Of a DNA stretch of 64,000 nucleotides, positions 1-64,000 are shown one piece after another; the first letter of the stretch is position 1, and the number at the start of each line of letters is the position of its first letter. Below the pieces are notes generated by a model. It had not been told where the DNA came from and did not search any database. It saw only the letters and a list, made by a program, of their open reading frames with translations. The position numbers and the translations under genes are program-made. Where the stretch lies: the IMG/VR virus record IMGVR_UViG_2675903278_000002; one strand, written 5' to 3'. The stretch is from a virus (Duplodnaviria; Heunggongvirae; Uroviricota; Caudoviricetes).

Positions 1-26
1 GGTGGTTCAAACTGGCTACGGTTACC

Positions 27-3000
27 ATGCCACAAGCGAGTTCCATCGTTTACATCGCATTGATTGGTGGCGCTGGTTACAACGTCGGTTCCCCACATCA
101 GGCAGGCATTTCAGAACTGGTTCTACGAGCAGGCAATGGAAACCCCAAAGGAATTACCGGGGCTTTGTGGAAGCGTACAGCCGTCGGATTAACGAATTTC
201 GCCTGGATCAACACATCCGGCGATACATATGATATTTACGTTGAGATTGGCAATTATGCGACGAGTGTAAATATCCATTGGGATTGTACTGCAAATGCGA
301 CAGTTTCTATTTATACATCGCCAACATATTCAGCGAGTAAGCCTTCCAGCGTTACCGATGGTGTTGTTTATACGATGTATAGCACACATCAGAAACCGAC
401 GCCGTTAGATATTGGAGCACTGCCAACAACCGGAGGAACAGTTTCAGGTCCGTTGTCTGTTACAGGTGGATTAACTGGTTCATTGAATGGTAATGCAAGT
501 ACAGCCACGAAATTGCAGACGGCAAGAACTATCGGCGGCGTGAGCTTTGATGGTACTGCGAATATTAATTTGCCAGGTGTTAATACGACTGGTAATCAGA
601 ATACAACGGGCAACGCTGCAACCGCTACAAAACTACAGACAGCGCGTACAATCAACGGTGTTAAGTTTGATGGTTCTGCGGACATAACGCTGACTCCTGC
701 GAACCTTGACGTATACAGCAAAAGCGAAATAGACAATAAAAAAGGGATGAGAAAATACACTTTTTCAGCGCCTGCAAATGCAGTAAGCGGTAAGTGGTAT
801 CCTATAGTCTTTCGCCGATCTGGAGGCAATACCGATGAATTAGCCTCACGAGTTGTGATAACTACTTATTCCTCAGCTGGCGGATACGCCATGAATAATT
901 GTGAATTTAATGGGTTTGTTATGCCTGGCGGTTGGTCTGATCGCGGTTCATATGCGGCTGGTTTTTTCTCAATATATTCTACTGCTGAGCGAGCTATACA
1001 CTCGATTATTTCAGGTGTGAAAGATGACGATTTGTGTAGTGTATTTTACGTTGAAGCCAGAGCATTCCCTATCAAGATATTTGCTGAGGAGGGCTTGAAC
1101 GTAATTGTTCCAACGGCTGATTATGCAGTTGGTCAAACCACTTATAAGTGGGGGGCAACTGATCCTTTATCAGAAAGTACGAATGCACAGATAATTTTGG
1201 ACTTTAAAAATGGACGAGGTTATTACTGTTCACATCCATTTATTTCAAGTCTTTCAGGAAATGCTGCTACAGCAACGAAATTGCAGACTGCAAGAACTAT
1301 CGGCGGCGTGGCCTTCGATGGATCTGCGAACATAAATTTGCCTGGTGTAAACACGGCAGGTAATCAGAATACAACGGGCAACGCGGCTACTGCTACGAAG
1401 TTGCAAACAGCGAGAAACATCAATGGTGTTAAGTTTGATGGCTCAGGCGATATCAACATTAATACACTGGTATCTCGTGGCCGAGTTACGGCGTTAAGCG
1501 GCTCTACTCAAGGCACTGCTGGCATTCAAATGTATGAGGCGTACAACAATAGCTACCCGACCATGTATGGCAACGTATTGCACATGAAAGGTGCGAGTGC
1601 TTCTGGTGAGGGCGAGATGCTTGTTGGCTGGAGCGGAACGGATGGTGCTCATGCACCGGTTTATGTTCGTTCACGCCGTGATACTTCGACAGCGAACTGG
1701 TCTGGCTGGGCGCAGATCTACACAACTGCTCATAAACCCACAGCGAAAGATGTTGGGGCCGCGCAAGCGTTTAGCGCGTCTTACAGCACAGGGGCTGGCA
1801 ATTGGACTACCGCTGAATTTATCGCATGGCTGAAGGAGCGTGGTGCTTTCGAAGTGCCGTACTGGATGATGAAGGGTTCCTGGTCATATGCCGACAATAA
1901 AATTATCACTGATACAGGTGTCGGCAATATCTGTCTTGCTGGTGCGGTTATCGAGGTTTTAGGTACCGAAGGCGCAATGACCATCCGAGTTACTACGCCT
2001 ACAACGACGACCGGTGGTGGGATTGCCTGTGCTCAGTTCACCTATATTAATCACGGTAGCGCGTATGCCCCTGCCTGGCGCAGAGATTACAACACGACTC
2101 TCAAACCCACTGCGGCTGATGTCGGTGCGTTGCCGAGCGGTGGCGGCACACTTTCCGGCGCACTCACATTATCTATGGCTGCGCCAAGTGTCCAGTTACG
2201 AGGGCAAGGTACGGACACCAGACAGTACATCATGGCTTACAGAACCGATGGCGCTACATCATGGTATGTGGGCAAGGCTAACAACGGCTCCGATAATGCG
2301 ATGTTCTGGAACTATACCGGCTCCAACGGAATTGAATTGGCTGCCGATGGCAATGTGCGTATTAATGCGAAGGGTAAACAGTTTACGTTCGCAAACAATG
2401 GGAACTTAGGTCTTGTTGCTTCGTTGGATCAGAGTTCAGTTCCACAGGGTACTTACCATCAAGTAGCTCTTAACACTGGCACTGTTGGTGGTAAATCGTA
2501 CCTTCGAAAATTCCGCGGCGGCAACACAGACACCATTTGGCATGAGACGGTTCAGGGCGGCTTCCTTCGTTGGGCAACCGGCAATGCTGATGAGCAAGAA
2601 GAACTGTCTATCAGTACTGGCTATGGTGTTCGAGCAAGAGGTGAAATCACTTCCCTTAGCGCCAATGGTCTAAGAGTGGCTTACGGGAATTACGGCTTCT
2701 TTATTCGCAATGATGGCGGAACAACTTACTTCTTGCTGACTGCTTCTGGCGACAAGTTCGGAAGCTGGAATGCTTTGCGTCCAATGTACATTAACAACGC
2801 TTCAGGCGCGGTTACGATGGGGAACGGGTTGTCGCTTGCCGGTGGCTTAAATGTCACGAGCGGAAATATCCGAATCCCGACGTCGAGTACATCTTGGATC
2901 GACATGAGAAACAATGCCGCTCTGTCTAACAGTTCTGCGGTTGCCACTTCCTCTGCATCGGCCATTATTCGTCAGGAGCACGCCGATCGTCATTATTTTG

Positions 3001-3437
3001 TTGGTGGTTTAGGCAACTCTCAGTTCGGGTTCTACATGATTAACAAGTCACGAACCGCGAACGGCACGGATGCGAACGCATACCTCCAGAATGACGGTAC
3101 TTGGGTTTGCGGCGGTAATGGCAGCTTTAATGACGTTTATATCCGTTCTGACCGCCGTAGTAAGCGCAATATTCGCAAGATTGACCGGGCGCTCGACAAG
3201 CTGGAGCAGATCGAAGGTGTTCTCTACGAGATTCAGGTCTGTGGCCGTTATGAGCAGTCTGGTGGCCTCATCGCTCAGGATGTCCAGAATGTTCAACCTG
3301 AACTGGTAACGGTCGACCATAACGATCAGTCAGGAGAGCCTCGTCTGCGTCTTAACTACAACGGCGTTATCGGCATGTTGGTTGAGGCTGTCAAAGAGTT
3401 GCGCGAGGAAGTGCGCGAACTGAAGGCAAAAATGTAA
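27..3437 (+). CDS. Phage tail fiber protein with fiber repeats and C-terminal intramolecular chaperone (peptidase S74-like) domain; reading frame is open upstream to the window edge, so probably 5' partial
   Basis: 1136 aa ORF; duplicated NAATATKLQTARTIGGV(S/A)FDG(T/S)ANINLPGVNT motif typical of phage tail fiber repeats; C-terminal SDRRSKRNI ... LVEAVKELREEVRELKAKM resembles the autoproteolytic chaperone domain of endosialidase and L-shaped tail fibers; no stop codon between position 3 and the ATG at 27. Confidence 0.8.
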   Translation: MPQASSIVYIALIGGAGYNVGSPHQAGISELVLRAGNGNPKGITGALWKRTAVGLTNFAWINTSGDTYDIYVEIGNYATSVNIHWDCTANATVSIYTSPTYSASKPSSVTDGVVYTMYSTHQKPTPLDIGALPTTGGTVSGPLSVTGGLTGSLNGNASTATKLQTARTIGGVSFDGTANINLPGVNTTGNQNTTGNAATATKLQTARTINGVKFDGSADITLTPANLDVYSKSEIDNKKGMRKYTFSAPANAVSGKWYPIVFRRSGGNTDELASRVVITTYSSAGGYAMNNCEFNGFVMPGGWSDRGSYAAGFFSIYSTAERAIHSIISGVKDDDLCSVFYVEARAFPIKIFAEEGLNVIVPTADYAVGQTTYKWGATDPLSESTNAQIILDFKNGRGYYCSHPFISSLSGNAATATKLQTARTIGGVAFDGSANINLPGVNTAGNQNTTGNAATATKLQTARNINGVKFDGSGDININTLVSRGRVTALSGSTQGTAGIQMYEAYNNSYPTMYGNVLHMKGASASGEGEMLVGWSGTDGAHAPVYVRSRRDTSTANWSGWAQIYTTAHKPTAKDVGAAQAFSASYSTGAGNWTTAEFIAWLKERGAFEVPYWMMKGSWSYADNKIITDTGVGNICLAGAVIEVLGTEGAMTIRVTTPTTTTGGGIACAQFTYINHGSAYAPAWRRDYNTTLKPTAADVGALPSGGGTLSGALTLSMAAPSVQLRGQGTDTRQYIMAYRTDGATSWYVGKANNGSDNAMFWNYTGSNGIELAADGNVRINAKGKQFTFANNGNLGLVASLDQSSVPQGTYHQVALNTGTVGGKSYLRKFRGGNTDTIWHETVQGGFLRWATGNADEQEELSISTGYGVRARGEITSLSANGLRVAYGNYGFFIRNDGGTTYFLLTASGDKFGSWNALRPMYINNASGAVTMGNGLSLAGGLNVTSGNIRIPTSSTSWIDMRNNAALSNSSAVATSSASAIIRQEHADRHYFVGGLGNSQFGFYMINKSRTANGTDANAYLQNDGTWVCGGNGSFNDVYIRSDRRSKRNIRKIDRALDKLEQIEGVLYEIQVCGRYEQSGGLIAQDVQNVQPELVTVDHNDQSGEPRLRLNYNGVIGMLVEAVKELREEVRELKAKM
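481..700 (+). repeat. Copy 1 of an approx 210 bp intragenic duplication in the tail fiber gene (second copy at 1260..1470)
   Basis: Near-identical nucleotide and peptide segments encoding GNA(S/A)TATKLQTARTIGGV.FDG.ANINLPGVNT.GNQNTTGNAATATKLQTAR.INGVKFDGS. Confidence 0.7.
1260..1470 (+). repeat. Copy 2 of the tail fiber intragenic duplication
   Basis: Direct comparison with 481..700 in the sequence. Confidence 0.7.
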
Positions 3438-3503
3438 TCAAGGTGAATGGTGAGGGGCCACCCTCACCAATTCAGGATATTCACATCAAAAAGGAGATTA
3501 GAT

Positions 3504-4286
3504 GTGCCAATTGTCGGTGTTCCCGGTTGGATTGGGTCTTCGGCTGTCAGTGTGACAGGCCAGAGATGGATGAGTGCGGCTCGAACGGCGGTGCAACTGC
3601 CAGCGGCTGGTTCAATGTCTCAAATGGCCGGGCGATCTAAAGAAGTTCAGTACAGCATCGGTGCGAATCATAACTACAACAAAGACACACTGATCAACTA
3701 TTTAAAATCCCAGGGGGCGACGCCAGTCGTTGTTACCATTACAGGGGATCTGGTGTCGTCCAGTAGCGGCGTGCCATGTTTAGATTTCCCGAGTTCACTT
3801 ACCAACTCTTATATCAGCCTTGTAATCAACGCAGGTGTGACTGTCTATGGACGCGGTGGCAATGGTGGTAGTAACGCTGCCGGTGCTGCTGGTGGTAACG
3901 CAATTAATAATGGCATCGGTACACGCTTGCGTATTACGAATAATGGTGCAATCGCTGGAGGTGGTGGCGGCGGTGGCGGTGGTAACAGGGGTAAACTAAT
4001 ATTTGGTGGTGGCGGTGGTCGCCCATTCGGTGCTGGTGGGTCTTCCTCTCATATGAGTTCCGGTGCAACTGCTGGTACTATTTCCGCTCCTGGTAAAGGA
4101 TCTGTTGGTGAGGGGTCTCTTAGTGCATATACAGGCGGTTCGGGTGGTAATGTCGGTGCTGCTGGAGGAAGATGTAATACTCAAGGTAACGGTACAGAAT
4201 ATAACGGCGGGGCAGCTGGTAAAGCCGTAACTGGCAACGCGCCTACATGGACTAAAGCTGGGGCAATTTACGGCGCTCATGTGTAA
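3504..4286 (+). CDS. Glycine-rich hypothetical protein, possibly tail-fiber associated; proposed GTG start
   Basis: ORF 3447..4286; AAGGAG at 3491..3496 sits 7 nt upstream of GTG 3504; long poly-Gly tracts (GGGGGGGGGN, GGGGG); lies between tail fiber and lysis genes. Confidence 0.45.
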   Translation: MPIVGVPGWIGSSAVSVTGQRWMSAARTAVQLPAAGSMSQMAGRSKEVQYSIGANHNYNKDTLINYLKSQGATPVVVTITGDLVSSSSGVPCLDFPSSLTNSYISLVINAGVTVYGRGGNGGSNAAGAAGGNAINNGIGTRLRITNNGAIAGGGGGGGGGNRGKLIFGGGGGRPFGAGGSSSHMSSGATAGTISAPGKGSVGEGSLSAYTGGSGGNVGAAGGRCNTQGNGTEYNGGAAGKAVTGNAPTWTKAGAIYGAHV

Positions 4287-4360
4287 GTACTTACCTACCA
4301 AGTGTGGGCGTTTTATGATATAAAACCGCCATCCCGATTTGACTTTTCATGGAGGAAAAC

Positions 4361-4684
4361 ATGTCGAACGAGATGGCGGGCGTTACAACAGAGCAAGTTG
4401 AGCGTATTGCCGCGATCGTTGCTCGGGAGGTTGTTGGCAAATTAGGTAAAGAGCTACGTGAAGAAATTGGCCAGGAGGTCAATGATCAGCTGAAAACCTA
4501 CTTTGGTGATATGACCCCGGCGCAACATAGTATTCAACACTCCAATCTGGACAAACTCCTTAACCGGTTAGATTCCATCTCAAGTGGGTTCTTTGGCGGC
4601 ATTGTTTCTAAAATAACGTCGTTCATTATTACCGCACTGCTTTTGGGGTTAGCCGCGTATGGCGTAAAAAGTGGACTGCAATAA
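4361..4684 (+). CDS. Small membrane protein, holin candidate
   Basis: GGAGG RBS before ATG 4361; hydrophobic C-terminal segment ITSFIITALLLGLAAYGV; immediately upstream of the putative endolysin. Confidence 0.4.
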   Translation: MSNEMAGVTTEQVERIAAIVAREVVGKLGKELREEIGQEVNDQLKTYFGDMTPAQHSIQHSNLDKLLNRLDSISSGFFGGIVSKITSFIITALLLGLAAYGVKSGLQ

Positions 4685-4697
4685 CAGGAGATCAAGG

Positions 4698-5390
4698 ATG
4701 AAAACTCCGAGAGGCATTCGTAATAACAACCCTGGCAACCTCGACAAAGGTTCGCCGTGGCAGGGGCTAATCGACAACCCTGCCGAACCGCGCTTTTGCA
4801 CGTTTAAAGACCCTGTTTGGGGGATTCGTGCGCTGGCGGTGACTCTAATTACCTACCACGACAAACGTCGCGCAAAAGACGGCTCAAGTATCGATACCAT
4901 TCGTGAAGTTATTGAACGTTGGGCACCGCCGAATGAAAACAATACTGACGCCTACATTAATGAGGTGTCTAAAGCCGTTGGTGTAACCGCAGACATGATT
5001 ATCGATCTGCATGATTACGACATTCTTCGACCTTTGGTTGAGGCAATCATTCGCCATGAGAATGGGCGAGGTCCGCTAAAAACGCTGAACACCTGGTATG
5101 CGGCAGAAGTTATTGAGGAAGGTCTGCGTCGAGCTGGCGTTGTTAAGCCGGCGAAAACCGTGAAGGCTGTTCCTGTAACTAAAGAAACCGCAGGCGCAAC
5201 TGTTACAGCAGGTATTGGTCTGGCGCAGCTGGCCGATGTTATGCCGCAGGTTTCCGCTGCTATGGATAAAGCACAAGGTCATATCTCTAGCGGGGATACA
5301 GTACGCATCATCTTCGGTATTGCCACTATTGTTGTGGCAGGATTCATTGCCTGGTCGCAGGTAAGAAAACACCAGAAAGGGATGGTCTAA
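4698..5390 (+). CDS. Putative endolysin or peptidoglycan hydrolase (family not assigned)
   Basis: AGGAG RBS before ATG 4698; N-terminal GIRNNNPGNL motif; gene order small membrane protein - this gene - i-spanin - o-spanin matches a canonical lysis cassette; C-terminal hydrophobic segment is atypical. Confidence 0.45.
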   Translation: MKTPRGIRNNNPGNLDKGSPWQGLIDNPAEPRFCTFKDPVWGIRALAVTLITYHDKRRAKDGSSIDTIREVIERWAPPNENNTDAYINEVSKAVGVTADMIIDLHDYDILRPLVEAIIRHENGRGPLKTLNTWYAAEVIEEGLRRAGVVKPAKTVKAVPVTKETAGATVTAGIGLAQLADVMPQVSAAMDKAQGHISSGDTVRIIFGIATIVVAGFIAWSQVRKHQKGMV

Positions 5391-5391
5391 T

Positions 5392-5643
5392 ATGCTAGGC
5401 AGCCTGATGACAAAGCTAAAAGTTGCTTTGATTACGCTGGCTGCCGTTCTTTTCGTTCTTGTCGGCGCTTACACGATGGGCGGGAATGCGGCGCGACGAG
5501 CAATGGAAGAGAAGGCAAAACAGGAAGACAGAAAACGACTTCAAAACACAGTGAAAGTGGTGAATGAGACGAGCAGTAAAATACGTCAGAAAGATGCTTC
5601 TGCCGTTCATCGTGAGTTGTATGATAAGTGGGTGCGTCATTAA
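5392..5643 (+). CDS. i-spanin (Rz-like inner membrane spanin subunit)
   Basis: N-terminal transmembrane helix LKVALITLAAVLFVLVGAY followed by a charged coiled-coil-like region; start overlaps the upstream stop; contains the o-spanin gene in another frame. Confidence 0.6.
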   Translation: MLGSLMTKLKVALITLAAVLFVLVGAYTMGGNAARRAMEEKAKQEDRKRLQNTVKVVNETSSKIRQKDASAVHRELYDKWVRH

Positions 5644-5779
5644 ACCACAAACAGCCAGCGTGTTGTTCTGCGATGGGGCTGAGCCTATCTATATCAGCAA
5701 TAATGATGTAATGACTGAAGAAACCGAACGCCAAATCCTTTTTCACAATACGATGGGAGAGAGGGTTTGTGGTTGGTGA
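5594..5779 (+). CDS. o-spanin (Rz1-like outer membrane lipoprotein), overlapping the 3' end of the i-spanin gene
   Basis: MLLPFIVSCMISGC signal peptide with lipobox cysteine; out-of-frame overlap with 5392..5643, the classic Rz/Rz1 arrangement. Confidence 0.55.
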   Translation: MLLPFIVSCMISGCVIKPQTASVLFCDGAEPIYISNNDVMTEETERQILFHNTMGERVCGW

Positions 5780-5811
5780 TGTCGAAGTTCCCCTCAAATG
5801 AGGGGAACACA

Positions 5812-6333
5812 TTATTCTTCGAACAATTTTTCGATAGATTTTGTAGGATAGAACAAAGAACGCTCGTTGTTACCAACCAGCTGGATAAAGCCTAAACTTT
5901 TATAAAACGCCTTGGCTTTGTCATTTAACGCCTCAACGAAAAGTCCATGAATGCCTACAGCAAGAGATGCATTGTACACAACGCGCATTGCATGTGTTAC
6001 AAGCATTGAGCCAAATCCTTGACCTTGAAGGGACTTGTCCAAAGCCAGCCTACCCAAAGTAACACTTGGAACATTCCGATAAGGAACCTTCTTTTGTTTG
6101 CTTCTTGAAGGTAAGGACTCCTTTTCAAAACAACTACCTGACAAAGTGTAATATCCTAACACTTTTGGCCTTTCTTCTTGAGTGCAAAGCACATAAGCAC
6201 GAAGAATTTTTCCCTCATGCTGCCTTTTTAAGTGGTTGGCTAAAAAGGCGTTTAGTGACTCTTCGCCGCAATCAAAACCGTTTAGATCATAATCTTTCTC
6301 TCCAGAGAAAATCTCTATCGTTGTATTGCTCAC
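5812..6333 (-). CDS. GNAT-family N-acetyltransferase toxin (TacT-like)
   Basis: 173 aa; acetyltransferase-like core (QGQGFGSMLV, FY motif); directly downstream of and co-oriented with a DUF1778-like antitoxin gene. Confidence 0.7.
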   Translation of the reverse strand: MSNTTIEIFSGEKDYDLNGFDCGEESLNAFLANHLKRQHEGKILRAYVLCTQEERPKVLGYYTLSGSCFEKESLPSRSKQKKVPYRNVPSVTLGRLALDKSLQGQGFGSMLVTHAMRVVYNASLAVGIHGLFVEALNDKAKAFYKSLGFIQLVGNNERSLFYPTKSIEKLFEE

Positions 6334-6340
6334 GAGTAAA

Positions 6341-6610
6341 CTACTCCATGCTTTTCAGACGATCAGCAGCTCGTTTCAGCTTGTCGTTCGGTGCCGGAGG
6401 ATTGCTTATAGCGTCCATAACCAGATTCCAGGATTCTTCATTCAGAACTAGTCTACGGTGTTGCTCTATAACTTTCACGGCACGTTCAGATGCACTGCTA
6501 ACCATAAACTGAGTAATGCTCTGGTTAGACATTGCGGCAGCTTCCTCGATGATGCTTTTATCGTCATCGGTTAATCTCAAATCGATGCGCTGCTTTTTTA
6601 GTGCTGACAT
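6341..6610 (-). CDS. DUF1778 (TacA-like) ribbon-helix-helix antitoxin
   Basis: MSALKKQRIDLRLTDDDKSIIEEAAA... matches DUF1778 antitoxins; GGAGG RBS before the ATG at 6610; 7 nt gap to the toxin gene. Confidence 0.7.
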   Translation of the reverse strand: MSALKKQRIDLRLTDDDKSIIEEAAAMSNQSITQFMVSSASERAVKVIEQHRRLVLNEESWNLVMDAISNPPAPNDKLKRAADRLKSME

Positions 6611-6928
6611 GTATTCCTCCTGATGGCCGTGATGTAGGAAGGCCATCAATCTCCTCTGTTCAAACTGAGTTTTCGACTCAAAAATTACTTTAAAAGGCTA
6701 TAGCCCATTACGTGTGCATTATCAAATTGTGTACGGCATATCACCGTACTTGTAATATAGAGGTCATTGTTACTTTTTTCAACAGACAAATACAAGCTAT
6801 GATTGCCAATTGTTAATCACAACCTACCATTTAACCTTTACACCGCAGCCGTAGGCATTTAGGCTATATCACATATAAGAAAACAAGTTGTTTCAGACGA
6901 TAATTATATACGCAAAGGGAACTCTCCA

Positions 6929-7597
6929 ATGACCAAGATCTTTGTGGTTGGCGGCACAAAGGGCGGGCCTGGCAAATCCACCGTTGCCCAGCAAATTGCC
7001 GTTTGCCTGAAAGTCAAAAAGAAGAAGAAGGTTTATATTACCGATATAGATATTCAGCGCACGACAACGAGCTGGTGTGAAGACCGTCGACAGAACGAAG
7101 ACCTTGAGCTGATTCCTTTTGCATACGTTCAGGATGACATCATTAAGCACCTAAAATCGCTTCAGGGTAGAGCTGAGTTTGTAGTGGTAGATGCTGGTGG
7201 CTTCGACTCCGAAATTCAGCGACAAGCGATGCTGATGGCTGACGTTATCATTATCCCGCTGCGTCCTAAGCGTCGTGATTTGAAATCTTTACGTGACATC
7301 GATCCTATTATCGACAATGTTCGCAATGTAAACGATAAAGTGAAGGTCCGCGCGGTCATGAACCAGTGCCCGGCTTTGCCATCACAAGTGTCTCGCATTC
7401 TGGCGGCTAAAGAGATTGTTGAGACGTTTGGAATCGAGTCTGCGCCAGTCAATCTATATAACCGCAACGTCTATGATGATGCGGAAGAGTCTGGTCGTTC
7501 TATCTTTGAAATGACCGGTAGCGAGCGCGACAAAAAGGCGGAAGCCGAGTTTGAAGAATTTGTAGATTATCTGTTGAGTCTGGAGGAAGAAGAATAA
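6929..7597 (+). CDS. parA: ParA-family partition ATPase (small type Ib)
   Basis: Deviant Walker A GGTKGGPGKST; 222 aa; followed by a small RHH protein gene. Confidence 0.85.
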   Translation: MTKIFVVGGTKGGPGKSTVAQQIAVCLKVKKKKKVYITDIDIQRTTTSWCEDRRQNEDLELIPFAYVQDDIIKHLKSLQGRAEFVVVDAGGFDSEIQRQAMLMADVIIIPLRPKRRDLKSLRDIDPIIDNVRNVNDKVKVRAVMNQCPALPSQVSRILAAKEIVETFGIESAPVNLYNRNVYDDAEESGRSIFEMTGSERDKKAEAEFEEFVDYLLSLEEEE

Positions 7598-7956
7598 TGT
7601 CCATGAAAATGGGTGACCTAGCAAAGCGCAAAGAGCCTGATGCACCGGCTAAGAACACAACTCCTTTGCGCCAACCAGTCAGACCACAGGGACGCCCGAC
7701 TCGTGGCAAAGAGAAAATTAAAAGCCGCACAATGTCACTGGAGGACGAATACTTCGAACTGCTGGAGATGATGAAGTTCATCCCTCGCTTCGAGAAGTTC
7801 ACTCGTTCTGACGTGATTCGAGCAGCCATTTTCCATCTGGCAGAGAAGTCACCGCAGGAAATCGAGGACATCGTGAAATTGAATGAGGCGATCACCGCTG
7901 CCGATGTCACGATGCGTACCGATGAAATTAAACGCGAGTTGATGAAGAAAGGGTGA
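7597..7956 (+). CDS. Partition centromere-binding protein (ParG/ParB-like, ribbon-helix-helix)
   Basis: Start overlaps parA stop; basic disordered N-terminus plus C-terminal RHH-like segment MSLEDEYFELLEMM...RSDVIRAAIFHLAE. Confidence 0.5.
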   Translation: MSMKMGDLAKRKEPDAPAKNTTPLRQPVRPQGRPTRGKEKIKSRTMSLEDEYFELLEMMKFIPRFEKFTRSDVIRAAIFHLAEKSPQEIEDIVKLNEAITAADVTMRTDEIKRELMKKG

Positions 7957-8007
7957 TTATATTGGGCGTTTGTTACGCCCAATATATGAGTTGAAGGATA
8001 GACACCA

Positions 8008-9714
8008 ATGGAATCGATAGAAGTATTTTTAAAAAATTTTTTGGACTCAGATCATCGGGTTGCTGTCATAAAAGGAAATTGGGGAGTAGGTAAAACGCAT
8101 TATTGGAATAGCTTTTATACTAAACATTCTAAAAAATTAGATTTTAATGCATATTCATATGTTTCTTTGTTTGGAATAAATTCTATTGGAGACATTAAAA
8201 AAGCTCTTTATCATTGTGCCACACCAATTAATGAAAAGAAATATAAAGAACTGATTTTATCTGAAACGGATCGAACTATGATTCGTTATAGAAATGGGTT
8301 TTGGGGATGGTTGAAATACAACTCCTTGTCAAAATTTTTAATACATTTTGGAAAGAACGATTTTTTTGGGTTCAAAACTGATAATCTGCTGTCATCTCTT
8401 GAGTATAAATTTGTTAATAATTATTTGGTTTGCATTGATGATATTGAACGAAAAGGTAGTGCGCTAGAAATTAAAGAGATTATGGGGGTAATTGATGAGT
8501 TGGCAAGAAGAAAAAATTGCAAGGTTGTTCTAATATTAAATGAAGATAACTTACATGAAGAAACTGCACAACAACAGTTTTTAGAGTATAGAGAAAAAAT
8601 AATTGATGTGGAAATAAAATACGATCCCACGCCTGAGAAAAACTTAAGAAAAGTTTTTTATGAGACTGACCCTGATTTTCTTTTGTTAAAAAACCTAGTA
8701 AATGATTTAAACATCAAAAACATTAGAATATTAAATAAAATAAAATCATCTCTAGTTATATTTAGAGATGTGCTAAAGTTAGCAGAGGATAAGGTTAGAG
8801 AAAGTTTTATTAATAGATTGGTCTTATTTTCAGTGGTTTACTATTTTGGTGTTCCTAGCGTTGATTATGCTTCATTTAAGGAGTCAATCAAAAATATACA
8901 TGCATTCGACTATATGTTAGATGATAAAGATGAAAAGGAAGAAGTTAACTCTGTATATTCATTTGTTAATAGCCTTGATGTTATTTATGAACGAGCAGAA
9001 AGTGCTTTCGATGATGATATAGATTTTTACCTTAAGAACGGTTATGTTTCTTCTGAAAGCAATATTCTAAATATAATAAAAGAAAAAAATGAACAATATA
9101 GAGATAATAGGGTTTTATGTGAGGTTTATAAAATTTGGGATGTTTTTAGAAACTCTTTTAAAGATAATGAATCAGAGTTTATTTTTCAAATTGAGCGCGT
9201 AATTAACGATAGTCTGTTGCGTATACCAATTGGACAGTTCGTAGGTTTAATAAATGTCCTAATTAAATTGGATAGAGATTGTAATAATATTATAGAGGCA
9301 TATGCAGATGCTTTTGTTAATAAAGACAATGCGTATGCTACATTTAATTCTTTGCGAGTAGAGATCTTCGGAAATGAAGAATTAGGTTTCAGAATTGAAA
9401 AAAAATTGAAAGATAGAAATCCAGATGACTATAACTTAGATAAAATTATAAAAAAAATAGCTGGTGGAAGATTTAACCATAGTGATGTGAATATTCTTAA
9501 CAGTTTTTCTAAAGATGATTACGTAAACTGGATATTATCCTGTGATCAGGATGCTTTGAATTTAGTAGAAGAGACTATGCTCAAGTTCAAGGGTATGCAA
9601 CACCCGACAGACGAACAGAAGAGCATCACTGATAAAGCAATAGAAGCTTTGGAGGAAGTTGCTTCAAAATCAACACTTAATAAGCTGCGTGTTAATAAAA
9701 TACTCAATCATTAA
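8008..9714 (+). CDS. KAP-family P-loop NTPase
   Basis: Walker A GNWGVGKTHYW near the N-terminus, diagnostic of KAP NTPases; 568 aa; coding sequence visibly far more AT-rich than neighbours. Confidence 0.75.
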   Translation: MESIEVFLKNFLDSDHRVAVIKGNWGVGKTHYWNSFYTKHSKKLDFNAYSYVSLFGINSIGDIKKALYHCATPINEKKYKELILSETDRTMIRYRNGFWGWLKYNSLSKFLIHFGKNDFFGFKTDNLLSSLEYKFVNNYLVCIDDIERKGSALEIKEIMGVIDELARRKNCKVVLILNEDNLHEETAQQQFLEYREKIIDVEIKYDPTPEKNLRKVFYETDPDFLLLKNLVNDLNIKNIRILNKIKSSLVIFRDVLKLAEDKVRESFINRLVLFSVVYYFGVPSVDYASFKESIKNIHAFDYMLDDKDEKEEVNSVYSFVNSLDVIYERAESAFDDDIDFYLKNGYVSSESNILNIIKEKNEQYRDNRVLCEVYKIWDVFRNSFKDNESEFIFQIERVINDSLLRIPIGQFVGLINVLIKLDRDCNNIIEAYADAFVNKDNAYATFNSLRVEIFGNEELGFRIEKKLKDRNPDDYNLDKIIKKIAGGRFNHSDVNILNSFSKDDYVNWILSCDQDALNLVEETMLKFKGMQHPTDEQKSITDKAIEALEEVASKSTLNKLRVNKILNH

Positions 9715-9722
9715 TAGATTAT

Positions 9723-9789
9723 GACCTGCTTCCGTATGTATTTAATAAGTTACTTATTATTTGTATATACAGAAGCAGGTCTTTTAAAG
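9723..9789. terminator. Large hairpin (10 bp stem GACCTGCTTC/GAAGCAGGTC, AT-rich 39 nt loop) followed by TTTTAAAG; putative terminator; same stem sequence recurs at 56751..56815
   Basis: Inverted repeat read directly in sequence downstream of the KAP NTPase stop. Confidence 0.4.
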
Positions 9790-9895
9790 ACACCCACCAG
9801 AACAAGTCCCTTCCGTTTCCACTTCCAAAAACTGCCACCAGTCGCTATCATCCGCTCATTGTGATAAGTAAGTAACTACCTACCAGGTGAGCCAC

Positions 9896-10636
9896 ATGAG
9901 CCAAATCTTTTTCGATACCATCGACAACGACCAGTACGACTTCATGACAGAGTGGAATACCGCTGTTATGGACAAGTGGGTTGCTGAAAACATTGGTTTG
10001 TCGCGCTGCAAAGACGAGGCTGAACTGTTTGAGACGAAGTGGTTTGATTACCGCGATATGCATCCTCTCATGGCCACCTGTCTGTTTACGGAGGCATACA
10101 AACGTCAGTACTCAAATATCATGCTGACGCACGGTCGTGAACACTTTGAAACAGCTCCGTTCACCACCGGGTTAAAACGCTTGCCTTATCAGGAGTTGTC
10201 GACTGCTAATAAAACGTCGCTATGGAAAGCACGCCAGTTTGCGGATCGCTATTGCTGCTCATACGACTACTTTATCTCCACTGTTCTTTCCGCAGCTGCA
10301 CGACGTCTGTGGGACAAGCTGCCTCGCCCACAGCATTTGTGGCAGCCAGAACTGATTGAGATATTTGAAGAGAAATTAGCCAGACGCGCAACAACCCGTC
10401 TGGATGACTCTCTGGTTAGCTTTAAGCATATGGGAGACATGCAGTTCAACCCGATTCAGGAAAGCTATTTTGAGTGGATTCTGGAGCGTTTGCGCACCAT
10501 CCCTCGCAGCAAGCGCATACGCGCAATTTTCTCCGCTATCTGGCTAATGGAAATCGTTCCAGAGCGCCTTATTTCCGACCACTTTCCAGAAGAACTGGAA
10601 GAAGCACGGCGGTTTATTGATCCCCTATCTAATTAA
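9896..10636 (+). CDS. Hypothetical protein
   Basis: ORF 9887..10636; AGGTGA RBS-like sequence 5 nt before ATG 9896. Confidence 0.5.
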   Translation: MSQIFFDTIDNDQYDFMTEWNTAVMDKWVAENIGLSRCKDEAELFETKWFDYRDMHPLMATCLFTEAYKRQYSNIMLTHGREHFETAPFTTGLKRLPYQELSTANKTSLWKARQFADRYCCSYDYFISTVLSAAARRLWDKLPRPQHLWQPELIEIFEEKLARRATTRLDDSLVSFKHMGDMQFNPIQESYFEWILERLRTIPRSKRIRAIFSAIWLMEIVPERLISDHFPEELEEARRFIDPLSN

Positions 10637-10679
10637 CTAATACTAGAAAACAATTTGTTTAAAAAACAAAGGAAAGCAC

Positions 10680-12020
10680 ATGACCGAACTTTGCCATACA
10701 GGACGCGGGCTGTCCGAAGAGTTTGATGAAGATTTCCAGAACAGACTGACGGCATATTTTTGTCGTGATCACGAGTTTCTTACTCGTGCGGGAGATCTGG
10801 TTGTGCCTAGCCAATTTGCCAATGCGGCCAATGCCATATTGGTTAATATGGTTTCGGGCTATTACCGTATGTACAAGAGCGCGCCCTCTTCATCTGCAAT
10901 TCTGGATATGCTTAAGCGTGCGAAACGCGATAAGACTATCCGTGAGGAACTATTCGCCGATGTTGTTGCTGCGTTTAAGCGCATCCTTGCAGAAAAATTG
11001 TCCGATACCTCGTACATGGTTGACCAGGTATCAACCTTCGCAAAAAGCGTAGCGTTTGATGATGCTCTGATTAAGGCTGCTGAACTGAAAGAGAAGGGCG
11101 ACTTTCAGGGGGCGATGGCAATCATGGCCAAGGTTCAGCAGATTGGATCGAACGAAGCGACCGGAATCTATGACTACTACACCTCCGCAAGTGAGCGATT
11201 GAAAGCGCGTGAATATGAGGCTTCAGAGGAGTATGTACCAAACAGTATTACAACTGGACTCCCTCTTCTCGATAGGTTGCTGTACCAAAAAGGCTGGGCA
11301 AAGCGCGAAATGGTGCTCTTCATGGGGTTCGCTAAATCCGGTAAATCGACCGCAATGGGTGAGTTTTCCATAAACGCAACGCTTGCTGGCTACAATGTTC
11401 TGTATCTCTCGCTGGAGGTTCACACCAACATTTTGTCCGACCGTTTTGATGCAAGATTGTCGGAGACGGAAATGTCCAAGTTGGTGGAACGGCGCGATGA
11501 AGTTCATCGTAAGTTGGCAGAGTTGGGAGCCTCTAAGGGGATTGGTAGTTTGTGGGTTGTTGAGCGTCCGTCAGGAAGTATGTCACCGGCAGATCTGGAC
11601 CGTATGCTTAACAGCATGAAAGCCAACGGCATGGTGCCTGATATGGTTGTTGTCGACTACGCAGATTTGATGCGTGCCAGTTATGACCTTCGTGATGATC
11701 GCGCCAACATTCGTAGTATCTACACCGATTTACGTGCTCTTTATGACAAACATAACGTTGCTGGAATCACGGCATCGCAGACAAACCGTGAAGGTGGCGC
11801 GTCAGAAGTTGCCACAATGATGCACGCCGCCGATAACATCGAAAAAGTACGTATTGCTGACCTGGTAATAACGATCAACAAAACCGAAGAAGAAGAAGCG
11901 AAAGGAGAGGCTCGTCTCTACTTTGCTGGTTCACGTAACCAGCAGGGTGGGATCAGCATTCGCGTTAAACAAAACCTCGAACAAATGCGTTTCATTGAGC
12001 GAATCTTAGACGTTACCTAA
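10680..12020 (+). CDS. DnaB-like replicative DNA helicase
   Basis: Walker A GFAKSGKST in a RecA-like C-terminal domain; 446 aa; adjacent to primase. Confidence 0.8.
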   Translation: MTELCHTGRGLSEEFDEDFQNRLTAYFCRDHEFLTRAGDLVVPSQFANAANAILVNMVSGYYRMYKSAPSSSAILDMLKRAKRDKTIREELFADVVAAFKRILAEKLSDTSYMVDQVSTFAKSVAFDDALIKAAELKEKGDFQGAMAIMAKVQQIGSNEATGIYDYYTSASERLKAREYEASEEYVPNSITTGLPLLDRLLYQKGWAKREMVLFMGFAKSGKSTAMGEFSINATLAGYNVLYLSLEVHTNILSDRFDARLSETEMSKLVERRDEVHRKLAELGASKGIGSLWVVERPSGSMSPADLDRMLNSMKANGMVPDMVVVDYADLMRASYDLRDDRANIRSIYTDLRALYDKHNVAGITASQTNREGGASEVATMMHAADNIEKVRIADLVITINKTEEEEAKGEARLYFAGSRNQQGGISIRVKQNLEQMRFIERILDVT

Positions 12021-12101
12021 AAAATAAGCGTGGAGAACACCTCCACGCTTGATTCATTTGTGAAACAACTTTTCTTTTGCCAAACCACAAAAGAAAAACA
12101 C

Positions 12102-13280
12102 ATGAGCCTTTATGTTATATCAACATTTAGGTTGGTCACAATATTGCCTGTTAAAAGTGGAATTATCGTGAGCGAACTGAAAGAGCTAATTACCGAATTA
12201 GATTTTGAACAATGGTTGGACACTGAAGGTATCGTTTATCGACGTGGAGGCGTGAGTGCTCGCGGTCGTGAAGTGAATATCAAGGAGTGTCCGGTATGCG
12301 GCAGCTCCAACTGGAAGGTATATTTCAATCTGACCAGTGGCGTAGGCAAATGCTTCGCTGGTGATCATCCCGAAGAGATTCAGTTCAATAAGCTGGTCTT
12401 CCTCAAGCACTACAGCGGCAAATCACGACGACAGTTCGAGGAATATGTGCAGAACGCTCTTCTTTCCCAGGGGTGGGCACCAAAGAAAGAAGAGATAGTG
12501 CTTGCAAGCACAGTCGAGTTAGAGGGACCACTTGCACTCCCTCGTCATTACGAACTTCCTATAGATGGTCGTCTTCCAGACTATCTGGTTGAACGAAACA
12601 TATCGCCTGAAATGGCAAAGTATTTTGACCTACGATACTGCGTCGAAGGCAAGCACGCTTATGTAGATCCGTATACAGATCAGGTTAAAGGACAGATATT
12701 CGATATGCGAATACTGATACCGGTTTACGATCTGGATGGGGTAATGAAGACATTTCAGGGGCGAGACATTACCGGTACAGCTGAACGTCGCTACCTCTTT
12801 CCTATGCAGCTTCCAGCTTCAGGTAAGTTTCTCTACAACGGCCATAATGCGGTCGGCAAACAGACTGTAGTTGTCTGTGAGGGGGCGTTCGATGTTATGG
12901 GGGTTAAACGAGCTATTTTTGATGAAGAAACATTACGTGATTACGTGGAACCGATAGGAACGTTCGGGATGCATCTATCTGGTAACACCACTCAGGATGC
13001 AGAAGATCAGTTAGGCGCGTTCCTGACGCTCAAGGCGCGTGGGTTACGTAATGTGATCATGATGTGGGATAGTGAAAAGCAAGCTATACGTAATACGATG
13101 GCCGCAGCCAGGCGACTGACCAGTATTGGTCTTAATGTCAAAGTGGCGTGTTTGGGCGAGGAAGGACTCGACCCGGGCGATGCAACGCCAGAGCAAATCA
13201 TCAAAGCCTATTATCGGGCAAAACCGTATACCAAGCAGTTGGAGTTACAAAGCAAGGTTTTGGGCATTAAGGCTCTATGA
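12102..13280 (+). CDS. DNA primase (zinc-binding domain plus TOPRIM)
   Basis: CPVCGSSNWKVYFNLTSGVGKCFAG zinc ribbon; TOPRIM-like VVVCEGAFDVMGV; ATG 12102 is preceded by the recurrent AAAAACACATG context; the longer GTG 12030 start lies inside a hairpin. Confidence 0.75.
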   Translation: MSLYVISTFRLVTILPVKSGIIVSELKELITELDFEQWLDTEGIVYRRGGVSARGREVNIKECPVCGSSNWKVYFNLTSGVGKCFAGDHPEEIQFNKLVFLKHYSGKSRRQFEEYVQNALLSQGWAPKKEEIVLASTVELEGPLALPRHYELPIDGRLPDYLVERNISPEMAKYFDLRYCVEGKHAYVDPYTDQVKGQIFDMRILIPVYDLDGVMKTFQGRDITGTAERRYLFPMQLPASGKFLYNGHNAVGKQTVVVCEGAFDVMGVKRAIFDEETLRDYVEPIGTFGMHLSGNTTQDAEDQLGAFLTLKARGLRNVIMMWDSEKQAIRNTMAAARRLTSIGLNVKVACLGEEGLDPGDATPEQIIKAYYRAKPYTKQLELQSKVLGIKAL

Positions 13281-13358
13281 TAACAATCACCTTTAAAATA
13301 AGTAGATGATTACTTATCTTTCTGTGAGAATACTTTCATCTGTTAGCTAGGAGTTGGT

Positions 13359-14135
13359 ATGAAAGACGAAATTCAGAAATTAGCCTGCGACATCATTGAT
13401 AAAACTGGTTTAGAAATCAGCGAGAGCAATCGGCTAGACATCATTGAAAAAGCCGTAAAAACAGCAATGGATCATATCGCCACTCGTTTGGTCGAGATCC
13501 CGCTACCAGGGCTACCTTATCTGAAAGTTGAGTTACACGTATGGGGTGAACCTTCTTGTTCACGGCGTTCTGCATTAGTTGTTTTTATTAGCAAAGAAAA
13601 CCCGCTCAGTCTTAAAGTGCAGGTTGGTGCATGGATGGATGGAAAAGTGATCTACACAAATACCGTTTTTTGTCTTTCAAACGACGAAACTATTGAAGCG
13701 GCCATTCAAGAAGCAGTTCTAGCAATGCGCAGCAGCGGTTTGATGAAGAATAACTACGAAGAGTACTTGCGTTCGATAAGTGGTGAAAAGACATTATCTC
13801 TGAAAGCAGATTTCGTTACCCCGAAAAATCTGTTGGAAGTCTTGCTTAATAAAGGGGCTAATGATGCCGTAAATGTAATCAGAGAGAGTGAGTATGCGTC
13901 TCTTTGCGACATGTGCAAAAGCCAGTTGGATCTGGTGCATATCGTTATTGATGCTGGGAAGGCATGTGATGGCGTAATGGCGGAATTTGCTTGGAAGGTG
14001 GTCAGGATTGCTAACGAATTACCGATGATAGAGCAAGAGGCCAAATCATACGCCACCAATCATGTCACAGAGCTTCTTGTCCCCTATCGCTTAGAAAGCA
14101 ATCAGCGCAAGATGGTTAGCTGGGGAAGTTGGTAA
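13359..14135 (+). CDS. Hypothetical protein
   Basis: 258 aa ORF with GGAG RBS upstream. Confidence 0.5.
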   Translation: MKDEIQKLACDIIDKTGLEISESNRLDIIEKAVKTAMDHIATRLVEIPLPGLPYLKVELHVWGEPSCSRRSALVVFISKENPLSLKVQVGAWMDGKVIYTNTVFCLSNDETIEAAIQEAVLAMRSSGLMKNNYEEYLRSISGEKTLSLKADFVTPKNLLEVLLNKGANDAVNVIRESEYASLCDMCKSQLDLVHIVIDAGKACDGVMAEFAWKVVRIANELPMIEQEAKSYATNHVTELLVPYRLESNQRKMVSWGSW

Positions 14136-14190
14136 TCTCTCCGCGCGTCGTTTTTTACGCAAATAACGATAGGTAAGTACAAGATTATTT

Positions 14191-14673
14191 ATGGCGGTAG
14201 TTGTGAAAGCTGATTTGTCAAAAATCCCTTCTATTTCAGGAAATAACGGTTATTCACTTCGTTGTGAGGAAGTAAAGATAAACGGTGAGTCGGCATATTG
14301 CAGCTATTCCGTTTGCCAGCACACCATTCTTGCCTTCAAAGAAAACCGTCTTCCTCGAACTTCTTTCCAGTCGTGCGCAACCGCTATTAAAGCAGGCAAA
14401 TGCAAGGCGTTAAAAATGATGGTTGAAGAGATTCGTAAAGGAGAATCTCTGTATTTCGAAGATATGACCGCGCTCATTAAGGAGGTTGAAGAACGGAATA
14501 AACAAGCCAGAACTATAAAACGAAAACGTGACAGTGTAACGATTAATAGCATGGTTAAGAAGAGCACCACATCACAAACAGCGATCACTGACGTGTATGC
14601 GGCGTTGCTTGAAGAAACAACAAAAGAAACACATGAGCAAATCGATCAACATATGGAGGCAAAACAACAATGA
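14191..14673 (+). CDS. Hypothetical protein
   Basis: 160 aa ORF; stop overlaps the ligase start. Confidence 0.5.
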   Translation: MAVVVKADLSKIPSISGNNGYSLRCEEVKINGESAYCSYSVCQHTILAFKENRLPRTSFQSCATAIKAGKCKALKMMVEEIRKGESLYFEDMTALIKEVEERNKQARTIKRKRDSVTINSMVKKSTTSQTAITDVYAALLEETTKETHEQIDQHMEAKQQ

Positions 14674-15992
14674 AAAAGTTGATCGCACTTAAGCATAAGC
14701 TGGACGAAATGAAAGCTATGGGAACCAATGCAAAAAAAGAGGCATTGGCCAACATGGATGACTTCGAGCAAAGCATGGTTTCATTGATGCTCAACCCTTT
14801 CATCCGTTTTGGGGTAAAGAAATACAAAGTGGCAGAGCCGCTTAGTGAGTCCGTCCCAAGTGACGAAAAAGCCATTGATATACTGAATAAGCTGGCCTCT
14901 CGCGAGCTGACGGGGAACGCAGCAATAGCTGCTGTTGAGTCTATCGTGGCGTCAATGTGCGCCGATGGGCAGGACGTGTTCCGTCGTTTCCTCTTAAAAG
15001 ATCCGAAAGCTGGCGTTGGGATTAGCCTATGCAACAAGGTTTTTGAAAATCCCATTCCGAAATTTGAGGTGCAGCTGGCGTCACCGTATAAAGAAAAAGG
15101 CGACAAATACCCCTTCAAGCCAAATCCTAAAGCCAAATGGCCGATGATTGGCAGCCTTAAGCTCGATGGTTTGCGAGTAATTTGTGAGGTTATTGTTGAC
15201 GAGGAAGAGGTGAACTTCCTTTCTCGTACTGGTAATCCAATCACGTCTCTCGATCACCTAAAGCCAGCCATGCTCGAATTAGGCAAACTTTCAGGCCACA
15301 AACACATCTTCTTCGATGGTGAAGGAACAGCCGGTTCATTTAACCAGTCCGTATCTGCATTGCGCAAAAAGAACGTGCAGGCAATTGGCGCTATTTATCA
15401 TGTTTTCGACTTCTTCCTACCGGAATGGCGGGCACAGGCTAAATCCAAAGAGTATGCAAAGACAGGTATGAAGCTGAAAGAGCGCCTGGCTATTCTCGTG
15501 GCGTTGTTCAAAAACGATCGCAGTGAAGACTACGCGCAAGACATTCACCTACATCCGTTCTACATCATCCATAGCCACGAAGACTTCATCGAACGCTTCA
15601 TGAAACGCCTGGACGATAACGAAGAAGGGGAGATGGGCAAAGATCCGAACTCTGTTTACGAGTTTAAACGTACCCGCAGCTGGTGGAAGTTAAAAGACGA
15701 AGATTCAGAAGATGGTGAAATTATCGACTTTGAGCCGGGCGACCCGGACTCTGGTTTTGCCAACACACTTGGAAAAATTGTTATTCGTCTTGAAAACGGC
15801 GTCATCGTTCGTGCGAGCGGCATTAAGCATAAATATCTGGACGAGATCTGGAACAACAAAGAGAAGTACCGTGGTCGTATTGTCGAGGTTCATTGTCACG
15901 AGAAAACACCGGACGGCAGCTTACGCCACCCACGACTGAAATGGCCGCGTTGCTTACGCGATACAGAAGATCGAATCGGAGATAAAGAATGA
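14670..15992 (+). CDS. ATP-dependent DNA ligase
   Basis: Adenylation motif KxDG in GSLKLDGLRV; 440 aa. Confidence 0.8.
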   Translation: MKKLIALKHKLDEMKAMGTNAKKEALANMDDFEQSMVSLMLNPFIRFGVKKYKVAEPLSESVPSDEKAIDILNKLASRELTGNAAIAAVESIVASMCADGQDVFRRFLLKDPKAGVGISLCNKVFENPIPKFEVQLASPYKEKGDKYPFKPNPKAKWPMIGSLKLDGLRVICEVIVDEEEVNFLSRTGNPITSLDHLKPAMLELGKLSGHKHIFFDGEGTAGSFNQSVSALRKKNVQAIGAIYHVFDFFLPEWRAQAKSKEYAKTGMKLKERLAILVALFKNDRSEDYAQDIHLHPFYIIHSHEDFIERFMKRLDDNEEGEMGKDPNSVYEFKRTRSWWKLKDEDSEDGEIIDFEPGDPDSGFANTLGKIVIRLENGVIVRASGIKHKYLDEIWNNKEKYRGRIVEVHCHEKTPDGSLRHPRLKWPRCLRDTEDRIGDKE

Positions 15993-16168
15993 TGCTCGGC
16001 TGGATGATTGCATTTTTAGCGGTTGGTTTTTTAATCGGTATTGTGGTGATGTCCAGTTGCATCAATGACTACATTAAAAGCGGTGTTATAGAACGACGCG
16101 GTCGTATTTATCGCATTGTAGAAATAACCCGCACAGTGAAGGAGATTAAGGATGATCGTATTAAGTAA
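15989..16168 (+). CDS. Small membrane protein (59 aa), translationally coupled; not in supplied ORF track (below 60 aa)
   Basis: ATGA overlap with ligase stop; hydrophobic N-terminus MMLGWMIAFLAVGFLIGIVVM then RRGRIYRIVEITRTVKEIK. Confidence 0.35.
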   Translation: MMLGWMIAFLAVGFLIGIVVMSSCINDYIKSGVIERRGRIYRIVEITRTVKEIKDDRIK

Positions 16169-16367
16169 GCGGGAGAAGGAAACGCTTCATGAAATCAGTA
16201 AGTGGCCGGAGTTCCCTGAGTACTGGAAGCCTAAAACGCGAGCTAAGTTAGAGCGTTTAGGGTTGGTTGCAAACGTTTCTGAAACGTGGTGCTCGGCCAA
16301 CTACCAGTTAACTGATAAAGGGAAAGTATTGCTACAGCAATTAGTAGAATCAGGAGTGTTAAAATGA
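16152..16367 (+). CDS. Hypothetical protein
   Basis: 71 aa ORF; overlaps neighbours at both ends. Confidence 0.4.
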   Translation: MIVLSKREKETLHEISKWPEFPEYWKPKTRAKLERLGLVANVSETWCSANYQLTDKGKVLLQQLVESGVLK

Positions 16368-16516
16368 TTCCATACATCTCATTAGCTTTTATGGGTGGCT
16401 TCCTTATCGGCTTCGGCATCTGTCGTGATTTAATTAAGCAGGAACTTAAAACCAAAACACTGTGCATCGGAAAGCGTGTGTATCGGGTAGTTCATGAAAC
16501 AAAGGTTAGAAAATGA
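16364..16516 (+). CDS. Small membrane protein (50 aa), apparent paralog of 15989..16168
   Basis: ATGA overlap at both ends; hydrophobic N-terminus then GKRVYRVVHETKVRK, resembling RRGRIYRIVEITRTVK of the upstream small protein. Confidence 0.3.
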   Translation: MIPYISLAFMGGFLIGFGICRDLIKQELKTKTLCIGKRVYRVVHETKVRK

Positions 16517-16803
16517 GCAATTTAACTTCTTGGGACTGGTGGTTGGCCACCTATTTCTTAGCGGCCGGAGTCGCATTCGCCTTTTACGTAGGTCAGTTAG
16601 TCGTAAAACTGCTGCTGATTAAATTTGCCAGTCATAAACGTATCGATGATGGTCTGTGGCGTCTTGGCACCCTGGTGGAAACTCGCTACGGGCAACTTAA
16701 GGAGAACGAAACCATTACTATCCAAGCGAAACGATTCACTGCCACCATCACAAGAACACCTAGTCGTAGAGTGGCCTTGATCAAAAAAGTTACAACCGAA
16801 TAA
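16513..16803 (+). CDS. Hypothetical small membrane protein
   Basis: 96 aa; N-terminal transmembrane segment WDWWLATYFLAAGVAFAFYVGQLVV. Confidence 0.4.
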   Translation: MSNLTSWDWWLATYFLAAGVAFAFYVGQLVVKLLLIKFASHKRIDDGLWRLGTLVETRYGQLKENETITIQAKRFTATITRTPSRRVALIKKVTTE

Positions 16804-17579
16804 AAATACAATGATAAGTATTTACTTACTTATCTTTTATGTATAAGATGACTTTGTTTTCGTTGAGACGCGACTGTTTGAACTTAAATACAAGTGCAAA
16901 CGAAGAAGTCTATCTGGCAGTAGCCTAATAAGCCAAACACCAGCGAGGTCAGTTTCCAGCCTCGTTACCGAAATGGGACACACTGAGCGAGTGTGATTGC
17001 AGAACGCAGGAGGGAACATGAGTGTTCCCTCCGATGAAGTAACAGAATGGGCGGTCGGTATATTTTCAACTCAATATGACTCCCGGATTCTTAGCCACTG
17101 ACCGCCCATCCTGTTACGTCATTTTGTTCAATTATGTCGTTTATACTGGGTTAAAAAGCGGCGGCGTAGCCCGGCTGGTATGGTTAGCCAGCACACAACG
17201 TTGAGGCCATTACATTTTTATCAATTCTAAGGTTCTATTCACAGAGATACCGGCGAGCGTTGATATGTAACATGTTGGGCAAACATTCAATCGGAGTAGT
17301 GGCCTCAACGTTGTGAAGACAGGATTGTTGTGTAGGTTTAACCACTGTTGCCATTGGTGCCTGTTTTCACAACAAATGATTCCATACATCACATTGTATA
17401 AATTACAAAGTAGGCGCTGTCCTCAAAAACATCATCTACTTAAAGATTTTGTCTTCTATTGAGCGAAGTCGAAAACGTCTGGCACTAACGAAAAGTGCAA
17501 GTAGCGGTGCGTTTCCTGGCAGAAACTAACACCGCCGCGATTGGCACTGTTGAGTAATAAATACTGTCAGTGCTGAATT

Positions 17580-17654
17580 GATGGTGTAGCTCAGCGGTAG
17601 AGCAGTTGGCTGTTAACCAACTGGTCGGTGGTTCGAATCCACCCACCATCGCCA
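17580..17654 (+). tRNA. tRNA-Asn (anticodon GTT)
   Basis: Manual fold: 7 bp acceptor stem GATGGTG/CACCATC, D-arm TAGCTCAGCGGTAGAGC, anticodon loop CTGTTAA, T-loop GGTGGTTCGAATCCACC, 3' GCCA. Confidence 0.75.
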
Positions 17655-17656
17655 AT

Positions 17657-17732
17657 GCCGGTTTAGCTCAGTTGGTAGAGCGCCTGCCTTGTAAGCAGGA
17701 TGTCAGCGGTTCGATCCCGTTAACCGGCACCA
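17657..17732 (+). tRNA. tRNA-Thr (anticodon TGT)
   Basis: Manual fold: acceptor GCCGGTT/AACCGGC, D-arm TAGCTCAGTTGGTAGAGC, anticodon stem CCTGC/GCAGG with loop CTTGTAA, T-loop GGTTCGATCC, 3' ACCA. Confidence 0.75.
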
Positions 17733-18052
17733 ACACAACAGGTAAGAGCATTGGGCGAATCGGCGATACTGACCCACAAGCCCGTAAATCGATAGAGTCA
17801 GACCAGTGCTCTTACCGTTGTGAGGAAGTGCAGCTCTTTGAAGCAACCAGAAGATAAGCATCTGGCTTCACAACACAACGATAAGATCATTACGGTTAAT
17901 CGTCGTTCATGTGCACAATGACTGGTCGAAAGGTAGTGATCTTACCGTTGTGATGAATGCACAGGCTGATGTGCCGCAACTACAGTAGTGCGCGCTTTGC
18001 GGGGCTTGCTACAACCCTGTGTCGGAGTTCAGCACCGACCATCACAATAGCT

Positions 18053-18139
18053 GGAGAGTAGGGAGCATGGTGCTCAAGCGGTCTTGAAATCCGTCCCATT
18101 GTGCAAACGATGATGGTTCGATTCCATTACTCTCCGCCA
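18053..18139 (+). tRNA. Class II tRNA with long variable arm, most likely tRNA-Ser (anticodon TGA); anticodon stem imperfect
   Basis: Acceptor GGAGAGT/ACTCTCC, T-loop GGTTCGATTCC, 3' GCCA, long variable region; anticodon loop CTTGAAA only with a mismatched closing pair. Confidence 0.55.
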
Positions 18140-18292
18140 GACACAGCGTTGAGCGGTTTGGCCTTTTAATCACCCAGATTAAGACTCCGCTAACATAAAC
18201 CAGACCGCTCAACGCTGTGATAGACAATTACGGCAGACGTTCTTAACCATAGCTTGCTAACATCCTAGCAACACTTTTTTCAGCGCAAAATT

Positions 18293-18318
18293 CAAAGGGG
18301 CTTCGGCCCCTTTTTTAC
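18293..18318 (+). terminator. Rho-independent terminator downstream of the tRNA island
   Basis: GGGGC-TTCG-GCCCC hairpin followed by TTTTTT. Confidence 0.7.
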
Positions 18319-18442
18319 TGGGTTGACTCCAGAATATTTCCAGGTATGGTTTTACCACTTTTGGTCTTCATTTAGCAACGGCAGCATTAGACTGCCTGCA
18401 TGTGGGTGACAGGATGTGGCAGAAAAACATGGAGATAAGCCA

Positions 18443-18997
18443 ATGAATAAGCGCAACCTCAATATTCTTGCCTCTCTGGTGATCATGCTCGCTCTGACGG
18501 GATGTAACGAATCGGAGATCGACAAAATTACCTTAATAGGTAGAGATAAAAGCGATCTTGCACAGAACTATAAAGCCCAGTTCCAAGAGCAAACACCCAG
18601 TATTGAGGTATTCGCTCTTCAAGATAAAAATGCACCGAATGAACAGGAACCACATACGTATGGAAATCTCATTGATGGAAAGGTTGAATCGTCTTTAACG
18701 ACAAATGTCGGTAAGTATACGTTCATGCAGATCGGTGAAATGCTGACAAGGGAGTACGGAAAACCGGTAGCAACGAAAGACAGAATTTTCGACCAAGAAG
18801 CTATCTCAGGTATGGACTGTATTGAGACAAAGACCTGTGGTGCAGGCAAGTATTATGAAGTCTATCGAGGGAAGGATCGTTTAGTAATGGTGATTAACGG
18901 TGCAGGCTTTGTGAACGAAAAAGAGGGTGTAACATTGCTTTCTATCACCGATAAGATGATTAAAGTTTCACGCTTGAAAGAAGACAAACGCAAATAG
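18443..18997 (+). CDS. Putative lipoprotein
   Basis: MNKRNLNILASLVIMLALTGC signal peptide with lipobox; GGAG RBS before ATG 18443. Confidence 0.55.
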   Translation: MNKRNLNILASLVIMLALTGCNESEIDKITLIGRDKSDLAQNYKAQFQEQTPSIEVFALQDKNAPNEQEPHTYGNLIDGKVESSLTTNVGKYTFMQIGEMLTREYGKPVATKDRIFDQEAISGMDCIETKTCGAGKYYEVYRGKDRLVMVINGAGFVNEKEGVTLLSITDKMIKVSRLKEDKRK

Positions 18998-29600: not shown

Positions 29601-30200
29601 ATGGGCAATCTCATCATTGACGCTGTTAAAGCATCACGTCCGTTCGAAATGAATCCTAAGCGTTCTGCCGAAATCAACGTACTCATGACACGTATGGCGG
29701 CTGAAATGGGCTTGGGTGAGGAGTTGATACGCCCGACTATTGGTATTAAACCCAAAATCATGATCATTCTGGACAATGCGAACGGCAATGACGCTCGTAC
29801 CGGCTACTTCATGGAGAACGGATACGACGACTTTAAGGCAAAACTACTGACAGTTGGAGATCTGCGCATGGGCGATCTTTATGTCACGGGTGTTTGTAAG
29901 AAGGTTAAAGACAAAGAGAAAGACTATACCAAAGACGAGATAGGCCAGTTCACAGACTTTATGCGGGAAGAAATTAATCTTGTACGACCAACCTACATTT
30001 TGACGTGTGGTAGTCGTTCAACCGCACTATTTAACAATAAGAGTAAACCATCAGATCTGATTGGTCGTAAGGAGTACTTCCCAGAGCTTGATGCAACCGT
30101 CTTCTACGGATTTAACCCGAATATCCTGTACTTCCGACCGGAAGAAGGAGAGCGACTGGAGGCCATTCTGGCTGATATCGCGGAGACAATAAATAAGTAA
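26682..30200 (+). CDS. dnaE: DNA polymerase III alpha subunit (DnaE-type) with N-terminal PHP domain
   Basis: 1172 aa; catalytic-core motif GRGSSAGSLVAWCIGITNVDP and FERFINPER characteristic of DnaE; ATG preceded by AAAAACACATG. Confidence 0.9.
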   Translation: MKALMVRTDFSLGESALKAENAVKIAREAGYTAVISADSMNIASVIPLQRAAGDDMAVICGVKLNIVDDPTYEHRAKLAKESMRCMESLERGRNYSFTALIKNEQGYRDICELMTAANTREQFYFVPRLSLEQLVSTYAKGNIILLTSDIGSVFQRNDFAKIISTLITAGGKDNFYSVVYPHPTPFYDQINVRAMKVASALKIEPVAFYPAYYESIDDADIKDIAHMVTNNIKIDQPHRLRIPHQRDNAVNGRRHLLEALKAFSVRMDVPVTAAMASTTQDTIIDSCTWRWHELPPALPKMADDEPATLMKLAVAGLRKRLTTKEFGYTPPASENRVYVERLKYEMDTLTRLGFCGYFLMVRDLMNHSRETGIPVGPGRGSSAGSLVAWCIGITNVDPIRHGLLFERFINPERLDLPDADLDFSQARRHEVIEYLNERYGEDYVAGIPNFTYLGAASALRDTARIYGVESADMAVSKELKNAEDDSLPLEELREQLASLDKYATKYPDAFNAACKLQSLMRGFGRHAAGMIVAGVPLTERTPVERRGDARCIAFDKRYCEAMGLIKLDVLGLATLDLLDSAKRYIKENTGEDINLDAISLEDRKVLDGFAAGYTQGVFQLESGPMRKLLKDLGGGIEPMSFKTVVATTALFRPGPIQSGMLDDYVSVAKGFMTPESLHPVLDELTAETNGVILYQEQTMNATRLLAGFTMAEADAVRSAIGKKNMEKMKSMGEKFIVQAQAGWIDVELEDGTTQRIHRAEHFKCEDGTLKTVEEALEHGAKLPINAVRVTASHPGLSEMKAKEIWTAFEKNGAYQFNKSHSVAYSLISYQSMWLKTHYPAEFFAAALTILGEDKHQGLVKDALTYGIRVLPPDVNVSSNRIEIRTLEDGSQALYAPFSAVKGCSENGCQAIMRAREKVGGKFESVAQFDEAVEKRACNSRVRESLHKVGAFASIEPGSLPATDPERLRDQAELMGNLIIDAVKASRPFEMNPKRSAEINVLMTRMAAEMGLGEELIRPTIGIKPKIMIILDNANGNDARTGYFMENGYDDFKAKLLTVGDLRMGDLYVTGVCKKVKDKEKDYTKDEIGQFTDFMREEINLVRPTYILTCGSRSTALFNNKSKPSDLIGRKEYFPELDATVFYGFNPNILYFRPEEGERLEAILADIAETINK

Positions 30201-30205
30201 TAAAG

Positions 30206-30232
30206 AAAACCCGCCTGTTGGCGGGTTTATAA
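30206..30232 (+). terminator. Terminator hairpin downstream of the polymerase gene
   Basis: AACCCGCC-TGTT-GGCGGGTT hairpin followed by T-rich tail. Confidence 0.6.
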
Positions 30233-30503
30233 AGAATTATGGCGCTTGTTGAGGAAGTCACTCCTCTTACGCACTTTGTTTTGCCATGCCGGCAGTTAGC
30301 TTCTGCCTTTGACTATTCATGCGGCAACCCCGCATTTCGCCACAATGGGCAATTCACTTTTATGGAATAAACTGGCCGTTGTGTCGATTTAATTAGCATG
30401 GCCTTACCATGCTAATTTATTCAACTTGTACAATCCTGCAAATCTATCCACTCAGGCTTACACCGTCTTCGTTATTGTAGAAATGAGGATCATCAGCGTT
30501 GAA

Positions 30504-30719
30504 TCAGCTTAGAGCAACGACATTTGCTGCTGCTGGGCCTTTAGCCCCATTCTCGATAGAGAATTCGACCTGCTGGCCTTCTTCCAAAGTGCGGAAATTA
30601 TTACTCTGAATTGCCGAAAAATGTACAAAAACATCTTTACTGCCATCAGCAGGAGAAATAAAGCCAAAGCCTTTATCAGAGTTAAACCATTTTACTAAAC
30701 CAGTCATTTTATTAGACAT
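30504..30719 (-). CDS. cspA: Cold-shock protein (CspA family)
   Basis: [21 protein letters not shown]... RNP1-like motif; 71 aa from the internal ATG at 30719. Confidence 0.85.
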
Positions 30720-31048
30720 AGATATTACCTTCTTAATTTTGTGAGCCACATAGTGCGGCGAGAATTTGATCTGTATAGATTGGGACTTACTTAGGCACTT
30801 AAGGAGGAGACTCACGAAGAAGGGAAATCAGAAGATAACACTGAACTGAGACTGCTTTACTAAAACTGCTTACATAAGGTCTGTCTTGCAAACCAACGAT
30901 GCTATTAACGCATACCCCTTCTTTTCATGCAACCTTTATTTTTCAAAGATAACTAATTTTTGTCACCATTGGTTTAGTAAACGTTAACGAACCAGACGAT
31001 GCCAGACACCTTTACAGAGAACAGATGCCCGCCAATTGGCGGGCATCA

Positions 31049-31612
31049 TTATGCGCATTTCGCAATATCTTTGCGGCGTTTAATCAGTTTCTCCGCAATT
31101 TGCTCTATTTCGTTGAAATCTTTCGAGACGCTGTTTCGAAGCGCCAGATTCCATTTACTCAAAGTTCGGGCATTTTGGACAATTTGATCGCCCTCTTTAA
31201 GTCGTCCGTTATTCATGAGCCATTCAGCCACATCAGCCCAATCCCAGAGAGGAGACTGGCCTTTTATGCGTTGTACAGGGCAAGGGAAGTCGCCGCTTCC
31301 GCGCTTACCGTCTTTGAGCAACGCCACTGCCTGGCGAGACAGGTCTGTCAGTTCCGCGATATCGCTTAAGCCCACAAGAGCCGAGTCGACGGATTCAACA
31401 ATTGCACCGATACCGGCTGATTCAATATTGTCGACCGCAGATGCGATAGCTGCATCAAGTGATTGTGCTTCGCGGTCAAATTCTACATAGACGGAGTTTC
31501 CATATGCGCAAATTAGCGCATCGTCACAGCCGTTTTGGTACAGCGCGTCTTCCAGTCCTTCCGTCTCATACGATACGCCTGAGAGCGTCAGAGTGAAGTT
31601 ATAAAGCGCCAT
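31049..31612 (-). CDS. Hypothetical protein; second gene of a minus-strand two-gene operon
   Basis: AAGGA RBS 5 nt before the ATG at 31612; no motif assigned with confidence. Confidence 0.45.
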   Translation of the reverse strand: MALYNFTLTLSGVSYETEGLEDALYQNGCDDALICAYGNSVYVEFDREAQSLDAAIASAVDNIESAGIGAIVESVDSALVGLSDIAELTDLSRQAVALLKDGKRGSGDFPCPVQRIKGQSPLWDWADVAEWLMNNGRLKEGDQIVQNARTLSKWNLALRNSVSKDFNEIEQIAEKLIKRRKDIAKCA

Positions 31613-31672
31613 AGTTTTCCTTTGAAGATAGTTGGACAGTTTCTGCAAAAGGCGGCTAATGCCGCCTTGAAA

Positions 31673-31897
31673 TCATTTACAACGATCAACCATTCGTTTG
31701 ATCTGTTTGGCATGGTTTTCGGGATTACCCGGAGTCGACCATACGCTCATTTGGTGAGTTTTGTGTTCACCTTCTGGATTACCGCATCGCAGTCTGCAAA
31801 AACAATGTGCAGCACCACCAGCTGCTACCCAGATCCAGCCTTTACTTAATGCATAGTCAATGGCTGCTTGAATATGCTTATTCGGATGTTGCTTCAT
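31673..31897 (-). CDS. Small protein (74 aa), weakly HicA-like; toxin candidate
   Basis: MKQ... start and segments KGWIWVAAGGAAH / SVWSTPGNP loosely resemble HicA; precedes a larger gene in the same operon. Confidence 0.35.
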   Translation of the reverse strand: MKQHPNKHIQAAIDYALSKGWIWVAAGGAAHCFCRLRCGNPEGEHKTHQMSVWSTPGNPENHAKQIKRMVDRCK

Positions 31898-32150
31898 TCG
31901 CCTCCGATAATAGTATTCTATTCACAGTGTTGACATCTGTCAACGGCGACTGAATTTCATCCGTTCATGCCACACCCCCATCCATCTCATGTATGTGACC
32001 TAAAGATGGTCAGCACAGCTTACCAAAATAAGACAACTAATTATCTTCGGTGATCTCAATATTTCCCCTGAACAAAGTTGACATGACGCCATAAACCCGT
32101 TCTCTGTTTGATATAATTGATACAGATTTTATAAGTAGGAACCTATTAGA

Positions 32151-32582
32151 GTGAACACTGATATTTTTTCTAAAATCATGGCCGATCTGGAGTTCGACCG
32201 CGACAACCTTGAGGAAGTATGGCGTAAACAGCCACGGCTTTTAATGGAGTATGGGTCAAAACTAGCGCAGGCAGATCGAGATGTCGCAGAGGCAAAACTT
32301 AACCTTGAAGCTGTTGAAGCAAAGCTATACGACACAGAGCGTAAGAACTTGAGTATGAACGGCATTAAGTTTAACGAGTCTGTACTGGACGCTAAGGTTA
32401 AAACAAACCCACAGTATCTGTCTAAACGGCAGAAGTTGGATGAAGCACGGCACATCGCAGACATATACAAACATGCTGTCGCCGCCTTTTCGCATCGCCG
32501 AGACATGATCGTTCAGGCGTCAAAGATGGCCATCGTTGAATTAGAGCGATTAGGCTCTGAACGCTTTATTACTCCCCGTTGA
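32151..32582 (+). CDS. Hypothetical coiled-coil protein (GTG start)
   Basis: 143 aa ORF; charged helical composition. Confidence 0.4.
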   Translation: MNTDIFSKIMADLEFDRDNLEEVWRKQPRLLMEYGSKLAQADRDVAEAKLNLEAVEAKLYDTERKNLSMNGIKFNESVLDAKVKTNPQYLSKRQKLDEARHIADIYKHAVAAFSHRRDMIVQASKMAIVELERLGSERFITPR

Positions 32583-32699
32583 TTTTTGATAGATAATAAG
32601 TAAGTACTGATCTATCATCTAACAGCTCGAAAGAGCCACGAATGAACGAAAGCCCAACGCGCATAGCGCCATCGGCCAAATCACAACAAGGAGAAACAC

Positions 32700-33728
32700 A
32701 TGTCTAAGACATTACTTGATTTGCTTAACAAAACTCGTGAAGACATTGCCGCCAAACGTGGCAACAACGTTGATCTGACTCGCTTAAAAGACGGCGTCAA
32801 CTATATCCGCATCTTCCCGAATAAAGACGACCCAAACGGTAAGTTCTTCCAGACTTTCGGTATGCACTACGTTAAGTATCAGAACGAGGAAGGTAAAGAA
32901 GCAACCAACGCTTATATTTGTGAGCAACATACTCACGGTCGCGCTTGTCAGCTATGCGAAATGGTTATGGAAGGTCGCGCTCGTCACAAGGGTAACAAAG
33001 CAATGGAAGAACGCATCGGTCAAATGCGTGCCACTCCTCGCTACCTGGTCAACGGCATTCTTTCTGCTCGTGAGGATTTCGCAGATGCTGAGAAATGCCA
33101 GTTAATCGAGCTGCCGTCTACTGTATTCGATGATATCTGCAAAGCAATCACCGAAGACATCGCTGATGATATCGGCAATCCACTGAGCAAAGAGGAAGGC
33201 TACGCATTCCTGATTAAACGTACTGGCTCTGGTCGCGATACCAAATATGACGTCTCGCCTAAGCGTAAAGTCTACAAAGGCGATATCGAAGATAAATTCT
33301 GGAACACCCAGCATGATCTGATCGCATACGCAAATCAGGCTGATGAAACTCGTCTTCTGTCGACAGTTCGCACTATGGGTCGTCTGATTGGCATCGCTGC
33401 ACCAACTGCCGCAGCATCTGCACCAGCAATTTCCTCAACCGCGAAAACATCGGCTGCGGCACTACCTGGATTTGGCTCTGTCACTGGTCATACGGAGGGT
33501 GCGACTGCTGTAGCAACCGCTCACACCCCAGCTTCTGAACCAACCAGTCTGGTTGATGAAGAAATCCTCCGTGCCGTTGAAACTGAATTTAAACCAGAAG
33601 CAAGTTCCGCTGCCGTTGCCGTATCAGTCAAAGAGTCTGAAGCAGTCGCAGCGACATCTGTAGCAGCCGCATCTGCGACGGAAGACGAAGGTCTGGATGA
33701 CCTACTGAGAGAGCTGGACTCTCTGTAA
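32700..33728 (+). CDS. Single-stranded DNA-binding protein, T4 gp32-like
   Basis: NYIRIFPNKDDPNGKFFQTFGMHYVK and His/Cys cluster CEQHTHGRACQLCE resemble the gp32 core and zinc site; Ala/Ser-rich acidic C-terminal tail. Confidence 0.65.
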   Translation: MSKTLLDLLNKTREDIAAKRGNNVDLTRLKDGVNYIRIFPNKDDPNGKFFQTFGMHYVKYQNEEGKEATNAYICEQHTHGRACQLCEMVMEGRARHKGNKAMEERIGQMRATPRYLVNGILSAREDFADAEKCQLIELPSTVFDDICKAITEDIADDIGNPLSKEEGYAFLIKRTGSGRDTKYDVSPKRKVYKGDIEDKFWNTQHDLIAYANQADETRLLSTVRTMGRLIGIAAPTAAASAPAISSTAKTSAAALPGFGSVTGHTEGATAVATAHTPASEPTSLVDEEILRAVETEFKPEASSAAVAVSVKESEAVAATSVAAASATEDEGLDDLLRELDSL

Positions 33729-33743
33729 TCCCATTACGTGACC

Positions 33744-33775
33744 AGTAAGGCGTCTACGGACGCCTTACTTTTTGG
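33744..33775 (+). terminator. Rho-independent terminator (GTAAGGCGTC-TACG-GACGCCTTAC + TTTTT)
   Basis: Read directly; member of a shared AGGCGTC...GACGCCT terminator family with 36079..36108 and 37217..37246. Confidence 0.7.
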
Positions 33776-33787
33776 AAGGAATGTACC

Positions 33788-34733
33788 GGTGAATTATCTC
33801 TTCGTAGATGGCAATAGCCTGGGTTATTACCACCAACAATCTGACAAATTGCACAACGGCGAAATGGAAGTACAGGCTGCTTTCGGCTTTGTTAAGAACG
33901 TCCGTCGTTATGCCTCCATCCTCCATGCCCGACCTATGATTCTTTGGGATGGATTTAGTGACAAGCGTCGCGACTTTTACCCGGACTACAAAGCAAATCG
34001 CGACGACGATCCTGATATGAAAAAGATGAAGGAAGGCTTTGCTATCCAGAAGCCATACATCCTCAAAATGATGACCGCGCTTGGAGTTACCCAACTCATT
34101 GCAAAAGATGCAGAAGCGGATGATCTGGCCGGGCTGCTGGTATCCCGCATGGCACCGCAGCCAACCGTTGAACACATCTATCTGTTAACAGGCGATAGCG
34201 ACTGGCTTCAGTTAGTTCGTGAAAACGTAAGCTGGGTAAGCCTGCGTGAAGACGCCAAAAACAAGCAGGTTAATTTTGAGCAATTTGCGGAGCTGACAGG
34301 ATTCGCCACGCCTCGCGCATTTTTGGAAGCAAAAGCATTACAAGGCGATAACTCGGACAACATTAGCGGTGTTGGTGGCATTGGTGCTGGCGGTGCGAAA
34401 GAGCTGCTGCATGAATGGGGAAGTGTCGCAACGATGGTACGCGGCATCAACGACGGCTCAATCGTGGTTAATAAAGGGCGTCATAAGACCGCCTTCAACA
34501 AACTAGCGAAGAATGCCTTCAACGAGAAAACAGGCTGTCGAATGCTCGAAGCGTTCAAGAGAAACATCACGCTAATGAACCTGATTGAGACGAAGTTTCC
34601 GCCTACCGAAATCGAAACAATCAAAGGCAATCGTGACGTGAAAGCATTCGAGCAACTGTGCTACGAGCTGAATTTCCGTTCGTTCCTTGAAGACCTTGAA
34701 GTGTTTGTTCTTCCATTCGAAAGGTATTGCTAA
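33788..34733 (+). CDS. 5'-3' exonuclease / flap endonuclease (FEN, T4 RNase H / T5 D15-like)
   Basis: PIN-like motifs DGNSLGYY, AEADDLAG, LTGDSDWLQL and H3TH-like GVGGIGAGGAKELL; GTG 33788 chosen because the annotated ATG 33738 lies upstream of and runs through the terminator hairpin. Confidence 0.7.
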
Positions 34734-34999
34734 TGCTTAAATCGATTATCAATGGCGCTACAACCACCCCTGCCCAACTGGCAAAAGAGATTGTCTTTTA
34801 TCACGGTGAGTACGCTGTCATCGCACTGCCGTCAATTCTAGGCGCTGCCGGAATGAAAGCGACAGATCGCGAGTTTGGATTAGTCAGCGAGCAGGTCGTA
34901 AAAATCCTCGCTCGTGTATCCAGACTCCTTAACCACGATGCGATTGTATTCGATGAATCCGCCGCTTTAAAACGAATCAACGAAACAAAAGGAGCCTGA
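34727..34999 (+). CDS. Hypothetical protein
   Basis: 90 aa ORF overlapping the FEN stop. Confidence 0.4.
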   Translation: MLMLKSIINGATTTPAQLAKEIVFYHGEYAVIALPSILGAAGMKATDREFGLVSEQVVKILARVSRLLNHDAIVFDESAALKRINETKGA

Positions 35000-35001
35000 T
35001 C

Positions 35002-36075
35002 ATGGCAAAAGGAAAATCCGCACTGGCACTTGCTCTGAAAAAGAAAATCGGTAGCAACGACGAAATTCAGAAAGTAACTCATTGGATTGATACAGGCTTT
35101 CCACCGTTAAACAAAGCTATTTCTGGTCGTTACGATGGCGGCTTCCCATGTGGTCGTATCGTCGAAGTATTCGGTCCTCCAAGTGCAGGGAAAACGTTCC
35201 TTGCAACAGCAGCGATGATCTCCGCTCAAAAACAAGATGGTCTGGCGGTATTCCTCGATCATGAAAACAGTTTTGACGTTGGCCTGGCTGTAGCCAATGG
35301 CCTGAACGCAGATGAGGATGACGGTCAGTGGGTATACAAGCAGCCAGATACCTTCGAAGACTCTGTAGAGTTGATCGGCACAATACTTAAATTGGTTCGT
35401 GATGAAGAGCTTATCCCCGAATCAGCACCTATCTGTATCGTGGCTGACTCTCTTGCGTCTATGGTTCCGAACTCCAAAGCCGAGAAGTTCGAAAAGATGG
35501 CTGAAGGCACTGCCAAAGACAAAGATCAGCTAAACATGAACGACAATACGGCACTGGCTCGTGCGACGAGTGCGAACTTCCCTACTCTGGCTTTGTGGGC
35601 ACGCAAATACAACGCCTGCATCATCTTCTTGAATCAGGTTCGCACAAAAATCGGTGTAATGTTTGGCGACCCTACTACGTCGCCAGGTGGAGATTCACCG
35701 AAGTTCTACGCTTCTGTACGTATCCGTCTTGGTGCATCGGTGATGAAGGATGGTAAAGAGAAGATCGGCCAGGACGTAGGCGCAGAATGCATCAAAAACA
35801 AAGTTGCACCACCGTATGGCAAATGCACCTGGAAATTCTACTTCGATCCTACTCGTGGCCTCGACGTTATCGAATCGCTCGTCGAGTACATGCTGGAAGA
35901 AGGATACCTGCCAAAGAACGCCAGCGGGCGAGTTGAAATTGGTGACAAGAAATACACCAAATCGCAGATCGTTGAGATGTATCGGGAGAAGCCACTGGCT
36001 GAAATCATTGCGGCTTTGCAGGCAATCGACGACCGAAGAGCAAAAGACAACCCCACCGAGTCAGTAGAAGAGTAA
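35002..36075 (+). CDS. RecA-family recombinase (RecA/UvsX-like)
   Basis: Walker A GPPSAGKTFLA and RecA-like core; 357 aa. Confidence 0.8.
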   Translation: MAKGKSALALALKKKIGSNDEIQKVTHWIDTGFPPLNKAISGRYDGGFPCGRIVEVFGPPSAGKTFLATAAMISAQKQDGLAVFLDHENSFDVGLAVANGLNADEDDGQWVYKQPDTFEDSVELIGTILKLVRDEELIPESAPICIVADSLASMVPNSKAEKFEKMAEGTAKDKDQLNMNDNTALARATSANFPTLALWARKYNACIIFLNQVRTKIGVMFGDPTTSPGGDSPKFYASVRIRLGASVMKDGKEKIGQDVGAECIKNKVAPPYGKCTWKFYFDPTRGLDVIESLVEYMLEEGYLPKNASGRVEIGDKKYTKSQIVEMYREKPLAEIIAALQAIDDRRAKDNPTESVEE

Positions 36076-36078
36076 ACA

Positions 36079-36108
36079 CAAGGCGTCCACAGGACGCCTT
36101 TTTTATCT
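36079..36108 (+). terminator. Rho-independent terminator
   Basis: AAGGCGTCC-ACAG-GACGCCTT + TTTTAT. Confidence 0.75.
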
Positions 36109-36167
36109 CTTGAAAATATATAAGTACTTACTTATTATTTTCGCATAACAACCACATAGGAAAACAC

Positions 36168-36368
36168 ATGATCAAAATCTATCTATTGGCAGTAACCACA
36201 GGCCTTTCAGTGGCTCTCATCTACGGTTTACTGGTTCCGTCGCTGATTTCTACCAAGAGTGATTTAGCCGTCATGTTTGGAGTTATCGTTGGTTTTGGTG
36301 CTCCTGTAATCGGTCTTATTGCTGGTCGTAAGTTTATCAACTCATTAATCAAAGCAAAGGGGAAATAA
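36168..36368 (+). CDS. Small two-helix membrane protein
   Basis: 66 aa hydrophobic ORF; ATG preceded by GGAAAACACATG. Confidence 0.45.
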   Translation: MIKIYLLAVTTGLSVALIYGLLVPSLISTKSDLAVMFGVIVGFGAPVIGLIAGRKFINSLIKAKGK

Positions 36369-36371
36369 GTA

Positions 36372-37202
36372 ATGAAGAAAGGTTTACTTGCAGTTGCTCT
36401 GGCGGCTATTTGCACAATGGGTCTTACTGGCTGCGATCGCGTGGAGCCTGGATACGTTGGCATCAAAGTAAACAAATTAGGTGAAGACAAAGGGATTGGT
36501 GAAGTGGTTGGCGTTGGTCGCCAATGGACAGGTCTTAACACCGAACTTTACGTATTCCCGACCTTCAAACAAATGAAGACCTACGACGAGCCGTTCACAT
36601 TCCAGATGAGTGACGGTACTGCTATTGGTCACAAAATTGGCGTTGCGTATCTGGTTAATCGTGACAAGGTAACGACGGTGTTCCAGACCTATCGCAAAGG
36701 CGTAGACGATATCACCGAATCAGATCTGCGTCAGAAAATTGCCGACTCTCTAAACCGTTTGGCCAGCCGTATGACCACTGACTCATTTATCGACGGTGGT
36801 AAGGCACAATTGCTGGACAACGCACTGAAAGATATTCAGAAAGAGATGTCTCCGGTTGGTATTGAGGTACTGAGCCTGTCATGGGTTGGAAAGCCTGATT
36901 ACCCAAAAACTGTCATTGAATCTATTAACGCCAAAGTAACGGCTAACCAGCGTACTCTGCAACGTCAGCAGGAAGTTGAACAACGTAAAGCTGAGGCGAA
37001 TATGCTACGTGAACAGGCTAATGGTGAAGCTGATGCTATCCGTGCTCGTGCGCAAGCAGAAGCAGACGCCATTCGTCTGCGCGGTGAAGCTCTGCGTCAA
37101 AACCCGAACGTTATGGAACTGGAAGCCATCAATAAATGGAATGGCCAGTTACCGCAGTACATGACTCAAGGGGCTAACACTCCTTTCATTACAGTGAAAT
37201 AA
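36372..37202 (+). CDS. SPFH/band-7 domain lipoprotein
   Basis: Signal peptide with lipobox LTGC; SPFH-like core and C-terminal coiled coil rich in EA/RA repeats. Confidence 0.6.
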   Translation: MKKGLLAVALAAICTMGLTGCDRVEPGYVGIKVNKLGEDKGIGEVVGVGRQWTGLNTELYVFPTFKQMKTYDEPFTFQMSDGTAIGHKIGVAYLVNRDKVTTVFQTYRKGVDDITESDLRQKIADSLNRLASRMTTDSFIDGGKAQLLDNALKDIQKEMSPVGIEVLSLSWVGKPDYPKTVIESINAKVTANQRTLQRQQEVEQRKAEANMLREQANGEADAIRARAQAEADAIRLRGEALRQNPNVMELEAINKWNGQLPQYMTQGANTPFITVK

Positions 37203-37216
37203 CTCCCCTAAAAAGT

Positions 37217-37246
37217 TCAGGCGTCCAGTTGGACGCCTTTTTTATC
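37217..37246 (+). terminator. Rho-independent terminator
   Basis: CAGGCGTCC-AGTT-GGACGCCT + TTTTTTAT. Confidence 0.75.
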
Positions 37247-37293
37247 GCAATTATCTTATTAAGAAAACAATTTGTTTAAAAGGATAAGAAAAC

Positions 37294-37719
37294 ATGACAG
37301 CTATTAAGAAACTCTACGATGCCGCAAACGTGGCTCTGGATGTTATTGATGATGAAGTAGCAAAAGGCTTTCCTGAACCTGATTGGGCGCATCAGCTACG
37401 AAACGCTATCGCAGAAATGACCCCACCAGATCCAACCCCCGACGAGACAGACTGGCAGCGATTCATCCGTATGTACGCTCAGGAAATAGGTCCAACGCCA
37501 ACGGCAGAGCAGGCAATGCTGCTGAAATACTTCAAAGAGGCGGGAGAGGATTTACCAATTGATGACTCAGCATATTGGTTCCACTGCGCATGGCGTAAGT
37601 ATGACGTGATATTCACACAAGGCATGGGAAGCAAAGATATGGTTGTGTGGCATCTACTCCATATAGACACAGCCGTTGACAGAGTTATTGAACAGTTTTT
37701 CCCTAAACAAGAAGATTGA
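37294..37719 (+). CDS. Hypothetical protein
   Basis: 141 aa ORF; upstream AAACAATTTGTTT palindrome and AAAACATG start context. Confidence 0.5.
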   Translation: MTAIKKLYDAANVALDVIDDEVAKGFPEPDWAHQLRNAIAEMTPPDPTPDETDWQRFIRMYAQEIGPTPTAEQAMLLKYFKEAGEDLPIDDSAYWFHCAWRKYDVIFTQGMGSKDMVVWHLLHIDTAVDRVIEQFFPKQED

Positions 37720-37774
37720 TCGCCTATTCATAACTAACAAAATAAGTAAACACTAACCACAAAAGGAAAAACAC

Positions 37775-38050
37775 ATGAGAGTTTTAGTTCGAATCGTTAC
37801 CAGCACTGTCTATGACGTGTTTCCGCTTTTTATGGTCAAAGCCGATGGCCTTAACGACGAAGAAACTGACGCGCTGATCCAGCGTATTCTCGTTGAATAT
37901 ACAGGTCATGACGCTGATTCAGTGATGGTTGATGATGATGGTGTTTGTTGGCATAACGGCAACTGTTGGTACGTAGAAGAGACTCAACAAATCAGTGATG
38001 AAGATGCCGAACATCTTGAGCGTATTTTAAGCATCAGCACTTTTGAGTGA
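37775..38050 (+). CDS. Hypothetical acidic protein
   Basis: 91 aa ORF with GGAAAAACACATG start context. Confidence 0.5.
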   Translation: MRVLVRIVTSTVYDVFPLFMVKADGLNDEETDALIQRILVEYTGHDADSVMVDDDGVCWHNGNCWYVEETQQISDEDAEHLERILSISTFE

Positions 38051-38265
38051 GTTTACAGTAAAATTTATATAAGTTAGTATCTACCTATCATGAAGATTTT
38101 TATTGAATACTTGTTACTCATCGTTTCAATAGCTTTTGTCATCGACTGCATTTTCACTGGTGTCATTCGTAAAGTCTTTTCCCCGGTGCACGACGTAGTC
38201 ATAAACGCTTTGGCTATCGTGCTCGTATTTAATTCAGCATTTGATGTAATCAAAGAGGTGGCAGC

Positions 38266-38601
38266 ATGAAGGCCATCCCATTCGCGCTGTTGTTCCTTTC
38301 TTCGATCGTTGTGGCCGACACCACTGTTTATCAGTGTGAAATGTCTGTAGCCGACGTTAAGAATGGCGCTCTTACCGACGTCATAAAAGCACCATATGGA
38401 GCGATGGTCGTAGACAGCGGCGACCAGTTCTATGTTGTGCGTGACGATCGAGTGTTGTCATCCCCATATCTCACAAATCGTAATGGCAAATTAACCGGCG
38501 TCGGAGAAGACCACTTCGTATACAACAAATACAAGGGCTTCTATGGCGTTCACGCTTCTCAGCAAAGCTACCTTTTCGATGACTGCAAGGAGGTTGGATA
38601 A
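38266..38601 (+). CDS. Hypothetical secreted protein
   Basis: N-terminal signal-peptide-like MKAIPFALLFLSSIVVA. Confidence 0.45.
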   Translation: MKAIPFALLFLSSIVVADTTVYQCEMSVADVKNGALTDVIKAPYGAMVVDSGDQFYVVRDDRVLSSPYLTNRNGKLTGVGEDHFVYNKYKGFYGVHASQQSYLFDDCKEVG

Positions 38602-38813
38602 TGGCATTAACACTGGCAGGTCTGGAAATCGAGAAAACAAGCGGCTACTGGCGTGCTAAGGGTTTCAAGCAGCCTGGCATTCTTGAGCGTCTGGAACGTG
38701 AAGATGGGTATATCGTCCACCAGCGGCGTGAATGGCGTATGTACGATCCAGAAACAGGAAAACTGACTACAAAAGCCGGAACACTTTGGGGTCTGTTGAA
38801 GAAAATACACTAA
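38601..38813 (+). CDS. Hypothetical protein
   Basis: 70 aa ORF with start overlapping the upstream stop. Confidence 0.35.
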   Translation: MALTLAGLEIEKTSGYWRAKGFKQPGILERLEREDGYIVHQRREWRMYDPETGKLTTKAGTLWGLLKKIH

Positions 38814-38821
38814 TAGCACCA

Positions 38822-39300
38822 ACCACTGCGGTGAGTAGTCTGCTCACCGCATTCGTATCCAGCTCATTATCCACTGTAGTCAGTAACAAAACCTTCCTAC
38901 ATATCTGCTAACCACTGTAGCGAGTAGACAGCCTTTCATTCGCATCAAACAACCACTATGGTGAGTATTGGAGTGAGATGTCCAGCGGGTATCCACTATG
39001 GTGAGTAAGCCTTTGCTGTTTTCAGTGGATATCCACTCGCCACAGTGGATACGCTCAAAGATGAGGGCGACAACAACCACTATAGACAGTAAATTTTCCA
39101 AGATACCCAGTGACCACTAACCTCGCAGCCCTTGTTTCATCAGTGTTAGTGATCACTAACATTTAATTCAGTATTTGCATTCTACTGCCTACAGTGGTTA
39201 TCAACAGATAACGATACTCACTATAGTGGATAGCGAATTACAGATATAAGTAAGGCTCACTACAGTGGATAGTGAGCCTTACTACTAACTACAGTGGTTG
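38822..39300. repeat. Iteron array downstream of the rep gene (copy-control, incA-like): roughly ten copies of CTATAGTGGAT / CCACTATAG-type repeats in both orientations
   Basis: Direct reading: CCACTGTAGTGAGTAG, CCACTATGGTGAGTA, ATCCACTATGGTGAGTAAG, CTCACTATAGTGGATAGCG, CTCACTACAGTGGATAGTGAG and others. Confidence 0.75.
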
Positions 39301-39302
39301 GG

Positions 39303-40358
39303 CTATTTGCGAGTCTTTGCCTTGCGCAACTCTTCGAGAAGCGCCAGTTCTTCTTTACTCAACATGACCATTTTGCCTTCTTTTTCGTCAGGCACAACGT
39401 CGATAATGTCATCTTGATTCTCATCTGGGAGGCTATATTCCGTCTCATCATTATCGATTTTTGTTGATATTTGTGCCTGGCGTAACTTTGGCCGCCTATA
39501 GTGGATGACGAAGTAGACCGAGTTTCCGCGCTTAACTTCCGTGTAATCGAGATATCCTATCTCTCGCAGCTGTTCCATAGCCTTTCTTACCGTCGCATTC
39601 TGAGTAATAGTGCGACTTGTCAGATTAAGTCTGGCGCGTAAACGGGCTAGTGATATTGGTGCCGGATCAGGCGGCAAACTTTCAATAAAAGTATAAAGCG
39701 CCTGAGCGGATTCTTTTCTTGAGAGTTCGTTTATAGCCCGGAGTTGCAGAAGAACCTTTTTGTCGAACTGGTAGAGTTCGAAAATCTTGGGATCTGCTTT
39801 CAGTTCGACCGTATCGTGCTTGACACTATATTTTGCCGTTTGCACAAGATGCGTTACGTAAAACTCATCAGAGCCTTTGCTACGGAACGAGATGGTATTT
39901 GTGGCAATACGGCTTAGCGAACTGTCCAGGCGTTTGCGTAACTTCGCTGATGACCTGGCGGTCGGAATGCCACACAGCCTTACAAACTCAACGAACGGCA
40001 ACGTGACAGTATCGCCAACGACCTTGTGTTTGGCAAACGCGTGGATTATTCCCACCCACGTTTTAAAGTCGTTATCCATATCAAGCCGAAGGCCAGAGAT
40101 CCTTATGTCTTCGTACCCTTCGGCTTTTGCCAGAGACAGCTGTTTGAGTTCAGCAGAGGCATCCATAGAGACCATTTGCCCCTTTCTTCCTCTGGATGTC
40201 GATTTCAGCGTCGGAACGAAGAGGCCCAGACGCATCAAAGCAACAGGCTGAACAGTGTTATTAGTGTTAGGAACCAACGTAACAACTTCGCCTGTCTTTT
40301 TATCTGTTTCTGAAAATGCTTCAACGATCGCTATGTTTTTATTGCCGTTTTCGCTCAT
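39303..40358 (-). CDS. repA: Iteron-binding plasmid replication initiator (RepA-like)
   Basis: 351 aa ORF flanked on both sides by iteron arrays, with DnaA boxes and an AT-rich stretch upstream. Confidence 0.75.
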
Positions 40359-40384
40359 TCCAAATGTCTCTTGTTATTCGACGG

Positions 40385-41000
40385 CTTTGGTGGCCTTTGC
40401 TGATTACAGTGGATAGTAGCACTCATCACAGCGGTTATCCTACCGTCTATAGTGGTTTTTCTCCTCTCTATAGTGGTTGCTTTGCTCCCTATAGTGGATT
40501 ATTCGCTCTCTATAGTGGATATCGATCATGTCTGAAGGCAGATGGCACAACGGTTTGAGGTGGGCGGGGATCTTATTGGGTCTTTATGGGTCTCTTTGGT
40601 TCTCTTTGTGATCTGAATTACTGGATCGGGCCTGTGGATAAAAATCAGAGGATTTCAAGAACAGGTAACTCTACTCTTCTGTGGATATTTAAGGACATAA
40701 GAATCATGACTAAGAGTAGAGTTTAAAATATATCTATGTATATCAGTATGTTAATGAAGAATTAAGTCATTAAGTTATCCATAAAAGACAATGTGCTCTA
40801 CTCTCTACAGTGGATATATACAGCTCTCCAGAGTGGTTGTTTTACTCTTCATAGCGGTTATTCAGCTCTCTACAGAGGTTTCTTTGCTCTCCATAGTGGA
40901 TGGCAACACCCTTTCAGACCAGTAACCGCAACGGCTAGAGGCGATCGGGGATCTCTTTGGATCTTCTATTTGATCTTACTTGGGATCTCTTATTTGGATC
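40385..41000. promoter_or_regulatory. Putative plasmid replication origin: two clusters of approx 21-22 bp iterons (40385..40525 and 40795..40920), DnaA box TGTGGATAA at 40633..40641, AT-rich segment 40690..40790 and GGATCTCTTT-type repeats
   Basis: Tandem CTCTATAGTGGAT(T/A) repeats at regular spacing; DnaA-box matches; position immediately upstream of repA. Confidence 0.7.
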
Positions 41001-41101
41001 TATCCAGTGGATAACTGGGATAAGTAAAACAGGCAAATGCAGATTAAGGTATGCCTAATGAGTTATCGTAGCATCGGCCAATAACTACTGAAAAAACGAT
41101 T

Positions 41102-41746
41102 ATGGATCTAAAACGCACGCGCTGGGTTCGTCGTCTTGAGGACGGCTCCTACACTATCGAATCAAATTCCAACCTGAATAAGCAGAAGTTACTTTGTGAT
41201 ATCTGCGGTATAGCGGCGAAGTGCCCGATCTACGAAACCAGAATTAAACTTGATAAGGCTGGTGTGAACTTTCATTTGAATAGTTGTATCAGGTACGTTC
41301 CATTGCTCGCATTTCGTAAACCGATCATCGGATTGGATGCGCCCTACTTCAACACACTCCGTTCAGGAGTAACGTGGCGAGATCGTTTATCACCAGACAA
41401 ACTGATTTGCCTTGTATCCGCAGATACAGGAAAAATCATTCGTTTTGGGAAAGTAGACAAGGTTTACTCAGGCCCAGTTGACGAGATGTTGCGGAAACAC
41501 AGCCGGTTTAATCACCTCTGCATGGGTGGTGAGAAAATCGAGAAGGTTGAAGAAGTGATCCGCAAATCCTACGGACACTTCCTGACCAAAGATAGCCTGC
41601 TCACTGCAATCTACATCAGACATGTAAAACGTGAGTTCGACCTTGAATACCATAGCGAAGAAGAACTGAACCTTGTCGATCCACGTCCTAAAGCTGGCGT
41701 CATAAGCATAAATGCAGCGCGTAAAAAGCCCACTGACGCGCTGTAA
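41102..41746 (+). CDS. Hypothetical protein
   Basis: 214 aa ORF; no motif recognised. Confidence 0.45.
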   Translation: MDLKRTRWVRRLEDGSYTIESNSNLNKQKLLCDICGIAAKCPIYETRIKLDKAGVNFHLNSCIRYVPLLAFRKPIIGLDAPYFNTLRSGVTWRDRLSPDKLICLVSADTGKIIRFGKVDKVYSGPVDEMLRKHSRFNHLCMGGEKIEKVEEVIRKSYGHFLTKDSLLTAIYIRHVKREFDLEYHSEEELNLVDPRPKAGVISINAARKKPTDAL

Positions 41747-42000
41747 CCCTCCAGATCGTATATTGGCGTAGATAGAATCTACGCCCCCTCAAAATAGCTC
41801 TCATAGCGTTCTACAGTGATCCAGTCTTATTTTTAGTCATACAGACAAGCAAAGTTGCGCCACGATAAATAGGTATATACTTACTTATAAATTTTGTATA
41901 TTAAGGCGCTCGTTTCATTCCTAACATACCGTTATGCATAGTTGTTTACCTCCTCATTGCTCTTAGAATTTGTATCAAAATAACCACAAAGGAAAAACAC

Positions 42001-43086
42001 ATGACTTTGCCATACGGCGTCATTTCTGACTGCCACTACCACAAATGGGATGCGTTCTCCACGACGAACGCTGAGGGGCTTAACTCCAGACTTGAAATAC
42101 AGTTGGAAGCAACGAAAGAAGCAGCCATCGCCATGAAGAAGGCCGGTTGTAAGTACATGTTGGTTGCCGGTGATACATTTCACGTCCGAGGAACTGTGTC
42201 CCCTTCTGTTTTGCATTACGTAACTGAAACGTACAAGTGGATTATCAACGAGCTTGATCTGACAGTAGTAATGCTGGCCGGTAATCACGATCTTGAAACC
42301 AACGATTCAGTATATAGCGCCAACGCAGCAGCATCGCTGAGTTCTATCGGCGTGGTAATCGTATGTGGCAAGCGCCCACACTCAATAAAAATTGGTGATG
42401 TGACTGTCCACCTGATTAGCTGGCGTAACAATCATGCGGAGCTTATCAGCGATCTGAAAGCATTACGTAAGAGCGTAGAAGGTGATAATCATGACGTTGT
42501 TATCCATACATCCATTAACAAAGCCATTCCAACAATGCCTGACGTCGGTATCGATGCGCAGGAGTTAAAGGATATCGGCTTTCGTCTCGTGCTTAGTGGG
42601 CATTACCACAACCACAAAGAGGTCATTCCTGGAGTTATCAGTGTCGGTGCACTGACTCATCAAAATTGGGGAGATGTTGGATCTCTGGCTGGCTACATGA
42701 TCGTAAACCCGGACGGCAGTTTCAGTCACTACGAAACCAGTGCGCCTAAATTCATTAACCTGGAAGATGATGTTGCTGATGACCAAATTCGCGGCAACTA
42801 CGTGCGTTTCCGCGCCGTAATTGAGAACGATGAAGAAGGCATTAAGTACCAGAACATCCTCAAAACAATGGGTGCAAAAGGTGTCGTGTGCAACTTCATC
42901 CGTAAGTCATCAATGATGGAAGGTACAGCCAGCACAACTGAAACCAGCAAAATCGATAGCCTGGGAGAGTCGGTATCTGCTTATTGCAAGATTGTCCACG
43001 ATACTGACGGCGGATTTGATCTGAGCAAATTGGATATTTTGTGTCAGGAAATCCTCACCGAAGCGGAGAGTTCGGAGGCTGTGTGA
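42001..43086 (+). CDS. sbcD: SbcD/Mre11-like nuclease (calcineurin-like phosphoesterase)
   Basis: Metallophosphatase motifs GVISDCHYH, LVAGDTFH, MLAGNHD; followed by the SbcC-like ATPase gene. Confidence 0.8.
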   Translation: MTLPYGVISDCHYHKWDAFSTTNAEGLNSRLEIQLEATKEAAIAMKKAGCKYMLVAGDTFHVRGTVSPSVLHYVTETYKWIINELDLTVVMLAGNHDLETNDSVYSANAAASLSSIGVVIVCGKRPHSIKIGDVTVHLISWRNNHAELISDLKALRKSVEGDNHDVVIHTSINKAIPTMPDVGIDAQELKDIGFRLVLSGHYHNHKEVIPGVISVGALTHQNWGDVGSLAGYMIVNPDGSFSHYETSAPKFINLEDDVADDQIRGNYVRFRAVIENDEEGIKYQNILKTMGAKGVVCNFIRKSSMMEGTASTTETSKIDSLGESVSAYCKIVHDTDGGFDLSKLDILCQEILTEAESSEAV

Positions 43087-43315
43087 AGCAAAGTCGTTAT
43101 GGGAGCTTTCGAGACTTTGCCATCACGATGAAAAGACTTGAACGAGGCCAGACGGTGATGTTTCACAAGCCCTACCCGCCACAAGGAAATCCCGTAGCGT
43201 TTTATCTTGGAAGGTTAACAAGAAAAGGCGTATTGAGGCGCAGATCCTTCCCGGCGCATACGGAGTTCAGATTGAAAGAAGGCCAAAAGCTAACACGCGG
43301 TATCAGAGGTGTTAT

Positions 43316-45232
43316 ATGAAGTTTTTAAAGCTCCAGGTTGAGAATTTTATGGCTATCGCCAGCGCGGAGGTCGAGTTAGATCAGCGTGGTTTAGTGCTTA
43401 TTCAGGGTGTTAATAGTGATGATAGTTCCGCATCAAGTAATGGCTCTGGAAAGTCAACTCTAATGAATAGCCTGATGTGGTGTCTTTATGGCGAAACAGC
43501 TCATGGTGTGAAGGGTGACGATGTGTTGTCTACCGACCATGAAAAGAACTGTCGTGTTGCAGTAACCATCGAGGATGAAGGCAAGAGATACGCAATCATT
43601 CGTCACCGTAAACACAAAGAGTTCAAAAATCGTCTTATCGTTCGTGGTGAAGATGGCGATATGACGAAAGGCAAAGATGCGCTGACGCAGGAGTTCGTCG
43701 AGCGTCTGATCGGTGCATCTAAAGAGGTTTTCATGGCTTCCATCTATGCGAGCCAAGAAGCTATGCCAGATTTACCTGGAATGTCCGACAAAAACCTCAA
43801 AACCATCGTAGAAGAAGCCGCTGGCGTTGACAGACTGACACGCGCCTACGCTATTGCTCGTGAGCGAGCTAATGCAGCTGCCGCACGTATGGATGTGGTT
43901 AAAACCAAATTGGAGTCGACAATCTCGACCATTGAGGCAACACAGTCAGAAATTGAGTCAGCGAAAGCCTCCTCTGAATCATGGGAGCAAGAGCGTTCTA
44001 AACGTTATGACGATGCCCTGGCTGGGCTGGCCAGTGCCGAAGTTGAGTTAACGGAAGTTGAACTTGAGATCCGCACTCTTCCCGAACAGATACGTGATAC
44101 CGAGAAGGCAATCGAAAGTGAGCGCAAAAAGTTAGCCTCAAAAGAAGAACATGACGCCAAGTTGCTCAAAGTTCGTGGTGCGATAACTGATATTCGGGCA
44201 AGCATCAAAGCTACAGAAAATAGTCAGGCTGATGCAATGAACCGCGCGCGTAATTTTAAGACCAAAGCAGAAGAGGTTGGTACTAAAGTGGGATCACCAT
44301 GCCCTACTTGTGGCAAAGCCTACTGCGAAGAAGATCTATCAACGGTGAAGGAGAGTTTCATTGAACAAGCACGTCAGGAAATTGGTCAGGCGAAGACACT
44401 TGCAGAGGCAATGGCTAAACACAAAACGAATCTTGAGAAAGCGTTAAGCATTGAGTCTGCCCTTGTTAAAACGACACCTGATGTAACGGCTATCATTGCC
44501 CGGATTGAAGAGCTTACGAAACAACTCTCATCTTTGCGTCATCGTGAGAAGGAGGTTGTTGCTATTGAGTCTCTTGTGACTCGTGCTCGTACTGAGGTCG
44601 ATCGTATATCAAAAGAGATTAATCCGTTTATTGCTCTTATCGCCAGACACGAAGATAACTTGGTATCCAGTAAGTCTACCTTCAAGTCCTTAAAAGATGA
44701 GTCGAAGGCTATTCAGGAACAAACGTTGCTATTGGAAAAAGCTCGTCAGGTCTACTCTCCTGCCGGGGTGCGTTCTCATATTTTGACGTCTGTTACGCCT
44801 TTCCTGAATACACGCACTGCCGAGTATCTCAATACGTTGTCTGACGGGAATATTACTGCTGAGTGGTCGACGATGGATGTCACTAAAAAAGGTGAGTATC
44901 GCGACAAATTCAACATTAGTGTGCAGAAGAAAGGTTCAAGTAAGTCGTTCCAGACCCTCTCTGGTGGTGAGAAGCGGAAGGTTCGCATTGCGTGTTCTTT
45001 GGCATTGCAGGATCTGGTTAGTAACCGGGCGAGTAAAAACATCGATTTGTTTATCGGCGACGAAATTGACGATGCACTCGATACAGCCGGTCTTGAACGC
45101 CTCATGGGTATTCTGGAGTCCAAAGCTCGCGAGCGAGGTACTGTGCTGATTATCTCCCATAAAGAGATGAAGTCATGGTTCCGGGAAACTATTACGCTGG
45201 AAGTTAAAGAGGGGCGCAGCTATGTCGTTTAA
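43316..45232 (+). CDS. sbcC: SbcC/Rad50-like ATPase
   Basis: N-terminal Walker A GSGKSTLMNS, central coiled coil with CPTC zinc hook, C-terminal signature LSGGEKRKV and D-loop. Confidence 0.85.
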   Translation: MKFLKLQVENFMAIASAEVELDQRGLVLIQGVNSDDSSASSNGSGKSTLMNSLMWCLYGETAHGVKGDDVLSTDHEKNCRVAVTIEDEGKRYAIIRHRKHKEFKNRLIVRGEDGDMTKGKDALTQEFVERLIGASKEVFMASIYASQEAMPDLPGMSDKNLKTIVEEAAGVDRLTRAYAIARERANAAAARMDVVKTKLESTISTIEATQSEIESAKASSESWEQERSKRYDDALAGLASAEVELTEVELEIRTLPEQIRDTEKAIESERKKLASKEEHDAKLLKVRGAITDIRASIKATENSQADAMNRARNFKTKAEEVGTKVGSPCPTCGKAYCEEDLSTVKESFIEQARQEIGQAKTLAEAMAKHKTNLEKALSIESALVKTTPDVTAIIARIEELTKQLSSLRHREKEVVAIESLVTRARTEVDRISKEINPFIALIARHEDNLVSSKSTFKSLKDESKAIQEQTLLLEKARQVYSPAGVRSHILTSVTPFLNTRTAEYLNTLSDGNITAEWSTMDVTKKGEYRDKFNISVQKKGSSKSFQTLSGGEKRKVRIACSLALQDLVSNRASKNIDLFIGDEIDDALDTAGLERLMGILESKARERGTVLIISHKEMKSWFRETITLEVKEGRSYVV

Positions 45233-45965
45233 ATTAAGCCGCTCGCAGTTTTTGCAGGTATTTGCAGTGATGCAGTCGATAAAACTGATCAATGGGCATA
45301 CTTCCAATGGTGCGGCTCCACGTATTCTGTGGGGCAGCAACAATATTGACGGAGTACAATTCGCCGCGTTGCTTGGTCTAATATCCGAGACGCCATTGAT
45401 GCAAAGTTTGAAATCACTACCACCTGGATGTATTGCGCCGATCCTGATTAATCCTTTTGTTGAGGGGGGATATCTTCCCAACGTCGGGCCTGGGTTTATT
45501 GCATCCCATGAAACTGAAGATCTTAACATTAATAGCGAAGGGTTCTTTGGGGGAATGGGTGCGCATCACTGTATGGCTTTCACGAACCTTATTCGACTTG
45601 CCAATAAGCGGGTGGATAGTTTGGCATCGCCAGGTGATGCTTTTACTGGTTTCCTTATCCAAAGGAGGGATAAAAAGTACAGTGCGGACAAACTACAGTT
45701 TGTTGGTAAGTATGGAGAAATGGTAGAAATCGAACTTCAGCTCCCTCATGTTTTAGCAAACGATAGTGCAGACAGTCGGAGGCTATTGGGCATCATGCGT
45801 CATTTCATAGCAAGTGGTGTTAAACATGCCGCAGATAAACGTGTCACGCAGGAAAATGAGTATTCAGACTTTGCAAACTATCCCCAACCAACGTTGCAAA
45901 CGGCAATAGTAGCCAATTCGTTGGAGGCGAGATTATTGGAAAACCCTATATGGGGAACATGGTAA
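45222..45965 (+). CDS. Hypothetical protein
   Basis: 247 aa ORF overlapping the sbcC stop. Confidence 0.45.
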   Translation: MSFKLSRSQFLQVFAVMQSIKLINGHTSNGAAPRILWGSNNIDGVQFAALLGLISETPLMQSLKSLPPGCIAPILINPFVEGGYLPNVGPGFIASHETEDLNINSEGFFGGMGAHHCMAFTNLIRLANKRVDSLASPGDAFTGFLIQRRDKKYSADKLQFVGKYGEMVEIELQLPHVLANDSADSRRLLGIMRHFIASGVKHAADKRVTQENEYSDFANYPQPTLQTAIVANSLEARLLENPIWGTW

Positions 45966-45974
45966 GGAGACTAT

Positions 45975-46544
45975 ATGAGTAAAAAAATCAGCGTAGTTGG
46001 TGTTGATCCCTCAATGAGCAACTTTGGGCTTGCTGTGGGCACTTTAGACCTTGAGACGGACGAACTTGAGATTCACGGCCTTACTCTTGTTGAGACTAAA
46101 GCGGGGAGTAACAAAAAGACCGTTCGTGTGAACAGTGACGATCTGCGCCGCGCCAGTGAAATATGGCGTGTTGCGAAGCCAATCATTGATAAGGCAAATA
46201 TGGTTTTTTGTGAGCTACCGGTTGGGAGCCAAAACTCTCGTTCGCAGACGTCTTACGGTATTTGTATCGGTGTACTTGCGTGTGTGGATAAGCCATTGAT
46301 CCAGGTTACTCCAAACGAAATCAAGCATTTTGTCGGCAATAAACTTACTACATCGAAAGAAGAGATTATCCAGTGGGCTACGAAAAAACACCCTAAAGCA
46401 CCGTGGCTGCGTCGTAAGCAATCTGGACAGGATGTTCTCGTGAACAAAAACGAACATTTGGCTGATGCGGTGGCTGCCATCCATACCGGTATGCAAACAG
46501 ATCAGTTCCGCCAGGTGCGCGATGTTCTTAAGTCTCTCATTTGA
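45975..46544 (+). CDS. RuvC-like Holliday junction resolvase
   Basis: N-terminal VVGVDPSMSNFGLAV and C-terminal HLADAVAAIHTG resemble the RuvC catalytic motifs. Confidence 0.55.
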   Translation: MSKKISVVGVDPSMSNFGLAVGTLDLETDELEIHGLTLVETKAGSNKKTVRVNSDDLRRASEIWRVAKPIIDKANMVFCELPVGSQNSRSQTSYGICIGVLACVDKPLIQVTPNEIKHFVGNKLTTSKEEIIQWATKKHPKAPWLRRKQSGQDVLVNKNEHLADAVAAIHTGMQTDQFRQVRDVLKSLI

Positions 46545-46577
46545 TTTCATTGATAGGTAAGTGCTTATCTATTAACA

Positions 46578-46610
46578 TGGGCCACTATATTTAGTGGCCC
46601 TCTTTATTTG
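46578..46610 (+). terminator. Terminator-like hairpin between the RuvC-like gene and nrdA
   Basis: GGGCCACT-ATATTT-AGTGGCCC followed by TCTTTATTT. Confidence 0.55.
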
Positions 46611-46617
46611 GTGATAC

Positions 46618-48933
46618 ATGATAAGCATCGTAAAACGTAACGGCCAAACAGAGCCGTTATCCGAAGAAAAATACAACCGCGTCGTAATGTATGGCGTAGA
46701 AGGCATTCGTGGTGTAAGCGCATCCGCTGTAGCAATGGGAGCTGCGGCCAGCATTTTTGATGGGATTACCACCAGCCAGTTGCATGAGGCTTTGGTTAAA
46801 TCTGCCGCTGATTTGATCTCACCAGAAGCACCAAATTACTCACAGGTGGCTGCCCGCCTGAACATTTTTAAAATCCGCAAAGATGCCTTCGGTCGTTACG
46901 ACTATCCGAACTTCTACCAACACATTGTCAAGAACGTTAACAAGGGCGTTTATGACAAGGATTTGCTGACACATTATTCGTTTGAAGAGATCGAAGAACT
47001 CGGCAATTACATTAAGCCGAAACGTGACGATCTTTTTGGCTATGCAGCTACGGTGCAGTTGCAAAGCAAATACCTCGTTCAAAACCGTGTTACTGGTGAG
47101 ATTCATGAGGGGCCGCAACATATCTATATGCTGGTAGGCATGTGTCTGTTCCAGAATTGGGAAGACGACTGCGCTGGCAAAACACGTATGGAGATGGTCA
47201 AAGGTTTCTATGACGTTACAAGTACGTTCAAACTGTCTCTGCCCACACCAATCATGGCCGGCGTCCGTACTCCAACCCGTCAGTTCTCCAGTTGTGTGCT
47301 GATTGAGTCTGGCGATAGTCTGAAAGGGATTAGTGCAGCTTCAGCCGCAATTATCGACTACGTTTCACGTCGTGCTGGAATTGGTATTGGTTTTGGCCGT
47401 ATCCGTGCGCTGGGCAGCGAGATCCGCAATGGTGAAGCCACCCATACCGGAGTTATTCCATTCCTGAAGCATTTCCAGACGGCTGTTAAATCTTGTTCGC
47501 AAGGTGGTGTTCGTGGTGGCGCAGCAACAGCGTTTTACCCGATCTGGCATCTTGAAGTTGAAAGTCTGCTGGTGGTGAAAAATAACCGTGGTATTGATGA
47601 AAACCGCGTTCGCCATCTTGATTACGGCGTCATGAGTAACCGTCTAATGTACCGTCGACTCGTCAGAAGCGAGAACATCACTCTGTTCAGCCCGCATGAT
47701 GTGCCTGATATGTACGAAGCCTTCTTCACAGACCAGGAGCTGTTTGAAAAGCTGTACCATAAATACGAAGCCGATGATTCAATTCGCAAGAAGTCAGTAC
47801 CTGCCATTGAGCTGTTCTCATCTCTGATGCAGGAACGAGCGTCCACGGGCCGAATTTATATTGCGAACGTCGATCATATTAACGAGCATGGCGCTTTCAT
47901 TCCTGCTCTTGCACCTGTTCGCCAGTCAAACCTGTGCATGGAGATCACTCTACCCACTCGTCCACTGGCATTTACCGACGACCCGAACGGTGAGATCGCG
48001 CTATGCACTTTATCCGCTTTTAACCTCGGAGCCATCCGTTCACTGGAGTCTCTTAAAGAGGTGGCGTTCTATGCCGTTGCTGCACTGGATTCGTTACTGG
48101 ATTATCAAGACTATCCGATGGAGGCAGCCGAAGTGCCTGCCAAAGCTCGTCGTAGCTTGGGAATTGGTGTAACCAACTTTGCTTATTACCTGGCAAAGAA
48201 TGGCGTTCGTTATTCTGATACCGCTGGCAATAAACTGGTGCATGAAACGTTCGAAGCTATCCAGTATTACCTTCTTGATGCCAGCTGCCGACTTGCTGAA
48301 GCAAAAGGTGAGTGTGACTGGTTTGAGCAGACCAAGTACGCAATTGGTCAGTTGCCGATCGACCATTACCGTTCTTCATTAGACGAAAGTGGCGAAACCA
48401 ACTTTGAGTTAAAGATGCCGTGGGAAGAACTGCGTGAACGTATTGCAAAATACGGCCTTCGCAACTCCACACTGACGGCACAAATGCCATGCGAGACTTC
48501 CAGCCAGATCACTAATTCCACCAACGGCATCGAACCGCCTCGTGGACCGGTGTCGGTGAAATCTTCTAAGGACGGCATCGTTAAGATGGTCGTGCCTGAG
48601 TTTGAAAAACTGAAGGAACAGTATGAATACCTGTGGGATATGCCGGACAACCGCGGCTATCTGACAAAGGTGGCGATCATCCAGAAGTTCTTTGACCAGG
48701 CTATTTCAGCCAATACCAACTATGACCCTTCTCGCTTTGAAGGCGATAAAGTCCCAATGATGACGCTACTGTCAGATTTGCTTCTCGCCTACAAGATGGG
48801 AGTTAAAACGCTTTACTACCACAACACCAGAGATGGGGCAGGAAAGCGTGATGACGACGAACCGCAGAATCCACTGACGCAAGCTGTAGCCGTCGAGCCA
48901 GAAGATGAGTGCGACGGAGCCTGCAAAATCTGA
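46618..48933 (+). CDS. nrdA: Ribonucleotide reductase class Ia alpha subunit (NrdA) with N-terminal ATP cone
   Basis: 771 aa; ATP-cone start MISIVKRNGQTEPLSEEKYNRV; catalytic-core motifs including NLCMEI and C-terminal Cys pair. Confidence 0.9.
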   Translation: MISIVKRNGQTEPLSEEKYNRVVMYGVEGIRGVSASAVAMGAAASIFDGITTSQLHEALVKSAADLISPEAPNYSQVAARLNIFKIRKDAFGRYDYPNFYQHIVKNVNKGVYDKDLLTHYSFEEIEELGNYIKPKRDDLFGYAATVQLQSKYLVQNRVTGEIHEGPQHIYMLVGMCLFQNWEDDCAGKTRMEMVKGFYDVTSTFKLSLPTPIMAGVRTPTRQFSSCVLIESGDSLKGISAASAAIIDYVSRRAGIGIGFGRIRALGSEIRNGEATHTGVIPFLKHFQTAVKSCSQGGVRGGAATAFYPIWHLEVESLLVVKNNRGIDENRVRHLDYGVMSNRLMYRRLVRSENITLFSPHDVPDMYEAFFTDQELFEKLYHKYEADDSIRKKSVPAIELFSSLMQERASTGRIYIANVDHINEHGAFIPALAPVRQSNLCMEITLPTRPLAFTDDPNGEIALCTLSAFNLGAIRSLESLKEVAFYAVAALDSLLDYQDYPMEAAEVPAKARRSLGIGVTNFAYYLAKNGVRYSDTAGNKLVHETFEAIQYYLLDASCRLAEAKGECDWFEQTKYAIGQLPIDHYRSSLDESGETNFELKMPWEELRERIAKYGLRNSTLTAQMPCETSSQITNSTNGIEPPRGPVSVKSSKDGIVKMVVPEFEKLKEQYEYLWDMPDNRGYLTKVAIIQKFFDQAISANTNYDPSRFEGDKVPMMTLLSDLLLAYKMGVKTLYYHNTRDGAGKRDDDEPQNPLTQAVAVEPEDECDGACKI

Positions 48934-48938
48934 CATAT

Positions 48939-48973
48939 GGTGGGGGATATCCCCACCTTCTCTTTGATTTGTA
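48939..48973 (+). terminator. Terminator-like hairpin downstream of nrdA
   Basis: GGTGGGG-ATAT-CCCCACC followed by T-rich tail. Confidence 0.55.
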
Positions 48974-49039
48974 AGCCTTGTTTAAACACATAAGATAACA
49001 ACTTGTTTAAACGCACCAAAAAAGAAAAAGGAAAAACAC

Positions 49040-50182
49040 ATGTCATATTCAACGTTCCGTTTGGGTGCTAATGATGCAACCAAAGAGCCTATGTTCCTCG
49101 GACAATCTGTCAACGTGGCACGTTACGATCAGCAAAAATACCGTGATTTTGAAAAGTTGATTGAACGTCAATTGTCTTTCTTCTGGCGGCCGGAAGAAGT
49201 TGATATTTCGAGCGATCGTATCGACTTCAACACGAAGCTGCGGGACCACGAACGTCACATTTTTCTGAGCAATCTCCGTTATCAAACGTTACTCGATTCA
49301 GTTCAGGGACGTAGTCCAAATGCAACGCTGCTGCCGCTTATCTCTATTCCTGAACTGGAAACGTGGGTTGAAACGTGGTCTTTCTCTGAGACTATCCATA
49401 GCCGCAGCTACACCCACATTATTCGTGGCATGGTGGACGATCCGAGCATTGTTTTTGACGGTATTGTTACGGATGAAGAAATCATCAACCGAGCGATCAG
49501 TATCTCTGCTGAATATGACAGGCTTTATGGGATGACCTGCGAGCGCCAGTCGTTAGGTGAGAAGGAATTTGAGCGTCTGTACGTAAATGAATATGGCTGG
49601 GAGCCATACCCTTTGCACCGTCAGCTTTTCCGCACGTTGGTGTCCATTAATGCGCTTGAGGCGATCCGTTTCTATGTAAGTTTTGCATGTACGTTTGCCT
49701 TTGGCGAACGGAAGTTGCTTGAGGGTAACACCAAAATTATGCGCTTTATTGCCCGTGATGAAGCTCTGCATTGCGAAGGAACTGAACGCATGATCCGCTT
49801 CATGCGTACCGGTCGCGAAGGTTTATTGTGGAAAGAGATTGCTGCTGATGAAGAAAACGTCATTTACGACACCATGAAATCAGTCGCCGAACAAGAAATG
49901 AACTGGGCAGACTATCTCTTCAAAGACGGTTCGATGATTGGTTTAAACGCGGATATTCTCAAAACCTATGTAAAATACCGCACCAATCTGGCTATGAATC
50001 GTCTTGGCCTGAAGGCTTTATTTCCAGAGGTTACCACCGATCCGCTGGTCTGGATGAACAAGTGGTTGTTAACCGACACACTGCAAATTGCACCACAAGA
50101 GGCAGAGCAAAGCACATATCTGGTAGGTCAGATCGATTCTACCGTGGATAAGGCTTCTCTAAGCCAGTTTGCAGACCTGTAA
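49040..50182 (+). CDS. nrdB: Ribonucleotide reductase beta subunit (NrdB)
   Basis: 380 aa; di-iron ferritin-like motifs ([20 protein letters not shown]); adjacent to nrdA. Confidence 0.9.
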
Positions 50183-50259
50183 ACCGATACAAAGCATTAT
50201 GTGGCCTGGCAACGCTGGGCCACAATGGATCACAAGAATTAAGAAGGAACAAAACTAGC

Positions 50260-51129
50260 ATGAACTTTACCAAACTGACTGACCACCTGAAACTTGCCAC
50301 CGATCGACTCATTGGATTTAAGCCAGAACCATATGAGTTGCATGAAGGCCATGGTGTAGCCACTGAAAGTATTTACAAGATGGTCGATCAGTTTCATGAA
50401 CTCTTCCAGCATCCGAGACGCGTTATGCCGACACCAGAGCTGCTTCGTCTCCGTGCAAGCCTGATTCATGAAGAAGCTGTAGTGGAAGGTATTCCAGCCG
50501 CAATGAATGGGGATATTGAGCAACTGCTGGATGCAATGGCCGACTTTTTATACGTTGGTGTTGGTACGATGGTCGCCATCAAAGGTGGTATTTCTACCGG
50601 CATGACCTATTACACGCAGGAACAGAGCATTGATCGCTTTATGCAGACAATTTTTGTGCCCGGTAACACTGTTTTCGATGATATGGCAATGCCATTTCAG
50701 GAAGCTCGTGAGGCGTCATGTATGCTCGAAGAGCTGGCAGATAAACTTGAGAACAAGACTGTTAAGGATTCTGAGCTGATTCAGGAACTGCGCCGTGTCA
50801 TGAACAAAATCTATGTGGCGTGCATGATGACCTATCGACTGGCTGATTTCCTCGGTATCAATGTAGTCGAGCTGGTTGGCGAAATTCATCGGTCTAACAT
50901 GACAAAATTATGGCCTGCTGATGTTGAGGAACGTCGCCAGGCTGTGGCCAACTGCAAATACGACTCTTCAGATCTGGGATTCCGCCATGCTGATGGCACC
51001 GATAAGATGATCGGTTTTCGAATTTCCGATGGAAAGATTCTGAAGTCTCCAACCTATAGTGATGTCGATTTATCCTCCTTTGTTGAGCAAGCTAAAGCCT
51101 CAGCAATGTACGGAATGATCAAAAAATAA
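50260..51129 (+). CDS. Hypothetical protein, possibly MazG-like nucleotide pyrophosphohydrolase
   Basis: Helical EE/D-rich segments (LIHEEAVVEG, LEELADKLE) reminiscent of all-alpha NTP pyrophosphatases; weak. Confidence 0.35.
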   Translation: MNFTKLTDHLKLATDRLIGFKPEPYELHEGHGVATESIYKMVDQFHELFQHPRRVMPTPELLRLRASLIHEEAVVEGIPAAMNGDIEQLLDAMADFLYVGVGTMVAIKGGISTGMTYYTQEQSIDRFMQTIFVPGNTVFDDMAMPFQEAREASCMLEELADKLENKTVKDSELIQELRRVMNKIYVACMMTYRLADFLGINVVELVGEIHRSNMTKLWPADVEERRQAVANCKYDSSDLGFRHADGTDKMIGFRISDGKILKSPTYSDVDLSSFVEQAKASAMYGMIKK

Positions 51130-51198
51130 TTGTAGGTAGTTATCTATCTGTGTATATTGCGTTGGCGCGTTAAATTTCTGAAACAACTATTCGTTTTT

Positions 51199-51224
51199 GG
51201 TGGCCTATGGCCACCATTTTTTTA
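51199..51224 (+). terminator. Rho-independent terminator
   Basis: GGTGGCC-TAT-GGCCACC followed by ATTTTTTTA. Confidence 0.7.
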
Positions 51225-51300
51225 TCTGTCTGGTCTTGTTCTCTCAATAAATGTAAACTCACGCAATGAATAAGTGGTTACTTATCTTTGTGAGGTTTTT

Positions 51301-52404
51301 GTGTCACTCCTTTTGAATCGTGAGCATACGAACGGTCAGGTAACAAACGCATCGTATGCAAAAGTTATTGAGACGGTGCTTAAAAGCGGCGTGCAGGCTG
51401 ATGATCGCACAGGCACTGGTACTTTAAGCACCTGCTACGTTCCCTCTTACTACATGCTTACTGGTGGGACTGTGCCGCTTATTTCTGGAAAGGCGGTAAA
51501 TCTTAAGCCACTGCTTGTCGAACTTGAGTGGTATCTGAAAGGCACGGGCAACATCCAATTTCTCAAGGATAACGGCGTTAAGATTTGGGATGCATGGGCC
51601 GATGAGAATGGCGATTTGGGGCCGGTTTACGGTAAGCAGTGGCGTCGATGGGAAGATACCCGCATCGTGAGCCATAGTGAATATCTGAGCAAGATCGCTA
51701 CTTTCCGTGAACGCGGGTACAAAGTCGAGGGATACCTGGGTATCAGTGAAGATCGCGTAGTGCTGTCCCGTGAAATCGATCAGCTACAGCGTATTGTCGA
51801 TACACTGCGCACGAACCCTACCGATCGTCGCATCATGCTTAACGCATGGAACGTAGGCGAGCTTGAGGATATGAAACTGCCACCTTGCCACTTTGTCTTC
51901 TCTTTGTGGAGTCGTGAGCTGGATTTTGAAACCCGTTTAACGATGGCAACTGACATTGGTCTTCAACACAGTCGCCTCGGTTATGAGTCTATCTACACCA
52001 AGATGCTATACGATCTGGAGATGGACGGCAGTGTTACTGAAACTGAACTGGATGAACTTGGAATCCCCAAACGCATCCTCAACTCCTGCCTCGTACAGCG
52101 TAGCGTAGACACTTTTGTTGGTATGCCATTCAATATTGCTGGCTATGGCATTCTCACTCATTTTCTCGCGAAGATTACGGGTCACATGGCCGGTGCATTT
52201 GTGCATTTTGGCTTTGACGTGCATTTATACAATAACCACATGGAAAGTGTGTGTGAGCTAATGAAACGACAGGCTCCAGAGCATTCAGATCCGGTCGTTA
52301 TTTTCCCTCATGAATGGTCTGAGCTGGATGATTTCAAATGGGACGATATTCTGATTCTTGGCTATGACCCTCTACCGTGGATCAAGGTTCCAGTGGCGGT
52401 GTGA
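51301..52404 (+). CDS. thyA: Thymidylate synthase family enzyme (ThyA-like, with insertions; dCMP/dUMP hydroxymethylase not excluded)
   Basis: Motifs DRTGTGT, GPVYGKQWR, catalytic PPCH, QRSVDTFVGMPFNIAGY; start set at GTG 51301. Confidence 0.75.
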   Translation: MSLLLNREHTNGQVTNASYAKVIETVLKSGVQADDRTGTGTLSTCYVPSYYMLTGGTVPLISGKAVNLKPLLVELEWYLKGTGNIQFLKDNGVKIWDAWADENGDLGPVYGKQWRRWEDTRIVSHSEYLSKIATFRERGYKVEGYLGISEDRVVLSREIDQLQRIVDTLRTNPTDRRIMLNAWNVGELEDMKLPPCHFVFSLWSRELDFETRLTMATDIGLQHSRLGYESIYTKMLYDLEMDGSVTETELDELGIPKRILNSCLVQRSVDTFVGMPFNIAGYGILTHFLAKITGHMAGAFVHFGFDVHLYNNHMESVCELMKRQAPEHSDPVVIFPHEWSELDDFKWDDILILGYDPLPWIKVPVAV

Positions 52405-52405
52405 T

Positions 52406-52819
52406 ATGGCAAGAGGTATGTATGTCTTATGCGAAATTGAAGGTGTGCTGGCAAATGCCAGCCATCGTAAATCAGTATCTGACGCGGATGCAGGCCAGCT
52501 CATTGCCGGTGATGAACTCATTTTCCCCACCAGCCGTATGTTGCGTGGTTTTGCTCGCTCAGGGGCTGAAGTGGTGCTTATCAGTAGCCGCTCTGAAACT
52601 CTTGAAGCGCCAACTAAACGATGGCTGAAAGATTTTGGCGTTGATTATGACTGGCTTCATCTCGTACCGAATGGCACCAGTTATGAGAAGCATATTAAGC
52701 GCACATTAGCGGAGCATAAAGGCGATCTGCTTATCGCTGCGCTGGTGCACGATCCTCGACTCCGTGCCGCTTTAGCCGACTCTCACCATCGACCGGTCAT
52801 CTATGAGGTGAGCAAATGA
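52406..52819 (+). CDS. Hypothetical protein
   Basis: ATG 52406 just after the thyA stop; stop overlaps the DHFR start. Confidence 0.4.
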   Translation: MARGMYVLCEIEGVLANASHRKSVSDADAGQLIAGDELIFPTSRMLRGFARSGAEVVLISSRSETLEAPTKRWLKDFGVDYDWLHLVPNGTSYEKHIKRTLAEHKGDLLIAALVHDPRLRAALADSHHRPVIYEVSK

Positions 52820-53292
52820 AGATGATCGCTGCTGTTGGCCGTAACTATGAGATCGGCATAGCGAATGAACTCCCCTGGCGTTGTTCTACCGATCTGAAGC
52901 TATTTAAGAGACTCACCAAAAACGCCACTGTCGTTATGGGGCGTAAAACGATGGAAAGTCTCAAACGCCCTCTTCCAGAGCGTCATAACCTCGTTTTGAC
53001 GCGCTCTCATGGCTTTGTACCAAATGGATTCTACCCTGCTGGTGTGGATGATGTGTTGCGATTACCAGAGCCTGTGTGGGTGATTGGCGGGGAACAAATT
53101 TACTCGCTATTCATGCCGCATGTTGAAGAGATTTGGCTCTCCCACATCGGCGTTGATGTGCCAAACGCCGATGCATTCTTCCCGGCAAGCATGATGCGTA
53201 ATTTAGGCTTTGTGCCTGTTGAAACAGCTTATACCCAACGAGCCAGCGAGGAAGAGCCTGGCTTTTCGCAGATCGTATACAGAAGGTCGTAA
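52816..53292 (+). CDS. folA: Dihydrofolate reductase
   Basis: MKMIAAVGRNYEIGIANELPW, VVMGRKT, VWVIGGEQIY motifs; 158 aa. Confidence 0.85.
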   Translation: MKMIAAVGRNYEIGIANELPWRCSTDLKLFKRLTKNATVVMGRKTMESLKRPLPERHNLVLTRSHGFVPNGFYPAGVDDVLRLPEPVWVIGGEQIYSLFMPHVEEIWLSHIGVDVPNADAFFPASMMRNLGFVPVETAYTQRASEEEPGFSQIVYRRS

Positions 53293-53936
53293 TGGATTAC
53301 CGGATTGGGATCACTGGTGCTCAGGGCAGTGGGAAAACAACCCTGGCTAAATATATCGACAAACATTACGGAATCCCTTACGTGGATGCTGGTGTCGGAA
53401 GTTTGATGAGCCGCCTCGGTGTTCGAGTAGGTGATTCTATGCCTCTATATGAGCGGCTTCAGATTCAAATGGAAATAGCAAAGCATATAGAGCTACTTAC
53501 GCGTGGTGTTGAAGGCTTTGTTATCGATCGCACACCTGCTGATGTTATGGCCTACACGTTGGATTTGGTCGGCCATACAAATGAAGATCGGTGTATTGAG
53601 TTAGCCCTCGATATCGAAAAGTTTTGCCACAAAACTGCTATTTCAAACTTTAACGCCATTGCTGGCTTACGCCCGGGAGTCGCTCTCTCAGAGCGAGATT
53701 ACTTGCGATCACAACGAGCATCATTAGACCGTCTGTATGTCGCTCGTATTGATGCGTTGATGTGCGGGGAACTGACAAAAATTCACCTGCATCCGCAAAG
53801 GGGAGATCTGCAAACCTTCGTCGTTTCCAACCGATATCGCACGGTTGAAGCAAGAGCCAGATCAGTGATGAGAATGCTAGATAACGCTGTAGAAAAGATA
53901 GAAAACCGGTTCTGTGGCCGAGTGACCGTTCATTAG
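53292..53936 (+). CDS. P-loop nucleotide/nucleoside kinase (dNMP kinase-like)
   Basis: Walker A ITGAQGSGKTT at the N-terminus; 214 aa; within the nucleotide metabolism block. Confidence 0.5.
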   Translation: MDYRIGITGAQGSGKTTLAKYIDKHYGIPYVDAGVGSLMSRLGVRVGDSMPLYERLQIQMEIAKHIELLTRGVEGFVIDRTPADVMAYTLDLVGHTNEDRCIELALDIEKFCHKTAISNFNAIAGLRPGVALSERDYLRSQRASLDRLYVARIDALMCGELTKIHLHPQRGDLQTFVVSNRYRTVEARARSVMRMLDNAVEKIENRFCGRVTVH

Positions 53937-53997
53937 AAATTGTTCGCCTCTTCGACATTGCGACAATAAAACTCTCAAAATGGGTTAAGGATAAAAA

Positions 53998-54417
53998 ATG
54001 TTTAGTGAAATGTTGCTTGAAGATGAACTGGATCGGAAAACAACAGAGGCTTTGATTCGTGTAGCGGACGAACATTCCCGGTCGCTTATGAGCGATCGAG
54101 AGGCTCGTCTGGCTATTCGTGCCATATTCGAAACTGCGCAGGGGCTTGTTGGTACACAAGTGGGTGAAGCCATTAACATCGCCATGTCTCAGTTCAGTGA
54201 AGGCAGTAAAAAGCCTCTGTTTCCTATGCATTTGATGCTGGCTGGTGGCTCGGTGCTTTATATCTCTGTTTGTCTGGATAGCAACCAAATCAATATTCTC
54301 AACACTGTGTCAGGTAAGTGGAAAGATCCGATTGTCTGTGAAACCAGTGAAGAAACTTTGAAAAAAGCGGCTCAATTTGTACGTAGCGCACTACTTAAGG
54401 GCGCTAAGAAGTTGTAA
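53998..54417 (+). CDS. Hypothetical protein
   Basis: 139 aa ORF. Confidence 0.45.
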   Translation: MFSEMLLEDELDRKTTEALIRVADEHSRSLMSDREARLAIRAIFETAQGLVGTQVGEAINIAMSQFSEGSKKPLFPMHLMLAGGSVLYISVCLDSNQINILNTVSGKWKDPIVCETSEETLKKAAQFVRSALLKGAKKL

Positions 54418-54426
54418 GGAGTTCTG

Positions 54427-54984
54427 ATGACAACGATTGTTGCAGGCATCGATATCGAGTCTACGGGACTGGATTTCCTTGCTGGTCATAAAATTATTGA
54501 AATCGCAATTACCCGCTATGAACTGGAGACACAGAGACATATTGATAGTCTGGAGATGCGTTTTAACCCTCGCAGAAACATAGATCCGAAAGCTCAAGCC
54601 GTTCATGGCATTTCATTGGAACAGCTCGCAGCTGAACCTTTGTTGTCAAATCATGCCAGCGAAATTGGCGCTTATATGGGGGCATGTAGTGTGTGGGTTG
54701 CTCATAACGGCGAAGCATTTGATATACCATTTATTCGACACGAGTTTTCAGGGTATGGAGTAAGACTGCCAGAAGTTCCTGTTATAGATACTATGTTATC
54801 GGGATTGTGGGCCACAGAAGACGGTAAACGTCCCCGCCTTGAAGAGTTGGCCTTCTCTCTTGGCTTTATATACGATCATGCCAAAGCACATAGTGCCTTA
54901 TATGACACAAACTTAATGATGCAATGCTTCTTTAAGGCACGTAATAAGTACGGATTTTTTAAATTACCCTCTGAAATTGTGTAA
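54427..54984 (+). CDS. DnaQ-like 3'-5' exonuclease (DEDDh family)
   Basis: Exo motifs GIDIESTGL, WVAHNGEAFDIPF, HSALYDT. Confidence 0.75.
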   Translation: MTTIVAGIDIESTGLDFLAGHKIIEIAITRYELETQRHIDSLEMRFNPRRNIDPKAQAVHGISLEQLAAEPLLSNHASEIGAYMGACSVWVAHNGEAFDIPFIRHEFSGYGVRLPEVPVIDTMLSGLWATEDGKRPRLEELAFSLGFIYDHAKAHSALYDTNLMMQCFFKARNKYGFFKLPSEIV

Positions 54985-54988
54985 AACA

Positions 54989-55027
54989 AAAGCCTACTTT
55001 AAAAAGTTTAAAGTAGGCTTTCTTTTA
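54989..55027 (+). terminator. Rho-independent terminator
   Basis: AAGCCTACTTTAAA-AAG-TTTAAAGTAGGCTT followed by TCTTTT. Confidence 0.7.
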
Positions 55028-55142
55028 AAGAACAGTCGCCTTTCAATCATTTCCTGCCTGTATTTAATACTTTTCCGCCTGATAGGTTTAGTCAAAATGT
55101 AGCCATCGAAACGCAAATGTAACCAAACAGAAGGAGACTTAC

Positions 55143-55952
55143 ATGAGTTCGGTTGAAAATGTAATGACAAATGATGATCTGGACGAGCTGACAGCCATGT
55201 TGCAATCACTTGATGAACCAGTAAAAAAAGCTGCACAGGTTGAAAATACTGATGATATTGACGATCTGCTGCTCGGCCTAGATGCTGGCGTAGCCATGAG
55301 TTCTGATGATGTTGCCGAAGAACTGTTCAATGAAGAAAAAGCAGGTGATTTCAGCTCTGCTTTAAATGAGTTGGAGTTAGCGCATGAGCCTATAAACGTA
55401 ATTAACGCTGAAAGTGTTGAAGCTGCCGAAAACGAGCCAGAACAATTGGGATTTATTGAGGTTGAAGAGTGTGTTGAGGTTAATGATGAATTAAAAGTTC
55501 AACAGTCAAATGATAGCAATACAAATAAAAAAGCTCGTGCTGCAAGAGGTCCTCGTTTTACTTTAAGTGATAAAGATGATTCGTTTTTCAATAAAGCGGG
55601 CTTAGAAAAAGATATTTTCTTAGACGCTTACGATAACGCGCCTGTCAAAGCAAAGGATAAGATATTAAACCTTCTTAATTGGTTTAGCGGAGGTCCAGAT
55701 ATTAGTGTTTACACGGTAATTTCCATGAGACACCTTCTCACAGAAAAGAAGGCTACAAGTAATAGTATTAAGATTGCTTTAATGAGCAATCCAGAAAAAC
55801 CGTATCCGCTTAACACTGCGTCAACTCAGGCTGGGCAAATGATGGCTGTATTTCCAGCGACAGGAATTGCCGTTAGAGGCGGTGGAAATCTAACATTGAA
55901 CGAAGAATCACCGATCGTTAAGAAGTTTGTCGCGGAGTACACTATTGGATGA
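55143..55952 (+). CDS. Highly acidic hypothetical protein
   Basis: 269 aa, N-terminal half dominated by Asp/Glu. Confidence 0.45.
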   Translation: MSSVENVMTNDDLDELTAMLQSLDEPVKKAAQVENTDDIDDLLLGLDAGVAMSSDDVAEELFNEEKAGDFSSALNELELAHEPINVINAESVEAAENEPEQLGFIEVEECVEVNDELKVQQSNDSNTNKKARAARGPRFTLSDKDDSFFNKAGLEKDIFLDAYDNAPVKAKDKILNLLNWFSGGPDISVYTVISMRHLLTEKKATSNSIKIALMSNPEKPYPLNTASTQAGQMMAVFPATGIAVRGGGNLTLNEESPIVKKFVAEYTIG

Positions 55953-56135
55953 CGTTCCCCTACTGAAAATAAAGCCCATAGAGAGCTTTATAGTGCTGGG
56001 TAAGCCAATCACATACCCAGCACCACAAAAACGCGCCAGAGAGCTTCTCGTTTGCATTTCTGGCGCGTTTTATTTGATTGCCAGACATAAAATCAAATGC
56101 AAAAATAGGTATTTACTTACCTATCGAGAAAGAAG

Positions 56136-56729
56136 ATGATTGCAGCCGAAAAAATCAAACAGCGAAAGCGCGACAACTCTCTTCGTGACCTCTGGAGAAC
56201 ACCTGACTGGCTGTTTTCTGCCATTCAACGTTATCTTGGAGTGACATTTGATGTTGACGTTGCCTGCAACAAGGACAATGCAAAGCTGCCTAATTTCATA
56301 GGCGTTGAGCGTGATGCTTTGAAATCTGAATGGGGACAGCCAGGTACAATTGCCTTCCTCAATCCACCCTACTCCAAAATCTCCCCCTGGATTGATGCGG
56401 CTATACGTGAGCAGGCTCGCGGAGTTACAACAGTGATGCTAATTCCTCAATCCCTAGATACAAAGTGGTATGAGCGTGCAACAGAGTGTGCGAATGAGAC
56501 GATTATTCTGTCTGGTGGCCGCGTAGCGTTTGTCGAGCCTGACGTCAATCTGGGTCAGGTAGAAGTAAACATCAACCCAGGTGGCAGTATGCTCGTTGTT
56601 TTTCGAGGATTCTGTCAGGACGCTGGGCACTCTATAAGCAAGATCCCTTTGGACGTCATGAAAAGTCTGGGAGGGTATGATCCTGCGAATGTGATCAGGA
56701 AAAAAAGACCATCAAAGAAGGCTGCTTAG
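56136..56729 (+). CDS. Phage-type DNA N6-adenine methyltransferase (orphan, Dam-like)
   Basis: WRTPDWLF N-terminal motif and catalytic NPPYS; 197 aa. Confidence 0.7.
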   Translation: MIAAEKIKQRKRDNSLRDLWRTPDWLFSAIQRYLGVTFDVDVACNKDNAKLPNFIGVERDALKSEWGQPGTIAFLNPPYSKISPWIDAAIREQARGVTTVMLIPQSLDTKWYERATECANETIILSGGRVAFVEPDVNLGQVEVNINPGGSMLVVFRGFCQDAGHSISKIPLDVMKSLGGYDPANVIRKKRPSKKAA

Positions 56730-56750
56730 TTTGTTCTGGCGTCTGTAATT

Positions 56751-56815
56751 AGCCTGCTTCTGTATATATAAATAACTACATATTAATTATTAATATACGG
56801 AAGCAGGCTGTTTTG
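56751..56815. terminator. Long hairpin (approx 17 bp stem AGCCTGCTTCTGTATAT / ATATACGGAAGCAGGCT, AT-rich loop) followed by GTTTTG; second copy of the element at 9723..9789
   Basis: Read directly downstream of the methyltransferase stop. Confidence 0.45.
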
Positions 56816-56890
56816 TATCAGAGACTCCAGACCTGAACATCACTACAGAATCCACTAGAACCCCTTCCCAGACGCTTTAAAATCGATTTT

Positions 56891-57145
56891 ATGAATCACT
56901 TTAAGGAAACTAACATGTCATACCCGACTAATGTCGTTGCGCTCGTAGAGAGCGATTTTCTGGCCCAGGCCCGTGAAATGATGAAAGATCGCGAGCAGGC
57001 TTTCAACTTGTACGAATGGGCAATTAAGTGCTTGCATCTTGGGGAGCATCGCGAACTTGTTGAACAGCTTTTAGGTGAGTTGATTAACGAGGTGTTTGCC
57101 TTGAATGTTCAACTACATGGTCGAGAAAATAATCAATCGAAATGA
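56891..57145 (+). CDS. Hypothetical protein
   Basis: 84 aa ORF. Confidence 0.4.
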   Translation: MNHFKETNMSYPTNVVALVESDFLAQAREMMKDREQAFNLYEWAIKCLHLGEHRELVEQLLGELINEVFALNVQLHGRENNQSK

Positions 57146-57179
57146 TAGATAAGTACAAACTATTCATAAAGTGAATTGT

Positions 57180-57700
57180 AAGTGCTAAGATCTGATAGTT
57201 TCCAGTCGTAGACTGGAGACTCGACCTGATGGGTGGGGGTAAGCGTCACTGGCGTCAGGTTTAAAAAAGCTCACTACCAGCGTAGAACCGGTGCCGTTTA
57301 GGTGTCGGGGAAGGGGGAACCAAAGTGAGCGGAGACAAGGGTCACTTTATGATTGTCGAGTCTGGGGTGTTTCGAGAGGTTGAATCCAGTACTCCCCTTC
57401 ATAAAGTGTGGGAAGATCTCGGTTCTGGGGTGCTGTCATCCATAACTTCCCAAGTCTAAGCTGGCAGTAGACTTAGGCCATAACTTTTCAGGTTATGAAA
57501 CGACCAGGTTGGTGAGGGATTTTTATACTCACCTCCCTGGGAGAGTATTACCTGAAAAGACAACCTCTCACTTCGTTCGAGGTGAACTTCACTCACTTCG
57601 TTCGTTCAGTTCAGGTTTATAAAAACCTGTTCTGGGAAGTAATTTGTTTATTTTAATAATTATTAACACGCACGCGTGTGCGCACGCGCGAGGAAAAAAA
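57180..57700 (+). ncRNA. Structured non-coding region (candidate ncRNA or secondary/lytic origin); strand unassigned
   Basis: About 500 bp without a credible ORF; nested inverted repeats (CTTTTCAGGTTA...TACCTGAAAAG; GGTGAG...CTCACC), direct repeats TCACTCACTTCGTTCG x2, alternating purine-pyrimidine tract CACGCACGCGTGTGCGCACGCGCG. Confidence 0.25.
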
Positions 57701-57729
57701 TCGGCGCGGCGCTTGATTCAGGAGTTTAT

Positions 57730-58323
57730 ATGACGACGAAGACACCAGCCCGATCGCAAGAAAAAACTCGCAAAAAAGCCAAAAACAAAAATTCTCCCCG
57801 CACCAATTCCACAACGCCTGTCGTAGAGTTCAATCCCCAGCTTAAAACCGTGAAAATCTTCAGTGATGGCTCTTGCCTTAAAAATCCGGGTGGCCCGGGC
57901 GGTTACGGTATAGTTCTCCAGTATCGTGGTGAGGAACGCGAGTTCTCAGATGGTTTTCATAGCACCACCAATAACCGCATGGAGATGATGGGGGCACTTA
58001 TCGGGCTGGAGCGTTTGAAATATCCATGCAACGTTATTTTGCACTCTGATAGCCAGTATCTGAAAAACGGCATGACACAGTGGATGAAATGGTGGAAACG
58101 CAATGGATGGGTGACTTCTGACAAAAAACCGGTAAAGAATGTTGATCTGTGGAAGCGTCTGGATGAGGCTGCAAGTCGACATAATGTTCGCTGGAAGTGG
58201 GTTAAAGGTCACGCCGGGCATCGTGAAAATGAAATATGTGATCGACTCGCGAAGATCGCAGCTTTTTCCGCAGCAGATATGCCTCACAAGAAAGATATTG
58301 GTTTTGTTTACAACAAGCAGTAA
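57730..58323 (+). CDS. rnhA: Ribonuclease HI
   Basis: RNase H motifs [43 protein letters not shown]; AGGAG RBS before ATG 57730; basic N-terminal extension. Confidence 0.85.
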
Positions 58324-58468
58324 GTAAGTGTTTACCTATCATTTTAAATCATGTATCTTATCAGCGTCAGGATGACAATGTGTCGGTAAGACACAGTTCC
58401 AGGATGGAACGAGAAAGGCGGCTGGCAATCGCCAGCCGCAACTCTTTCTGACACTGGATGGAGTCCAC

Positions 58469-58963
58469 ATGGCACGTCAAACCTATTTCACTTCTGCAAC
58501 TAAACGTCCTCGTTCACTACGTCAAATTTTGGCCGAATTATTTAGCGGTCGTGTTCTGTCACGTCTTGATGAACTAGAGACTGCCGTTCGGTTGCTGAAT
58601 GAACGTTTAGATAAGCAAGCGTCAGTTGTTGCGAACGTGGGGGCGATTGTTACCTCTGGTTCTTCACGCGAAGCGAAAAGTACACGGCCTTTAGTGAAGG
58701 AGAAAAACAACAAGGACAGTTCGAATGGAAAATTTTCAAAGAAAGAGGCTGAAACCAATGGCCTACGTTCTCATTATAGTTTCACTGGCGACGATAGCCG
58801 TTCCAGCCGGCCAGAGCCTTTTGATGCCGGGTTCATCCATCACCACACCTCCGTCGACGACAATTACCACCACTCCAGTAGAGCGTCCTGTCACTCTGGA
58901 TGGGATGACGGTGGATGCGATACCTCAAGTTCATCCAGTTACTCAGGATCATGCTGTGACTAA
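58469..58963 (+). CDS. Hypothetical protein (C-terminal half low-complexity; true extent uncertain)
   Basis: 164 aa ORF; overlaps an alternative frame encoding a signal-peptide protein (58758..58976). Confidence 0.25.
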   Translation: MARQTYFTSATKRPRSLRQILAELFSGRVLSRLDELETAVRLLNERLDKQASVVANVGAIVTSGSSREAKSTRPLVKEKNNKDSSNGKFSKKEAETNGLRSHYSFTGDDSRSSRPEPFDAGFIHHHTSVDDNYHHSSRASCHSGWDDGGCDTSSSSSYSGSCCD

Positions 58964-58972
58964 GGCGGTTGT

Positions 58973-59161
58973 ATGAACTGGTTTTCAAATCACTTTGGAA
59001 AAATTTGGCTGGCAATTCTTGCCCTCATGGCCGCCGGTTGGGTATCGAACATTATAAAACTTGTTTGCTCTGGCGATCTCCAGTTTCAGGCTGGTATGAC
59101 CTTGGCTCGTGTTGTTGGGATTTTTGTTTTTCCAGTTGGTTCGGTACTTGGTTATTTCTGA
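58973..59161 (+). CDS. Small membrane protein
   Basis: 62 aa with two hydrophobic segments; ATGA start/stop overlap. Confidence 0.3.
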   Translation: MNWFSNHFGKIWLAILALMAAGWVSNIIKLVCSGDLQFQAGMTLARVVGIFVFPVGSVLGYF

Positions 59162-59254
59162 CGGCTGTTAGTGCATATGCATTGACCATCTCTGCGTAAG
59201 CAATTTATGTAATTAGAAAACAACTTGTTTTGACAAATAATAAAAGGAAAACAC

Positions 59255-59680
59255 ATGTTAGGTTTCTTCAAAAAGAAAACTCGTAAAGCTGTTATCGAAG
59301 TCAAAAAAATGGAGAACCGTGATGCGGTTGAGGCCACCGTGTGGGGCGCGTACATGATCTCCTATGCCGACGGCACATGTGACGCAAAAGAAATTGCCAT
59401 TCTTGAGAAGACAATTGCAGCTCTGCCTGCGTTTTCTCCGTTTGCTGGTGAAATTGCCCAAATGAGCGCCAATATCCGTGCTCGTTACGAAGCGTCCCCT
59501 CGTTCTGCTAATGCACAGGCTATTCGTGAGCTGTCTGATATTGCGGGTACTCCAGAGGCGGTCGATGTTCTGTGTCTGTGCCTTGATATTGCCGACCAAG
59601 ACGGTATTGGCGAACAAGAAGAGCTGGCCCTGAAAAAGATCGCACAGGCGCTTCAGTTGTCACTGGATGCTTATCTCTAA
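59255..59680 (+). CDS. Hypothetical protein, possibly TerB-like
   Basis: 141 aa; segment VDVLCLCLDIADQDGIGEQEELALKKIAQALQL resembles TerB-type helical domains; GGAAAACACATG start context and upstream AAACAACTTGTTT palindrome. Confidence 0.4.
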   Translation: MLGFFKKKTRKAVIEVKKMENRDAVEATVWGAYMISYADGTCDAKEIAILEKTIAALPAFSPFAGEIAQMSANIRARYEASPRSANAQAIRELSDIAGTPEAVDVLCLCLDIADQDGIGEQEELALKKIAQALQLSLDAYL

Positions 59681-59838
59681 TGCTTGAGAGATTCCGGCTT
59701 GTGACCGTCATTGCTCTTCTGGTGATGGCGGTGTTGGTGGATTTTACGGGAAAGATGATGTCTGTCATTTCTGATGGCGTCCTCATTGGTCTGGCGATCT
59801 ACTTCGCTTATCCGCTAGTCCGTAAAGCAACGTGTTAA
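59680..59838 (+). CDS. Small membrane protein (52 aa), not in ORF track
   Basis: ATG overlapping the upstream stop; two hydrophobic segments; followed by a terminator. Confidence 0.3.
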   Translation: MLERFRLVTVIALLVMAVLVDFTGKMMSVISDGVLIGLAIYFAYPLVRKATC

Positions 59839-59841
59839 TGA

Positions 59842-59870
59842 CAAGGGCCAAATGGCCCTTGTGTTTCGTT
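59842..59870 (+). terminator. Rho-independent terminator
   Basis: CAAGGGCC-AAAT-GGCCCTTG followed by TGTTTCGTT. Confidence 0.65.
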
Positions 59871-59977
59871 GACCGAAATAGAGAGTTTGCACCTTTACGT
59901 TTAGCTTGCTCCCCTTTTATGCCACATCACAATAAAGCCAATAAGAAAACAACTTGTTTAAGCATTAGGAAAAACAC

Positions 59978-60547
59978 ATGTGCAAGAAATGCAAAGCGAT
60001 AGCTGATGAACAAAACGCCTTATTCGAAGAAATGGATGCTAATGAACTGGTCAAAATGTTAGCCATTCTTCGAGGAATAGAAGACGTTTCCATATTTGAG
60101 AGAGTGGTTACAGCACTTAATTTTGAGTCCACCTTTGAAGAGCCAACTCAGGTTGTAGCTTTAGCACATCATTTCGGTGTTCATTATCTTGCTGAAAAAG
60201 AGCGCGCTGATAAGTTGCAGGCGACTTTGGATATGGTGAGCGAGACTCAACGAACTGATGACACTAACAAGAGTGAGGCGATTATTGCCAGCAAAGATCG
60301 TGAAATTGCTGGGCTTAAATCCTCTCTAACGATGTTGATGTCTGCGTTCAATCTTATGTCTTCTCAGGCGGGTTATAAAATGCCATCACTAAACAGCGAT
60401 GATCCGATGGCCGTTCGTCAGCTTTTGGGAGCAATGGCCGACCAACTCGACGACACAAAGAGTCGGCTTGAAGACATGATGCGTGAGTTAAGCCATCGAC
60501 ATAACCTCGCAACACAGCCACACAAAGCCTTTCAAAGCTCTAATTGA
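59978..60547 (+). CDS. Hypothetical protein
   Basis: 189 aa ORF with GGAAAAACACATG start context. Confidence 0.5.
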   Translation: MCKKCKAIADEQNALFEEMDANELVKMLAILRGIEDVSIFERVVTALNFESTFEEPTQVVALAHHFGVHYLAEKERADKLQATLDMVSETQRTDDTNKSEAIIASKDREIAGLKSSLTMLMSAFNLMSSQAGYKMPSLNSDDPMAVRQLLGAMADQLDDTKSRLEDMMRELSHRHNLATQPHKAFQSSN

Positions 60548-60602
60548 TCTGATATGGCCGCATGATCGGCCATATTGTGTTGATAAAAAACAAGGATGAA
60601 AA

Positions 60603-60884
60603 ATGGCATACGGTACAGGGATTTACAACAATAAAGGAATTAACGTTACTGGCTTCCTTACTCCTATTTTTTTTCTTGATCGATTTACTGCGTCATCAGG
60701 CTCTAAGACGTACTCCAATCCGCCACCGGGTAAATCGCTACATGCCGTGTGGTCATTGATGCCTCTTAACAACGACAACTACATTAATTTACCTGTTCCA
60801 ACAGTTACTATTAATGGAAATACGGTTAGTTGGTCAAATTTATATACGGGGCTTGGTTCTTACATATACACATACTGGGGATAA
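60603..60884 (+). CDS. Hypothetical protein
   Basis: 93 aa ORF in an AT-rich segment. Confidence 0.35.
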   Translation: MAYGTGIYNNKGINVTGFLTPIFFLDRFTASSGSKTYSNPPPGKSLHAVWSLMPLNNDNYINLPVPTVTINGNTVSWSNLYTGLGSYIYTYWG

Positions 60885-60886
60885 TT

Positions 60887-61501
60887 ATGTTCGGGATGTC
60901 AATTACTCAATCAGATGGAAGTTTGTGGATGAGTCCAGAATTTACTCCGCAAAATCTGATTAATAAAGGGACAATGTCTACATCTAAAGGTTCTGTTTTT
61001 CAAACATCAATCCCATCAAACAAATCATGCTTTTTCTTCATAAAAAGCAGTAATAAGGCGAACATGATGTTTATTCATGAGCATAGTAACGGATACAATG
61101 CTCTCAGATTGCATCAGGTAAATGGTAGCCCCGGAACAATAACAGTTTATGCTTTTTCTGATATGGTGTTACCACATTCTGGCTATGGCATTGCCATGTA
61201 TAACAGCGCAGGCGCAATGGTGTATCACGGTGAGATGATGCCCCTTGATGCGAAACTTATCACTATTTCTGACCCTCAATTTACAATAGATATGGGGTAT
61301 CCATGTGCGGTAATGCCTGCTATGGTTGGGGTATATAACTATAGACGAACCGATTACGACAGACCTGTCTATGTAACAATGACAGGTGCAACTGGAAACC
61401 AAGTATATAACGGTCAATGGTATTCCGGTAATGTCACATGGGATATTAAGAAGATTTATACAAACAAAATTCTGGTGATAAATACCTCCAAGTATGATTA
61501 G
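60887..61501 (+). CDS. Hypothetical protein (possibly secreted or membrane)
   Basis: ORF 60830..61501; ATG 60887 follows a GGGGA RBS and the upstream stop; AT-rich. Confidence 0.4.
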   Translation: MFGMSITQSDGSLWMSPEFTPQNLINKGTMSTSKGSVFQTSIPSNKSCFFFIKSSNKANMMFIHEHSNGYNALRLHQVNGSPGTITVYAFSDMVLPHSGYGIAMYNSAGAMVYHGEMMPLDAKLITISDPQFTIDMGYPCAVMPAMVGVYNYRRTDYDRPVYVTMTGATGNQVYNGQWYSGNVTWDIKKIYTNKILVINTSKYD

Positions 61502-61604
61502 CCAATGCCTTTATTTGAAGGATTGCCTGTTTATTTCTATTTAGTACCTTTTCATTTTTGAAATAATTGCACCATTAAACAAATCACTTCTTAATGGTGC
61601 AATT

Positions 61605-63290
61605 ATGAATACAGCCCTTTCCATCATCGACGATGCCAACTCAAACACTGCTATCGACTATCGGCAGGAAATGAACGTCATCCACGAAATTGTGGCCGAG
61701 TGCGAGAAAGAGATCGCCTTCATGTATCAGGTACACGACTTCGTTTATGGCGACGAACGCCACAACATGATTAATCGCCTGCTGAGACTAAACCATCGAC
61801 CAGATGAAGATCGCTCGCGTTTAAATCGAGGTTGGTTGGATAAAGTCGATCTGGAATGGGTGAAACAGAATATTTGGGCCGAGTACTGGAGGAAGGTCAC
61901 GGACATGACTAACGTTTTGCTGATCATGCCAGCTTCCCGTCGAGATGAGTGGCGCGAGCAGTTTATAGAGGGCAAACAGGAAGTCATCAAAACTGACAGA
62001 ACCGGCTACCAGATGAAGGTTAAAGAGTTCGTTGGTGTACCGGAGTTCAAAGCAGAAACGGTCATACCCACGATGCTTAATTTGCTGAATGACAGGCACA
62101 AATATCTCTCTGAGCGCGTGTATGGCTTGTTTAAGGCGCTGAGTCCTGCGCACAAGACAAATAAGACAAACGGTTTCAGCGAACGTCTGATAATCGCTGA
62201 CTGCATTTCTGATTTCTGGCGGGACAGCGTTAGTGTGAACTATCGCAAAGAGGACTATATCGACGATCTGCGTGTCTTGCTTCATTTCTTCGCGCACAAA
62301 GAATTTATTACCATCAACCGCACTGCTGAGGTGCTATCAGCTGCGTATCGGGCAAACGACTGCCAGACCGGTGACTGGATGAACGTCGATGGAAATCTAA
62401 TGCGCGTGAAGATGTTCAAGAACGGCAACGTTCACTTTGAAATACATCCTGACGTGGCCTGGAAGTTGAATGAGGTGCTGGCTTACAGTATGCCTGCTGC
62501 AATCCCCGCGCCATGTCGCACCGCGCCAAAAACACGGGCACCAAAGCAGTTCGGGTTAATCCAGAAGACGATCTCCGTGCCGGTTCGCACTGCGCTTCGT
62601 GACGGGCGATTAAGCAAAGACAAAGGCGTATGGTACTTCTCTGATTCAGCTCTCCAGAAGTCGCAGGTGGAAGAGCTTGAGCGCACACTGAGCTTCATTG
62701 GCGGCGTGCAGGAGAAAAAGCACTGGCAGTTCCCGTATGAGATCGGCCATACGCTAAATACGATTGTGGCTACCGGATTAATACCGGATACAAAATCACA
62801 CCAGTTCTACCCTACCCCACGCTTGATTGCTGAGTACGTTGCCAGAGCCACTGAATTGAAGTCTGGTGAGAAGCTGCTGGAGCCTCAAGCCGGACGTGGG
62901 GATCTTCTGGCCTATATCAACGCCGATCTGGAAGATGTTACCTGCATAGAAATCGCACCTCTCTTCGCTGATATCCTGCGCGGAAAAGGGTATACGAACA
63001 CGATTTGCTGCGACTTCATAAAGTGGTCTGAGGACAACGTAGGTTATCAGTTCGACAAAATCGTTATGAACCCGCCGTACTCGCTTGGTCGTCATAGAGA
63101 GCACACGCTGGCTGCGCTGGGGCATCTGAAAGTCGGCGGGCGTCTTGTAGCAGTATTGCCGGGCACTGCGCCAATACTGGACTGGATGACGATGGATAAT
63201 TACGTTTATGCCAGAGGGAAGTCGTTTACCAACGAGTTTGAAGACACAGGGATCACAGTCAGCGTATACGTTTTCAAACGCGTTAAATGA
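61605..63290 (+). CDS. Large protein with C-terminal DNA methyltransferase domain (N6-adenine or N4-cytosine class) and an uncharacterised N-terminal domain of about 400 aa
   Basis: C-terminal SAM-binding-like LEPQAGRGDL and catalytic NPPYS. Confidence 0.55.
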   Translation: MNTALSIIDDANSNTAIDYRQEMNVIHEIVAECEKEIAFMYQVHDFVYGDERHNMINRLLRLNHRPDEDRSRLNRGWLDKVDLEWVKQNIWAEYWRKVTDMTNVLLIMPASRRDEWREQFIEGKQEVIKTDRTGYQMKVKEFVGVPEFKAETVIPTMLNLLNDRHKYLSERVYGLFKALSPAHKTNKTNGFSERLIIADCISDFWRDSVSVNYRKEDYIDDLRVLLHFFAHKEFITINRTAEVLSAAYRANDCQTGDWMNVDGNLMRVKMFKNGNVHFEIHPDVAWKLNEVLAYSMPAAIPAPCRTAPKTRAPKQFGLIQKTISVPVRTALRDGRLSKDKGVWYFSDSALQKSQVEELERTLSFIGGVQEKKHWQFPYEIGHTLNTIVATGLIPDTKSHQFYPTPRLIAEYVARATELKSGEKLLEPQAGRGDLLAYINADLEDVTCIEIAPLFADILRGKGYTNTICCDFIKWSEDNVGYQFDKIVMNPPYSLGRHREHTLAALGHLKVGGRLVAVLPGTAPILDWMTMDNYVYARGKSFTNEFEDTGITVSVYVFKRVK

Positions 63291-63351
63291 TAGGTAAATA
63301 CTTACCTAATTTGTGTAAGAATGTAGTTACTAAACGATAAGAGAAAAACAC

Positions 63352-64000
63352 ATGAACAACCTCCAGTTAGAGCATTTTAACGTCACAGGCCATTCTGATT
63401 TTCCTTTCAAGTTTACATTGAAAGGTTATGCAGAGGATGCGGTAGGCCAGATCATTATTGATAAAGGCATCGTTAAGTTTGAGGGGGATTTTGATGAATC
63501 CGCGAAAACATTCATAGACTTCGTTGCCAAACGTTGGAGCGAGCAATGGAAAAACCTGGAAAAGCGCGCCAATGAGTTTGATCGGTTCATGGATGCAATG
63601 GATACAGCAAAAGAGGCTCTTGATGCCGGGACTCCGTTAGATCTGGAGTCACTTTTCAACGGCGAAGTGGCCTCTGCGATGTTCGCCACCATGTTCGCGG
63701 GTGAGTTCGTCCGCAGCGGTGCCAAAAACTACCTTGAGCTGGATTACAACGTCCCTGCAATTGGCGATTTCGTCGTTACCATCCAACGCAAAGAAGGTAA
63801 GACGCCAGGTGAACGCGTCGCAGAACTTGAGGCTGTTGTGGATCAGCGTAACGGAGAGTGTGACCGTTTGATCAACGAGCTTCATGCACTTCGGGAAGAA
63901 AGAATATGCGCGGGTAGCAATACACGTAATGCAGCGGATATCTACTTCCAGTTAGTTGAGGAATGCCAGATTCCACCAGGCGGCTCTCTTGTCGATTACG
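63352..64000 (+). CDS. Hypothetical protein, 3' partial (runs off the window)
   Basis: Open frame from ATG 63352 to the window end with GAAAAACACATG start context; absent from the ORF track, presumably because no stop lies in the window. Confidence 0.45.
   Translation, partial: MNNLQLEHFNVTGHSDFPFKFTLKGYAEDAVGQIIIDKGIVKFEGDFDESAKTFIDFVAKRWSEQWKNLEKRANEFDRFMDAMDTAKEALDAGTPLDLESLFNGEVASAMFATMFAGEFVRSGAKNYLELDYNVPAIGDFVVTIQRKEGKTPGERVAELEAVVDQRNGECDRLINELHALREERICAGSNTRNAADIYFQLVEECQIPPGGSLVDY

What the first reader, a model, noticed from the sequence alone, without database searches (positions are those of the whole stretch)
1..64000. Window reads as an SSU5/pHCM2-like phage-plasmid: plasmid maintenance modules interleaved with phage structural, lysis and replisome genes
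A single replicon segment carries ParA/RHH partition, an iteron-flanked RepA origin and a toxin-antitoxin pair (plasmid lifestyle) together with tail fiber, spanins, DnaB/primase/ligase, DNA polymerase III alpha, gp32-like SSB, RecA, SbcCD, NrdAB, ThyA, DHFR and CobS/CobT-like genes (virulent-phage-like replisome). That combination is the hallmark of the SSU5 supergroup of enterobacterial phage-plasmids.
Basis: partly seen in the sequence, partly recalled or inferred. Interest (0 to 1): 0.55.

Follow-up and report, generated by a model that had tools for sequence, protein, structure and literature searches.

The report
E. coli SSU5-type phage-plasmid segment

Summary
The window matches Escherichia phage Cyrano (pLF82) at 97-99% nucleotide identity over about 87% of its length. 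It also matches ~110-kb non-mobilizable IncFIB E. coli plasmids, and SSU5 at about 80% identity over about 65%. Of 66 ORFs of at least 80 aa, 59 have a Cyrano homologue, 51 an SSU5 homologue and 53 a pHCM2 homologue, in almost perfectly conserved order. Every named gene was confirmed by profile searches, except that the "RHH" fold of ParA's partner could not be shown.

Refinements:
- **Subgroup:** the backbone belongs to the E. coli pSLy3/Cyrano branch of the SSU5 supergroup (95-98% aa), not the Salmonella SSU5_pHCM2 branch (80%).
- **Replicon:** RepA is nevertheless pHCM2-like (91-92%) and only 50% identical to pSLy3's initiator.
- **Thymidylate synthase:** it is ThyA, although Cyrano's record says ThyX.
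- **DHFR:** it passes NCBI's DfrA51 cut-off.
- **Cargo:** a T-even-type gp38 adhesin, a KAP-NTPase (PADLOC PDC-S49), a YafO toxin module, a PDC-M06 pair and a cspA-type gene with its thermoregulator.

No record in the collections searched holds this exact mosaic, but each cargo block I searched for occurs elsewhere at 99% identity or more. This is a known kind of element, of low interest.

The parts
1..3437 (+). Distal tail-fibre gene, cut by the left edge of the window. It is mosaic, with T-even gp34/gp37-type trimerisation domains and a C-terminal S74 intramolecular chaperone.
   Evidence: Pfam Gp34_trimer 2.5e-25, gp37_trimer and Peptidase_S74. The frame is open from base 3. Different stretches match different phages.
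3447..4286 (+). gp38-type tail-fibre adhesin (receptor-recognising protein) of T-even type
   Evidence: Pfam GP38 4.7e-70 and Gp38_N. It is 100% identical to the protein in NZ_CP020118. It occurs on 87 plasmids, mostly ~110 kb and non-mobilizable.
4349..5779 (+). Lysis cassette: putative holin (4349-4684), endolysin (4671-5390), Rz i-spanin (5392-5643) and the overlapping Rz1 o-spanin lipoprotein (5564/5594-5779)
   Evidence: PHROG endolysin 9.4e-88 and Rz-like spanin 7e-25. Hydrophobic segments and lipobox ISGC. 93-96% aa identity to SSU5/pHCM2. The holin has no family support, only its position and one hydrophobic segment.
5812..6649 (-). Type II toxin-antitoxin pair of TacT/TacA (GNAT/DUF1778) type
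   Evidence: Pfam Acetyltransf_1/7 and TacA1 8.6e-26. Present in Cyrano (KacT) but absent from SSU5, pHCM2 and pSLy3.
6929..7956 (+). Partition operon: a small ParA ATPase (6929-7597) and a 119-aa partner (7597-7956), presumed to be the centromere-binding protein
   Evidence: Pfam MipZ, AAA_31, CbiA and ParA. NCBIfam ParA_partition 1.9e-33, below its cut-off. The partner has no known family, and RHH was not shown.
8008..9714 (+). Cargo gene: KAP-family P-loop NTPase, a candidate single-gene defence protein (PADLOC PDC-S49). GC is 31%.
   Evidence: Pfam KAP_NTPase 7.7e-06. PADLOC PDC-S49 1.5e-21. GC 0.313. Absent from Cyrano, SSU5, pHCM2 and pSLy3 but present in NZ_CP020118.
9887..15992 (+). 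Replisome block 1: a 249-aa unknown protein, DnaB-like helicase (10680-12020), primase (12030-13280), two unknown proteins, and ATP-dependent DNA ligase (14670-15992)
   Evidence: Pfam DnaB_C, Toprim_2/DNAG_N and DNA_ligase_A_M. Collinear with SSU5_038-044.
17580..18139 (+). tRNA cluster: Asn(GTT), Thr(TGT) and Ser(TGA)
   Evidence: ARAGORN and Rfam tRNA
18416..20841 (+). Variable island: a 193-aa protein shared with pHCM2, glutaredoxin (19469-19717), a 202-aa protein of unknown family (19813-20421) and a YafO-family toxin (20431-20841)
   Evidence: Pfam Glutaredoxin and YafO_toxin 4.7e-22. PHROG 13546. The YafO part occurs at 99.5% identity in other ~110-kb E. coli plasmids.
21015..22499 (.). 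Tyrosine recombinase (21015-22118, +) and a divergent HTH regulator, the putative lysogeny repressor (22113-22499, -)
   Evidence: Pfam Phage_integrase and HTH_19 (weak). Cyrano CYRAN_44/45. Absent from SSU5.
23062..26501 (+). CobT-like VWA protein and CobS-like AAA+ ATPase
   Evidence: Pfam CobT, CobT_C 2.5e-83 and AAA_5. TIGR01650 scores far below its cut-off.
26682..30200 (+). DNA polymerase III alpha subunit (DnaE-type)
   Evidence: Pfam PHP, DNA_pol3_alpha 8.9e-74, finger and HHH_6
30479..31897 (-). Cargo: a CspA-family cold-shock gene with its full cspA 5'-UTR thermoregulator (30479-30897), and a PADLOC PDC-M06B (31049-31648) plus PDC-M06A (31673-31897) pair
   Evidence: Rfam RF01766 185.7 bits. 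Pfam CSD 1.3e-33. PADLOC 1.6e-32 and 1.2e-19.
32151..36075 (+). Recombination block: UvsY-like mediator, gp32 SSB, 5'-3' flap exonuclease, a 90-aa ORF and RecA
   Evidence: PHROG UvsY-like (weak). Pfam gp32, 5_3_exonuc_N and RecA 2.2e-42.
38818..41014 (-). Plasmid replicon: RepA (39303-40358, -) with iteron arrays on both sides. A downstream array lies at 38818-39300. Two upstream origin-like modules lie at 40396-40641 and 40797-41014, each with 21-bp-spaced iterons, a GATC cluster and a DnaA(-like) box.
   Evidence: Pfam Rep3_N and Rep3_C. Repeats. Pattern enrichment of 20 matches against about 0.15 expected for this 2.1-kb span. DnaA box at 40633-40641. GATC clustering. Relatives typed IncFIB.
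42001..46544 (+). SbcD (42001-43086), SbcC (43316-45232), a 247-aa unknown protein and a RuvC-like resolvase (45975-46544)
   Evidence: Pfam Metallophos, AAA_23, SMC_N and SbcC_Walker_B. PHROG RuvC-like 3e-57.
46618..53936 (+). Nucleotide-supply block: NrdA, NrdB, MazG-like, ThyA (51274-52404), PNKP-like phosphatase, DHFR/DfrA51 (52816-53292) and a P-loop kinase-like protein
   Evidence: Pfam. NCBIfam thymidylate synthase and DfrA51, 338.2 bits against a cut-off of 322.
54427..63290 (+). Late part of the DNA-metabolism region: epsilon-like 3'-5' exonuclease (54427-54984), Dam-type N6-adenine methyltransferase (56136-56729), RNase H (57676-58323), TerB/TciA-like protein (59255-59680) and a DUF4942 methyltransferase-like protein (61605-63290), with unknown proteins between them
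   Evidence: Pfam RNase_T, Dam, RNase_H, TerB and DUF4942. PADLOC MTase_II and mad2 for the C-terminal half of the DUF4942 protein.
63352..64000 (+). Ead/Ea22-like gene, cut by the right edge of the window
   Evidence: Open frame to base 63999. Corresponds to CYRAN_91.

Best explanation
The window is about 64 kb of a roughly 110-kb temperate siphovirus that is maintained as a low-copy circular plasmid. It is an SSU5-supergroup phage-plasmid of the E. coli pSLy3/Cyrano(pLF82) lineage.

**In lysogeny (inferred from the gene set, and from experiments on the 98%-identical Cyrano):**
- RepA binds the iterons of an IncFIB-type origin. The origin has a DnaA box and GATC clusters, and iteron arrays on both sides of repA would set copy number as in P1 and RepFIB.
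- ParA and its small partner segregate the copies.
- The tyrosine recombinase probably resolves multimers.
- The TacT/TacA and YafO modules penalise loss of the element.
- An HTH repressor keeps the lytic genes off.

**On DNA damage:**
- The element switches to its own replisome: DnaB, primase, Pol III alpha, an epsilon-like exonuclease, ligase, RNase H and FEN.
- It also uses T4-like recombination proteins (gp32, UvsY-like, RecA, SbcCD, RuvC-like) and its own dNTP supply (NrdAB, ThyA, DHFR, MazG-like).
- It packages DNA into siphovirus particles. The head and tail genes lie just outside the window.
- It lyses the cell with a holin, endolysin and Rz/Rz1.

Host range is set by a swappable tail-fibre tip with a T-even-type gp38 adhesin. 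Between the conserved blocks sit exchangeable cargo genes: a KAP NTPase, the PDC-M06 pair, a cspA-type gene and the toxin modules.
For: **DNA similarity**
- 97-99% identity to Cyrano, CMS-2020a and PhiR41_1, about 80% to SSU5, and 76-80% to Klebsiella SSU5-like phages.
- Nine E. coli genomes hold at least 80% of the first 25 kb. The best-matching records listed are all 106-121 kb.
- The nearest one is circular, non-mobilizable and IncFIB.

**Synteny**
- 59, 51 and 53 of 66 ORFs have homologues in Cyrano, SSU5 and pHCM2.
- The order is essentially perfect: longest collinear runs of 58/59, 49/51 and 52/53.

**Subgroup**
- Mean aa identity on 45 shared ORFs is 95.0% to pSLy3, 98.5% to Cyrano and 79.8% to both SSU5 and pHCM2.

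**Gene functions**
- Pfam, PHROG and NCBIfam assignments.

**Origin anatomy**
-.

**Published experiments on Cyrano (PMC9928086)**
- About 5.5 plasmid copies per cell.
- Virion DNA 32-fold above background.
- 39-fold induction by ciprofloxacin.
- Siphovirus particles seen by electron microscopy.

**Family definition**
- From PMC7969092 and PMC12977533.
Against: - Only the distal tail fibre and the lysis genes of the virion module are in the window. The terminase, portal, capsid and tape-measure genes cannot be checked here, so this particular element could be defective.
- The repressor, the multimer-resolution role of the recombinase, the holin and the copy-control role of the downstream iterons are inferred from position and analogy, not shown.
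- No centromere repeats were found near parA.
- The partner of ParA has no recognisable fold or family.
- Formal typing (tyPPing profiles or wGRR) was not run.
Confidence: 0.93

Rival explanations
1. The element is a member of the Salmonella-type SSU5_pHCM2 group proper, which is the literal reading of the finding's title, rather than of the E. coli pSLy3/Cyrano group.
For: - RepA is 91-92% identical to the SSU5 and pHCM2 RepA but only 50% identical to the pSLy3 initiator.
- The 193-aa protein at 18416-18997 is shared with pHCM2 only.
- Profiles of the pSLy3, pKpn and SSU5_pHCM2 types cross-match, so the boundary between them is soft (PMC12977533).
Against: - On 45 shared ORFs the mean aa identity is 95.0% to pSLy3 and 98.5% to Cyrano, against 79.8% to SSU5 and pHCM2.
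- Nucleotide identity to SSU5 is only about 80%.
- All close relatives are from E. coli.
Confidence: 0.1
2. It is a decayed, plasmid-only derivative. It keeps the SSU5-like backbone genes but no longer makes infectious particles, as was reported for a Klebsiella SSU5-like plasmid.
For: - The structural and packaging genes are outside the window and could not be inspected.
- A Klebsiella SSU5-like plasmid was reported to behave in an unexpected way rather than as a simple intact prophage (abstract of PMC8969562).
- tyPPing notes that defective and hybrid elements are common.
Against: - Within the window, every conserved gene is full-length and 94-100% identical to its Cyrano counterpart. This includes the lysis cassette and the tail-fibre tip with its adhesin.
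- No IS elements or pseudogenes were seen in the window.
- Cyrano does produce virions.
Confidence: 0.15
3. It is a chromosomally integrated prophage, or a virulent phage with an accidental resemblance to plasmids.
For: - A tyrosine integrase is present.
- 795 of 1948 matching places in E. coli genomes are on chromosomes.
Against: - Those chromosomal matches are short and involve shared pieces. The 9 genomes that cover at least 80% of the query, and the best-matching records listed, are 106-121-kb replicons.
- A Rep3 initiator with about 20 iterons, ParA and toxin-antitoxin modules are plasmid functions.
- pHCM2 and NZ_CP020118 are typed as IncFIB plasmids.
Confidence: 0.02

Closest known systems
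Escherichia phage Cyrano (= plasmid pLF82 of AIEC strain LF82; OV696614)
   Same: - 97-99% nucleotide identity over about 87% of the window.
- 59 of 66 ORFs shared at 98.5% mean aa identity and in the same order.
- The same RepA (100%), ParA, TacAT-type pair, cspA-type gene, PDC-M06 pair, integrase and repressor, replisome and nucleotide genes.
   Different: - The tail-fibre C-terminus and the gp38 adhesin differ.
- The window has a KAP NTPase where Cyrano has an 804-bp hypothetical gene.
- The 18.4-20.8 kb island differs: YafO toxin, the 202-aa protein and the 193-aa protein.
- Cyrano's RecA carries a 422-aa intein in the Walker A motif that the window lacks.
- Cyrano's record labels ThyA as ThyX, the ParA partner as RelE/ParE and the PDC-M06 pair as HicAB. 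None of these labels was supported here.
pSLy3 (CP015915), the type element of the E. coli pSLy3 group of the SSU5 supergroup
   Same: The backbone is 95.0% identical in aa on 45 shared ORFs and collinear. The DHFR is the same (99%) and is annotated there as dfrA51.
   Different: - pSLy3 has a RepB-family initiator only 50% identical to the window's RepA, next to an IS91.
- It carries a type I R-M system and a group II intron where the window has the SPFH and DUF7238 genes.
- It lacks the TacAT pair, the KAP NTPase, the cspA/PDC-M06 block and gp38.
- It has four tRNAs, including Tyr, where the window has three.
Salmonella phage SSU5 (JQ965645) and S. Typhi plasmid pHCM2 (NC_003385), the SSU5_pHCM2 group
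   Same: - The same architecture and gene order from the tail fibre through lysis, parA, the replisome, CobT/S, Pol III alpha, recombination, RepA/iterons, SbcCD, NrdAB, ThyA, DHFR and the DUF4942 protein.
- RepA is 91-92% identical.
- pHCM2 is typed IncFIB.
   Different: - About 80% identity at both the nucleotide and aa level.
- SSU5 lacks the integrase, the repressor and glutaredoxin.
- Both lack the TacAT pair, gp38, the KAP NTPase, the YafO module, the cspA-type gene and the TerB-like gene.
- Different cargo sits in the same slots, for example DUF2971 after parAB.
P1 oriR / RepFIB-type iteron replicons (what the plasmid origin works like)
   Same: - A Rep3-family initiator gene flanked on both sides by arrays of short iterons, with 21-bp spacing upstream.
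- A DnaA box and a cluster of GATC sites next to the iterons.
- A Dam-type methyltransferase encoded by the element itself.
   Different: - The upstream origin-like module (iterons, GATC cluster, DnaA-like box) is present twice, 381 bp apart.
- No functional test of either copy was possible.
- The comparison with the P1 and RepFIB layout rests on my own knowledge of those replicons, not on an alignment made here.

Membership tests
SSU5 supergroup of phage-plasmids (Pfeifer et al. 2021, PMC7969092) | Large shared gene repertoire with SSU5/pHCM2-type elements (wGRR-type similarity; common persistent genome) | tested here: met
   51 of 66 ORFs (SSU5) and 53 of 66 (pHCM2) have homologues covering at least 60% of their length, at about 79-80% mean aa identity. 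The order is conserved. wGRR itself was not computed.
SSU5 supergroup of phage-plasmids (Pfeifer et al. 2021, PMC7969092) | Plasmid replication and partition functions, mostly of IncFIB type | tested here: met
   Rep3 RepA with about 20 iterons and ParA. RepA is 92% identical to that of pHCM2, which is typed IncFIB. The nearest plasmid is also IncFIB.
SSU5 supergroup of phage-plasmids (Pfeifer et al. 2021, PMC7969092) | Siphovirus morphogenesis and packaging genes (terminase, portal, capsid, tape measure) | not testable with these tools
   These genes lie upstream of the tail fibre in SSU5, pSLy3 and Cyrano, which is outside the window. Only the distal tail fibre, the adhesin and the lysis genes are visible.
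SSU5 supergroup of phage-plasmids (Pfeifer et al. 2021, PMC7969092) | Extrachromosomal circular replicon of about 85-134 kb that also forms virions | not testable with these tools
   The window is a fragment. The best-matching relatives are 106-121-kb records, and the nearest is a circular plasmid. Virion production was shown for Cyrano only (PMC9928086).
pSLy3 group (E. coli branch of the supergroup) | Highest repertoire and sequence similarity to pSLy3-type elements; formal call by tyPPing signature profiles | tested here: inconclusive
   95.0% mean aa identity to pSLy3 against 79.8% to SSU5 and pHCM2 on 45 shared ORFs. This favours pSLy3, but RepA differs from the type element (50%) and tyPPing could not be run.
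SSU5_pHCM2 group proper | Closest similarity to SSU5 and pHCM2 among the supergroup's groups | tested here: not met
   SSU5 and pHCM2 are the more distant references (79.8% aa, about 80% nt) compared with pSLy3 and Cyrano. Only RepA is of pHCM2 type.
Type Ib plasmid partition system (small ParA plus a small RHH centromere-binding protein) | Small Walker-type ParA without an N-terminal DNA-binding domain | tested here: met
   222 aa, with the ParA/MinD-type P-loop domain starting at residue 2-4
Type Ib plasmid partition system (small ParA plus a small RHH centromere-binding protein) | Partner protein with a ribbon-helix-helix fold | tested here: inconclusive
   No Pfam, NCBIfam or PDB match. 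The AF2 monomer model (pLDDT 67) shows a disordered basic tail and helices at 48-59, 70-82 and 86-118. This is compatible with strand-helix-helix but does not show it. Foldseek found no hit.
Type Ib plasmid partition system (small ParA plus a small RHH centromere-binding protein) | Centromere made of repeats next to the operon | tested here: not met
   No convincing repeat array in 6600-8050. There is only a 12-bp perfect hairpin at 7958-7986, just after the operon, which may be a terminator.
TacT/TacA (GNAT/DUF1778) type II toxin-antitoxin | GNAT acetyltransferase toxin directly downstream of a DUF1778/TacA antitoxin | tested here: met
   Pfam Acetyltransf_1/7 and TacA1 8.6e-26. The genes are adjacent on the minus strand with an 8-bp gap. 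Activity was not tested.
DfrA51 trimethoprim-resistant dihydrofolate reductase | Score above NCBI's curated cut-off for the DfrA51 model; residues A6, I13, D26 and S48 shown to matter for resistance | tested here: met
   NF047324 scores 338.2 bits against a cut-off of 322. The protein is 90.5% identical to SSU5 DfrA51, and all four residues are kept (PMC12217456). The resistance phenotype of this allele was not tested.
Cobaltochelatase CobS/CobT | Orthology to the CobS and CobT subunits of aerobic cobaltochelatase | tested here: not met
   The CobS model TIGR01650 scores 84.8 bits against a cut-off of 558.55. The CobT Pfam domains are present. 'CobS/CobT-like' is therefore correct, but cobalt chelation is not implied.

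The most novel reading that the evidence does not exclude
The variable slots of this conserved backbone may be a dedicated cargo-exchange system for host-interaction genes.
- The slots considered are after parAB, after the tRNAs and after Pol III alpha.
- In this element they would carry two still-unvalidated anti-phage systems: a KAP-NTPase (PDC-S49) and the two-gene PDC-M06, which Cyrano's record labels HicAB.
- They would also carry a cold-inducible cspA-type gene whose thermosensor could tie expression of plasmid-borne genes to temperature.
- Together with the exchange of the RepA replicon between supergroup branches, this would make the element a natural test bed for defence-island turnover on phage-plasmids.
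Probability: 0.2. Interest if true: 0.4.

Novelty: already known. Interest (0 to 1): 0.15.

Why it matters
It matters little as a discovery. SSU5-type phage-plasmids are a described and common family. [quoted passage not shown]

The practical value is in annotation:
- The window should be labelled as an E. coli pSLy3/Cyrano-type phage-plasmid with an IncFIB pHCM2-like replicon.
- It carries a DHFR that NCBI's model calls DfrA51. Its SSU5 homologue raised the trimethoprim MIC when expressed in E. coli (PMC12217456).
- Several labels in the closest annotated record (ThyX, RelE/ParE, HicAB) should not be copied.

Tried and rejected
- **RHH fold of the ParA partner (7597-7956).** Pfam, PHROGs and NCBIfam gave no informative family. 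A PDB sequence search gave only chance-level hits (E about 1). The single-sequence AF2 model was of low confidence, and Foldseek against the PDB gave nothing below E = 3.8. The fold stays open.
- **Centromere repeats around parA.** None were found.
- **'HicA/HicB' labels from Cyrano.** The 74-aa protein has no Pfam HicA hit. The pair matches PADLOC PDC-M06A/B instead.
- **'ThyX' label from Cyrano.** Rejected, because the protein is ThyA (PF00303, TIGR03284).
- **'RelE/ParE toxin' label from Cyrano for 7597-7956.** No support.
- **Looking for the exact source record.** No record in the phage, PLSDB plasmid or complete E. coli genome collections covers more than 88% of the first 25 kb. The element is therefore a new mosaic of modules. 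Each module I searched for occurs elsewhere at 99% identity or more.
- **PADLOC on other unknown ORFs.** No hits for 9887-10636, 13359-14135, 14191-14673, 18416-18997, 19813-20421, 41102-41746, 45222-45965, 55143-55952, 58469-58963, 59978-60547 and 60830-61501.
- **My greedy ORF picks on the minus strand.** The picks at 5432-5812, 16243-16467 and 63426-63725, among others, are probably shadows of plus-strand genes and were not treated as genes.

Full report
**What was checked.** The finding is a whole-window classification: plasmid-maintenance modules interleaved with phage structural, lysis and replisome genes, read as an SSU5/pHCM2-like phage-plasmid. I tested four things: whether each named component is in the sequence, whether the window is related to and syntenic with SSU5-type elements, which branch of that family it belongs to, and what in the window is not backbone.

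**Similarity to known records.**
- Megablast of the three blocks of the window against GenBank phages gives Escherichia phage Cyrano as the best annotated relative: 67%, 99% and 100% coverage at 97.4-98.8% identity. Next come Escherichia phages CMS-2020a and PhiR41_1.
- Salmonella phage SSU5 matches at 79-82% identity over 41%, 85% and 72% of the blocks. Klebsiella SSU5-like phages match at 76-80%.
- Against PLSDB, the best records are ~106-121-kb non-mobilizable E. coli plasmids at 96-98% identity.
- Against complete E. coli genomes, nine genomes hold at least 80% of the first 25 kb, and the best-matching records listed are 106-121 kb. The nearest, NZ_CP020118, is circular, non-mobilizable and IncFIB.
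- No record covers more than 88% of the first 25 kb. The exact mosaic is therefore not in these collections.

**Gene-order test.**
- I called 66 non-overlapping ORFs of at least 80 aa and searched them by tblastn against Cyrano, SSU5, pHCM2 and pSLy3.
- 59 have a Cyrano homologue (98.5% mean aa identity), 51 an SSU5 homologue (79.0%) and 53 a pHCM2 homologue (79.9%).
- The longest collinear runs are 58/59, 49/51 and 52/53.
The refuting outcome, an unrelated lineage or a conjugative backbone, is excluded.

**Component check.** Profile searches confirm the following:
- Virion and lysis: tail fibre, endolysin and Rz-like spanin. An overlapping lipoprotein ORF with lipobox ISGC is the o-spanin.
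- Plasmid maintenance: a GNAT/TacA toxin-antitoxin pair, ParA and Rep3-type RepA.
- Replisome: DnaB, a primase (weak), ATP-dependent ligase, Pol III alpha, a 5'-3' exonuclease, an epsilon-like exonuclease and RNase H.
- Recombination: gp32, RecA, SbcD, SbcC and a RuvC-like resolvase.
- Nucleotide supply: NrdA, NrdB, a MazG-like protein, ThyA and DHFR.
- Other: tyrosine recombinase, an HTH regulator, CobT-like and CobS-like proteins, a Dam-type methyltransferase and a DUF4942 methyltransferase-like protein.
- Three tRNAs (Asn, Thr, Ser) lie at 17580-18139.

**The origin.**
- The iteron core CTMYAGTGGWT, with one mismatch allowed, occurs 25 times in the window. Twenty of these lie in 38869-41012, around repA. 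Chance would give 4.7 for the whole 64 kb, and no shuffle reached 25.
- Downstream of repA the copies lie in both orientations (38818-39300).
- Upstream there are two arrays with 21-bp spacing, at 40396-40525 and 40797-40906. Each is followed by a GATC-rich stretch and a DnaA or DnaA-like box.
- The 150-bp window richest in GATC in the whole 64 kb starts at 40941.

**The one part of the observation I could not confirm** is 'RHH' for the 119-aa ParA partner. No family or PDB match was found. The low-confidence AF2 monomer shows a disordered basic tail and three helices, and Foldseek returned nothing. Its position, its size and the small ParA make a type Ib centromere-binding protein the likely role, but the fold is open. 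No centromere repeats were found either.

**Which branch of the family.**
- The SSU5 supergroup comprises the SSU5_pHCM2, pKpn, pSLy3 and pMT1 groups (PMC7969092). pSLy3 is the E. coli group and SSU5_pHCM2 the Salmonella group (PMC12977533).
- On the 45 ORFs shared by all four references, identity is 95.0% to pSLy3 (CP015915), 98.5% to Cyrano and 79.8% to both SSU5 and pHCM2.
- The backbone is therefore pSLy3/Cyrano-type.
- RepA is the exception. It is 100% identical to Cyrano's and 91-92% to SSU5/pHCM2, but only 50% to the RepB-family initiator of pSLy3. The replicon has been exchanged within the supergroup, which fits the 'conserved phage, variable plasmid genes' picture in the literature.

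**What is not backbone.** Seven ORFs have no counterpart in Cyrano, and several more have none in SSU5, pHCM2 or pSLy3.
1. The tail-fibre C-terminus has T-even gp34/gp37 trimerisation domains and an S74 chaperone. It is followed by a gp38 adhesin (Pfam GP38, 4.7e-70). gp38 homologues occur on 87 PLSDB plasmids, mostly ~110 kb and non-mobilizable, from Enterobacter, Escherichia and Citrobacter. In the partial matches only the N-terminal part of the protein aligns.
2. A KAP-NTPase-like gene at 8008-9714 has 31% GC and matches the PADLOC candidate PDC-S49. The same slot after parAB holds other cargo in Cyrano, SSU5, pHCM2 and pSLy3.
3. At 18416-20841 there is a YafO-family toxin (4.7e-22) directly behind a 202-aa protein of unknown family. 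This part is 99.5% identical in other E. coli plasmids.
4. At 30479-31897 on the minus strand there is a 70-aa CspA-family gene with a full-length cspA thermoregulator (Rfam, 185.7 bits). Next to it is a PDC-M06A/B pair.

**How it most likely works.**
- *Shown by sequence:* the element has a complete iteron replicon and a partition ATPase, and toxin-antitoxin modules. It also has a self-sufficient replication, recombination and dNTP-supply set, and a lysis cassette.
- *Shown by experiment for the 98%-identical Cyrano:* about 5.5 plasmid copies per cell, spontaneous virion production, 39-fold induction by ciprofloxacin, and siphovirus particles (PMC9928086).
- *Inferred:* RepA-iteron initiation with copy control by the flanking arrays, as in P1 and RepFIB. 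ParA-driven segregation. Multimer resolution by the tyrosine recombinase. Repression by the divergent HTH protein. An SOS-triggered switch to the element's own replisome and T4-like recombination-dependent replication. Host range set by the gp38 adhesin.

**Corrections to existing annotation.**
- Cyrano's record calls the thymidylate synthase ThyX. It is ThyA (PF00303 at 2.3e-79; TIGR03284 above its cut-off) with internal insertions.
- The 'RelE/ParE toxin' (ParA partner) and 'HicA/HicB' labels found no support.
- The DHFR passes NCBI's DfrA51 model (338.2 bits against 322). It is 90.5% identical to SSU5 DfrA51 and keeps A6, I13, D26 and S48. PGAP already names the 99%-identical pSLy3 protein dfrA51.
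- SSU5 DfrA51 raised the trimethoprim MIC when expressed in E. coli (PMC12217456).

**Verdict.** The refinement is that this is an E. coli pSLy3/Cyrano-type member of the SSU5 supergroup with a pHCM2-like IncFIB replicon. It is a known and common kind of element. The specific mosaic is new to the collections I searched, but the cargo blocks I searched for occur elsewhere almost unchanged. Interest is low.

Noticed in passing
window 30479-30897 (-): There is a full-length match to the Rfam cspA thermoregulator (185.7 bits against a gathering score of 78), with a 70-aa CspA-family (CspB/G/I-like) coding sequence at 30504-30716. The element therefore carries a cold-shock gene complete with its RNA thermosensor. 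The region is present but unannotated in Cyrano, and absent from SSU5, pHCM2 and pSLy3.
   Followed up: partly
window 31049-31897 (-): A two-gene pair matches the PADLOC candidate defence system PDC-M06: the 74-aa A protein at 1.2e-19 and the 199-aa B protein at 1.6e-32. Cyrano's record labels the pair HicA/HicB, but the small protein has no Pfam HicA hit. PHROGs names the large one 'excisionase and transcriptional regulator'.
   Followed up: partly
window 8008-9714 (+): This is a KAP-family P-loop NTPase-like gene with 31% GC, against about 46% for the window. It matches the PADLOC single-gene candidate PDC-S49. It sits in a slot after parAB that holds different cargo in every reference: an 804-bp hypothetical gene in Cyrano, DUF2971 genes in SSU5 and pHCM2, and a GIY-YIG protein in pSLy3.
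   Followed up: partly
window 19813-20841 (+): A YafO-family toxin (136 aa) lies 10 bp behind a 202-aa protein with no Pfam, NCBIfam or PADLOC family (PHROG 13546, function unknown). That protein is twice the size of the usual YafN-type antitoxin, so it may be an undescribed antitoxin.
   Followed up: partly
window 3447-4286 (+), with 1-3437: A T-even-type gp38 adhesin follows a fibre that ends in gp37-type trimerisation and S74 chaperone domains, on a siphovirus phage-plasmid. gp38 homologues are on 87 PLSDB plasmids, mostly ~110 kb, from Enterobacter, E. coli and Citrobacter. The partial matches cover only the N-terminal part of the protein, which suggests a common host-range cassette in this family.
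   Followed up: partly
window 52816-53292 (+): The backbone DHFR scores above NCBI's curated cut-off for trimethoprim-resistant DfrA51. It keeps the four residues reported to matter for resistance. It is 90.5% identical to the SSU5 reference protein and 99% to the pSLy3 protein that PGAP annotates as dfrA51.
   Followed up: yes
window 39303-40358 (-) versus L009 26358-27572 (pSLy3): The replicon has been exchanged. The backbone is 95% identical to pSLy3, but RepA is only 50% identical to pSLy3's RepB-family initiator, which sits next to an IS91. RepA is 91-92% identical to SSU5/pHCM2 RepA.
   Followed up: yes
window 40396-41014: The origin-like module upstream of repA is present twice, 381 bp apart. 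Each copy has 5-6 iterons at 21-bp spacing, a GATC cluster and a DnaA or DnaA-like box. The second GATC cluster is the densest in the whole window, and the element encodes its own Dam-type methyltransferase at 56136-56729.
   Followed up: partly
L001 33066-34001 plus L002 1-1404 (Cyrano recA), versus window 35002-36075: Cyrano's RecA is 779 aa because a 422-aa intein-like insert sits inside the Walker A motif (GPPSAGK|T). The insert begins with Cys, contains a LAGLIDADG-type motif and ends in His-Asn before Thr. The window's allele is intein-free (357 aa).
   Followed up: partly
window 17580-18139: The tRNA content varies within the family. The window and Cyrano have Asn, Thr and Ser. pSLy3 and NZ_CP020118 have Asn, Tyr, Thr and Ser. 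SSU5 has Asn only.
   Followed up: no
window 51274-52404 (+): ThyA is about 100 residues longer than the usual 264 aa. It matches the profiles in 2-4 separate stretches, so it carries internal insertions. These are conserved in SSU5 and pHCM2 (85% aa).
   Followed up: no
window 4671-5390 (+): The endolysin (PHROG 873) has a hydrophobic segment at its C-terminus (residues 208-231). The putative holin has a single hydrophobic segment at its C-terminus and belongs to no known family. The lysis cassette may therefore not follow the textbook holin-endolysin layout.
   Followed up: no
window 7958-7986: There is a perfect 12-bp inverted repeat (TATATTGGGCGT / ACGCCCAATATA, 5-nt loop) directly after the partition operon. 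It could be a terminator or a binding site.
   Followed up: no

Follow-up and report, generated by a model that had tools for sequence, protein, structure and literature searches.

Tetart in 1998 and Trojet in 2011 are said to have described the tail-fiber genes of T-even phages as mosaics that arise by recombination at conserved motifs, and the variable parts of the P1, P7, and Mu S genes are a further case of mosaic fiber evolution. In T-even phages, exchange within conserved fiber motifs is an established pattern (PMC3157838). The processing of fiber ends has also been described. Cleavage of the T2 and T6 fibers precedes their capping by gp38 (PMC3157838), and the C-terminal intramolecular chaperones (IMCs) of the S16 and T5 fibers are removed by autoproteolysis (PMC7289586). 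The gp38 of S16 attaches to the gp37 beta-helix at its base, where three conserved N-terminal tryptophans of gp38 insert into pockets of the gp37 base (PMC6851490).

Here, we compare these systems with a tail-fiber locus at the start of the window, by which we mean the whole 64,000-nt stretch of DNA that was analyzed. Within the first ~6 kb of the window, which were examined in detail, the tail-fiber and lysis region shares synteny and DNA similarity with SSU5 and with IncFIB-typed plasmids of ~106-112 kb, and the genes follow the order of SSU5: fiber, adhesin, holin, endolysin, spanin, GNAT toxin pair, and ParA. Judged from this similarity, the source element is an SSU5-like E. coli phage-plasmid. 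The closest records over window positions 1-4400 were pF404-2 (95.8% identity) and pXH988_2 (95.5%); the former figure was the best whole-query match, and none of the records searched contains an identical allele. Alleles of the fiber gene occupy ~460 places on plasmids and ~670 on chromosomes. A search with NCBIfam profiles returned no match for the fiber or for gp38. We consider it very probable that the locus encodes a patchwork trimeric fiber, in which old shaft repeats surround an exchangeable module, the C-terminal Peptidase_S74 IMC is self-cleaved, and the tip is capped by gp38.

The initial annotation placed the fiber gene at 27-3437. Its stop codon (3435-3437) stands, but its start does not, as the reading frame runs without a stop from window base 3 onward and the fiber CDS of pF404-2 and pXH988_2 (3681 nt, 1226 aa) starts 244 nt before window position 1. 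The gene is therefore 5'-truncated by the window, and the ATG at 27, an internal Met at residue 91 of the full protein, is an artefact as a start and should not be used as one. Of the ~1226 codons, the final 1144 lie in the window together with the stop, which makes up the 3' 93% of the fiber gene. Amino acids are numbered here along the ORF counted from nt 27; the full-length equivalents of Ser1041 and Lys1046, discussed below, are Ser1131 and Lys1136. The features of the fiber gene are as follows.

3..3437, + strand: tail-fiber CDS, 5'-truncated by the window edge (open frame, CDS of relatives, tail-fiber PHROG matches)
393..464, + strand: junction motif KPTxxD[IV]GALPxxGG, copy 1 (regular-expression search; copies 2 and 3 begin at nt 1734 and 2103)
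480..686, + strand: repeat block 1 (repeat search, self-blastn, codon-register comparison)
489-608, + strand: unit 1 in block 1, "internal" type, ending ...NINLPGVNTTGNQNTT
609-686, + strand: unit 2 in block 1, "terminal" type, ending ...DITLTPAN
687..1247, + strand: inter-repeat module, 187 aa (561 nt), predicted to be beta-rich (nucleotide comparison with relatives, structure model)
1248..1454, + strand: repeat block 2 (repeat search, self-blastn, codon-register comparison)
1257-1376, + strand: unit 3 in block 2, internal type, core 100% identical to HdSG1 unit 1
1377-1454, + strand: unit 4 in block 2, terminal type, ending ...DININTLV
1524..2132, + strand: shaft, aa 500-702, with homology to PDB 8JU3 ("Tail fiber protein S / S'"; phmmer against PDB, E 9e-56)
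2193..2369, + strand: gp37_trimer-like region, aa 723-781 (Pfam PF20744, E 8.3e-6, 26.2 bits, cut-off 21.7)
2535..3146, + strand: distal shaft, aa 837-1040, with homology to PDB 5YVQ ("Tail fiber protein S"; 5YVQ_A, E 1.5e-56)
3147..3434, + strand: predicted IMC / Peptidase_S74 domain, aa 1041-1136, 96 aa, 11.0 kDa (Pfam, alignment, model)

An internal repeat of ~210 bp, which the initial annotation had given as 481..700 and 1260..1470, was borne out. A repeat finder paired 489-685 with 1257-1453 (197 nt, 82% identity), and self-blastn paired 489-676 with 1257-1444 at 83.0% identity and an E value of 1.85e-52, far beyond chance. In codon register, the blocks span aa 152-220 and 408-476 (nt 480-686 and 1248-1454; 69 aa each) with 90% amino acid and 78% nucleotide identity. 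Thus, the 3' ends first given were ~15 nt too long, and the two-unit make-up of the blocks had been missed. The two blocks are non-adjacent, lying 768 nt apart. Each is a tandem pair of 40-aa units (unit starts at aa 155, 195, 411, and 451), and the gene therefore has four units, with the consensus GNAATATKLQTARxIxGVxFDGSxNIxL... The comparison was made by blastn and codon register after a blastp self-comparison of the fiber showed no off-diagonal matches. Tandem Repeats Finder reported no array for the fiber gene, where the 120-nt periodicity is too diverged for one (~63-72% nucleotide identity).

A profile search for phage fiber repeats, suggested along with the initial annotation, came back empty: at E values up to 10, the 40-aa unit matched no Pfam repeat family, PF03406 (Phage_fiber_2) included. 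Homologues that bear PF03406 have GIVQLSSATNSTSETLAATPKAVK upstream of the module instead of the 40-aa unit. With the unit as query, a PDB sequence search gave nothing beyond one match short of significance (E 0.19), to the C-terminal part of phage L Dec, which we record as a lead only; this part of Dec forms a beta-helix stalk. By tblastn, the unit was present in 48 phage records, covering enterobacterial, Acinetobacter, Shewanella, Aeromonas, and cyanobacterial phages. Its carriers include the fibers of P1/P7, 9g-like phages, Goslar, Acinetobacter and Shewanella phages, and cyanophages, and the number of units varies by fiber (one in SSU5, three in tandem in HdSG1, two in phi458, and 3+1+1 in Cyrano). 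We infer that the repeat units build the fiber shaft.

The two blocks have diverged strongly at synonymous sites (NG86 dS 1.10, near saturation; dN 0.10), with a dS of 0.56 between units 1 and 3 and saturation between units 2 and 4, and the dN/dS of ~0.1 indicates strong constraint on the unit sequence. For both copies, the closest counterparts lie in other phages and not in this gene. The unit 3 core matches HdSG1 unit 1 at 100% identity but window unit 1 at 83%, and the nearest neighbor of unit 1 is Cyrano unit 2 (90.6%). On these comparisons, the repeat is old and widely shared, and is neither a recent duplication nor a repeat expansion.

Between the blocks, the module is ~96% identical at the nucleotide level to phage HdSG1 (Nonagvirus) and 88-91% identical to E. 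coli prophage fibers. Across the gene, window 1-731 matches phi458 (92.5%), 702-1428 matches HdSG1 (95.9%), and 1313-2167 and 3003-3421 match SSU5 (84.9% and 91.2%). In CP059946.1 p2, window 1-679 is joined to 1257-2150, which leaves four tandem units with the module absent, and pHXH-2, pYLMB30c, and AR_0104 carry a different module of ~960 nt, after which homology to the window resumes at 1389. Across 60 E. coli records sampled for spread, the ends of homology are concentrated at 476-501, 676-680, 695-714, 1269-1300, 1392-1399, and 1444-1457, a clustering that we did not use as a formal statistic, given the relatedness of the records and the bias that conserved motifs introduce into alignment ends. 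As the homology breakpoints among relatives lie at unit edges, the repeats bracket an exchanged module of 187 aa. Homology with many prophage fibers stops at window 463-469, near copy 1 of the junction motif, and the breakpoints at 2150/2167 come after copy 3.

The structure model of the module was of moderate confidence (pLDDT 65.8, pTM 0.70). Foldseek against BFVD found the module domain inside other long fibers, including those of JenK1, Vibrio phi 3, and Aeromonas phiAS4 (gp37), and these matches gave no function. From sequence comparison, the module and the repeat pair that follows it behave as an exchangeable cassette that also occurs in a Nonagvirus and in lambdoid prophage fibers. Conserved repeat DNA supplies the homology patches where modules swap, enter, or drop out, as comparison among relatives shows, with the direction of each event presumed. 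With old shaft repeats on both sides of the exchangeable cassette, the repeats thus appear to have two jobs, as putative shaft and as homology for exchange.

An ancient intragenic duplication, maintained by purifying selection for shaft structure, with the segments common to other phages exported by this lineage rather than imported and no special recombination role for the repeats, is in our judgment unlikely. The strong constraint seen in dN/dS fits it, as does the unit's place as a structural element of many fibers, and the transfer may have run in either direction. However, many E. coli prophages and plasmids show independent assortment of the module and its flanks, the ends falling at unit edges, one relative has four units without the module while others have a different module in the same place, and exchange in conserved fiber motifs is established for T-even phages (PMC3157838). 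We also doubt that the units go beyond passive homology, with the flanking direct repeats allowing the cassette to be lost and regained often through RecA in the plasmid state, and that the module is a lateral receptor-binding domain of a two-specificity fiber. If the former were true, a lysogen population would contain fiber variants with and without the module; if the latter were true, one fiber would have two specificities, one from the module and one from the gp38 tip.

In the patchwork fiber that we favor, the shaft regions beyond the repeats lead to a C-terminus that is predicted to be processed. The distal shaft includes a T4 Gp34_trimer-like domain (Pfam PF21446, E 2.5e-25; T4 gp34 structures, E ~6e-22) and ends at the predicted cleavage site. 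A self-cleaving C-terminal chaperone had been proposed at the outset, and the assignment of the last 96 residues to a Peptidase_S74 IMC is well supported by four independent lines, namely Pfam, alignment to S16 gp37, Ser/Lys conservation, and predicted fold. In the HMM search, PF13884 (Peptidase_S74) matched aa 1041-1095 above the cut-off (E 3.3e-11, 43.8 bits, cut-off 22), and this profile is present in 95 of 99 homologues of the fiber C-terminus. Within the motif S-D-R-R-S-K, Ser1041 (nt 3147-3149) is the predicted nucleophile and Lys1046 (nt 3162-3164) the predicted base; both residues are at least 90% conserved in an alignment of 44 homologues with 29-96% identity. We take them to correspond to Ser911 and Lys916 in K1F endoNF.

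S16 gp37 (6F45_A) aligned with an E value of 7.7e-13 and has the conserved SDRRxK motif as SDRRIK; for comparison with the gp37 interdigitated domain, this alignment spans query aa 1014-1135 and so reaches just 27 residues before the Ser. The domain forms the extreme C-terminus, straight after the fiber shaft that aligns to 5YVQ and the T4 gp34 trimer (aa 837-1040). The AF2 model, a monomer of a natively trimeric domain, had a pLDDT of 83.9 and exceeded 90 across the IMC. Foldseek against PDB matched it to 7DC3 (MyRF ICA; E 1.9e-5, TM 0.62) and 3GW6 (K1F intramolecular chaperone; probability 0.99-1.0), the sole PDB matches with a probability of at least 0.99, all others having E >0.1.

The fiber gene is followed by a short spacer and the gp38 gene.

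3444..3474, + strand: stable hairpin lacking a U-tract, located between fiber stop and gp38 start in a spacer of 66 nt (MFE -26.1 kcal/mol for 3430-3510, z -3.2)
3504..4286, + strand: gp38-type receptor-recognizing adhesin, 260 aa, GTG start, AAGGAG ribosome-binding site (Pfam, S16 gp38, RefSeq CDS)

The adhesin matched Pfam GP38 (E 4.7e-70), Gp38_N (E 1.2e-14), and S16 gp38 (6F45_D, E 3.7e-47), and the RefSeq adhesin CDS in pF404-2 corresponds to window 3504-4286. The ATG at 3447 was rejected as its start in favor of the GTG at 3504, which lies behind AAGGAG and agrees with the pF404-2 CDS. The spacer hairpin is invariant in eight relatives; having no U-tract and not being called by terminator prediction, it was rejected as a canonical terminator. 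Glycine runs occur in the adhesin at aa 152 (G9) and aa 168 (G5), and more Gly-rich stretches align to S16 and PP01 gp38; motifs of this kind build the polyglycine sandwich of T2/S16-type adhesin tips. The first 99 residues are ~72% identical in amino acids to the nearest T-even. Two of the three docking tryptophans are present (W9 and W22), with the third position aligning to G/S. Attachment of gp38 may still work with two Trp, in a docking that would not be identical to that of S16.

By analogy with the processed fibers described above, the IMC would nucleate trimer folding from the C-terminus and then cut itself off at Ser1041, using Lys1046. It is probably removed so that the adhesin of the next gene can cap the fiber. 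Removal of the IMC would take 96 aa (11 kDa) off the ORF product to give the mature chain, whose predicted length matters for annotation together with the adhesin start at GTG 3504. One copy of the gp38-type adhesin would cap the exposed end, as in T2- and S16-type long tail fibers, and this adhesin, not the fiber, would be the actual receptor binder. Two general remarks of the initial annotation hold at this level: the mature fiber is predicted to be shorter than the ORF, and the region is relevant to host range, whose most likely determinant in these E. coli phage-plasmids, which are common, is the gp38 adhesin and not the fiber ORF.

It is quite improbable that the S74-like C-terminus is instead retained uncleaved, with the gp38 homologue a mere folding helper, as in T4. 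Cleavage is so far a prediction, and the third docking Trp of gp38 is absent, which would both suit this reading. On the other hand, the Ser/Lys dyad is intact and conserved, and the modeled fold matches self-processing domains. The downstream protein is of the adhesin type, as its Gp38_N attachment domain, G9 and G5 runs, and similarity to S16 gp38 indicate, and is not the unrelated T4-type chaperone (PMC6851490). Finally, a recent intragenic duplication, or repeat expansion, of a ~210-bp shaft module, as the initial annotation had it, is very hard to credit: two blocks of 90% amino acid identity in one gene would suit it, and small duplications in fiber adhesins are known to alter host range (Tetart 1996, as cited in PMC3157838), but it is contradicted by the dS of 1.1 with units 2/4 saturated, the nucleotide identity of merely 78-83% between copies, the closer neighbors in HdSG1 and Cyrano, the separation of the copies by a foreign 561-nt module 96% identical to a Nonagvirus fiber, and the lack of an array in Tandem Repeats Finder.

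The patchwork fiber also illustrates how far fiber modules travel. Segments common to lambdoid prophages, P1-like and SSU5-like phage-plasmids, and a Nonagvirus are found in one gene, which adds a "Tail fiber protein S"-like shaft and then a paired chaperone and adhesin of the T-even type. For fiber engineering, natural splice points that could be of use lie at the repeat units and at the KPTxxDxGA motif.

The closest fiber alleles, in pF404-2 (WP_317735116.1) and pXH988_2 (WP_420704181.1), have the same locus, gene order, and 2 + module + 2 architecture, with 95-96% nucleotide identity. SSU5 (SSU5_021) shares the locus and gene order but has one repeat unit, shares DNA just at the two SSU5-matching segments given above, and encodes another, shorter adhesin (178 aa). 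As in the mosaic fibers of T-even phages, P1/P7, and Mu, conserved short motifs flank variable modules and homology ends at the motifs, and P1 S and the invertible segment Sv' of P7 carry the 40-aa unit too; no invertase was found nearby within the region examined. Here, however, that role falls to a 40-aa shaft repeat, arrayed in 1-4 units, whereas T-even gp37/gp38 have His boxes or glycine-rich motifs.

The C-terminus resembles the K1F endosialidase (3GW6), T5 pb1, and MyRF ICA (7DC3) in its HMM match, Ser-x4-Lys dyad, C-terminal position, and predicted fold, and differs in being a short 96-aa form, on a fiber rather than a tailspike enzyme, with cleavage that is predicted. In common with the distal fibers of T2, T6, and S16 (6F45), the locus has a C-terminal S74 domain that aligns to S16 gp37 and keeps SDRRxK, a gp38 adhesin as the next gene with an N-terminal attachment domain and glycine-rich motifs, and an expected order of cleavage then capping, as in T2 and T6 (PMC3157838). 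It differs from them in that the shaft above the tip is like "Tail fiber protein S" (5YVQ, 8JU3) and not gp37, that gp38 has two of the three docking tryptophans, and that the element is an SSU5-like phage-plasmid of ~106-112 kb, whereas T-even phages have 160-178 kb. Set beside these systems, this is an ordinary, well-precedented mosaic fiber that holds nothing unexpected to a phage specialist.

The tail-fibre gene at the edge of the window encodes, by computation, a multidomain fibre of mosaic ancestry, with an intact Ser/Lys dyad and an intramolecular chaperone (IMC) fold at its C terminus and an adjacent gp38 adhesin gene. The initial annotation had described a recent internal duplication of about 210 bp and a self-cleaving C terminus. 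The repeat and the C-terminal Peptidase_S74 domain are real and the reading as a self-cleaving chaperone is supported, whereas the gene start and the reading as a recent duplication or repeat expansion are not.

The ORF as listed for the window, 27..3437 on the plus strand (1136 aa), has the right stop (3435-3437), but its start is an artefact of the listing. The same frame is open upstream to window base 3, reading WFKLATVTM..., and the closest public records over window 1-4400, the E. coli plasmids pF404-2 (95.8%) and pXH988_2 (95.5%), carry an annotated tail-fibre CDS of 3681 nt (1226 aa) that starts 244 nt ahead of the base aligned with window base 1. Of this gene, the window thus contains the final 1144 codons and the stop. 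Residues are numbered here from the Met at nt 27, which corresponds to residue 91 of the complete protein, so that full-length numbers are obtained by adding 90.

By megablast, 464 plasmid records matched the query, with at least 80% of it covered in only nine; they were mostly Escherichia plasmids typed as non-mobilizable, of ~106-120 kb among the matches listed. The best phage matches were SSU5-like (CMS-2020a, SSU5 and Cyrano), and the gene order 3' of the fibre (adhesin, holin, endolysin, spanin, GNAT/DUF1778 pair, ParA) matches that of SSU5 and pF404-2. Gene order and best matches together assign the window, by sequence, to an SSU5-like phage-plasmid. RefSeq already has near-identical genes, under the names tail fiber protein and receptor-recognizing protein, and the fibre is a new allele within a well-known kind of mosaic fibre.

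Elsewhere, the window carries a cluster of three tRNA genes (Asn-GTT, Thr-TGT and Ser-TGA; 17580-18139, plus strand) and a cspA thermoregulator 5' UTR (30479-30897, minus strand; full-length Rfam match, 185.7 bits, gathering score 78), which would mean that the phage-plasmid carries a cold-shock protein gene. A 173-aa ORF at 5812-6333 (minus strand) lies at the place of a GNAT family N-acetyltransferase beside a DUF1778 protein in pF404-2 and of a KacT-type toxin plus antitoxin in Cyrano; because of these annotations, it and the ORF beyond it probably form a toxin-antitoxin pair directly after the lysis genes.

Features of the fibre and adjacent region (all plus strand)
nt 480-686 (aa 152-220): repeat block 1, with 40-aa units 1 and 2 at aa 155 and 195 (self-comparison)
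nt 687-1247 (aa 221-407): inter-repeat module
nt 1248-1454 (aa 408-476): repeat block 2, with 40-aa units 3 and 4 at aa 411 and 451
nt 393, 1734 and 2103 (starts): junction motif KPTxxD[IV]GA(LPxxGG), from a motif search
aa 500-702: match to 'Tail fiber protein S / S'' of 8JU3, E 9e-56
aa 723-781: gp37_trimer, Pfam match
aa 837-1051: match to 'Tail fiber protein S' of 5YVQ, E 1.5e-56
nt 3444-3474: spacer hairpin, 13 paired bases, 8-bp G+C-rich core, GGCC loop
nt 3504-4286: gp38-type adhesin, 260 aa, GTG start behind AAGGAG

A repeat search of the window paired 489-685 with 1257-1453 (197 nt, 82% identity), and self-blastn gave 83.0% over 188 nt (E 1.85e-52); in codon register, the blocks share 90% of amino acids and 78% of nucleotides. 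The internal repeat is real, but its finer structure is four 40-aa units, two in tandem per block, with the consensus GNAxTATKLQTARxIxGVxFDGSxxIxL... This periodicity recurs at the DNA level in weaker self-hits (501-560/621-680 and 500-553/1388-1441). The unit is not Pfam PF03406, a profile that gave no match to the fibre protein with the E limit raised to 10; in PF03406-bearing homologues, the sequence 5' of the module is GIVQLSSATNSTSETLAATPKAVK, which differs from the 40-aa unit.

The comparisons contradict a recent expansion. Block 1 differs from block 2 by a dS of 1.10 and a dN of 0.10 (Nei-Gojobori), with a dS of 0.56 for units 1/3 and saturation for units 2/4, a divergence that is old and under strong purifying selection. 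In addition, when the 96-nt cores of every unit in the window and 12 related loci were compared, units 1 and 3 were closer to units of other phages than to each other, and copies within this gene are not each other's closest relatives.

Closest relatives of each unit
Unit 1: Cyrano unit 2, 90.6%; partner unit 3, 83%
Unit 3: HdSG1 (Nonagvirus) unit 1, 100%; partner unit 1, 83%
Unit 2: close plasmid alleles, 97-100%; partner unit 4, 68%
Unit 4: close plasmid alleles, 100%; partner unit 2, 68%

Copy number varies from one unit in SSU5 to two in phi458, three in tandem in HdSG1 and 3+1+1 in Cyrano. With units 1-2 as the tblastn query, the repeat was found in 48 phage records, including P1, P7 (within the invertible Sv' segment), 9g/JenK1, Goslar (8 places) and Acinetobacter, Shewanella, Aeromonas, Prochlorococcus and Synechococcus phages. 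This spread and the variable copy number mark the unit as a general, ancient fibre-shaft repeat. Residues 95-132 of Dec, a decoration protein of phage L (PDB 6E3C_C), resemble window aa 158-189 at E 0.19 only, the look-alike sequence in the Dec C-terminal region being ANAETADKLSTARTI...GSASFDGSANV. The trimeric beta-helix stalk formed by that region is a hint that the 40-aa unit may fold likewise. By analogy, the units would form the shaft and serve as stretches of homology through which cassettes are exchanged.

When window 1-4400 was aligned to related loci by local blastn, the gene proved to be a patchwork.

Nucleotide identity of window segments to related loci
1-731: phi458, 92.5%
1-680: Cyrano, 91.9%
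702-1428: HdSG1, 95.9%
1313-2167: SSU5, 84.9%
3003-3421: SSU5, 91.2%

Of the E. coli phage-plasmids compared, CP059946.1 p2 lacks the module and has window 1-679 fused straight to 1257-2150, leaving four tandem units at 120-nt spacing. pHXH-2 and AR_0104 have another module (~960 nt) after their second unit, and their similarity to the window resumes where unit 4 starts, at 1389; pYLMB30c is similar from 1389 onward only, and AR_0104 also carries window 695-1455 at another position (88%). Across a spread sample of 60 records, drawn from 864 E. coli matches, the ends of homology clustered at 463-469, 476-501, 676-680, 695-714, 1269-1300, 1392-1399 and 1444-1457. About 20 chromosomal prophage fibres have only window 200-677 in common, and others only 695-1444, i.e. 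the module and the repeat pair 3' of it. By our own count, the two blocks, 23% of the query, contain 43 of ~80 internal ends, a purely descriptive figure because of the kinship among the records and the bias that conserved motifs put on alignment ends. To judge from these alignments, the repeats bracket an exchanged module. The KPTxxD[IV]GA motif adjoins further breakpoints, at 463-469 (after copy 1) and 2150/2167 (after copy 3); in T-even phages, fibre genes are well known to exchange parts inside conserved motifs (PMC3157838).

The module recurs as an internal domain of fibres. Proteins homologous to it come from Escherichia, several of them under the name tail fiber or side tail fiber protein, and its AF2 model is beta-rich with moderate confidence (pLDDT 65.8, pTM 0.70); Foldseek against BFVD recovered the domain from within the long fibres of JenK1, Vibrio phage phi 3 and Aeromonas phiAS4 gp37 (E 1e-18 to 3e-11). 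In HdSG1 (1393-5110), the homologue of window 702-1428 spans two overlapping CDSs (HdSG1_00041 and HdSG1_00042), which suggests a frameshift or annotation split in that record. Another variable stretch, window 2151-3002, is a second exchanged module, with similarity gaps in WEM25 p1 (2151-2677), pNT1F34-108k and 101.3 p2 (2151-2972) and SSU5 (2168-3002).

Farther along the shaft, the aa 837-1051 stretch contains a T4 Gp34_trimer-like domain, and strong similarity to 5YVQ stops at about aa 1030, just ahead of the S74 domain. The latter matches Peptidase_S74 at aa 1041-1095 (E 3.3e-11; 43.8 bits, cut-off 22). Its dyad, Ser1041/Lys1046 (Ser41/Lys46 of the 136-aa query), is at least 90% conserved across 44 homologues of 29-96% identity. 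The AF2 model (pLDDT 83.9 overall, >90 across the domain) had only two Foldseek PDB neighbours with a probability of at least 0.99, 7DC3 (MyRF ICA domain; E 1.9e-5, TM 0.62) and 3GW6 (K1F endosialidase intramolecular chaperone), the two solved self-processing chaperone folds; all other PDB matches had E >0.1. EndoNF and T5 pb1 are cut on the N-terminal side of Ser, and such a cut would here release 96 aa (11.0 kDa). By analogy, the domain would nucleate trimer folding and afterwards cut itself off. Autoproteolysis removes the C-terminal intramolecular chaperones of K1F tailspikes and of the fibres of S16 and T5 (PMC7289586).

The adhesin starts at GTG 3504 rather than at ATG 3447 of the ORF list, leaving a 66-nt spacer behind the fibre stop. 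The spacer hairpin is strong (MFE -26.1 kcal/mol over 3430-3510, z -3.2), lacks a U-tract and is identical (100%) across 8 related plasmids; possible roles are to adjust the ratio of fibre to gp38, which is 3:1 in the S16 complex, or to shield the mRNA. The adhesin matches GP38 (E 4.7e-70) and Gp38_N (E 1.2e-14) in Pfam and has poly-Gly runs of G9 and G5. Its first 99 residues have homologues in 759 phage records, which, among the matches listed, are phages of 160-178 kb except for the SSU5-like CMS-2020a; this adhesin type is thus common to T-even phages and these phage-plasmids.

Both proteins resemble their counterparts in Salmonella phage S16. The last 122 fibre residues align to S16 gp37 (6F45_A; E 7.7e-13), with the motifs S-D-R-R-x-K, GLIAQ[DE]V and RLNYNG in common, and the adhesin aligns to S16 gp38 (6F45_D; E 3.7e-47). 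In T2/T6, the gp37 C terminus is cleaved before gp38 caps it (PMC3157838), and by analogy gp38 would here cap the newly made fibre end and bind the receptor. In S16, three N-terminal tryptophans attach a single gp38 to the gp37 trimer at the base of its beta-helix (PMC6851490), whereas this adhesin has two, W9 and W22; as the third is missing, docking may differ in detail from that of S16.

Follow-up and report, generated by a model that had tools for sequence, protein, structure and literature searches.

The window, by which we refer to the entire 64,000-nucleotide stretch of DNA analysed here, represents an E. coli phage-plasmid of the SSU5/pHCM2 type with 97% identity to phage Cyrano. Its intergenic regions harbour a family of 20–22-bp palindromes with the consensus GATARGTAAGT followed by the mirrored half ACTTACYTATC, of which about 20 copies (16 strong and 4 weak) are found in the window, at a density of about one site per 4 kb, and 25–30 copies per genome in SSU5-type phage-plasmids. 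The family, first proposed in an initial annotation, is present at essentially all positions listed there and far exceeds chance: in the window, the 22-mer palindrome GATAGGTAAGTACTTACCTATC is matched 14 times with up to six and 8 times with up to four mismatches, compared to 0.1 and 0 times in shuffled sequences, and the 14-mer core GGTAAGTACTTACC with up to three mismatches is found 14 times versus 1.43 expected. The half-site ATAAGTAA/TTACTTAT is the commonest intergenic 8-mer with 16 out of 16 copies located between genes, and the palindromes occupy short intergenic gaps as had been described, with the exception of a copy at the stop codon of the ORF 3447–4286. The proposed position just downstream of stop codons is instead a by-product of these short gaps; in long gaps the motif can reside near either gene, at the start of the downstream or the stop of the upstream one, or midway between them. 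Strong, half-site or weak copies account for the roughly 18 listed entries, although those at 25187, 37741 and 51127 are weak or degenerate and two copies, at 19280 and 22527, had been overlooked.

The first strong site (CATGTGTAAGTACTTACCTACC, 4278–4299), which has a perfect inner 12-mer GTAAGTACTTAC, extends over the stop codon of the named ORF and lies upstream of a holin gene at 4349. The site GATAAGTAAGTAACTACCTACC (9863–9884; SSU5 ortholog at 33599) is followed 11 nt downstream by the ATG of the gene that opens the helicase/primase cluster, AATAAGTAGATGATTACTTATC (13297–13318) by the extended −10-like element TGTGAGAAT (13323–13331), with the SSU5 ortholog at 38177 retaining TGTAAGAAT, and GATAAGTATTTACTTACTTATC (16813–16834), located upstream of tRNA genes and differing from SSU5 41772 at one of 22 positions, by TAAGAT (16844–16849). 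Between the latter two, a half-site copy (GATAGGTAAGTACAAGATTATT, 14168–14189) with intact left and degenerate right arm and an RNA folding energy of −3.5 kcal/mol abuts the start codon at 14191. The overlooked strong site GATAGGTAATGACATACCTATT (19280–19301) contains in its center the −35-like hexamer ATGACA (19288–19293), which is separated by 17 bp from a downstream TATAGT (19311–19316), the pair spanning the palindrome, and the overlooked core copy CTCTGGTAAGTGCTTACCGATA (22527–22548), with perfect inner core and differing outer arms, is found 28 nt upstream of a gene encoding an Xre-type protein. Between cobT and cobS, a degenerate copy (GATAAGTAACCACTTACGATAG, 25187–25208) with one mismatch in the inner 12-mer has an equivalent in a relative from Acinetobacter baumannii (L089:20175). 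Further along, the strong site AATAAGTAAGTACTGATCTATC (32595–32616; SSU5 52174) precedes a gp32-like SSB gene, AATATATAAGTACTTACTTATT (36115–36136; SSU5 55694) closely follows a terminator and precedes 36168, and TATAAGTTAGTATCTACCTATC (38068–38089), identical to SSU5 58073, abuts the ATG at 38090; the weak copy AATAAGTAAACACTAACCACAA (37741–37762; 7.5 bits) consists of the left arm only and is stronger in SSU5 (57745). Upstream of sbcD, AATAGGTATATACTTACTTATA (41868–41889) is followed by TATATT (41897–41902), which at SSU5 63079 is CATAAT at the same distance, and GATAGGTAAGTGCTTATCTATT (46552–46573; SSU5 67774) by a terminator-like hairpin and nrdA. A weak copy (TAATTGTAGGTAGTTATCTATC, 51127–51148; 9.4 bits) is succeeded by two strong sites that each follow a terminator: AATGAATAAGTGGTTACTTATC (51265–51286), with the thyX start 14 nt downstream and a GAGG in its tail that is probably a ribosome-binding site, and AATAGGTATTTACTTACCTATC (56104–56125), the top-scoring copy, with a methyltransferase ATG 10 nt downstream. 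The half-site copy GATAGATAAGTACAAACTATTC (57144–57165) has an SSU5 ortholog with perfect inner 12-mer, AGTAAGTAAGTGTTTACCTATC (58319–58340) overlaps the stop codon of an RNase H-like gene and GATAGGTAAATACTTACCTAAT (63289–63310), identical to SSU5 84177, overlaps that of a DUF4942 gene and is followed by TGTAAGAAT at 63314–63322.

Both arms of the palindrome are conserved, with T3, A4, T7, A8 and their mirror positions being near invariant and the center constituting the least conserved portion. Since both arms are preserved, G·T and A·C mismatches are about equally frequent (20/18, 29/23 and 20/24) and half-site copies occur alongside full palindromes, the pattern suggests a site in DNA that is bound by a symmetric protein rather than an RNA hairpin. 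An RNA element that terminates transcription, marks a processing site or serves as translational operator in polycistronic transcripts would be in line with the location of many copies between a stop codon and the following start, with their A-rich and T-rich flanks and with the ability of full palindromes to fold, yet the predicted hairpins are weak (−6 to −8 kcal/mol) with AU-rich stems, half-site copies do not fold and several copies are followed by separate strong terminators. Moreover, it is sequence and not pairing that is conserved, as G·U-compatible mismatches are no commoner than A·C despite transcription from almost exclusively one strand. We regard this explanation as largely refuted and highly improbable, and the processing or packaging signal contemplated initially is not supported, with no strand-specific RNA signature, weak hairpins and dispersed copies.

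Copies at places matching those of the window are kept in Salmonella SSU5, Yersinia pMT1, a distant 103-kb relative and the A. baumannii relative, and also in Cyrano, where they include the structural operon and the region upstream of parB. Between the window and SSU5, orthologous sites are 86% identical compared to 72% for their flanks. The 103-kb relative, with protein identities of 40–60%, contains the variant TTAAGTAAGTACTTACTTAA and the A. baumannii relative, with 32 sites in 100 kb, the variant AGTAAGYRCTTACT (11 matches in 50 kb versus 0.48 expected). The sites are restricted to backbone lytic modules encompassing lysis, replication, recombination and nucleotide metabolism and, in the relatives, also the structural operon, where one copy falls within the portal gene and, in Cyrano and the A. 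baumannii relative, another is located on the 3' side of the capsid gene upstream of a terminator. No sites of at least 16 bits are found between 85 and 105 kb of Cyrano and none in the acquired region of pMT1 (about 34 kb), and the motif is not enriched in the genome of P1.

Elements resembling a −10 hexamer are located 5–9 nt downstream of sites and are conserved in SSU5. The tails TTTGTGAG and TTTGTGTAAG noted in the initial annotation are real at 13297, 19280, 51265 and 63289, where they are conserved in SSU5, but most copies lack them. The outer arm of enterobacterial copies has the sequence TATC(A/T)T, at an offset equal to that of the −10-like hexamer of the A. baumannii relative, where the core runs directly into TATAAT at 5 sites and TAATAT at 7 on the gene-sense side and no −35 consensus is seen. 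TAATAA flanks the core on the antisense side of 12 of the 32 sites but never on the sense side (0 of 32; Fisher p = 1.4e-4). This fixed offset and asymmetry would also be expected for activator-dependent promoters, where the palindrome would bind a phage-plasmid-encoded activator or sigma-associated factor replacing the −35 element and the adjacent hexamer would serve as −10, in the manner of Lpa in P1. Late promoters of P1 share this layout, with a similar inner palindrome AAGTkACTT (at −22) placed 4 nt from the −10 in absence of a −35, and the activator reading is further supported by the persistence of excellent sites in SSU5, which lacks the Xre protein, and by a sigma-70 family protein encoded in the A. 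baumannii relative. However, the P1 repeat is 9 bp long with a central base and thus differs from the even-spaced palindrome of 20–22 bp described here, the Lpa-type sequence AAGTNACTT is not enriched in the window, no Lpa homolog was found in any relative and enterobacterial relatives have no counterpart of the sigma protein. The enterobacterial sites are also fully symmetric, with hexamers of equal quality on either strand even though almost every gene shares one orientation, and they are found before early genes and, for several copies in the window, without plausible promoter context. That several copies are located 0–2 nt from start codons (38068 and 14168), several upstream of terminators (46552 and the post-capsid copies of Cyrano and the A. 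baumannii relative) and one within the portal gene of relatives, all being symmetric, speaks against the phage-specific promoter class suggested initially as a general reading, but this class is still a serious contender with the support of the gene-sense arrangement in the Acinetobacter relative. A core copy at the promoter of the Xre gene itself does not fit either, and we consider an activator as the binder possible but rather improbable.

The option of a nucleoid protein, also raised in the initial annotation, touches an unexpected match to the host nucleoid-occlusion factor SlmA, for which the sites could form an array that either recruits or titrates the protein, thereby coupling copy number or lytic replication to division of the host cell, or employs it as co-repressor. 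SlmA recognizes the 12-bp sequence GTGAGTACTCAC in which positions 1, 2, 4 and 5 must be G, T, A and G, position 3 may be any purine (with a Kd of about 60 nM after mutation of G to A compared to about 50 nM) and position 6 any pyrimidine (PMC3020112), and it binds as dimer of dimers to the 20-bp consensus GTAAGTGAGC/GCTCACTTAC, with GTAAGTAAAT as half-site of the natural SBS17 (PMC4423959). Both motifs are 20-bp palindromes of GTRAG-like elements with a 4-bp offset; GTAAGTACTTAC, the inner 12-mer, conforms to the published rules and the sequence ATARGTAAGT/ACTTACYTAT of the window satisfies them at 9 of 10 positions per half. The rule GTRAGYRCTYAC is matched twice exactly and six times with one mismatch in the window (1.46 expected), and the 20-bp rule at 15 or more of 20 positions is matched 14 times in the window (2.4 expected), 25 times in SSU5 (2.7) and twice in P1 (2.4). 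Known effects would fit such a role, as multicopy plasmids with SlmA sites block division in a SlmA-dependent manner and a reporter is repressed by a site placed between −35 and −10 (PMC3573117, PMC4117426). Conversely, conservation of the A at −10, the invariant TA at −9/−8 and the strict A at −4 exceeds what the SlmA rules demand, the outer-arm preferences differ, and exact GTRAG is found in just about 40–55% of the inner half-sites. Chromosomal SlmA sites number 24–52 per 4.6 Mb and are mostly intragenic (22 of 24 within genes; PMC5519180), as opposed to the dense and intergenic sites described here. Because corresponding positions in the A. baumannii relative retain the inner motif although its host has no SlmA (PMC13060281), and none of the relatives encodes a SlmA homolog, SlmA cannot be the ancestral or universal binder. 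We thus find a SlmA array unlikely, although cross-binding to the sites in enterobacteria is plausible from their sequence.

A candidate encoded by the backbone itself is the 128-residue Xre/HTH-type repressor (22113–22499, minus strand), whose gene adjoins the integrase gene (21015–22118) and whose Pfam match to HTH_19 is weak and below the curated cut-off. On the minus strand, the core copy at 22527 is followed by GAGAAT, in the same layout as at other sites, and then by the ribosome-binding site and ATG of the repressor, which makes it a putative autoregulatory operator. The divergent region beyond contains the half-sites TCGATAGGCACTTAA (22590), AATAGGTAAG (22645) and CCTTACCATAG (22715, abutting TAGTAT/TATAAG) within 22590–22726, a clustering seen nowhere else in the window, with 4 GGTAAG in 250 bp compared to 0.16 expected from the window-wide rate. 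It leads to a 70-residue ORF (22751–22963, plus strand), whose product could possibly be a Cro-like or antirepressor partner in a switch. The same core precedes the Xre homolog of pMT1, and the equivalent intergenic region of the A. baumannii relative holds three half-sites. Despite an overall identity of 31%, the homologs of both share the invariant residues N39, N41, S44 and K50 of the putative recognition helix. The gene is found in about 865 plasmid records, with genus counts approximating those of SSU5-like plasmids identified with a terminase-portal probe.

A second backbone protein near a copy of the motif carries a ParB N-terminal domain, and its gene heads the terminase operon. The sites could be parS-like loading or centromere sites of this protein, acting in KorB- or Noc-like global silencing, condensation or partition. 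Many dispersed palindromes are used by proteins of the ParB family such as KorB and Noc, and arrays of at least a dozen of them on a mobile element, as the KorB OB sites of IncP, exert global control; in Cyrano, SSU5, pMT1 and the A. baumannii relative, 16–40 nt separate a copy of the motif from the downstream parB-like gene, and every lineage has preserved the protein, whose C-terminal segment HQxMRFKV...NAGxALVxL is invariant. Only the ParB_N domain is recognized, however, with no HTH or other DNA-binding domain found and a failed structure prediction (mean pLDDT of 41), and the gene is part of a late operon and not of a maintenance module. Canonical parS palindromes are generally conserved through their center, which is the least conserved part of the motif described here, and this model would leave the half-sites clustered at the Xre gene unexplained. 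The link of the motif to the Xre gene is stronger than to this protein, whose role as binder we deem very unlikely.

Taken together, we propose that the motif is a regulon-wide operator of a symmetric backbone-encoded protein with the Xre repressor as its likeliest binder, an assignment that we hold to be slightly better than evenly balanced. The initial interpretation, which offered several alternatives, is partly supported by this outcome, as its regulon-wide site for a different repressor agrees with it. The protein and the motif are linked by association only. The copy at the Xre gene shares just the inner 14 bp with the consensus while its outer arms differ, and the immunity region of the A. 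baumannii relative contains half-sites only. Although the entire integrase-repressor segment is missing from the lytic isolate SSU5, the sites of this phage match the consensus at least as well as those of the window, which fits a recent deletion and also a different binder.

The proposed logic would resemble that of the multi-operator regulon of P1 C1 and of the operator/stoperator network of mycobacteriophage L5, but with an unrelated protein and a palindromic site. In L5, about 25–30 copies of the gp71 site reportedly occupy short intergenic spaces among early and late genes, some at promoters and many not, often beside stop or start codons, and they are said to be asymmetric 13-mers active in one orientation. 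The copies described here resemble them in number, dispersal in short gaps and proximity to stop and start codons but are symmetric, with a roadblock role being only putative. Like the plasmid prophage P1, where one repressor acts on at least 17 scattered operators with several at its own gene (P1 annotation), the system resides in an enterobacterial plasmid prophage; the C1 operator is instead an asymmetric 17-mer resembling ATTGCTCTAATAAATTT, no C1 homolog is present and the small Xre-type candidate is unrelated to C1. In the proposed mechanism, a repressor dimer or pair of dimers on the palindrome would cover the −35 or spacer region of promoters without −35 box, directly against a −10-like hexamer provided by the outer arm TATC(A/T)T or a downstream element of the TGTGAGAAT type. 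The presumably lower-affinity core copy and the half-sites at the divergent promoter of the repressor would confer autoregulation and a switch, and copies without promoter context, beside start codons or before terminators, may serve as roadblocks or cooperative anchors. Occupancy of the operators would thereby shut many lytic promoters of the plasmid prophage, and all of them would be released together once the repressor is lost or inactivated.

Sequence comparison identifies the window as part of an E. coli phage-plasmid of the SSU5/pHCM2 type, which shares 97% identity with Escherichia phage Cyrano and with many E. coli plasmids of 105-115 kb, about 80% with Salmonella phage SSU5 and about 77% with Klebsiella relatives. 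Nearly all genes are located on the + strand, in an order leading from a tail-fibre gene to genes of lysis, toxin-antitoxin, parA, replication, recombination and nucleotide metabolism. Two tRNA genes at 17580-17729 (+), whose Cyrano homologues are annotated as tRNA-Asn and tRNA-Thr, reside in a segment with about 85% identity to the tRNA cluster of phages P7, P1 and D6, and a gene for a cspA-like cold-shock protein is present together with its regulatory 5' leader at 30479-30897 (-), where the cspA thermoregulator of Rfam is matched over its full length with 186 bits. The repA gene (39303-40358, -) is flanked by repeats such as AGTGGATA, CACTATAG and CACTGTAG within 38880-41100, which are probably RepA iterons and may correspond to a first motif family described in the initial annotation.

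A second family described there comprises palindromic elements of 20-22 bp, for which 18 positions had been listed, and its occurrence above chance was borne out by our counts. The 22-mer palindrome GATAGGTAAGTACTTACCTATC is found 14 times in the window at up to six mismatches, compared to 0.1 times in dinucleotide shuffles, and a 14-mer core at up to three mismatches 14 times, with 1.43 occurrences expected. The half-site 8-mer ATAAGTAA/TTACTTAT is the top-ranking intergenic 8-mer, with all of its 16 copies placed between genes. The window contains 16-20 copies, and a whole genome 25-30. Among the listed copies, 13 are strong, two are half-sites (14168, 57144) and three are weak (25187, 37741, 51127), and two additional copies were recovered, a strong one at 19280 and one at 22527 with a perfect inner core and differing outer arms. 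The proposed location just downstream of stop codons did not hold: our positional analysis found no fixed spacing to either stop or start codons, leading us to reject such a relation, and the apparent proximity is a by-product of short gaps.

Within the palindrome, positions T3, A4, T7, A8 and their mirror positions are near invariant, with both arms kept and the centre being the least conserved part, and several copies retain one arm only. The palindromic character would also be compatible with an RNA element such as a hairpin, a terminator or a processing site. However, G·T mismatches, which would be tolerated in an RNA of the + strand, are no more common than A·C mismatches (20/18, 29/23 and 20/24 in three genomes), predicted hairpins are weak, with energies of -6 to -8 kcal/mol, half-sites do not fold and no Rfam family was matched at the sites. 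Based on mismatch types, folding energies and half-site copies, we thus rejected a role in RNA as extremely improbable. In light of the conservation of both arms, the similar frequency of both mismatch types, the one-armed copies and the weak hairpins, the motif points to a site on DNA that is recognized by a symmetric protein and not to an RNA structure. A third repeat family in the same element consists of long terminator-like hairpins, in which CCTGCTTCyGTAT and ATACrGAAGCAGG enclose an AT-rich apex and are followed by a T-run. These are located at 9723-9781 and 56753-56808 of the window and near the end of the Cyrano genome (108346-108379), and the apex of the hairpin at 9723-9781 holds AAGTTACTT, the exact sequence of a P1-type -22 box.

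A comparison with related phage-plasmids, as had been suggested in the initial annotation, locates sites at matching places in Cyrano, SSU5, the Yersinia pestis plasmid pMT1, a 103-kb viral contig and the Acinetobacter baumannii plasmid pYFY27.1. In Cyrano, the structural operon has additional copies where the terminase and portal genes meet, within the portal gene, behind the capsid gene, ahead of the major tail gene and past the tail fibre, and one more is placed upstream of a parB-like gene. SSU5 contains 22 strong copies, in places corresponding to those of the window, with orthologous sites being 86% identical compared to 72% in their flanks, and pMT1 has retained sites in its SSU5-like parts. 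In the 103-kb contig, with a protein identity of only 40-60%, the variant TTAAGTAAGTACTTACTTAA occupies matching positions. The variant in pYFY27.1 is (A)ATATT-AGTAAGYRCTTACT, with 11 matches in 50 kb where 0.48 would be expected and 32 sites in 100 kb, which again include the helicase/parB gap, the terminase/portal junction and the position after the capsid gene. The outer arms thereby differ by lineage, with ATA...TAT in the enterobacterial elements, TTA...TAA in the 103-kb contig and ATATTA... in Acinetobacter. In P1, the motif is not enriched. As judged from these comparisons, the motif family is old and part of the phage-plasmid backbone. Its distribution, with many intergenic copies among lytic genes, no copy of at least 16 bits in the region of Cyrano spanning 85-105 kb and no sites in about 34 kb of DNA acquired by pMT1, fits the dispersed operator network of a prophage master repressor, as known for P1 C1 and L5 gp71.

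Several copies are found in a promoter-like context. The site at 19280 contains a -35-like ATGACA in the palindrome centre and TATAGT 17 bp downstream, and extended -10-like elements are located within 5-9 nt downstream of the sites at 13297, 16813, 41868 and 63289, which are kept in SSU5. Additionally, TATC(A/T)T is the sequence of the outer arm itself. In total, about 6 to 9 of 16 copies adjoin or precede a -10-like element and other copies are devoid of promoter context; the idea that each copy has a -10 element downstream was rejected, as such elements are no more frequent there than on the mirrored upstream side. We lean towards the motif acting as a dispersed repressor operator. The palindrome would be set directly against the -10-like hexamers of promoters without -35 box, with the outer-arm hexamer or TGTGAGAAT elements as -10 candidates, and a repressor bound to the sites would keep RNA polymerase off some thirty lytic promoters. 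A weaker copy at the promoter of the repressor itself would confer autoregulation, and copies adjoining start codons or preceding terminators might serve as roadblocks or anchor sites. Read as repressor targets, the sites make up an operator network scattered over a plasmid prophage, which follows the same control logic as the P1 C1 regulon and the operators and stoperators of L5, but with an unrelated protein and a palindromic site, and which is unusual in a core that mimics the binding site of the host nucleoid-occlusion and cell-division factor SlmA.

The same promoter-like elements could alternatively define a class of activator-dependent promoters, as described for the late promoters of P1, which we consider unlikely. 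Such assignment would be in line with the sites of the A. baumannii relative, where TATAAT or TAATAT directly adjoins the core on the gene-sense side, TAATAA flanks 12 of 32 sites on the antisense side and none of 32 on the sense side (p = 1.4e-4), and a -35 is absent. Conversely, the enterobacterial sites show full symmetry, a promoter role is impossible for some copies, a core copy is located at the repressor's own gene and a phmmer search with the P1 activator Lpa against six-frame ORFs of the window, Cyrano, SSU5, pMT1 (1-50 kb) and the A. baumannii relative retrieved no homolog at E <=1. The 9-bp inverted repeat of P1, AAGTNACTT, which is centred near -22 and 4 nt upstream of the -10 element, has two matches in the window with 1.2 expected, and it differs from the even-spaced repeat of 20-22 bp described here. 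Promoters of the P1 late type were thus rejected, as neither an Lpa nor a C1 homolog was found and the spacing is unlike that of annotated P1 late promoters. In pYFY27.1, a sigma-70 family protein (21548-22213 of the analysed segment, L089) is encoded just after cobT/cobS-like genes, for which no counterpart was detected in the enterobacterial relatives.

As the protein binding the proposed operators, our best candidate is an Xre/HTH-type repressor of 128 aa, linked to the motif by association. Its gene (22113-22499, -) neighbours that of an integrase, with an ORF of 70 aa in divergent orientation, by analogy the layout of an immunity module. The regulatory region of 250 bp contains sites at the candidate's own gene, as expected for operator networks, namely a perfect inner core at 22531-22544 and three half-sites, which constitute the only such cluster in the window (four GGTAAG compared to 0.16 expected from the window-wide rate). 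Read on the repressor strand, GAGAAT comes after the core, ahead of the ribosome-binding site and ATG, and several lytic-gene copies are arranged alike. The same core precedes the Xre homolog of pMT1, and the equivalent gap in the A. baumannii relative contains three half-sites and no core. The Xre proteins of E. coli, Yersinia and Acinetobacter are only 31-65% identical, and all three agree in N39, N41, S44 and K50 of the putative recognition helix, which fits the invariant inner motif. The candidate was initially dismissed for its absence in SSU5, the one family member isolated as lytic phage, which is devoid of the whole integrase-repressor segment. This segment of about 5 kb (SSU5 42596-42761 compared to window 17730-23061) encompasses, in the window, the genes of the integrase, of the Xre repressor and of the partner divergent from it along with several small ones; its absence from a lytic isolate also counts among the points that link the repressor to the sites. 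The protein was reinstated in light of its homologs in pMT1 and the A. baumannii relative and the presence of the gene in 865 plasmid records. Across genera, these records are nearly equal in number to SSU5-like plasmids, as counted by a terminase-portal probe (Klebsiella 348/336, Escherichia 230/204, Enterobacter 92/91, Yersinia 63/62, Salmonella 49/48).

The site upstream of the parB-like gene, which is present in four lineages, might suggest binding of a ParB-type protein, as at parS or KorB-OB sites. The encoded protein (Cyrano 105144-105824, L009 6144-6824), with homologs in SSU5, pMT1 and A. baumannii, however contains ParB_N as the only detected domain and no recognizable DNA-binding HTH domain, and we thus rejected it as binder and regard this assignment as very improbable. 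Its invariant C-terminal segment HQxMRFKV...NAGxALVxL resembles a ribbon-helix-helix by eye only. The gene stands first in an operon that further comprises the terminase genes and encodes another protein, of the ParB/Srx type, and a pair of ABC-type ATPases; for one of the ATPases, the Cyrano record notes a fusion to a predicted acetyltransferase domain. Another regulator, encoded outside the window at 100780-101301 (-) of Cyrano (L009 1780-2301) and annotated as 'transcriptional regulator', is a full-length homolog (E = 1e-80) of FljA, the repressor of phase-1 flagellin. It was rejected as binder since its target is probably host flagellin and no site is found near its gene; its presence suggests an interference of the phage-plasmid with host flagellin expression.

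The resemblance to SlmA sites offers a different view on the identity of the binder. SlmA recognizes the consensus GTGAGTACTCAC, with any purine at position 3 leaving the affinity unchanged and any pyrimidine accepted at position 6 (PMC3020112), and it binds as dimer of dimers to a 20-bp consensus GTAAGTGAGC-GCTCACTTAC, as in the natural site SBS17 (PMC4423959). The inner 12-mer GTAAGTACTTAC of the motif satisfies these published rules and the whole 20-bp palindrome parallels both the longer consensus and SBS17. A search rule drawn solely from the literature recovers the sites listed initially: the 12-bp rule GTRAGY-RCTYAC finds two exact and six one-mismatch matches in the window with 1.46 expected, and the 20-bp rule 14 sites at 15/20 or better with 2.4 expected. 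The motif core GTAAGTACTTAC/GTAAGTGCTTAC, located at 4283-4294, at 22532-22543 and in the inner 12-mers of the other sites, conforms exactly to the SlmA rules. Following this match, host SlmA became the leading idea for the binder, which was downgraded when the relative from A. baumannii, a host without SlmA (PMC13060281), was found to keep the same inner motif. Since, moreover, none of the examined relatives encodes a SlmA homolog, SlmA is not the binder that maintained the motif family, and SlmA binding as the primary function of the sites appears improbable. Multiple copies of the perfect palindrome GTAAGTAAGTACTTACTTAC were also found beside terminase genes in IMG/VR contigs that are unrelated to SSU5 (L031 at 2371 and 4462-4495, L047 at 11623 and 11678). 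Among 31 matches from about 12 contig families, base -10 is G in 21 and base +10 is C in 22, with both positions left unconstrained in the search. With terminases similar to those of marine pelagiphage-like phages, these contigs are uninformative on SlmA and were rejected as support for a host factor.

Cross-binding of SlmA to the proposed operators in enterobacterial hosts is, on the basis of the matching sequences, likely enough to be worth testing, and it is a tentative possibility that the operators double as high-affinity SlmA-binding sites. With 25-30 SlmA-like sites, each phage-plasmid copy carries about as many as the entire E. coli chromosome (24-52), and at about 5.5 copies of Cyrano per chromosome (LF82 paper), their number would exceed that of the whole chromosome. 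Multicopy plasmids bearing SlmA sites were shown to cause a SlmA-dependent division block (PMC3573117, PMC4117426). If the sites were bound, SlmA could be sequestered or activated throughout the cell, such that plasmid copy number or lytic replication would block host division without any phage protein. SlmA could equally serve as a co-repressor provided by the host and become titrated away during replication of the element, or compete with the phage repressor for the same sites. In the searchable literature, we found no mention of the motif strings, of SlmA sites on phages or plasmids or of regulatory motifs in SSU5-like elements, nor a described link of a mobile element to host division control via SlmA sites.

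Phage-plasmids of the SSU5/pHCM2/pMT1 type, which account for about 900 records in one plasmid collection, are encountered very often in clinical E. coli, Klebsiella, Enterobacter, Salmonella, Yersinia and Acinetobacter and bear resistance genes. One conserved operator in combination with a candidate repressor provides a concrete and testable map of their lytic regulon. Knowledge of the operator would offer a handle to induce or cure these elements and a sequence signature to recognize members of the family, and the exact match of its core to SlmA sites suggests a possible direct link of a mobile element to the control of host division.

Follow-up and report, generated by a model that had tools for sequence, protein, structure and literature searches.

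The segment at positions 4361-5779 of the 64,000-nucleotide stretch of DNA analysed here (the window) holds four co-directional, close-packed genes that, judged from sequence, form an ordinary lysis cassette belonging to an SSU5-like phage-plasmid of E. coli, an arrangement already known. The reading that best explains the whole, and that we consider quite probable, is a late SSU5-like lysis cassette with a tethered Enc34/M4Lys glycosidase, membrane opening that involves the product of gene 1, and overlapped spanins. The genes and the signals around them are as follows.

4351..4355, plus strand: Shine-Dalgarno sequence GGAGG, 5 nt 5′ of the ATG at 4361, read directly from the letters
4361..4684, plus strand: gene 1, holin candidate or lysis regulator, 107 aa; phrog_5093
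4686..4690, plus strand: Shine-Dalgarno sequence AGGAG, 7 nt 5′ of the endolysin ATG, likewise read directly
4698..5390, plus strand: gene 2, predicted endolysin of the Enc34/M4Lys type, 230 aa; PDB 7Q47 match, phrog_873
5392..5643, plus strand: gene 3, predicted i-spanin, Rz-like, 83 aa; phrog_1026 and hydropathy
5564..5779, plus strand: gene 4, predicted o-spanin, Rz1-like lipoprotein, precursor of 71 aa; phrog_1275 and lipobox
5787..5808, no strand assigned: terminator-like G+C-rich hairpin of 9 pairs, by its position likely the cassette terminator

The intergenic gaps measure 13 nt between the holin candidate and the endolysin gene and 1 nt between the endolysin and i-spanin genes. All four products match phage protein families in PHROG, with E values from 1e-24 to 5e-87, and the gene order is identical in all 80 related loci compared in IMG/VR. 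On these comparisons of sequence and order the four-gene arrangement is not a product of chance, and the initial annotation, which had proposed a lysis cassette at these positions, is borne out on this point. The cassette DNA is 97.8% identical to that of Escherichia phage Cyrano and 82% identical to that of Salmonella phage SSU5, the remainder of the 64-kb window is collinear with Cyrano, and E. coli plasmids of 106-112 kb show 99% identity to the element. No sigma-70 promoter was found by a scan 5′ of the cassette. The hairpin at 5787-5808, which lies between the convergent o-spanin gene and a GNAT toxin gene, is likely the terminator that closes the lysis unit; this assignment is drawn from its position, because terminator-like sites are not in excess in the region (2 versus 1.6 expected from shuffling).

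The product of gene 2, which begins with MKTPRGIRNNNPGNL, was identified by a PDB sequence search and by PHROGs, scans of Pfam and NCBIfam having returned nothing above cut-off. [quoted passage not shown] The catalytic domain occupies approximately residues 1-152 and is followed by a conserved linker, PVTKET. Residues E121, W75 and Y86 align with Glu131, Trp79 and Tyr95 of Enc34, and all three are invariant among 38 full-length homologs. An AF2 model of the endolysin contains helices only, with pLDDT values of 80-96 across residues ∼21-150, and a Foldseek search with this model gave 7q47_B and 7q47_A as the best matches (E=8.6e-16; target TM 0.80 and 0.75), followed by the E1004 core protein. 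By homology, gene 2 is predicted to encode an all-helical peptidoglycan glycosidase of the Enc34/M4Lys type, with Glu121 as the catalytic residue and Trp75 and Tyr86 positioning the substrate. The earlier view that the enzyme family could not be assigned is thus wrong, or at least out of date. M4Lys is reported to have N-acetylglucosaminidase activity (PMC7143992), and both peptidoglycan degradation and lysis that depends on the TMD have been described for M4Lys and Enc34 ORF39 (PMC7143992, PMC8943055).

NCBI CDD PHA02564, the name used in papers for the Enc34/M4Lys-type domain, is an entry called ‘virion protein’, and PHROG files the domain under ‘head and packaging’. Internal core or ejection proteins carry the same domain N-terminally (9vvp Gp29, E=3.3e-21), and it is also present in families annotated as tape-measure, head or ‘tail injection transglycosylase’. 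These occurrences would suit a virion or structural protein at 4698-5390, with the true endolysin located elsewhere. We consider this extremely improbable, since the full-length architecture with its membrane module is found only in proteins encoded between holin-like and spanin genes, muralytic and lytic activity has been shown for homologs, and the 126 annotated features of the whole, near-identical Cyrano genome include no further endolysin. The endolysin assignment therefore withstands the objection that the initial annotation had itself put forward.

As had been noted from the letters, this endolysin is unusual in that its hydrophobic segment is C-terminal: its sole strongly hydrophobic 19-residue window spans residues 204-222 (Kyte-Doolittle ∼2.0-2.1). 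The C-terminal region is made up of a weak helix (∼164-186), an acidic loop, a membrane helix (∼203-221; Kyte-Doolittle 2.07) and a basic tail, with the first helix being weakly hydrophobic and rich in Gly, Ala, Ser and Thr (53%). Hydropathy gives no indication of an N-terminal signal or SAR segment, and the best N-terminal window, residues 33-51, corresponds to a core helix whose Hessa values add up to +9.6. The protein lacks the weakly hydrophobic N-terminal signal-arrest-release domain that defines SAR endolysins; what it has is a two-helix C-terminal membrane domain with no N-terminal signal. A C-terminal membrane domain of this kind was first noticed in phage Siskin (PMC6498227). The module is 53-54% identical to those of chi-like phages, and 11 of its positions are invariant in the 38 homologs. 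Averaged over these homologs, K+R amounts to 3.55 before helix 1, 0.74 in the loop (where D+E is 2.13) and 2.53 in the tail. The basic stretch before helix 1 and the acidic loop therefore favour an N-in orientation, and the charge pattern is in line with the published topology of the Siskin protein, which was predicted to be N-in/C-in.

Several observations count against the preferred reading of a tethered, cytoplasmic enzyme. Helix 1 appears too polar for unaided insertion (summed Hessa scale ∼+8 kcal/mol), AF2 confidence falls below 50 at residues 159-198, and the authors of the M4Lys study predicted the opposite topology, N-out/C-in, on account of the basic tail. Their prediction would suit a C-terminal SAR-like arrangement, in which the catalytic domain is exported and held inactive by the last helix on the outside of the inner membrane until gene 1, acting as a pinholin, depolarizes the membrane and frees the enzyme. 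The Enc34 authors raised a tether-and-release analogy, and a ‘C-terminal SAR endolysin’ model has been proposed for LysAP, an unrelated GH24 enzyme of phage AP1. Nonetheless, we regard such export as decidedly unlikely: besides the lack of any N-terminal signal or SAR segment and the charges that favour N-in, there is no known pathway for export of a 200-residue N-terminal domain by a C-terminal signal (PMC8943055), and azide failed to block lysis by M4Lys.

The homologs also bear on the need for a separate hole-forming protein. M4Lys lyses E. coli by itself when overexpressed, with its TMD being essential and the TMD alone bacteriostatic. The chi-type ‘holin’ ORF_37, which is not homologous to gene 1, did not lyse cells and failed to rescue the truncated form of the enzyme, so that lysis may do without a separate holin. 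It is possible, if on balance doubtful, that the endolysin is self-contained, with the two-helix module as the hole-former and the phrog_5093 protein of gene 1 as an antiholin-like timer. The layout of the module resembles that of class II holins (two helices, N-in/C-in, with a weak first helix), and its invariant polar residues E163, Q177 and Q221 would not be needed by a plain anchor. Moreover, cassettes with soluble endolysins contain an extra small multi-TMD protein that is absent from Enc34-type cassettes, and one homolog (locus L097) has lost the W/Y/E residues while keeping the module. However, holin-independent lysis has been seen with T7-promoter overexpression only, and the Enc34 authors warn of a possible artefact. 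When a profile of the module was aligned by hhalign with 9g gp47 (a holin), 9g gp48, the 2-TMD proteins of loci L088 and L090, the membrane protein of L089 and BSPM4 ORF_37, probabilities were ≤2.2%, such that the idea of the module as a neighbouring holin copied and fused to the enzyme is rejected at the level of sequence. The related idea that the module is portable to other catalytic domains likewise found no support: tblastn located it in 169 phage records, and the matches inspected all belonged to endolysins of the Enc34/M4Lys type, with no case of a module apart from that catalytic domain.

The product of gene 1 is composed of an acidic, helical N-terminal part (∼80 aa), a single membrane helix (∼81-101) and a tail of 5-6 residues, VKSGLQ, and it carries an invariant G49/H56/H60 motif. 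Its sole strongly hydrophobic 19-residue window, residues 81-99 (Kyte-Doolittle ∼2.0-2.1), is C-terminal rather than N-terminal, in keeping with what had been claimed for the holin candidate, and hydropathy gives no sign of an N-terminal signal or SAR segment. The start of the protein, MSNE…, is kept in 12 homologs, and an ATG located upstream at 4349 is not preceded by a Shine-Dalgarno sequence. A dual-start motif is not apparent, as the homologs do not retain the second Met (MSNEM). An AF2 prediction from a 12-sequence alignment reached a mean pLDDT of 46.7 and was unusable. The protein falls in phrog_5093 ‘unknown function’ (E=2e-68), and neither it nor any of 41 relatives examined matches a Pfam or NCBIfam family, which leaves it outside the described holin families; the caveat on holin topology in the initial annotation stands. 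The charged hydrophilic C-terminal tail that is usual in holins is absent, tails in the family being 5-18 residues long, and the protein is not homologous to the chi-type ‘holin’ (blastp, E=17). What it shares with holins in general is its small size, the presence of at least one membrane helix, and a gene that adjoins the endolysin gene. Annotation of gene 1 as ‘Holin’ in Cyrano and as ‘putative holin’ in SSU5 was made by position only.

Gene 1 directly precedes an Enc34-type endolysin gene in 80 of 80 loci. The contexts of distant phrog_5093 members (25-40% identity) were collected by viral-contig searches with sub-alignments and by exact-sequence look-ups. These members precede Peptidase_M15_3 endolysins in loci L087, L090, L094 and L095/96, a phrog_8226 holin and phrog_669 endolysin in L098, and another Enc34-type endolysin in L097. 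First position in cassettes with three unrelated endolysin types supports a putative lysis role for gene 1, and the recognised holin-type gene that lies beside the homolog in L098 is compatible with either an accessory or a holin function. Gene 1 could alternatively be unrelated to lysis, as would be the case if this gene between the tail and lysis modules encoded, say, a membrane protein that acts in exclusion or is associated with tail fibres. It is always located 3′ of tail-fibre or adhesin genes and carries no functional annotation, and one distant phrog_5093 member (L099) has no adjoining endolysin in its 2.3-kb contig. Such a role seems very unlikely given the tight coupling to the endolysin gene (13-nt gap) and the placement of the family immediately 5′ of the three endolysin types on otherwise unrelated contigs. 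Furthermore, three genes separate gene 1 from the tail-fibre genes in SSU5, and the endolysin gene is still adjacent.

We suggest, only tentatively and with distinct reserve, that phrog_5093 represents an undescribed class of lysis-timing protein, tail-anchored, whose cytoplasmic domain is helical and acidic and which carries the invariant G…H-x3-H motif. Its partner would be a two-helix membrane element, which stands free where the endolysin is a soluble M15 or transglycosylase enzyme and is fused to the endolysin in the Enc34/SSU5 type. The endolysin described here would then be a natural fusion of endolysin and holin, with gene 1 as its regulator.

Genes 3 and 4 are predicted by homology to encode a two-component spanin of overlapped architecture. 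The i-spanin has an N-terminal membrane helix (∼9-29; Kyte-Doolittle 2.38) followed by 54 charged periplasmic residues, and has no cysteines. It is assigned to phrog_1026 ‘Rz-like spanin’ (E=7e-25) and is 24% identical to the i-spanin of BSPM4 (E=3.7e-5). The o-spanin has a signal peptide and the lipobox I-S-G-C, the sequence MRRAVKYVRKMLLPFIVSCMISG being followed by Cys24, and the residue at +2 is Val and not Asp, as is appropriate for sorting to the outer membrane. The mature protein of 48 aa bears two conserved periplasmic cysteines, C36 and C69, and the lipobox and both cysteines are kept across the variants compared. This protein matches phrog_1275 ‘Rz-like spanin’ (E=1.3e-24) and the o-spanin of BSPM4 (40% identity, E=9e-19), and SSU5 appears in the Chi o-spanin family (PMC6139136). 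The o-spanin gene is in the +1 frame relative to the i-spanin gene, shares 80 nt with it, and runs 136 nt past its stop (5643 to 5779). The overlapped architecture is present in 69 of 77 related loci, the lipobox pattern being unmatched in the other 8. Thus, the out-of-frame overlap that had been reported is correct, but the o-spanin gene does not lie wholly inside the i-spanin gene, and the pair is not embedded in the manner of lambda Rz/Rz1.

Under the preferred reading, the enzyme domain would gather, tethered and harmless, on the cytoplasmic face of the inner membrane. This location is probable because the protein is devoid of an export signal and its charges are distributed as expected of a helical hairpin in N-in/C-in orientation. 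At a programmed time the inner membrane would be permeabilized or depolarized, presumably by the tail-anchored phrog_5093 product of gene 1, acting with or on the membrane module of the endolysin. Gene 1 might form the holes itself or might set the timing of hole formation by that module. The enzyme domain could then gain access to the murein and cut glycan strands, and disruption of the outer membrane by the spanin complex would be the last step.

For annotation the result is a routine one, in that four genes receive names. Across hundreds of SSU5-like plasmids, from E. coli, Klebsiella and Salmonella hosts, the NCBI pipeline labels these genes ‘hypothetical protein’ or ‘membrane protein’ or leaves them uncalled. 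The SSU5-type cassette also offers what appears to be a second, unrelated partner protein for the Enc34/M4Lys enzyme, from a family that is found with soluble endolysins as well.

The closest known systems are Cyrano (OV696614) and SSU5 (NC_018843), which match the cassette in all four genes and in their order; the Cyrano genes are annotated as Holin, Endolysin, Rz and Rz1. The holin candidate is 99% identical to its counterpart in Cyrano and 95% identical to that in SSU5. Cyrano Rz1 is annotated as a separated ORF of 39 aa, equivalent to 5660-5779 in the window, and appears to be mis-called because its start lies downstream of the lipobox Cys24. SSU5 differs in having three extra genes 5′ of the holin candidate (outer membrane protein, membrane-associated protein and Cor). 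The tail-fibre/adhesin module 5′ of the cassette is unlike that of Cyrano.

Enc34 ORF39 (PDB 7Q47) and M4Lys of Salmonella phage BSPM4 have the same catalytic domain (58-59% and 56% identity, respectively), and the likeness extends to the Glu/Trp/Tyr residues, the two-helix C-terminal module and the place upstream of overlapped spanin genes. Their phages are chi-like Casjensviridae and relatives, whereas the element in the window is an SSU5-like phage-plasmid. The upstream ‘holin’ of BSPM4, ORF_37 (112 aa), has a sequence unrelated to that of the gene 1 product, and its membrane helix is N-terminal, in contrast to the C-terminal helix of gene 1.

T4 holin T is a class III holin with a single TMD in N-in/C-out orientation, in which the cytoplasmic N-terminus is short and the periplasmic domain large. 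Like T, the gene 1 product has a single membrane helix and an N-terminus that is probably inside. Unlike T, it has ∼80 aa before the helix and 5-6 residues after it, and no sequence similarity between the two was found. SAR endolysins such as P1 Lyz and phage 21 R21, which work with pinholins, resemble the predicted endolysin of the window in being membrane-tethered muralytic enzymes, and homologs of the latter are reported to cause lysis independently of a holin when overexpressed. Unlike SAR endolysins, the endolysin of the window has its hydrophobic segment at the C-terminus, lacks a Sec-type signal, and has charges that favour a cytoplasmic enzyme domain.

The style of spanin overlap is that of P2 and Chi and not the embedded form of lambda. 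The overlapped architecture is shared with the Chi-family spanins (Kongari et al. 2018), and the o-spanin is related to that of BSPM4. The resemblance is weak for the i-spanin. SSU5 is unlisted in the Chi i-spanin family, and the protein of the window is short and free of cysteine. The distribution of cysteines in the pair, none in the i-spanin and two in the o-spanin, matches the T4 pattern.

Four ORFs with phage-like packing occupy the + strand from 4361 to 5779, each placed close to its neighbors; a hairpin lies past the last of them.

Lysis cassette and downstream hairpin
4361-4684, + strand: holin candidate (gene 1), 107 aa; GGAGG 5 nt upstream
4698-5390, + strand: endolysin (gene 2), 230 aa; AGGAG 7 nt upstream
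5392-5643, + strand: i-spanin (gene 3), 83 aa; start 1 nt past the endolysin stop
5564-5779, + strand: o-spanin (gene 4), 71 aa; frame +1 relative to the i-spanin
5787-5808: G+C-rich 9-bp hairpin between the lysis cassette and a convergent GNAT toxin gene

A scan upstream of the cassette found no sigma-70-like promoter. Escherichia phage Cyrano (OV696614) shares 97.8% identity with the cassette stretch and has the genes labeled as Holin, Endolysin, Rz spanin and Rz1 spanin; for Salmonella phage SSU5 (NC_018843) the identity is 82%. Positions 3400-7700 match E. coli plasmids of 106-112 kb at 99% identity, and positions 40000-64000 are collinear with Cyrano (98.9%). Thus, the window derives from an SSU5-like phage-plasmid. 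The NCBI (PGAP) labels for genes 1-3 of one such plasmid, NZ_CP073971, are 'hypothetical protein', 'membrane protein' and 'hypothetical protein', and its o-spanin is uncalled.

No model in Pfam or NCBIfam scans recognizes the endolysin. Among PDB sequences, however, residues 3-152 match chain 7Q47_A ('Endolysin', E=6.6e-54). A second match (E=3.3e-21) falls on the N-terminus of Gp29, which is a core protein of 1295 residues from phage E1004. 7Q47 represents the catalytic domain of Hafnia phage Enc34 ORF39, an all-helical member of the PHA02564 family and distant kin of the alpha-lobe of GH73/GH23 lysozyme-fold enzymes; ORF39 carries a catalytic Glu131, conserved Trp79 and Tyr95 and a C-terminal two-helix membrane domain, and is active on E. 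coli, P. aeruginosa and H. alvei cells with a permeabilized outer membrane (PMC8943055). The three residues correspond to E121, W75 and Y86 of the window endolysin, and none of them varies across an alignment of 38 full-length homologs (56-89% identity). An AF2 model built from this alignment has pLDDT values of 80-96 in the catalytic domain, and its sole strong Foldseek match is 7Q47 (target TM 0.75-0.80). Aligned with M4Lys, the endolysin of Salmonella phage BSPM4, the window protein also shows 56% identity across 236 columns that take in the membrane region. M4Lys degrades purified peptidoglycan and takes GlcNAc off muropeptides, indicating N-acetylglucosaminidase activity; at full length it lyses E. 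coli by itself, is azide-insensitive, and loses lysis when its membrane domain is truncated (PMC7143992). The enzyme assignment has strong homology to characterized proteins as its basis. The initial annotation had allowed that 4698-5390 might be structural or non-enzymatic, with the endolysin encoded elsewhere; this scenario does not hold, because no second endolysin is annotated among the 126 features of Cyrano.

The catalytic domain has 793 records in the phage collection, and query coverage reaches 80% or more in 182 of them; among the others are endolysins that stand alone, as in phage 9g, and segments of internal virion proteins, tape-measure proteins or 'tail injection transglycosylase' proteins. 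The domain (4698-5150) makes up the N-terminus of internal core proteins or ejection proteins such as E1004 Gp29 (PDB 9vvp), the SP6/K1-5-like 'internal virion protein' and the 'tail injection transglycosylase' of P1-like D6. Hence, different phages use one fold for cell entry and for exit.

Hydropathy profiles bear out the C-terminal, rather than N-terminal, hydrophobic segments originally noted in the first two proteins: the sole strongly hydrophobic window spans residues 81-99 in the holin candidate and 204-222 in the endolysin, and neither profile has an N-terminal signal. The C-terminal module of the endolysin, a two-helix membrane region, is by its sequence conservation more than a mere greasy tail, given that 11 of its positions (P159, T161, E163, A167, G174, Q177, P183, A188, S198, A218, Q221) do not vary among the 38 homologs. 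A tblastn search with the module recovers 169 phage records, and all rows inspected are endolysins of the Enc34/M4Lys type. The module was also considered as a relative of the holins or small 2-TMD proteins that neighbor related endolysins, but it shows no profile similarity to them.

Charge pattern of the endolysin C-terminal region
18 residues preceding helix 1: mean K+R 3.55, D+E 1.39; basic
Helix 1 (164-186): almost no K+R, mean D+E 1.00; 53% Gly/Ala/Ser/Thr
Loop: mean K+R 0.74, D+E 2.13; acidic
Tail: mean K+R 2.53, D+E 0.24; basic

Under the positive-inside rule, this pattern favors an N-in/C-in hairpin with a cytoplasmic enzyme domain, with the caveats that helix 1 by itself is too polar for membrane insertion and that AF2 is unsure at residues 159-198. 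A SAR-like model with the enzyme N-out is improbable, since the charge pattern speaks against it and the endolysin is without any export signal. It ranks below the main alternative, itself doubtful, in which the module of the endolysin is the hole-former and gene 1 serves as a timer. We infer both the topology of the endolysin and the trigger for lysis. The most likely order of events is that the glycosidase would build up on the cytoplasmic side of the inner membrane, that the gene 1 product, the module of the enzyme itself or both would then permeabilize this membrane and give the enzyme access to murein, and that the spanin pair would finally take away the outer membrane.

Gene 1 belongs to phrog_5093 ('unknown function', E=2e-68) and has zero matches in Pfam or NCBIfam. 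It occurs in only 12 records of the phage collection, all SSU5-like, and every full-length match in an index of 5.8 billion proteins is at least 63% identical. Searching 1.84 billion representatives with a profile yielded 56 proteins, most of them 94-143 aa long and some of them shorter fragments; all 42 that were aligned match phrog_5093. These proteins share an acidic helical N-terminal part with the motif FGdMtxxxHxxQHxRxxxLLxxxD, in which G49, H56 and H60 are invariant and D71, shortly before the membrane helix, is near-invariant (alignment A3 of the family). The His-x3-His pair lies on a predicted helix and might serve to sense metal or pH. One C-terminal membrane helix is followed by 5-18 residues, with no second hydrophobic window. 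Because the long charged N-terminal part lacks a signal, gene 1 is likely tail-anchored, N-in/C-out. Literature searches on the family found no experimental work.

An Enc34-type endolysin lies directly 3' of the gene 1 homolog in 80 of 80 SSU5-like IMG/VR loci. More distant homologs occur in further contigs. In L087, L090, L094, L095 and L096 the homolog precedes a Peptidase_M15_3 endolysin, after which, where the contig continues, come a gene for a small 2-TMD protein and then spanin-like genes; L088 has the same layout with a weak M15_3 match (E=0.0024, under the Pfam cut-off). In L098 a phrog_8226 'holin' and a phrog_669 endolysin follow, and L097 has a further Enc34-type protein together with overlapped spanins. 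Thus, phrog_5093 heads lysis cassettes with three unrelated enzymes. Cassettes with soluble enzymes encode an extra small multi-TMD protein; those whose enzyme has a membrane module encode none. This genomic context supports a lysis role for gene 1 and fits either a holin or a holin partner or regulator.

The M15 endolysins of L087, L088, L090 and L095, in phrog_5093-led cassettes, are followed 3' by a conserved small membrane protein (72-113 aa) that has two helices and the motif (A/T)IGPxNxxIxxxWFxER. Its matches to phrog_6637 (unknown function) are weak, and it is a candidate for a holin or antiholin. L097 (Logan SRR30563942 contig) carries a complete homologous cassette, ordered phrog_5093 gene, Enc34-type homolog and overlapped Rz/Rz1. 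In the Enc34-type homolog (3368-4063), 40% identical and of equal length, none of the three key residues is left (ERWAPP to CEYRNL, DAY to NRQ, RHEN to VMYN), and the C-terminal membrane module is still well conserved; this protein may be an enzyme without catalytic function that is kept for its membrane module.

The i-spanin has an N-terminal membrane helix by hydropathy and matches phrog_1026 (E=7e-25), and the o-spanin, with the lipoprotein signal MRRAVKYVRKMLLPFIVSCMISG|C, matches phrog_1275 (E=1.3e-24). Identity to the BSPM4 counterparts is 40% for the o-spanin (E=9e-19, with the BSPM4 o-spanin read from that phage) and just 24% for the i-spanin. Kongari et al. place SSU5 in the Chi o-spanin family, and it is absent from their Chi i-spanin family (PMC6139136). 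Both spanin assignments have strong homology to characterized proteins in their favor. The spanin genes do overlap, as initially described, but are not embedded: they share 80 nt, coding for essentially just the o-spanin signal peptide and lipobox, and the o-spanin gene extends 136 nt beyond the i-spanin stop, which is the overlapped architecture defined by Kongari et al. (PMC6139136). Of 77 related loci, 69 repeat this layout; the lipobox is conserved, as are two periplasmic cysteines. Cyrano Rz1 (OV696614 CYRAN_25) is annotated as a separated 39-aa ORF that maps to 5660-5779; it looks mis-called, with a start downstream of the lipobox Cys24. In the BSPM4 record (KY620117 BSPM4_0039) an opposite-strand hypothetical ORF spans the spanin region, and zero spanins are annotated.

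The hairpin at 5787-5808 is common to the cassette and a convergent toxin/antitoxin pair: a GNAT acetyltransferase toxin gene (TacT/KacT-like; 5812-6333, - strand) and, beside it, a TacA-type DUF1778 antitoxin gene (PF08681, E=8.6e-26; 6341-6649, - strand). A ParA-like ATPase gene (6929-7597) comes next, and these plasmid-maintenance genes directly abut the lysis genes. On the other side, a long tail-fibre gene (27-3437) precedes a T-even-type Gp38 adhesin gene (3447-4286; PF05268, E=4.7e-70) that contains poly-glycine stretches. Cyrano DNA matches only from 4316 onward, and the Cyrano fibre annotation is one longer P1 S-like fibre with no gp38; the host-range module was thus apparently exchanged between elements that are nearly identical in other respects.

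The lysis cassette is already known, since it is annotated in public phage records, a crystal structure and biochemical data are available for its endolysin type, and the spanin family has been catalogued. The chi-type 'holin' of BSPM4, ORF_37, is unrelated to gene 1 and has its helix at the N-terminus, whereas that of gene 1 is C-terminal. The cysteine-free i-spanin pattern is the one described for T4. For phage Siskin, in which such an endolysin architecture was first reported, the published N-in/C-in prediction (PMC6498227) agrees with the charge pattern in the window. Conversely, the published N-out prediction for M4Lys disagrees with it.
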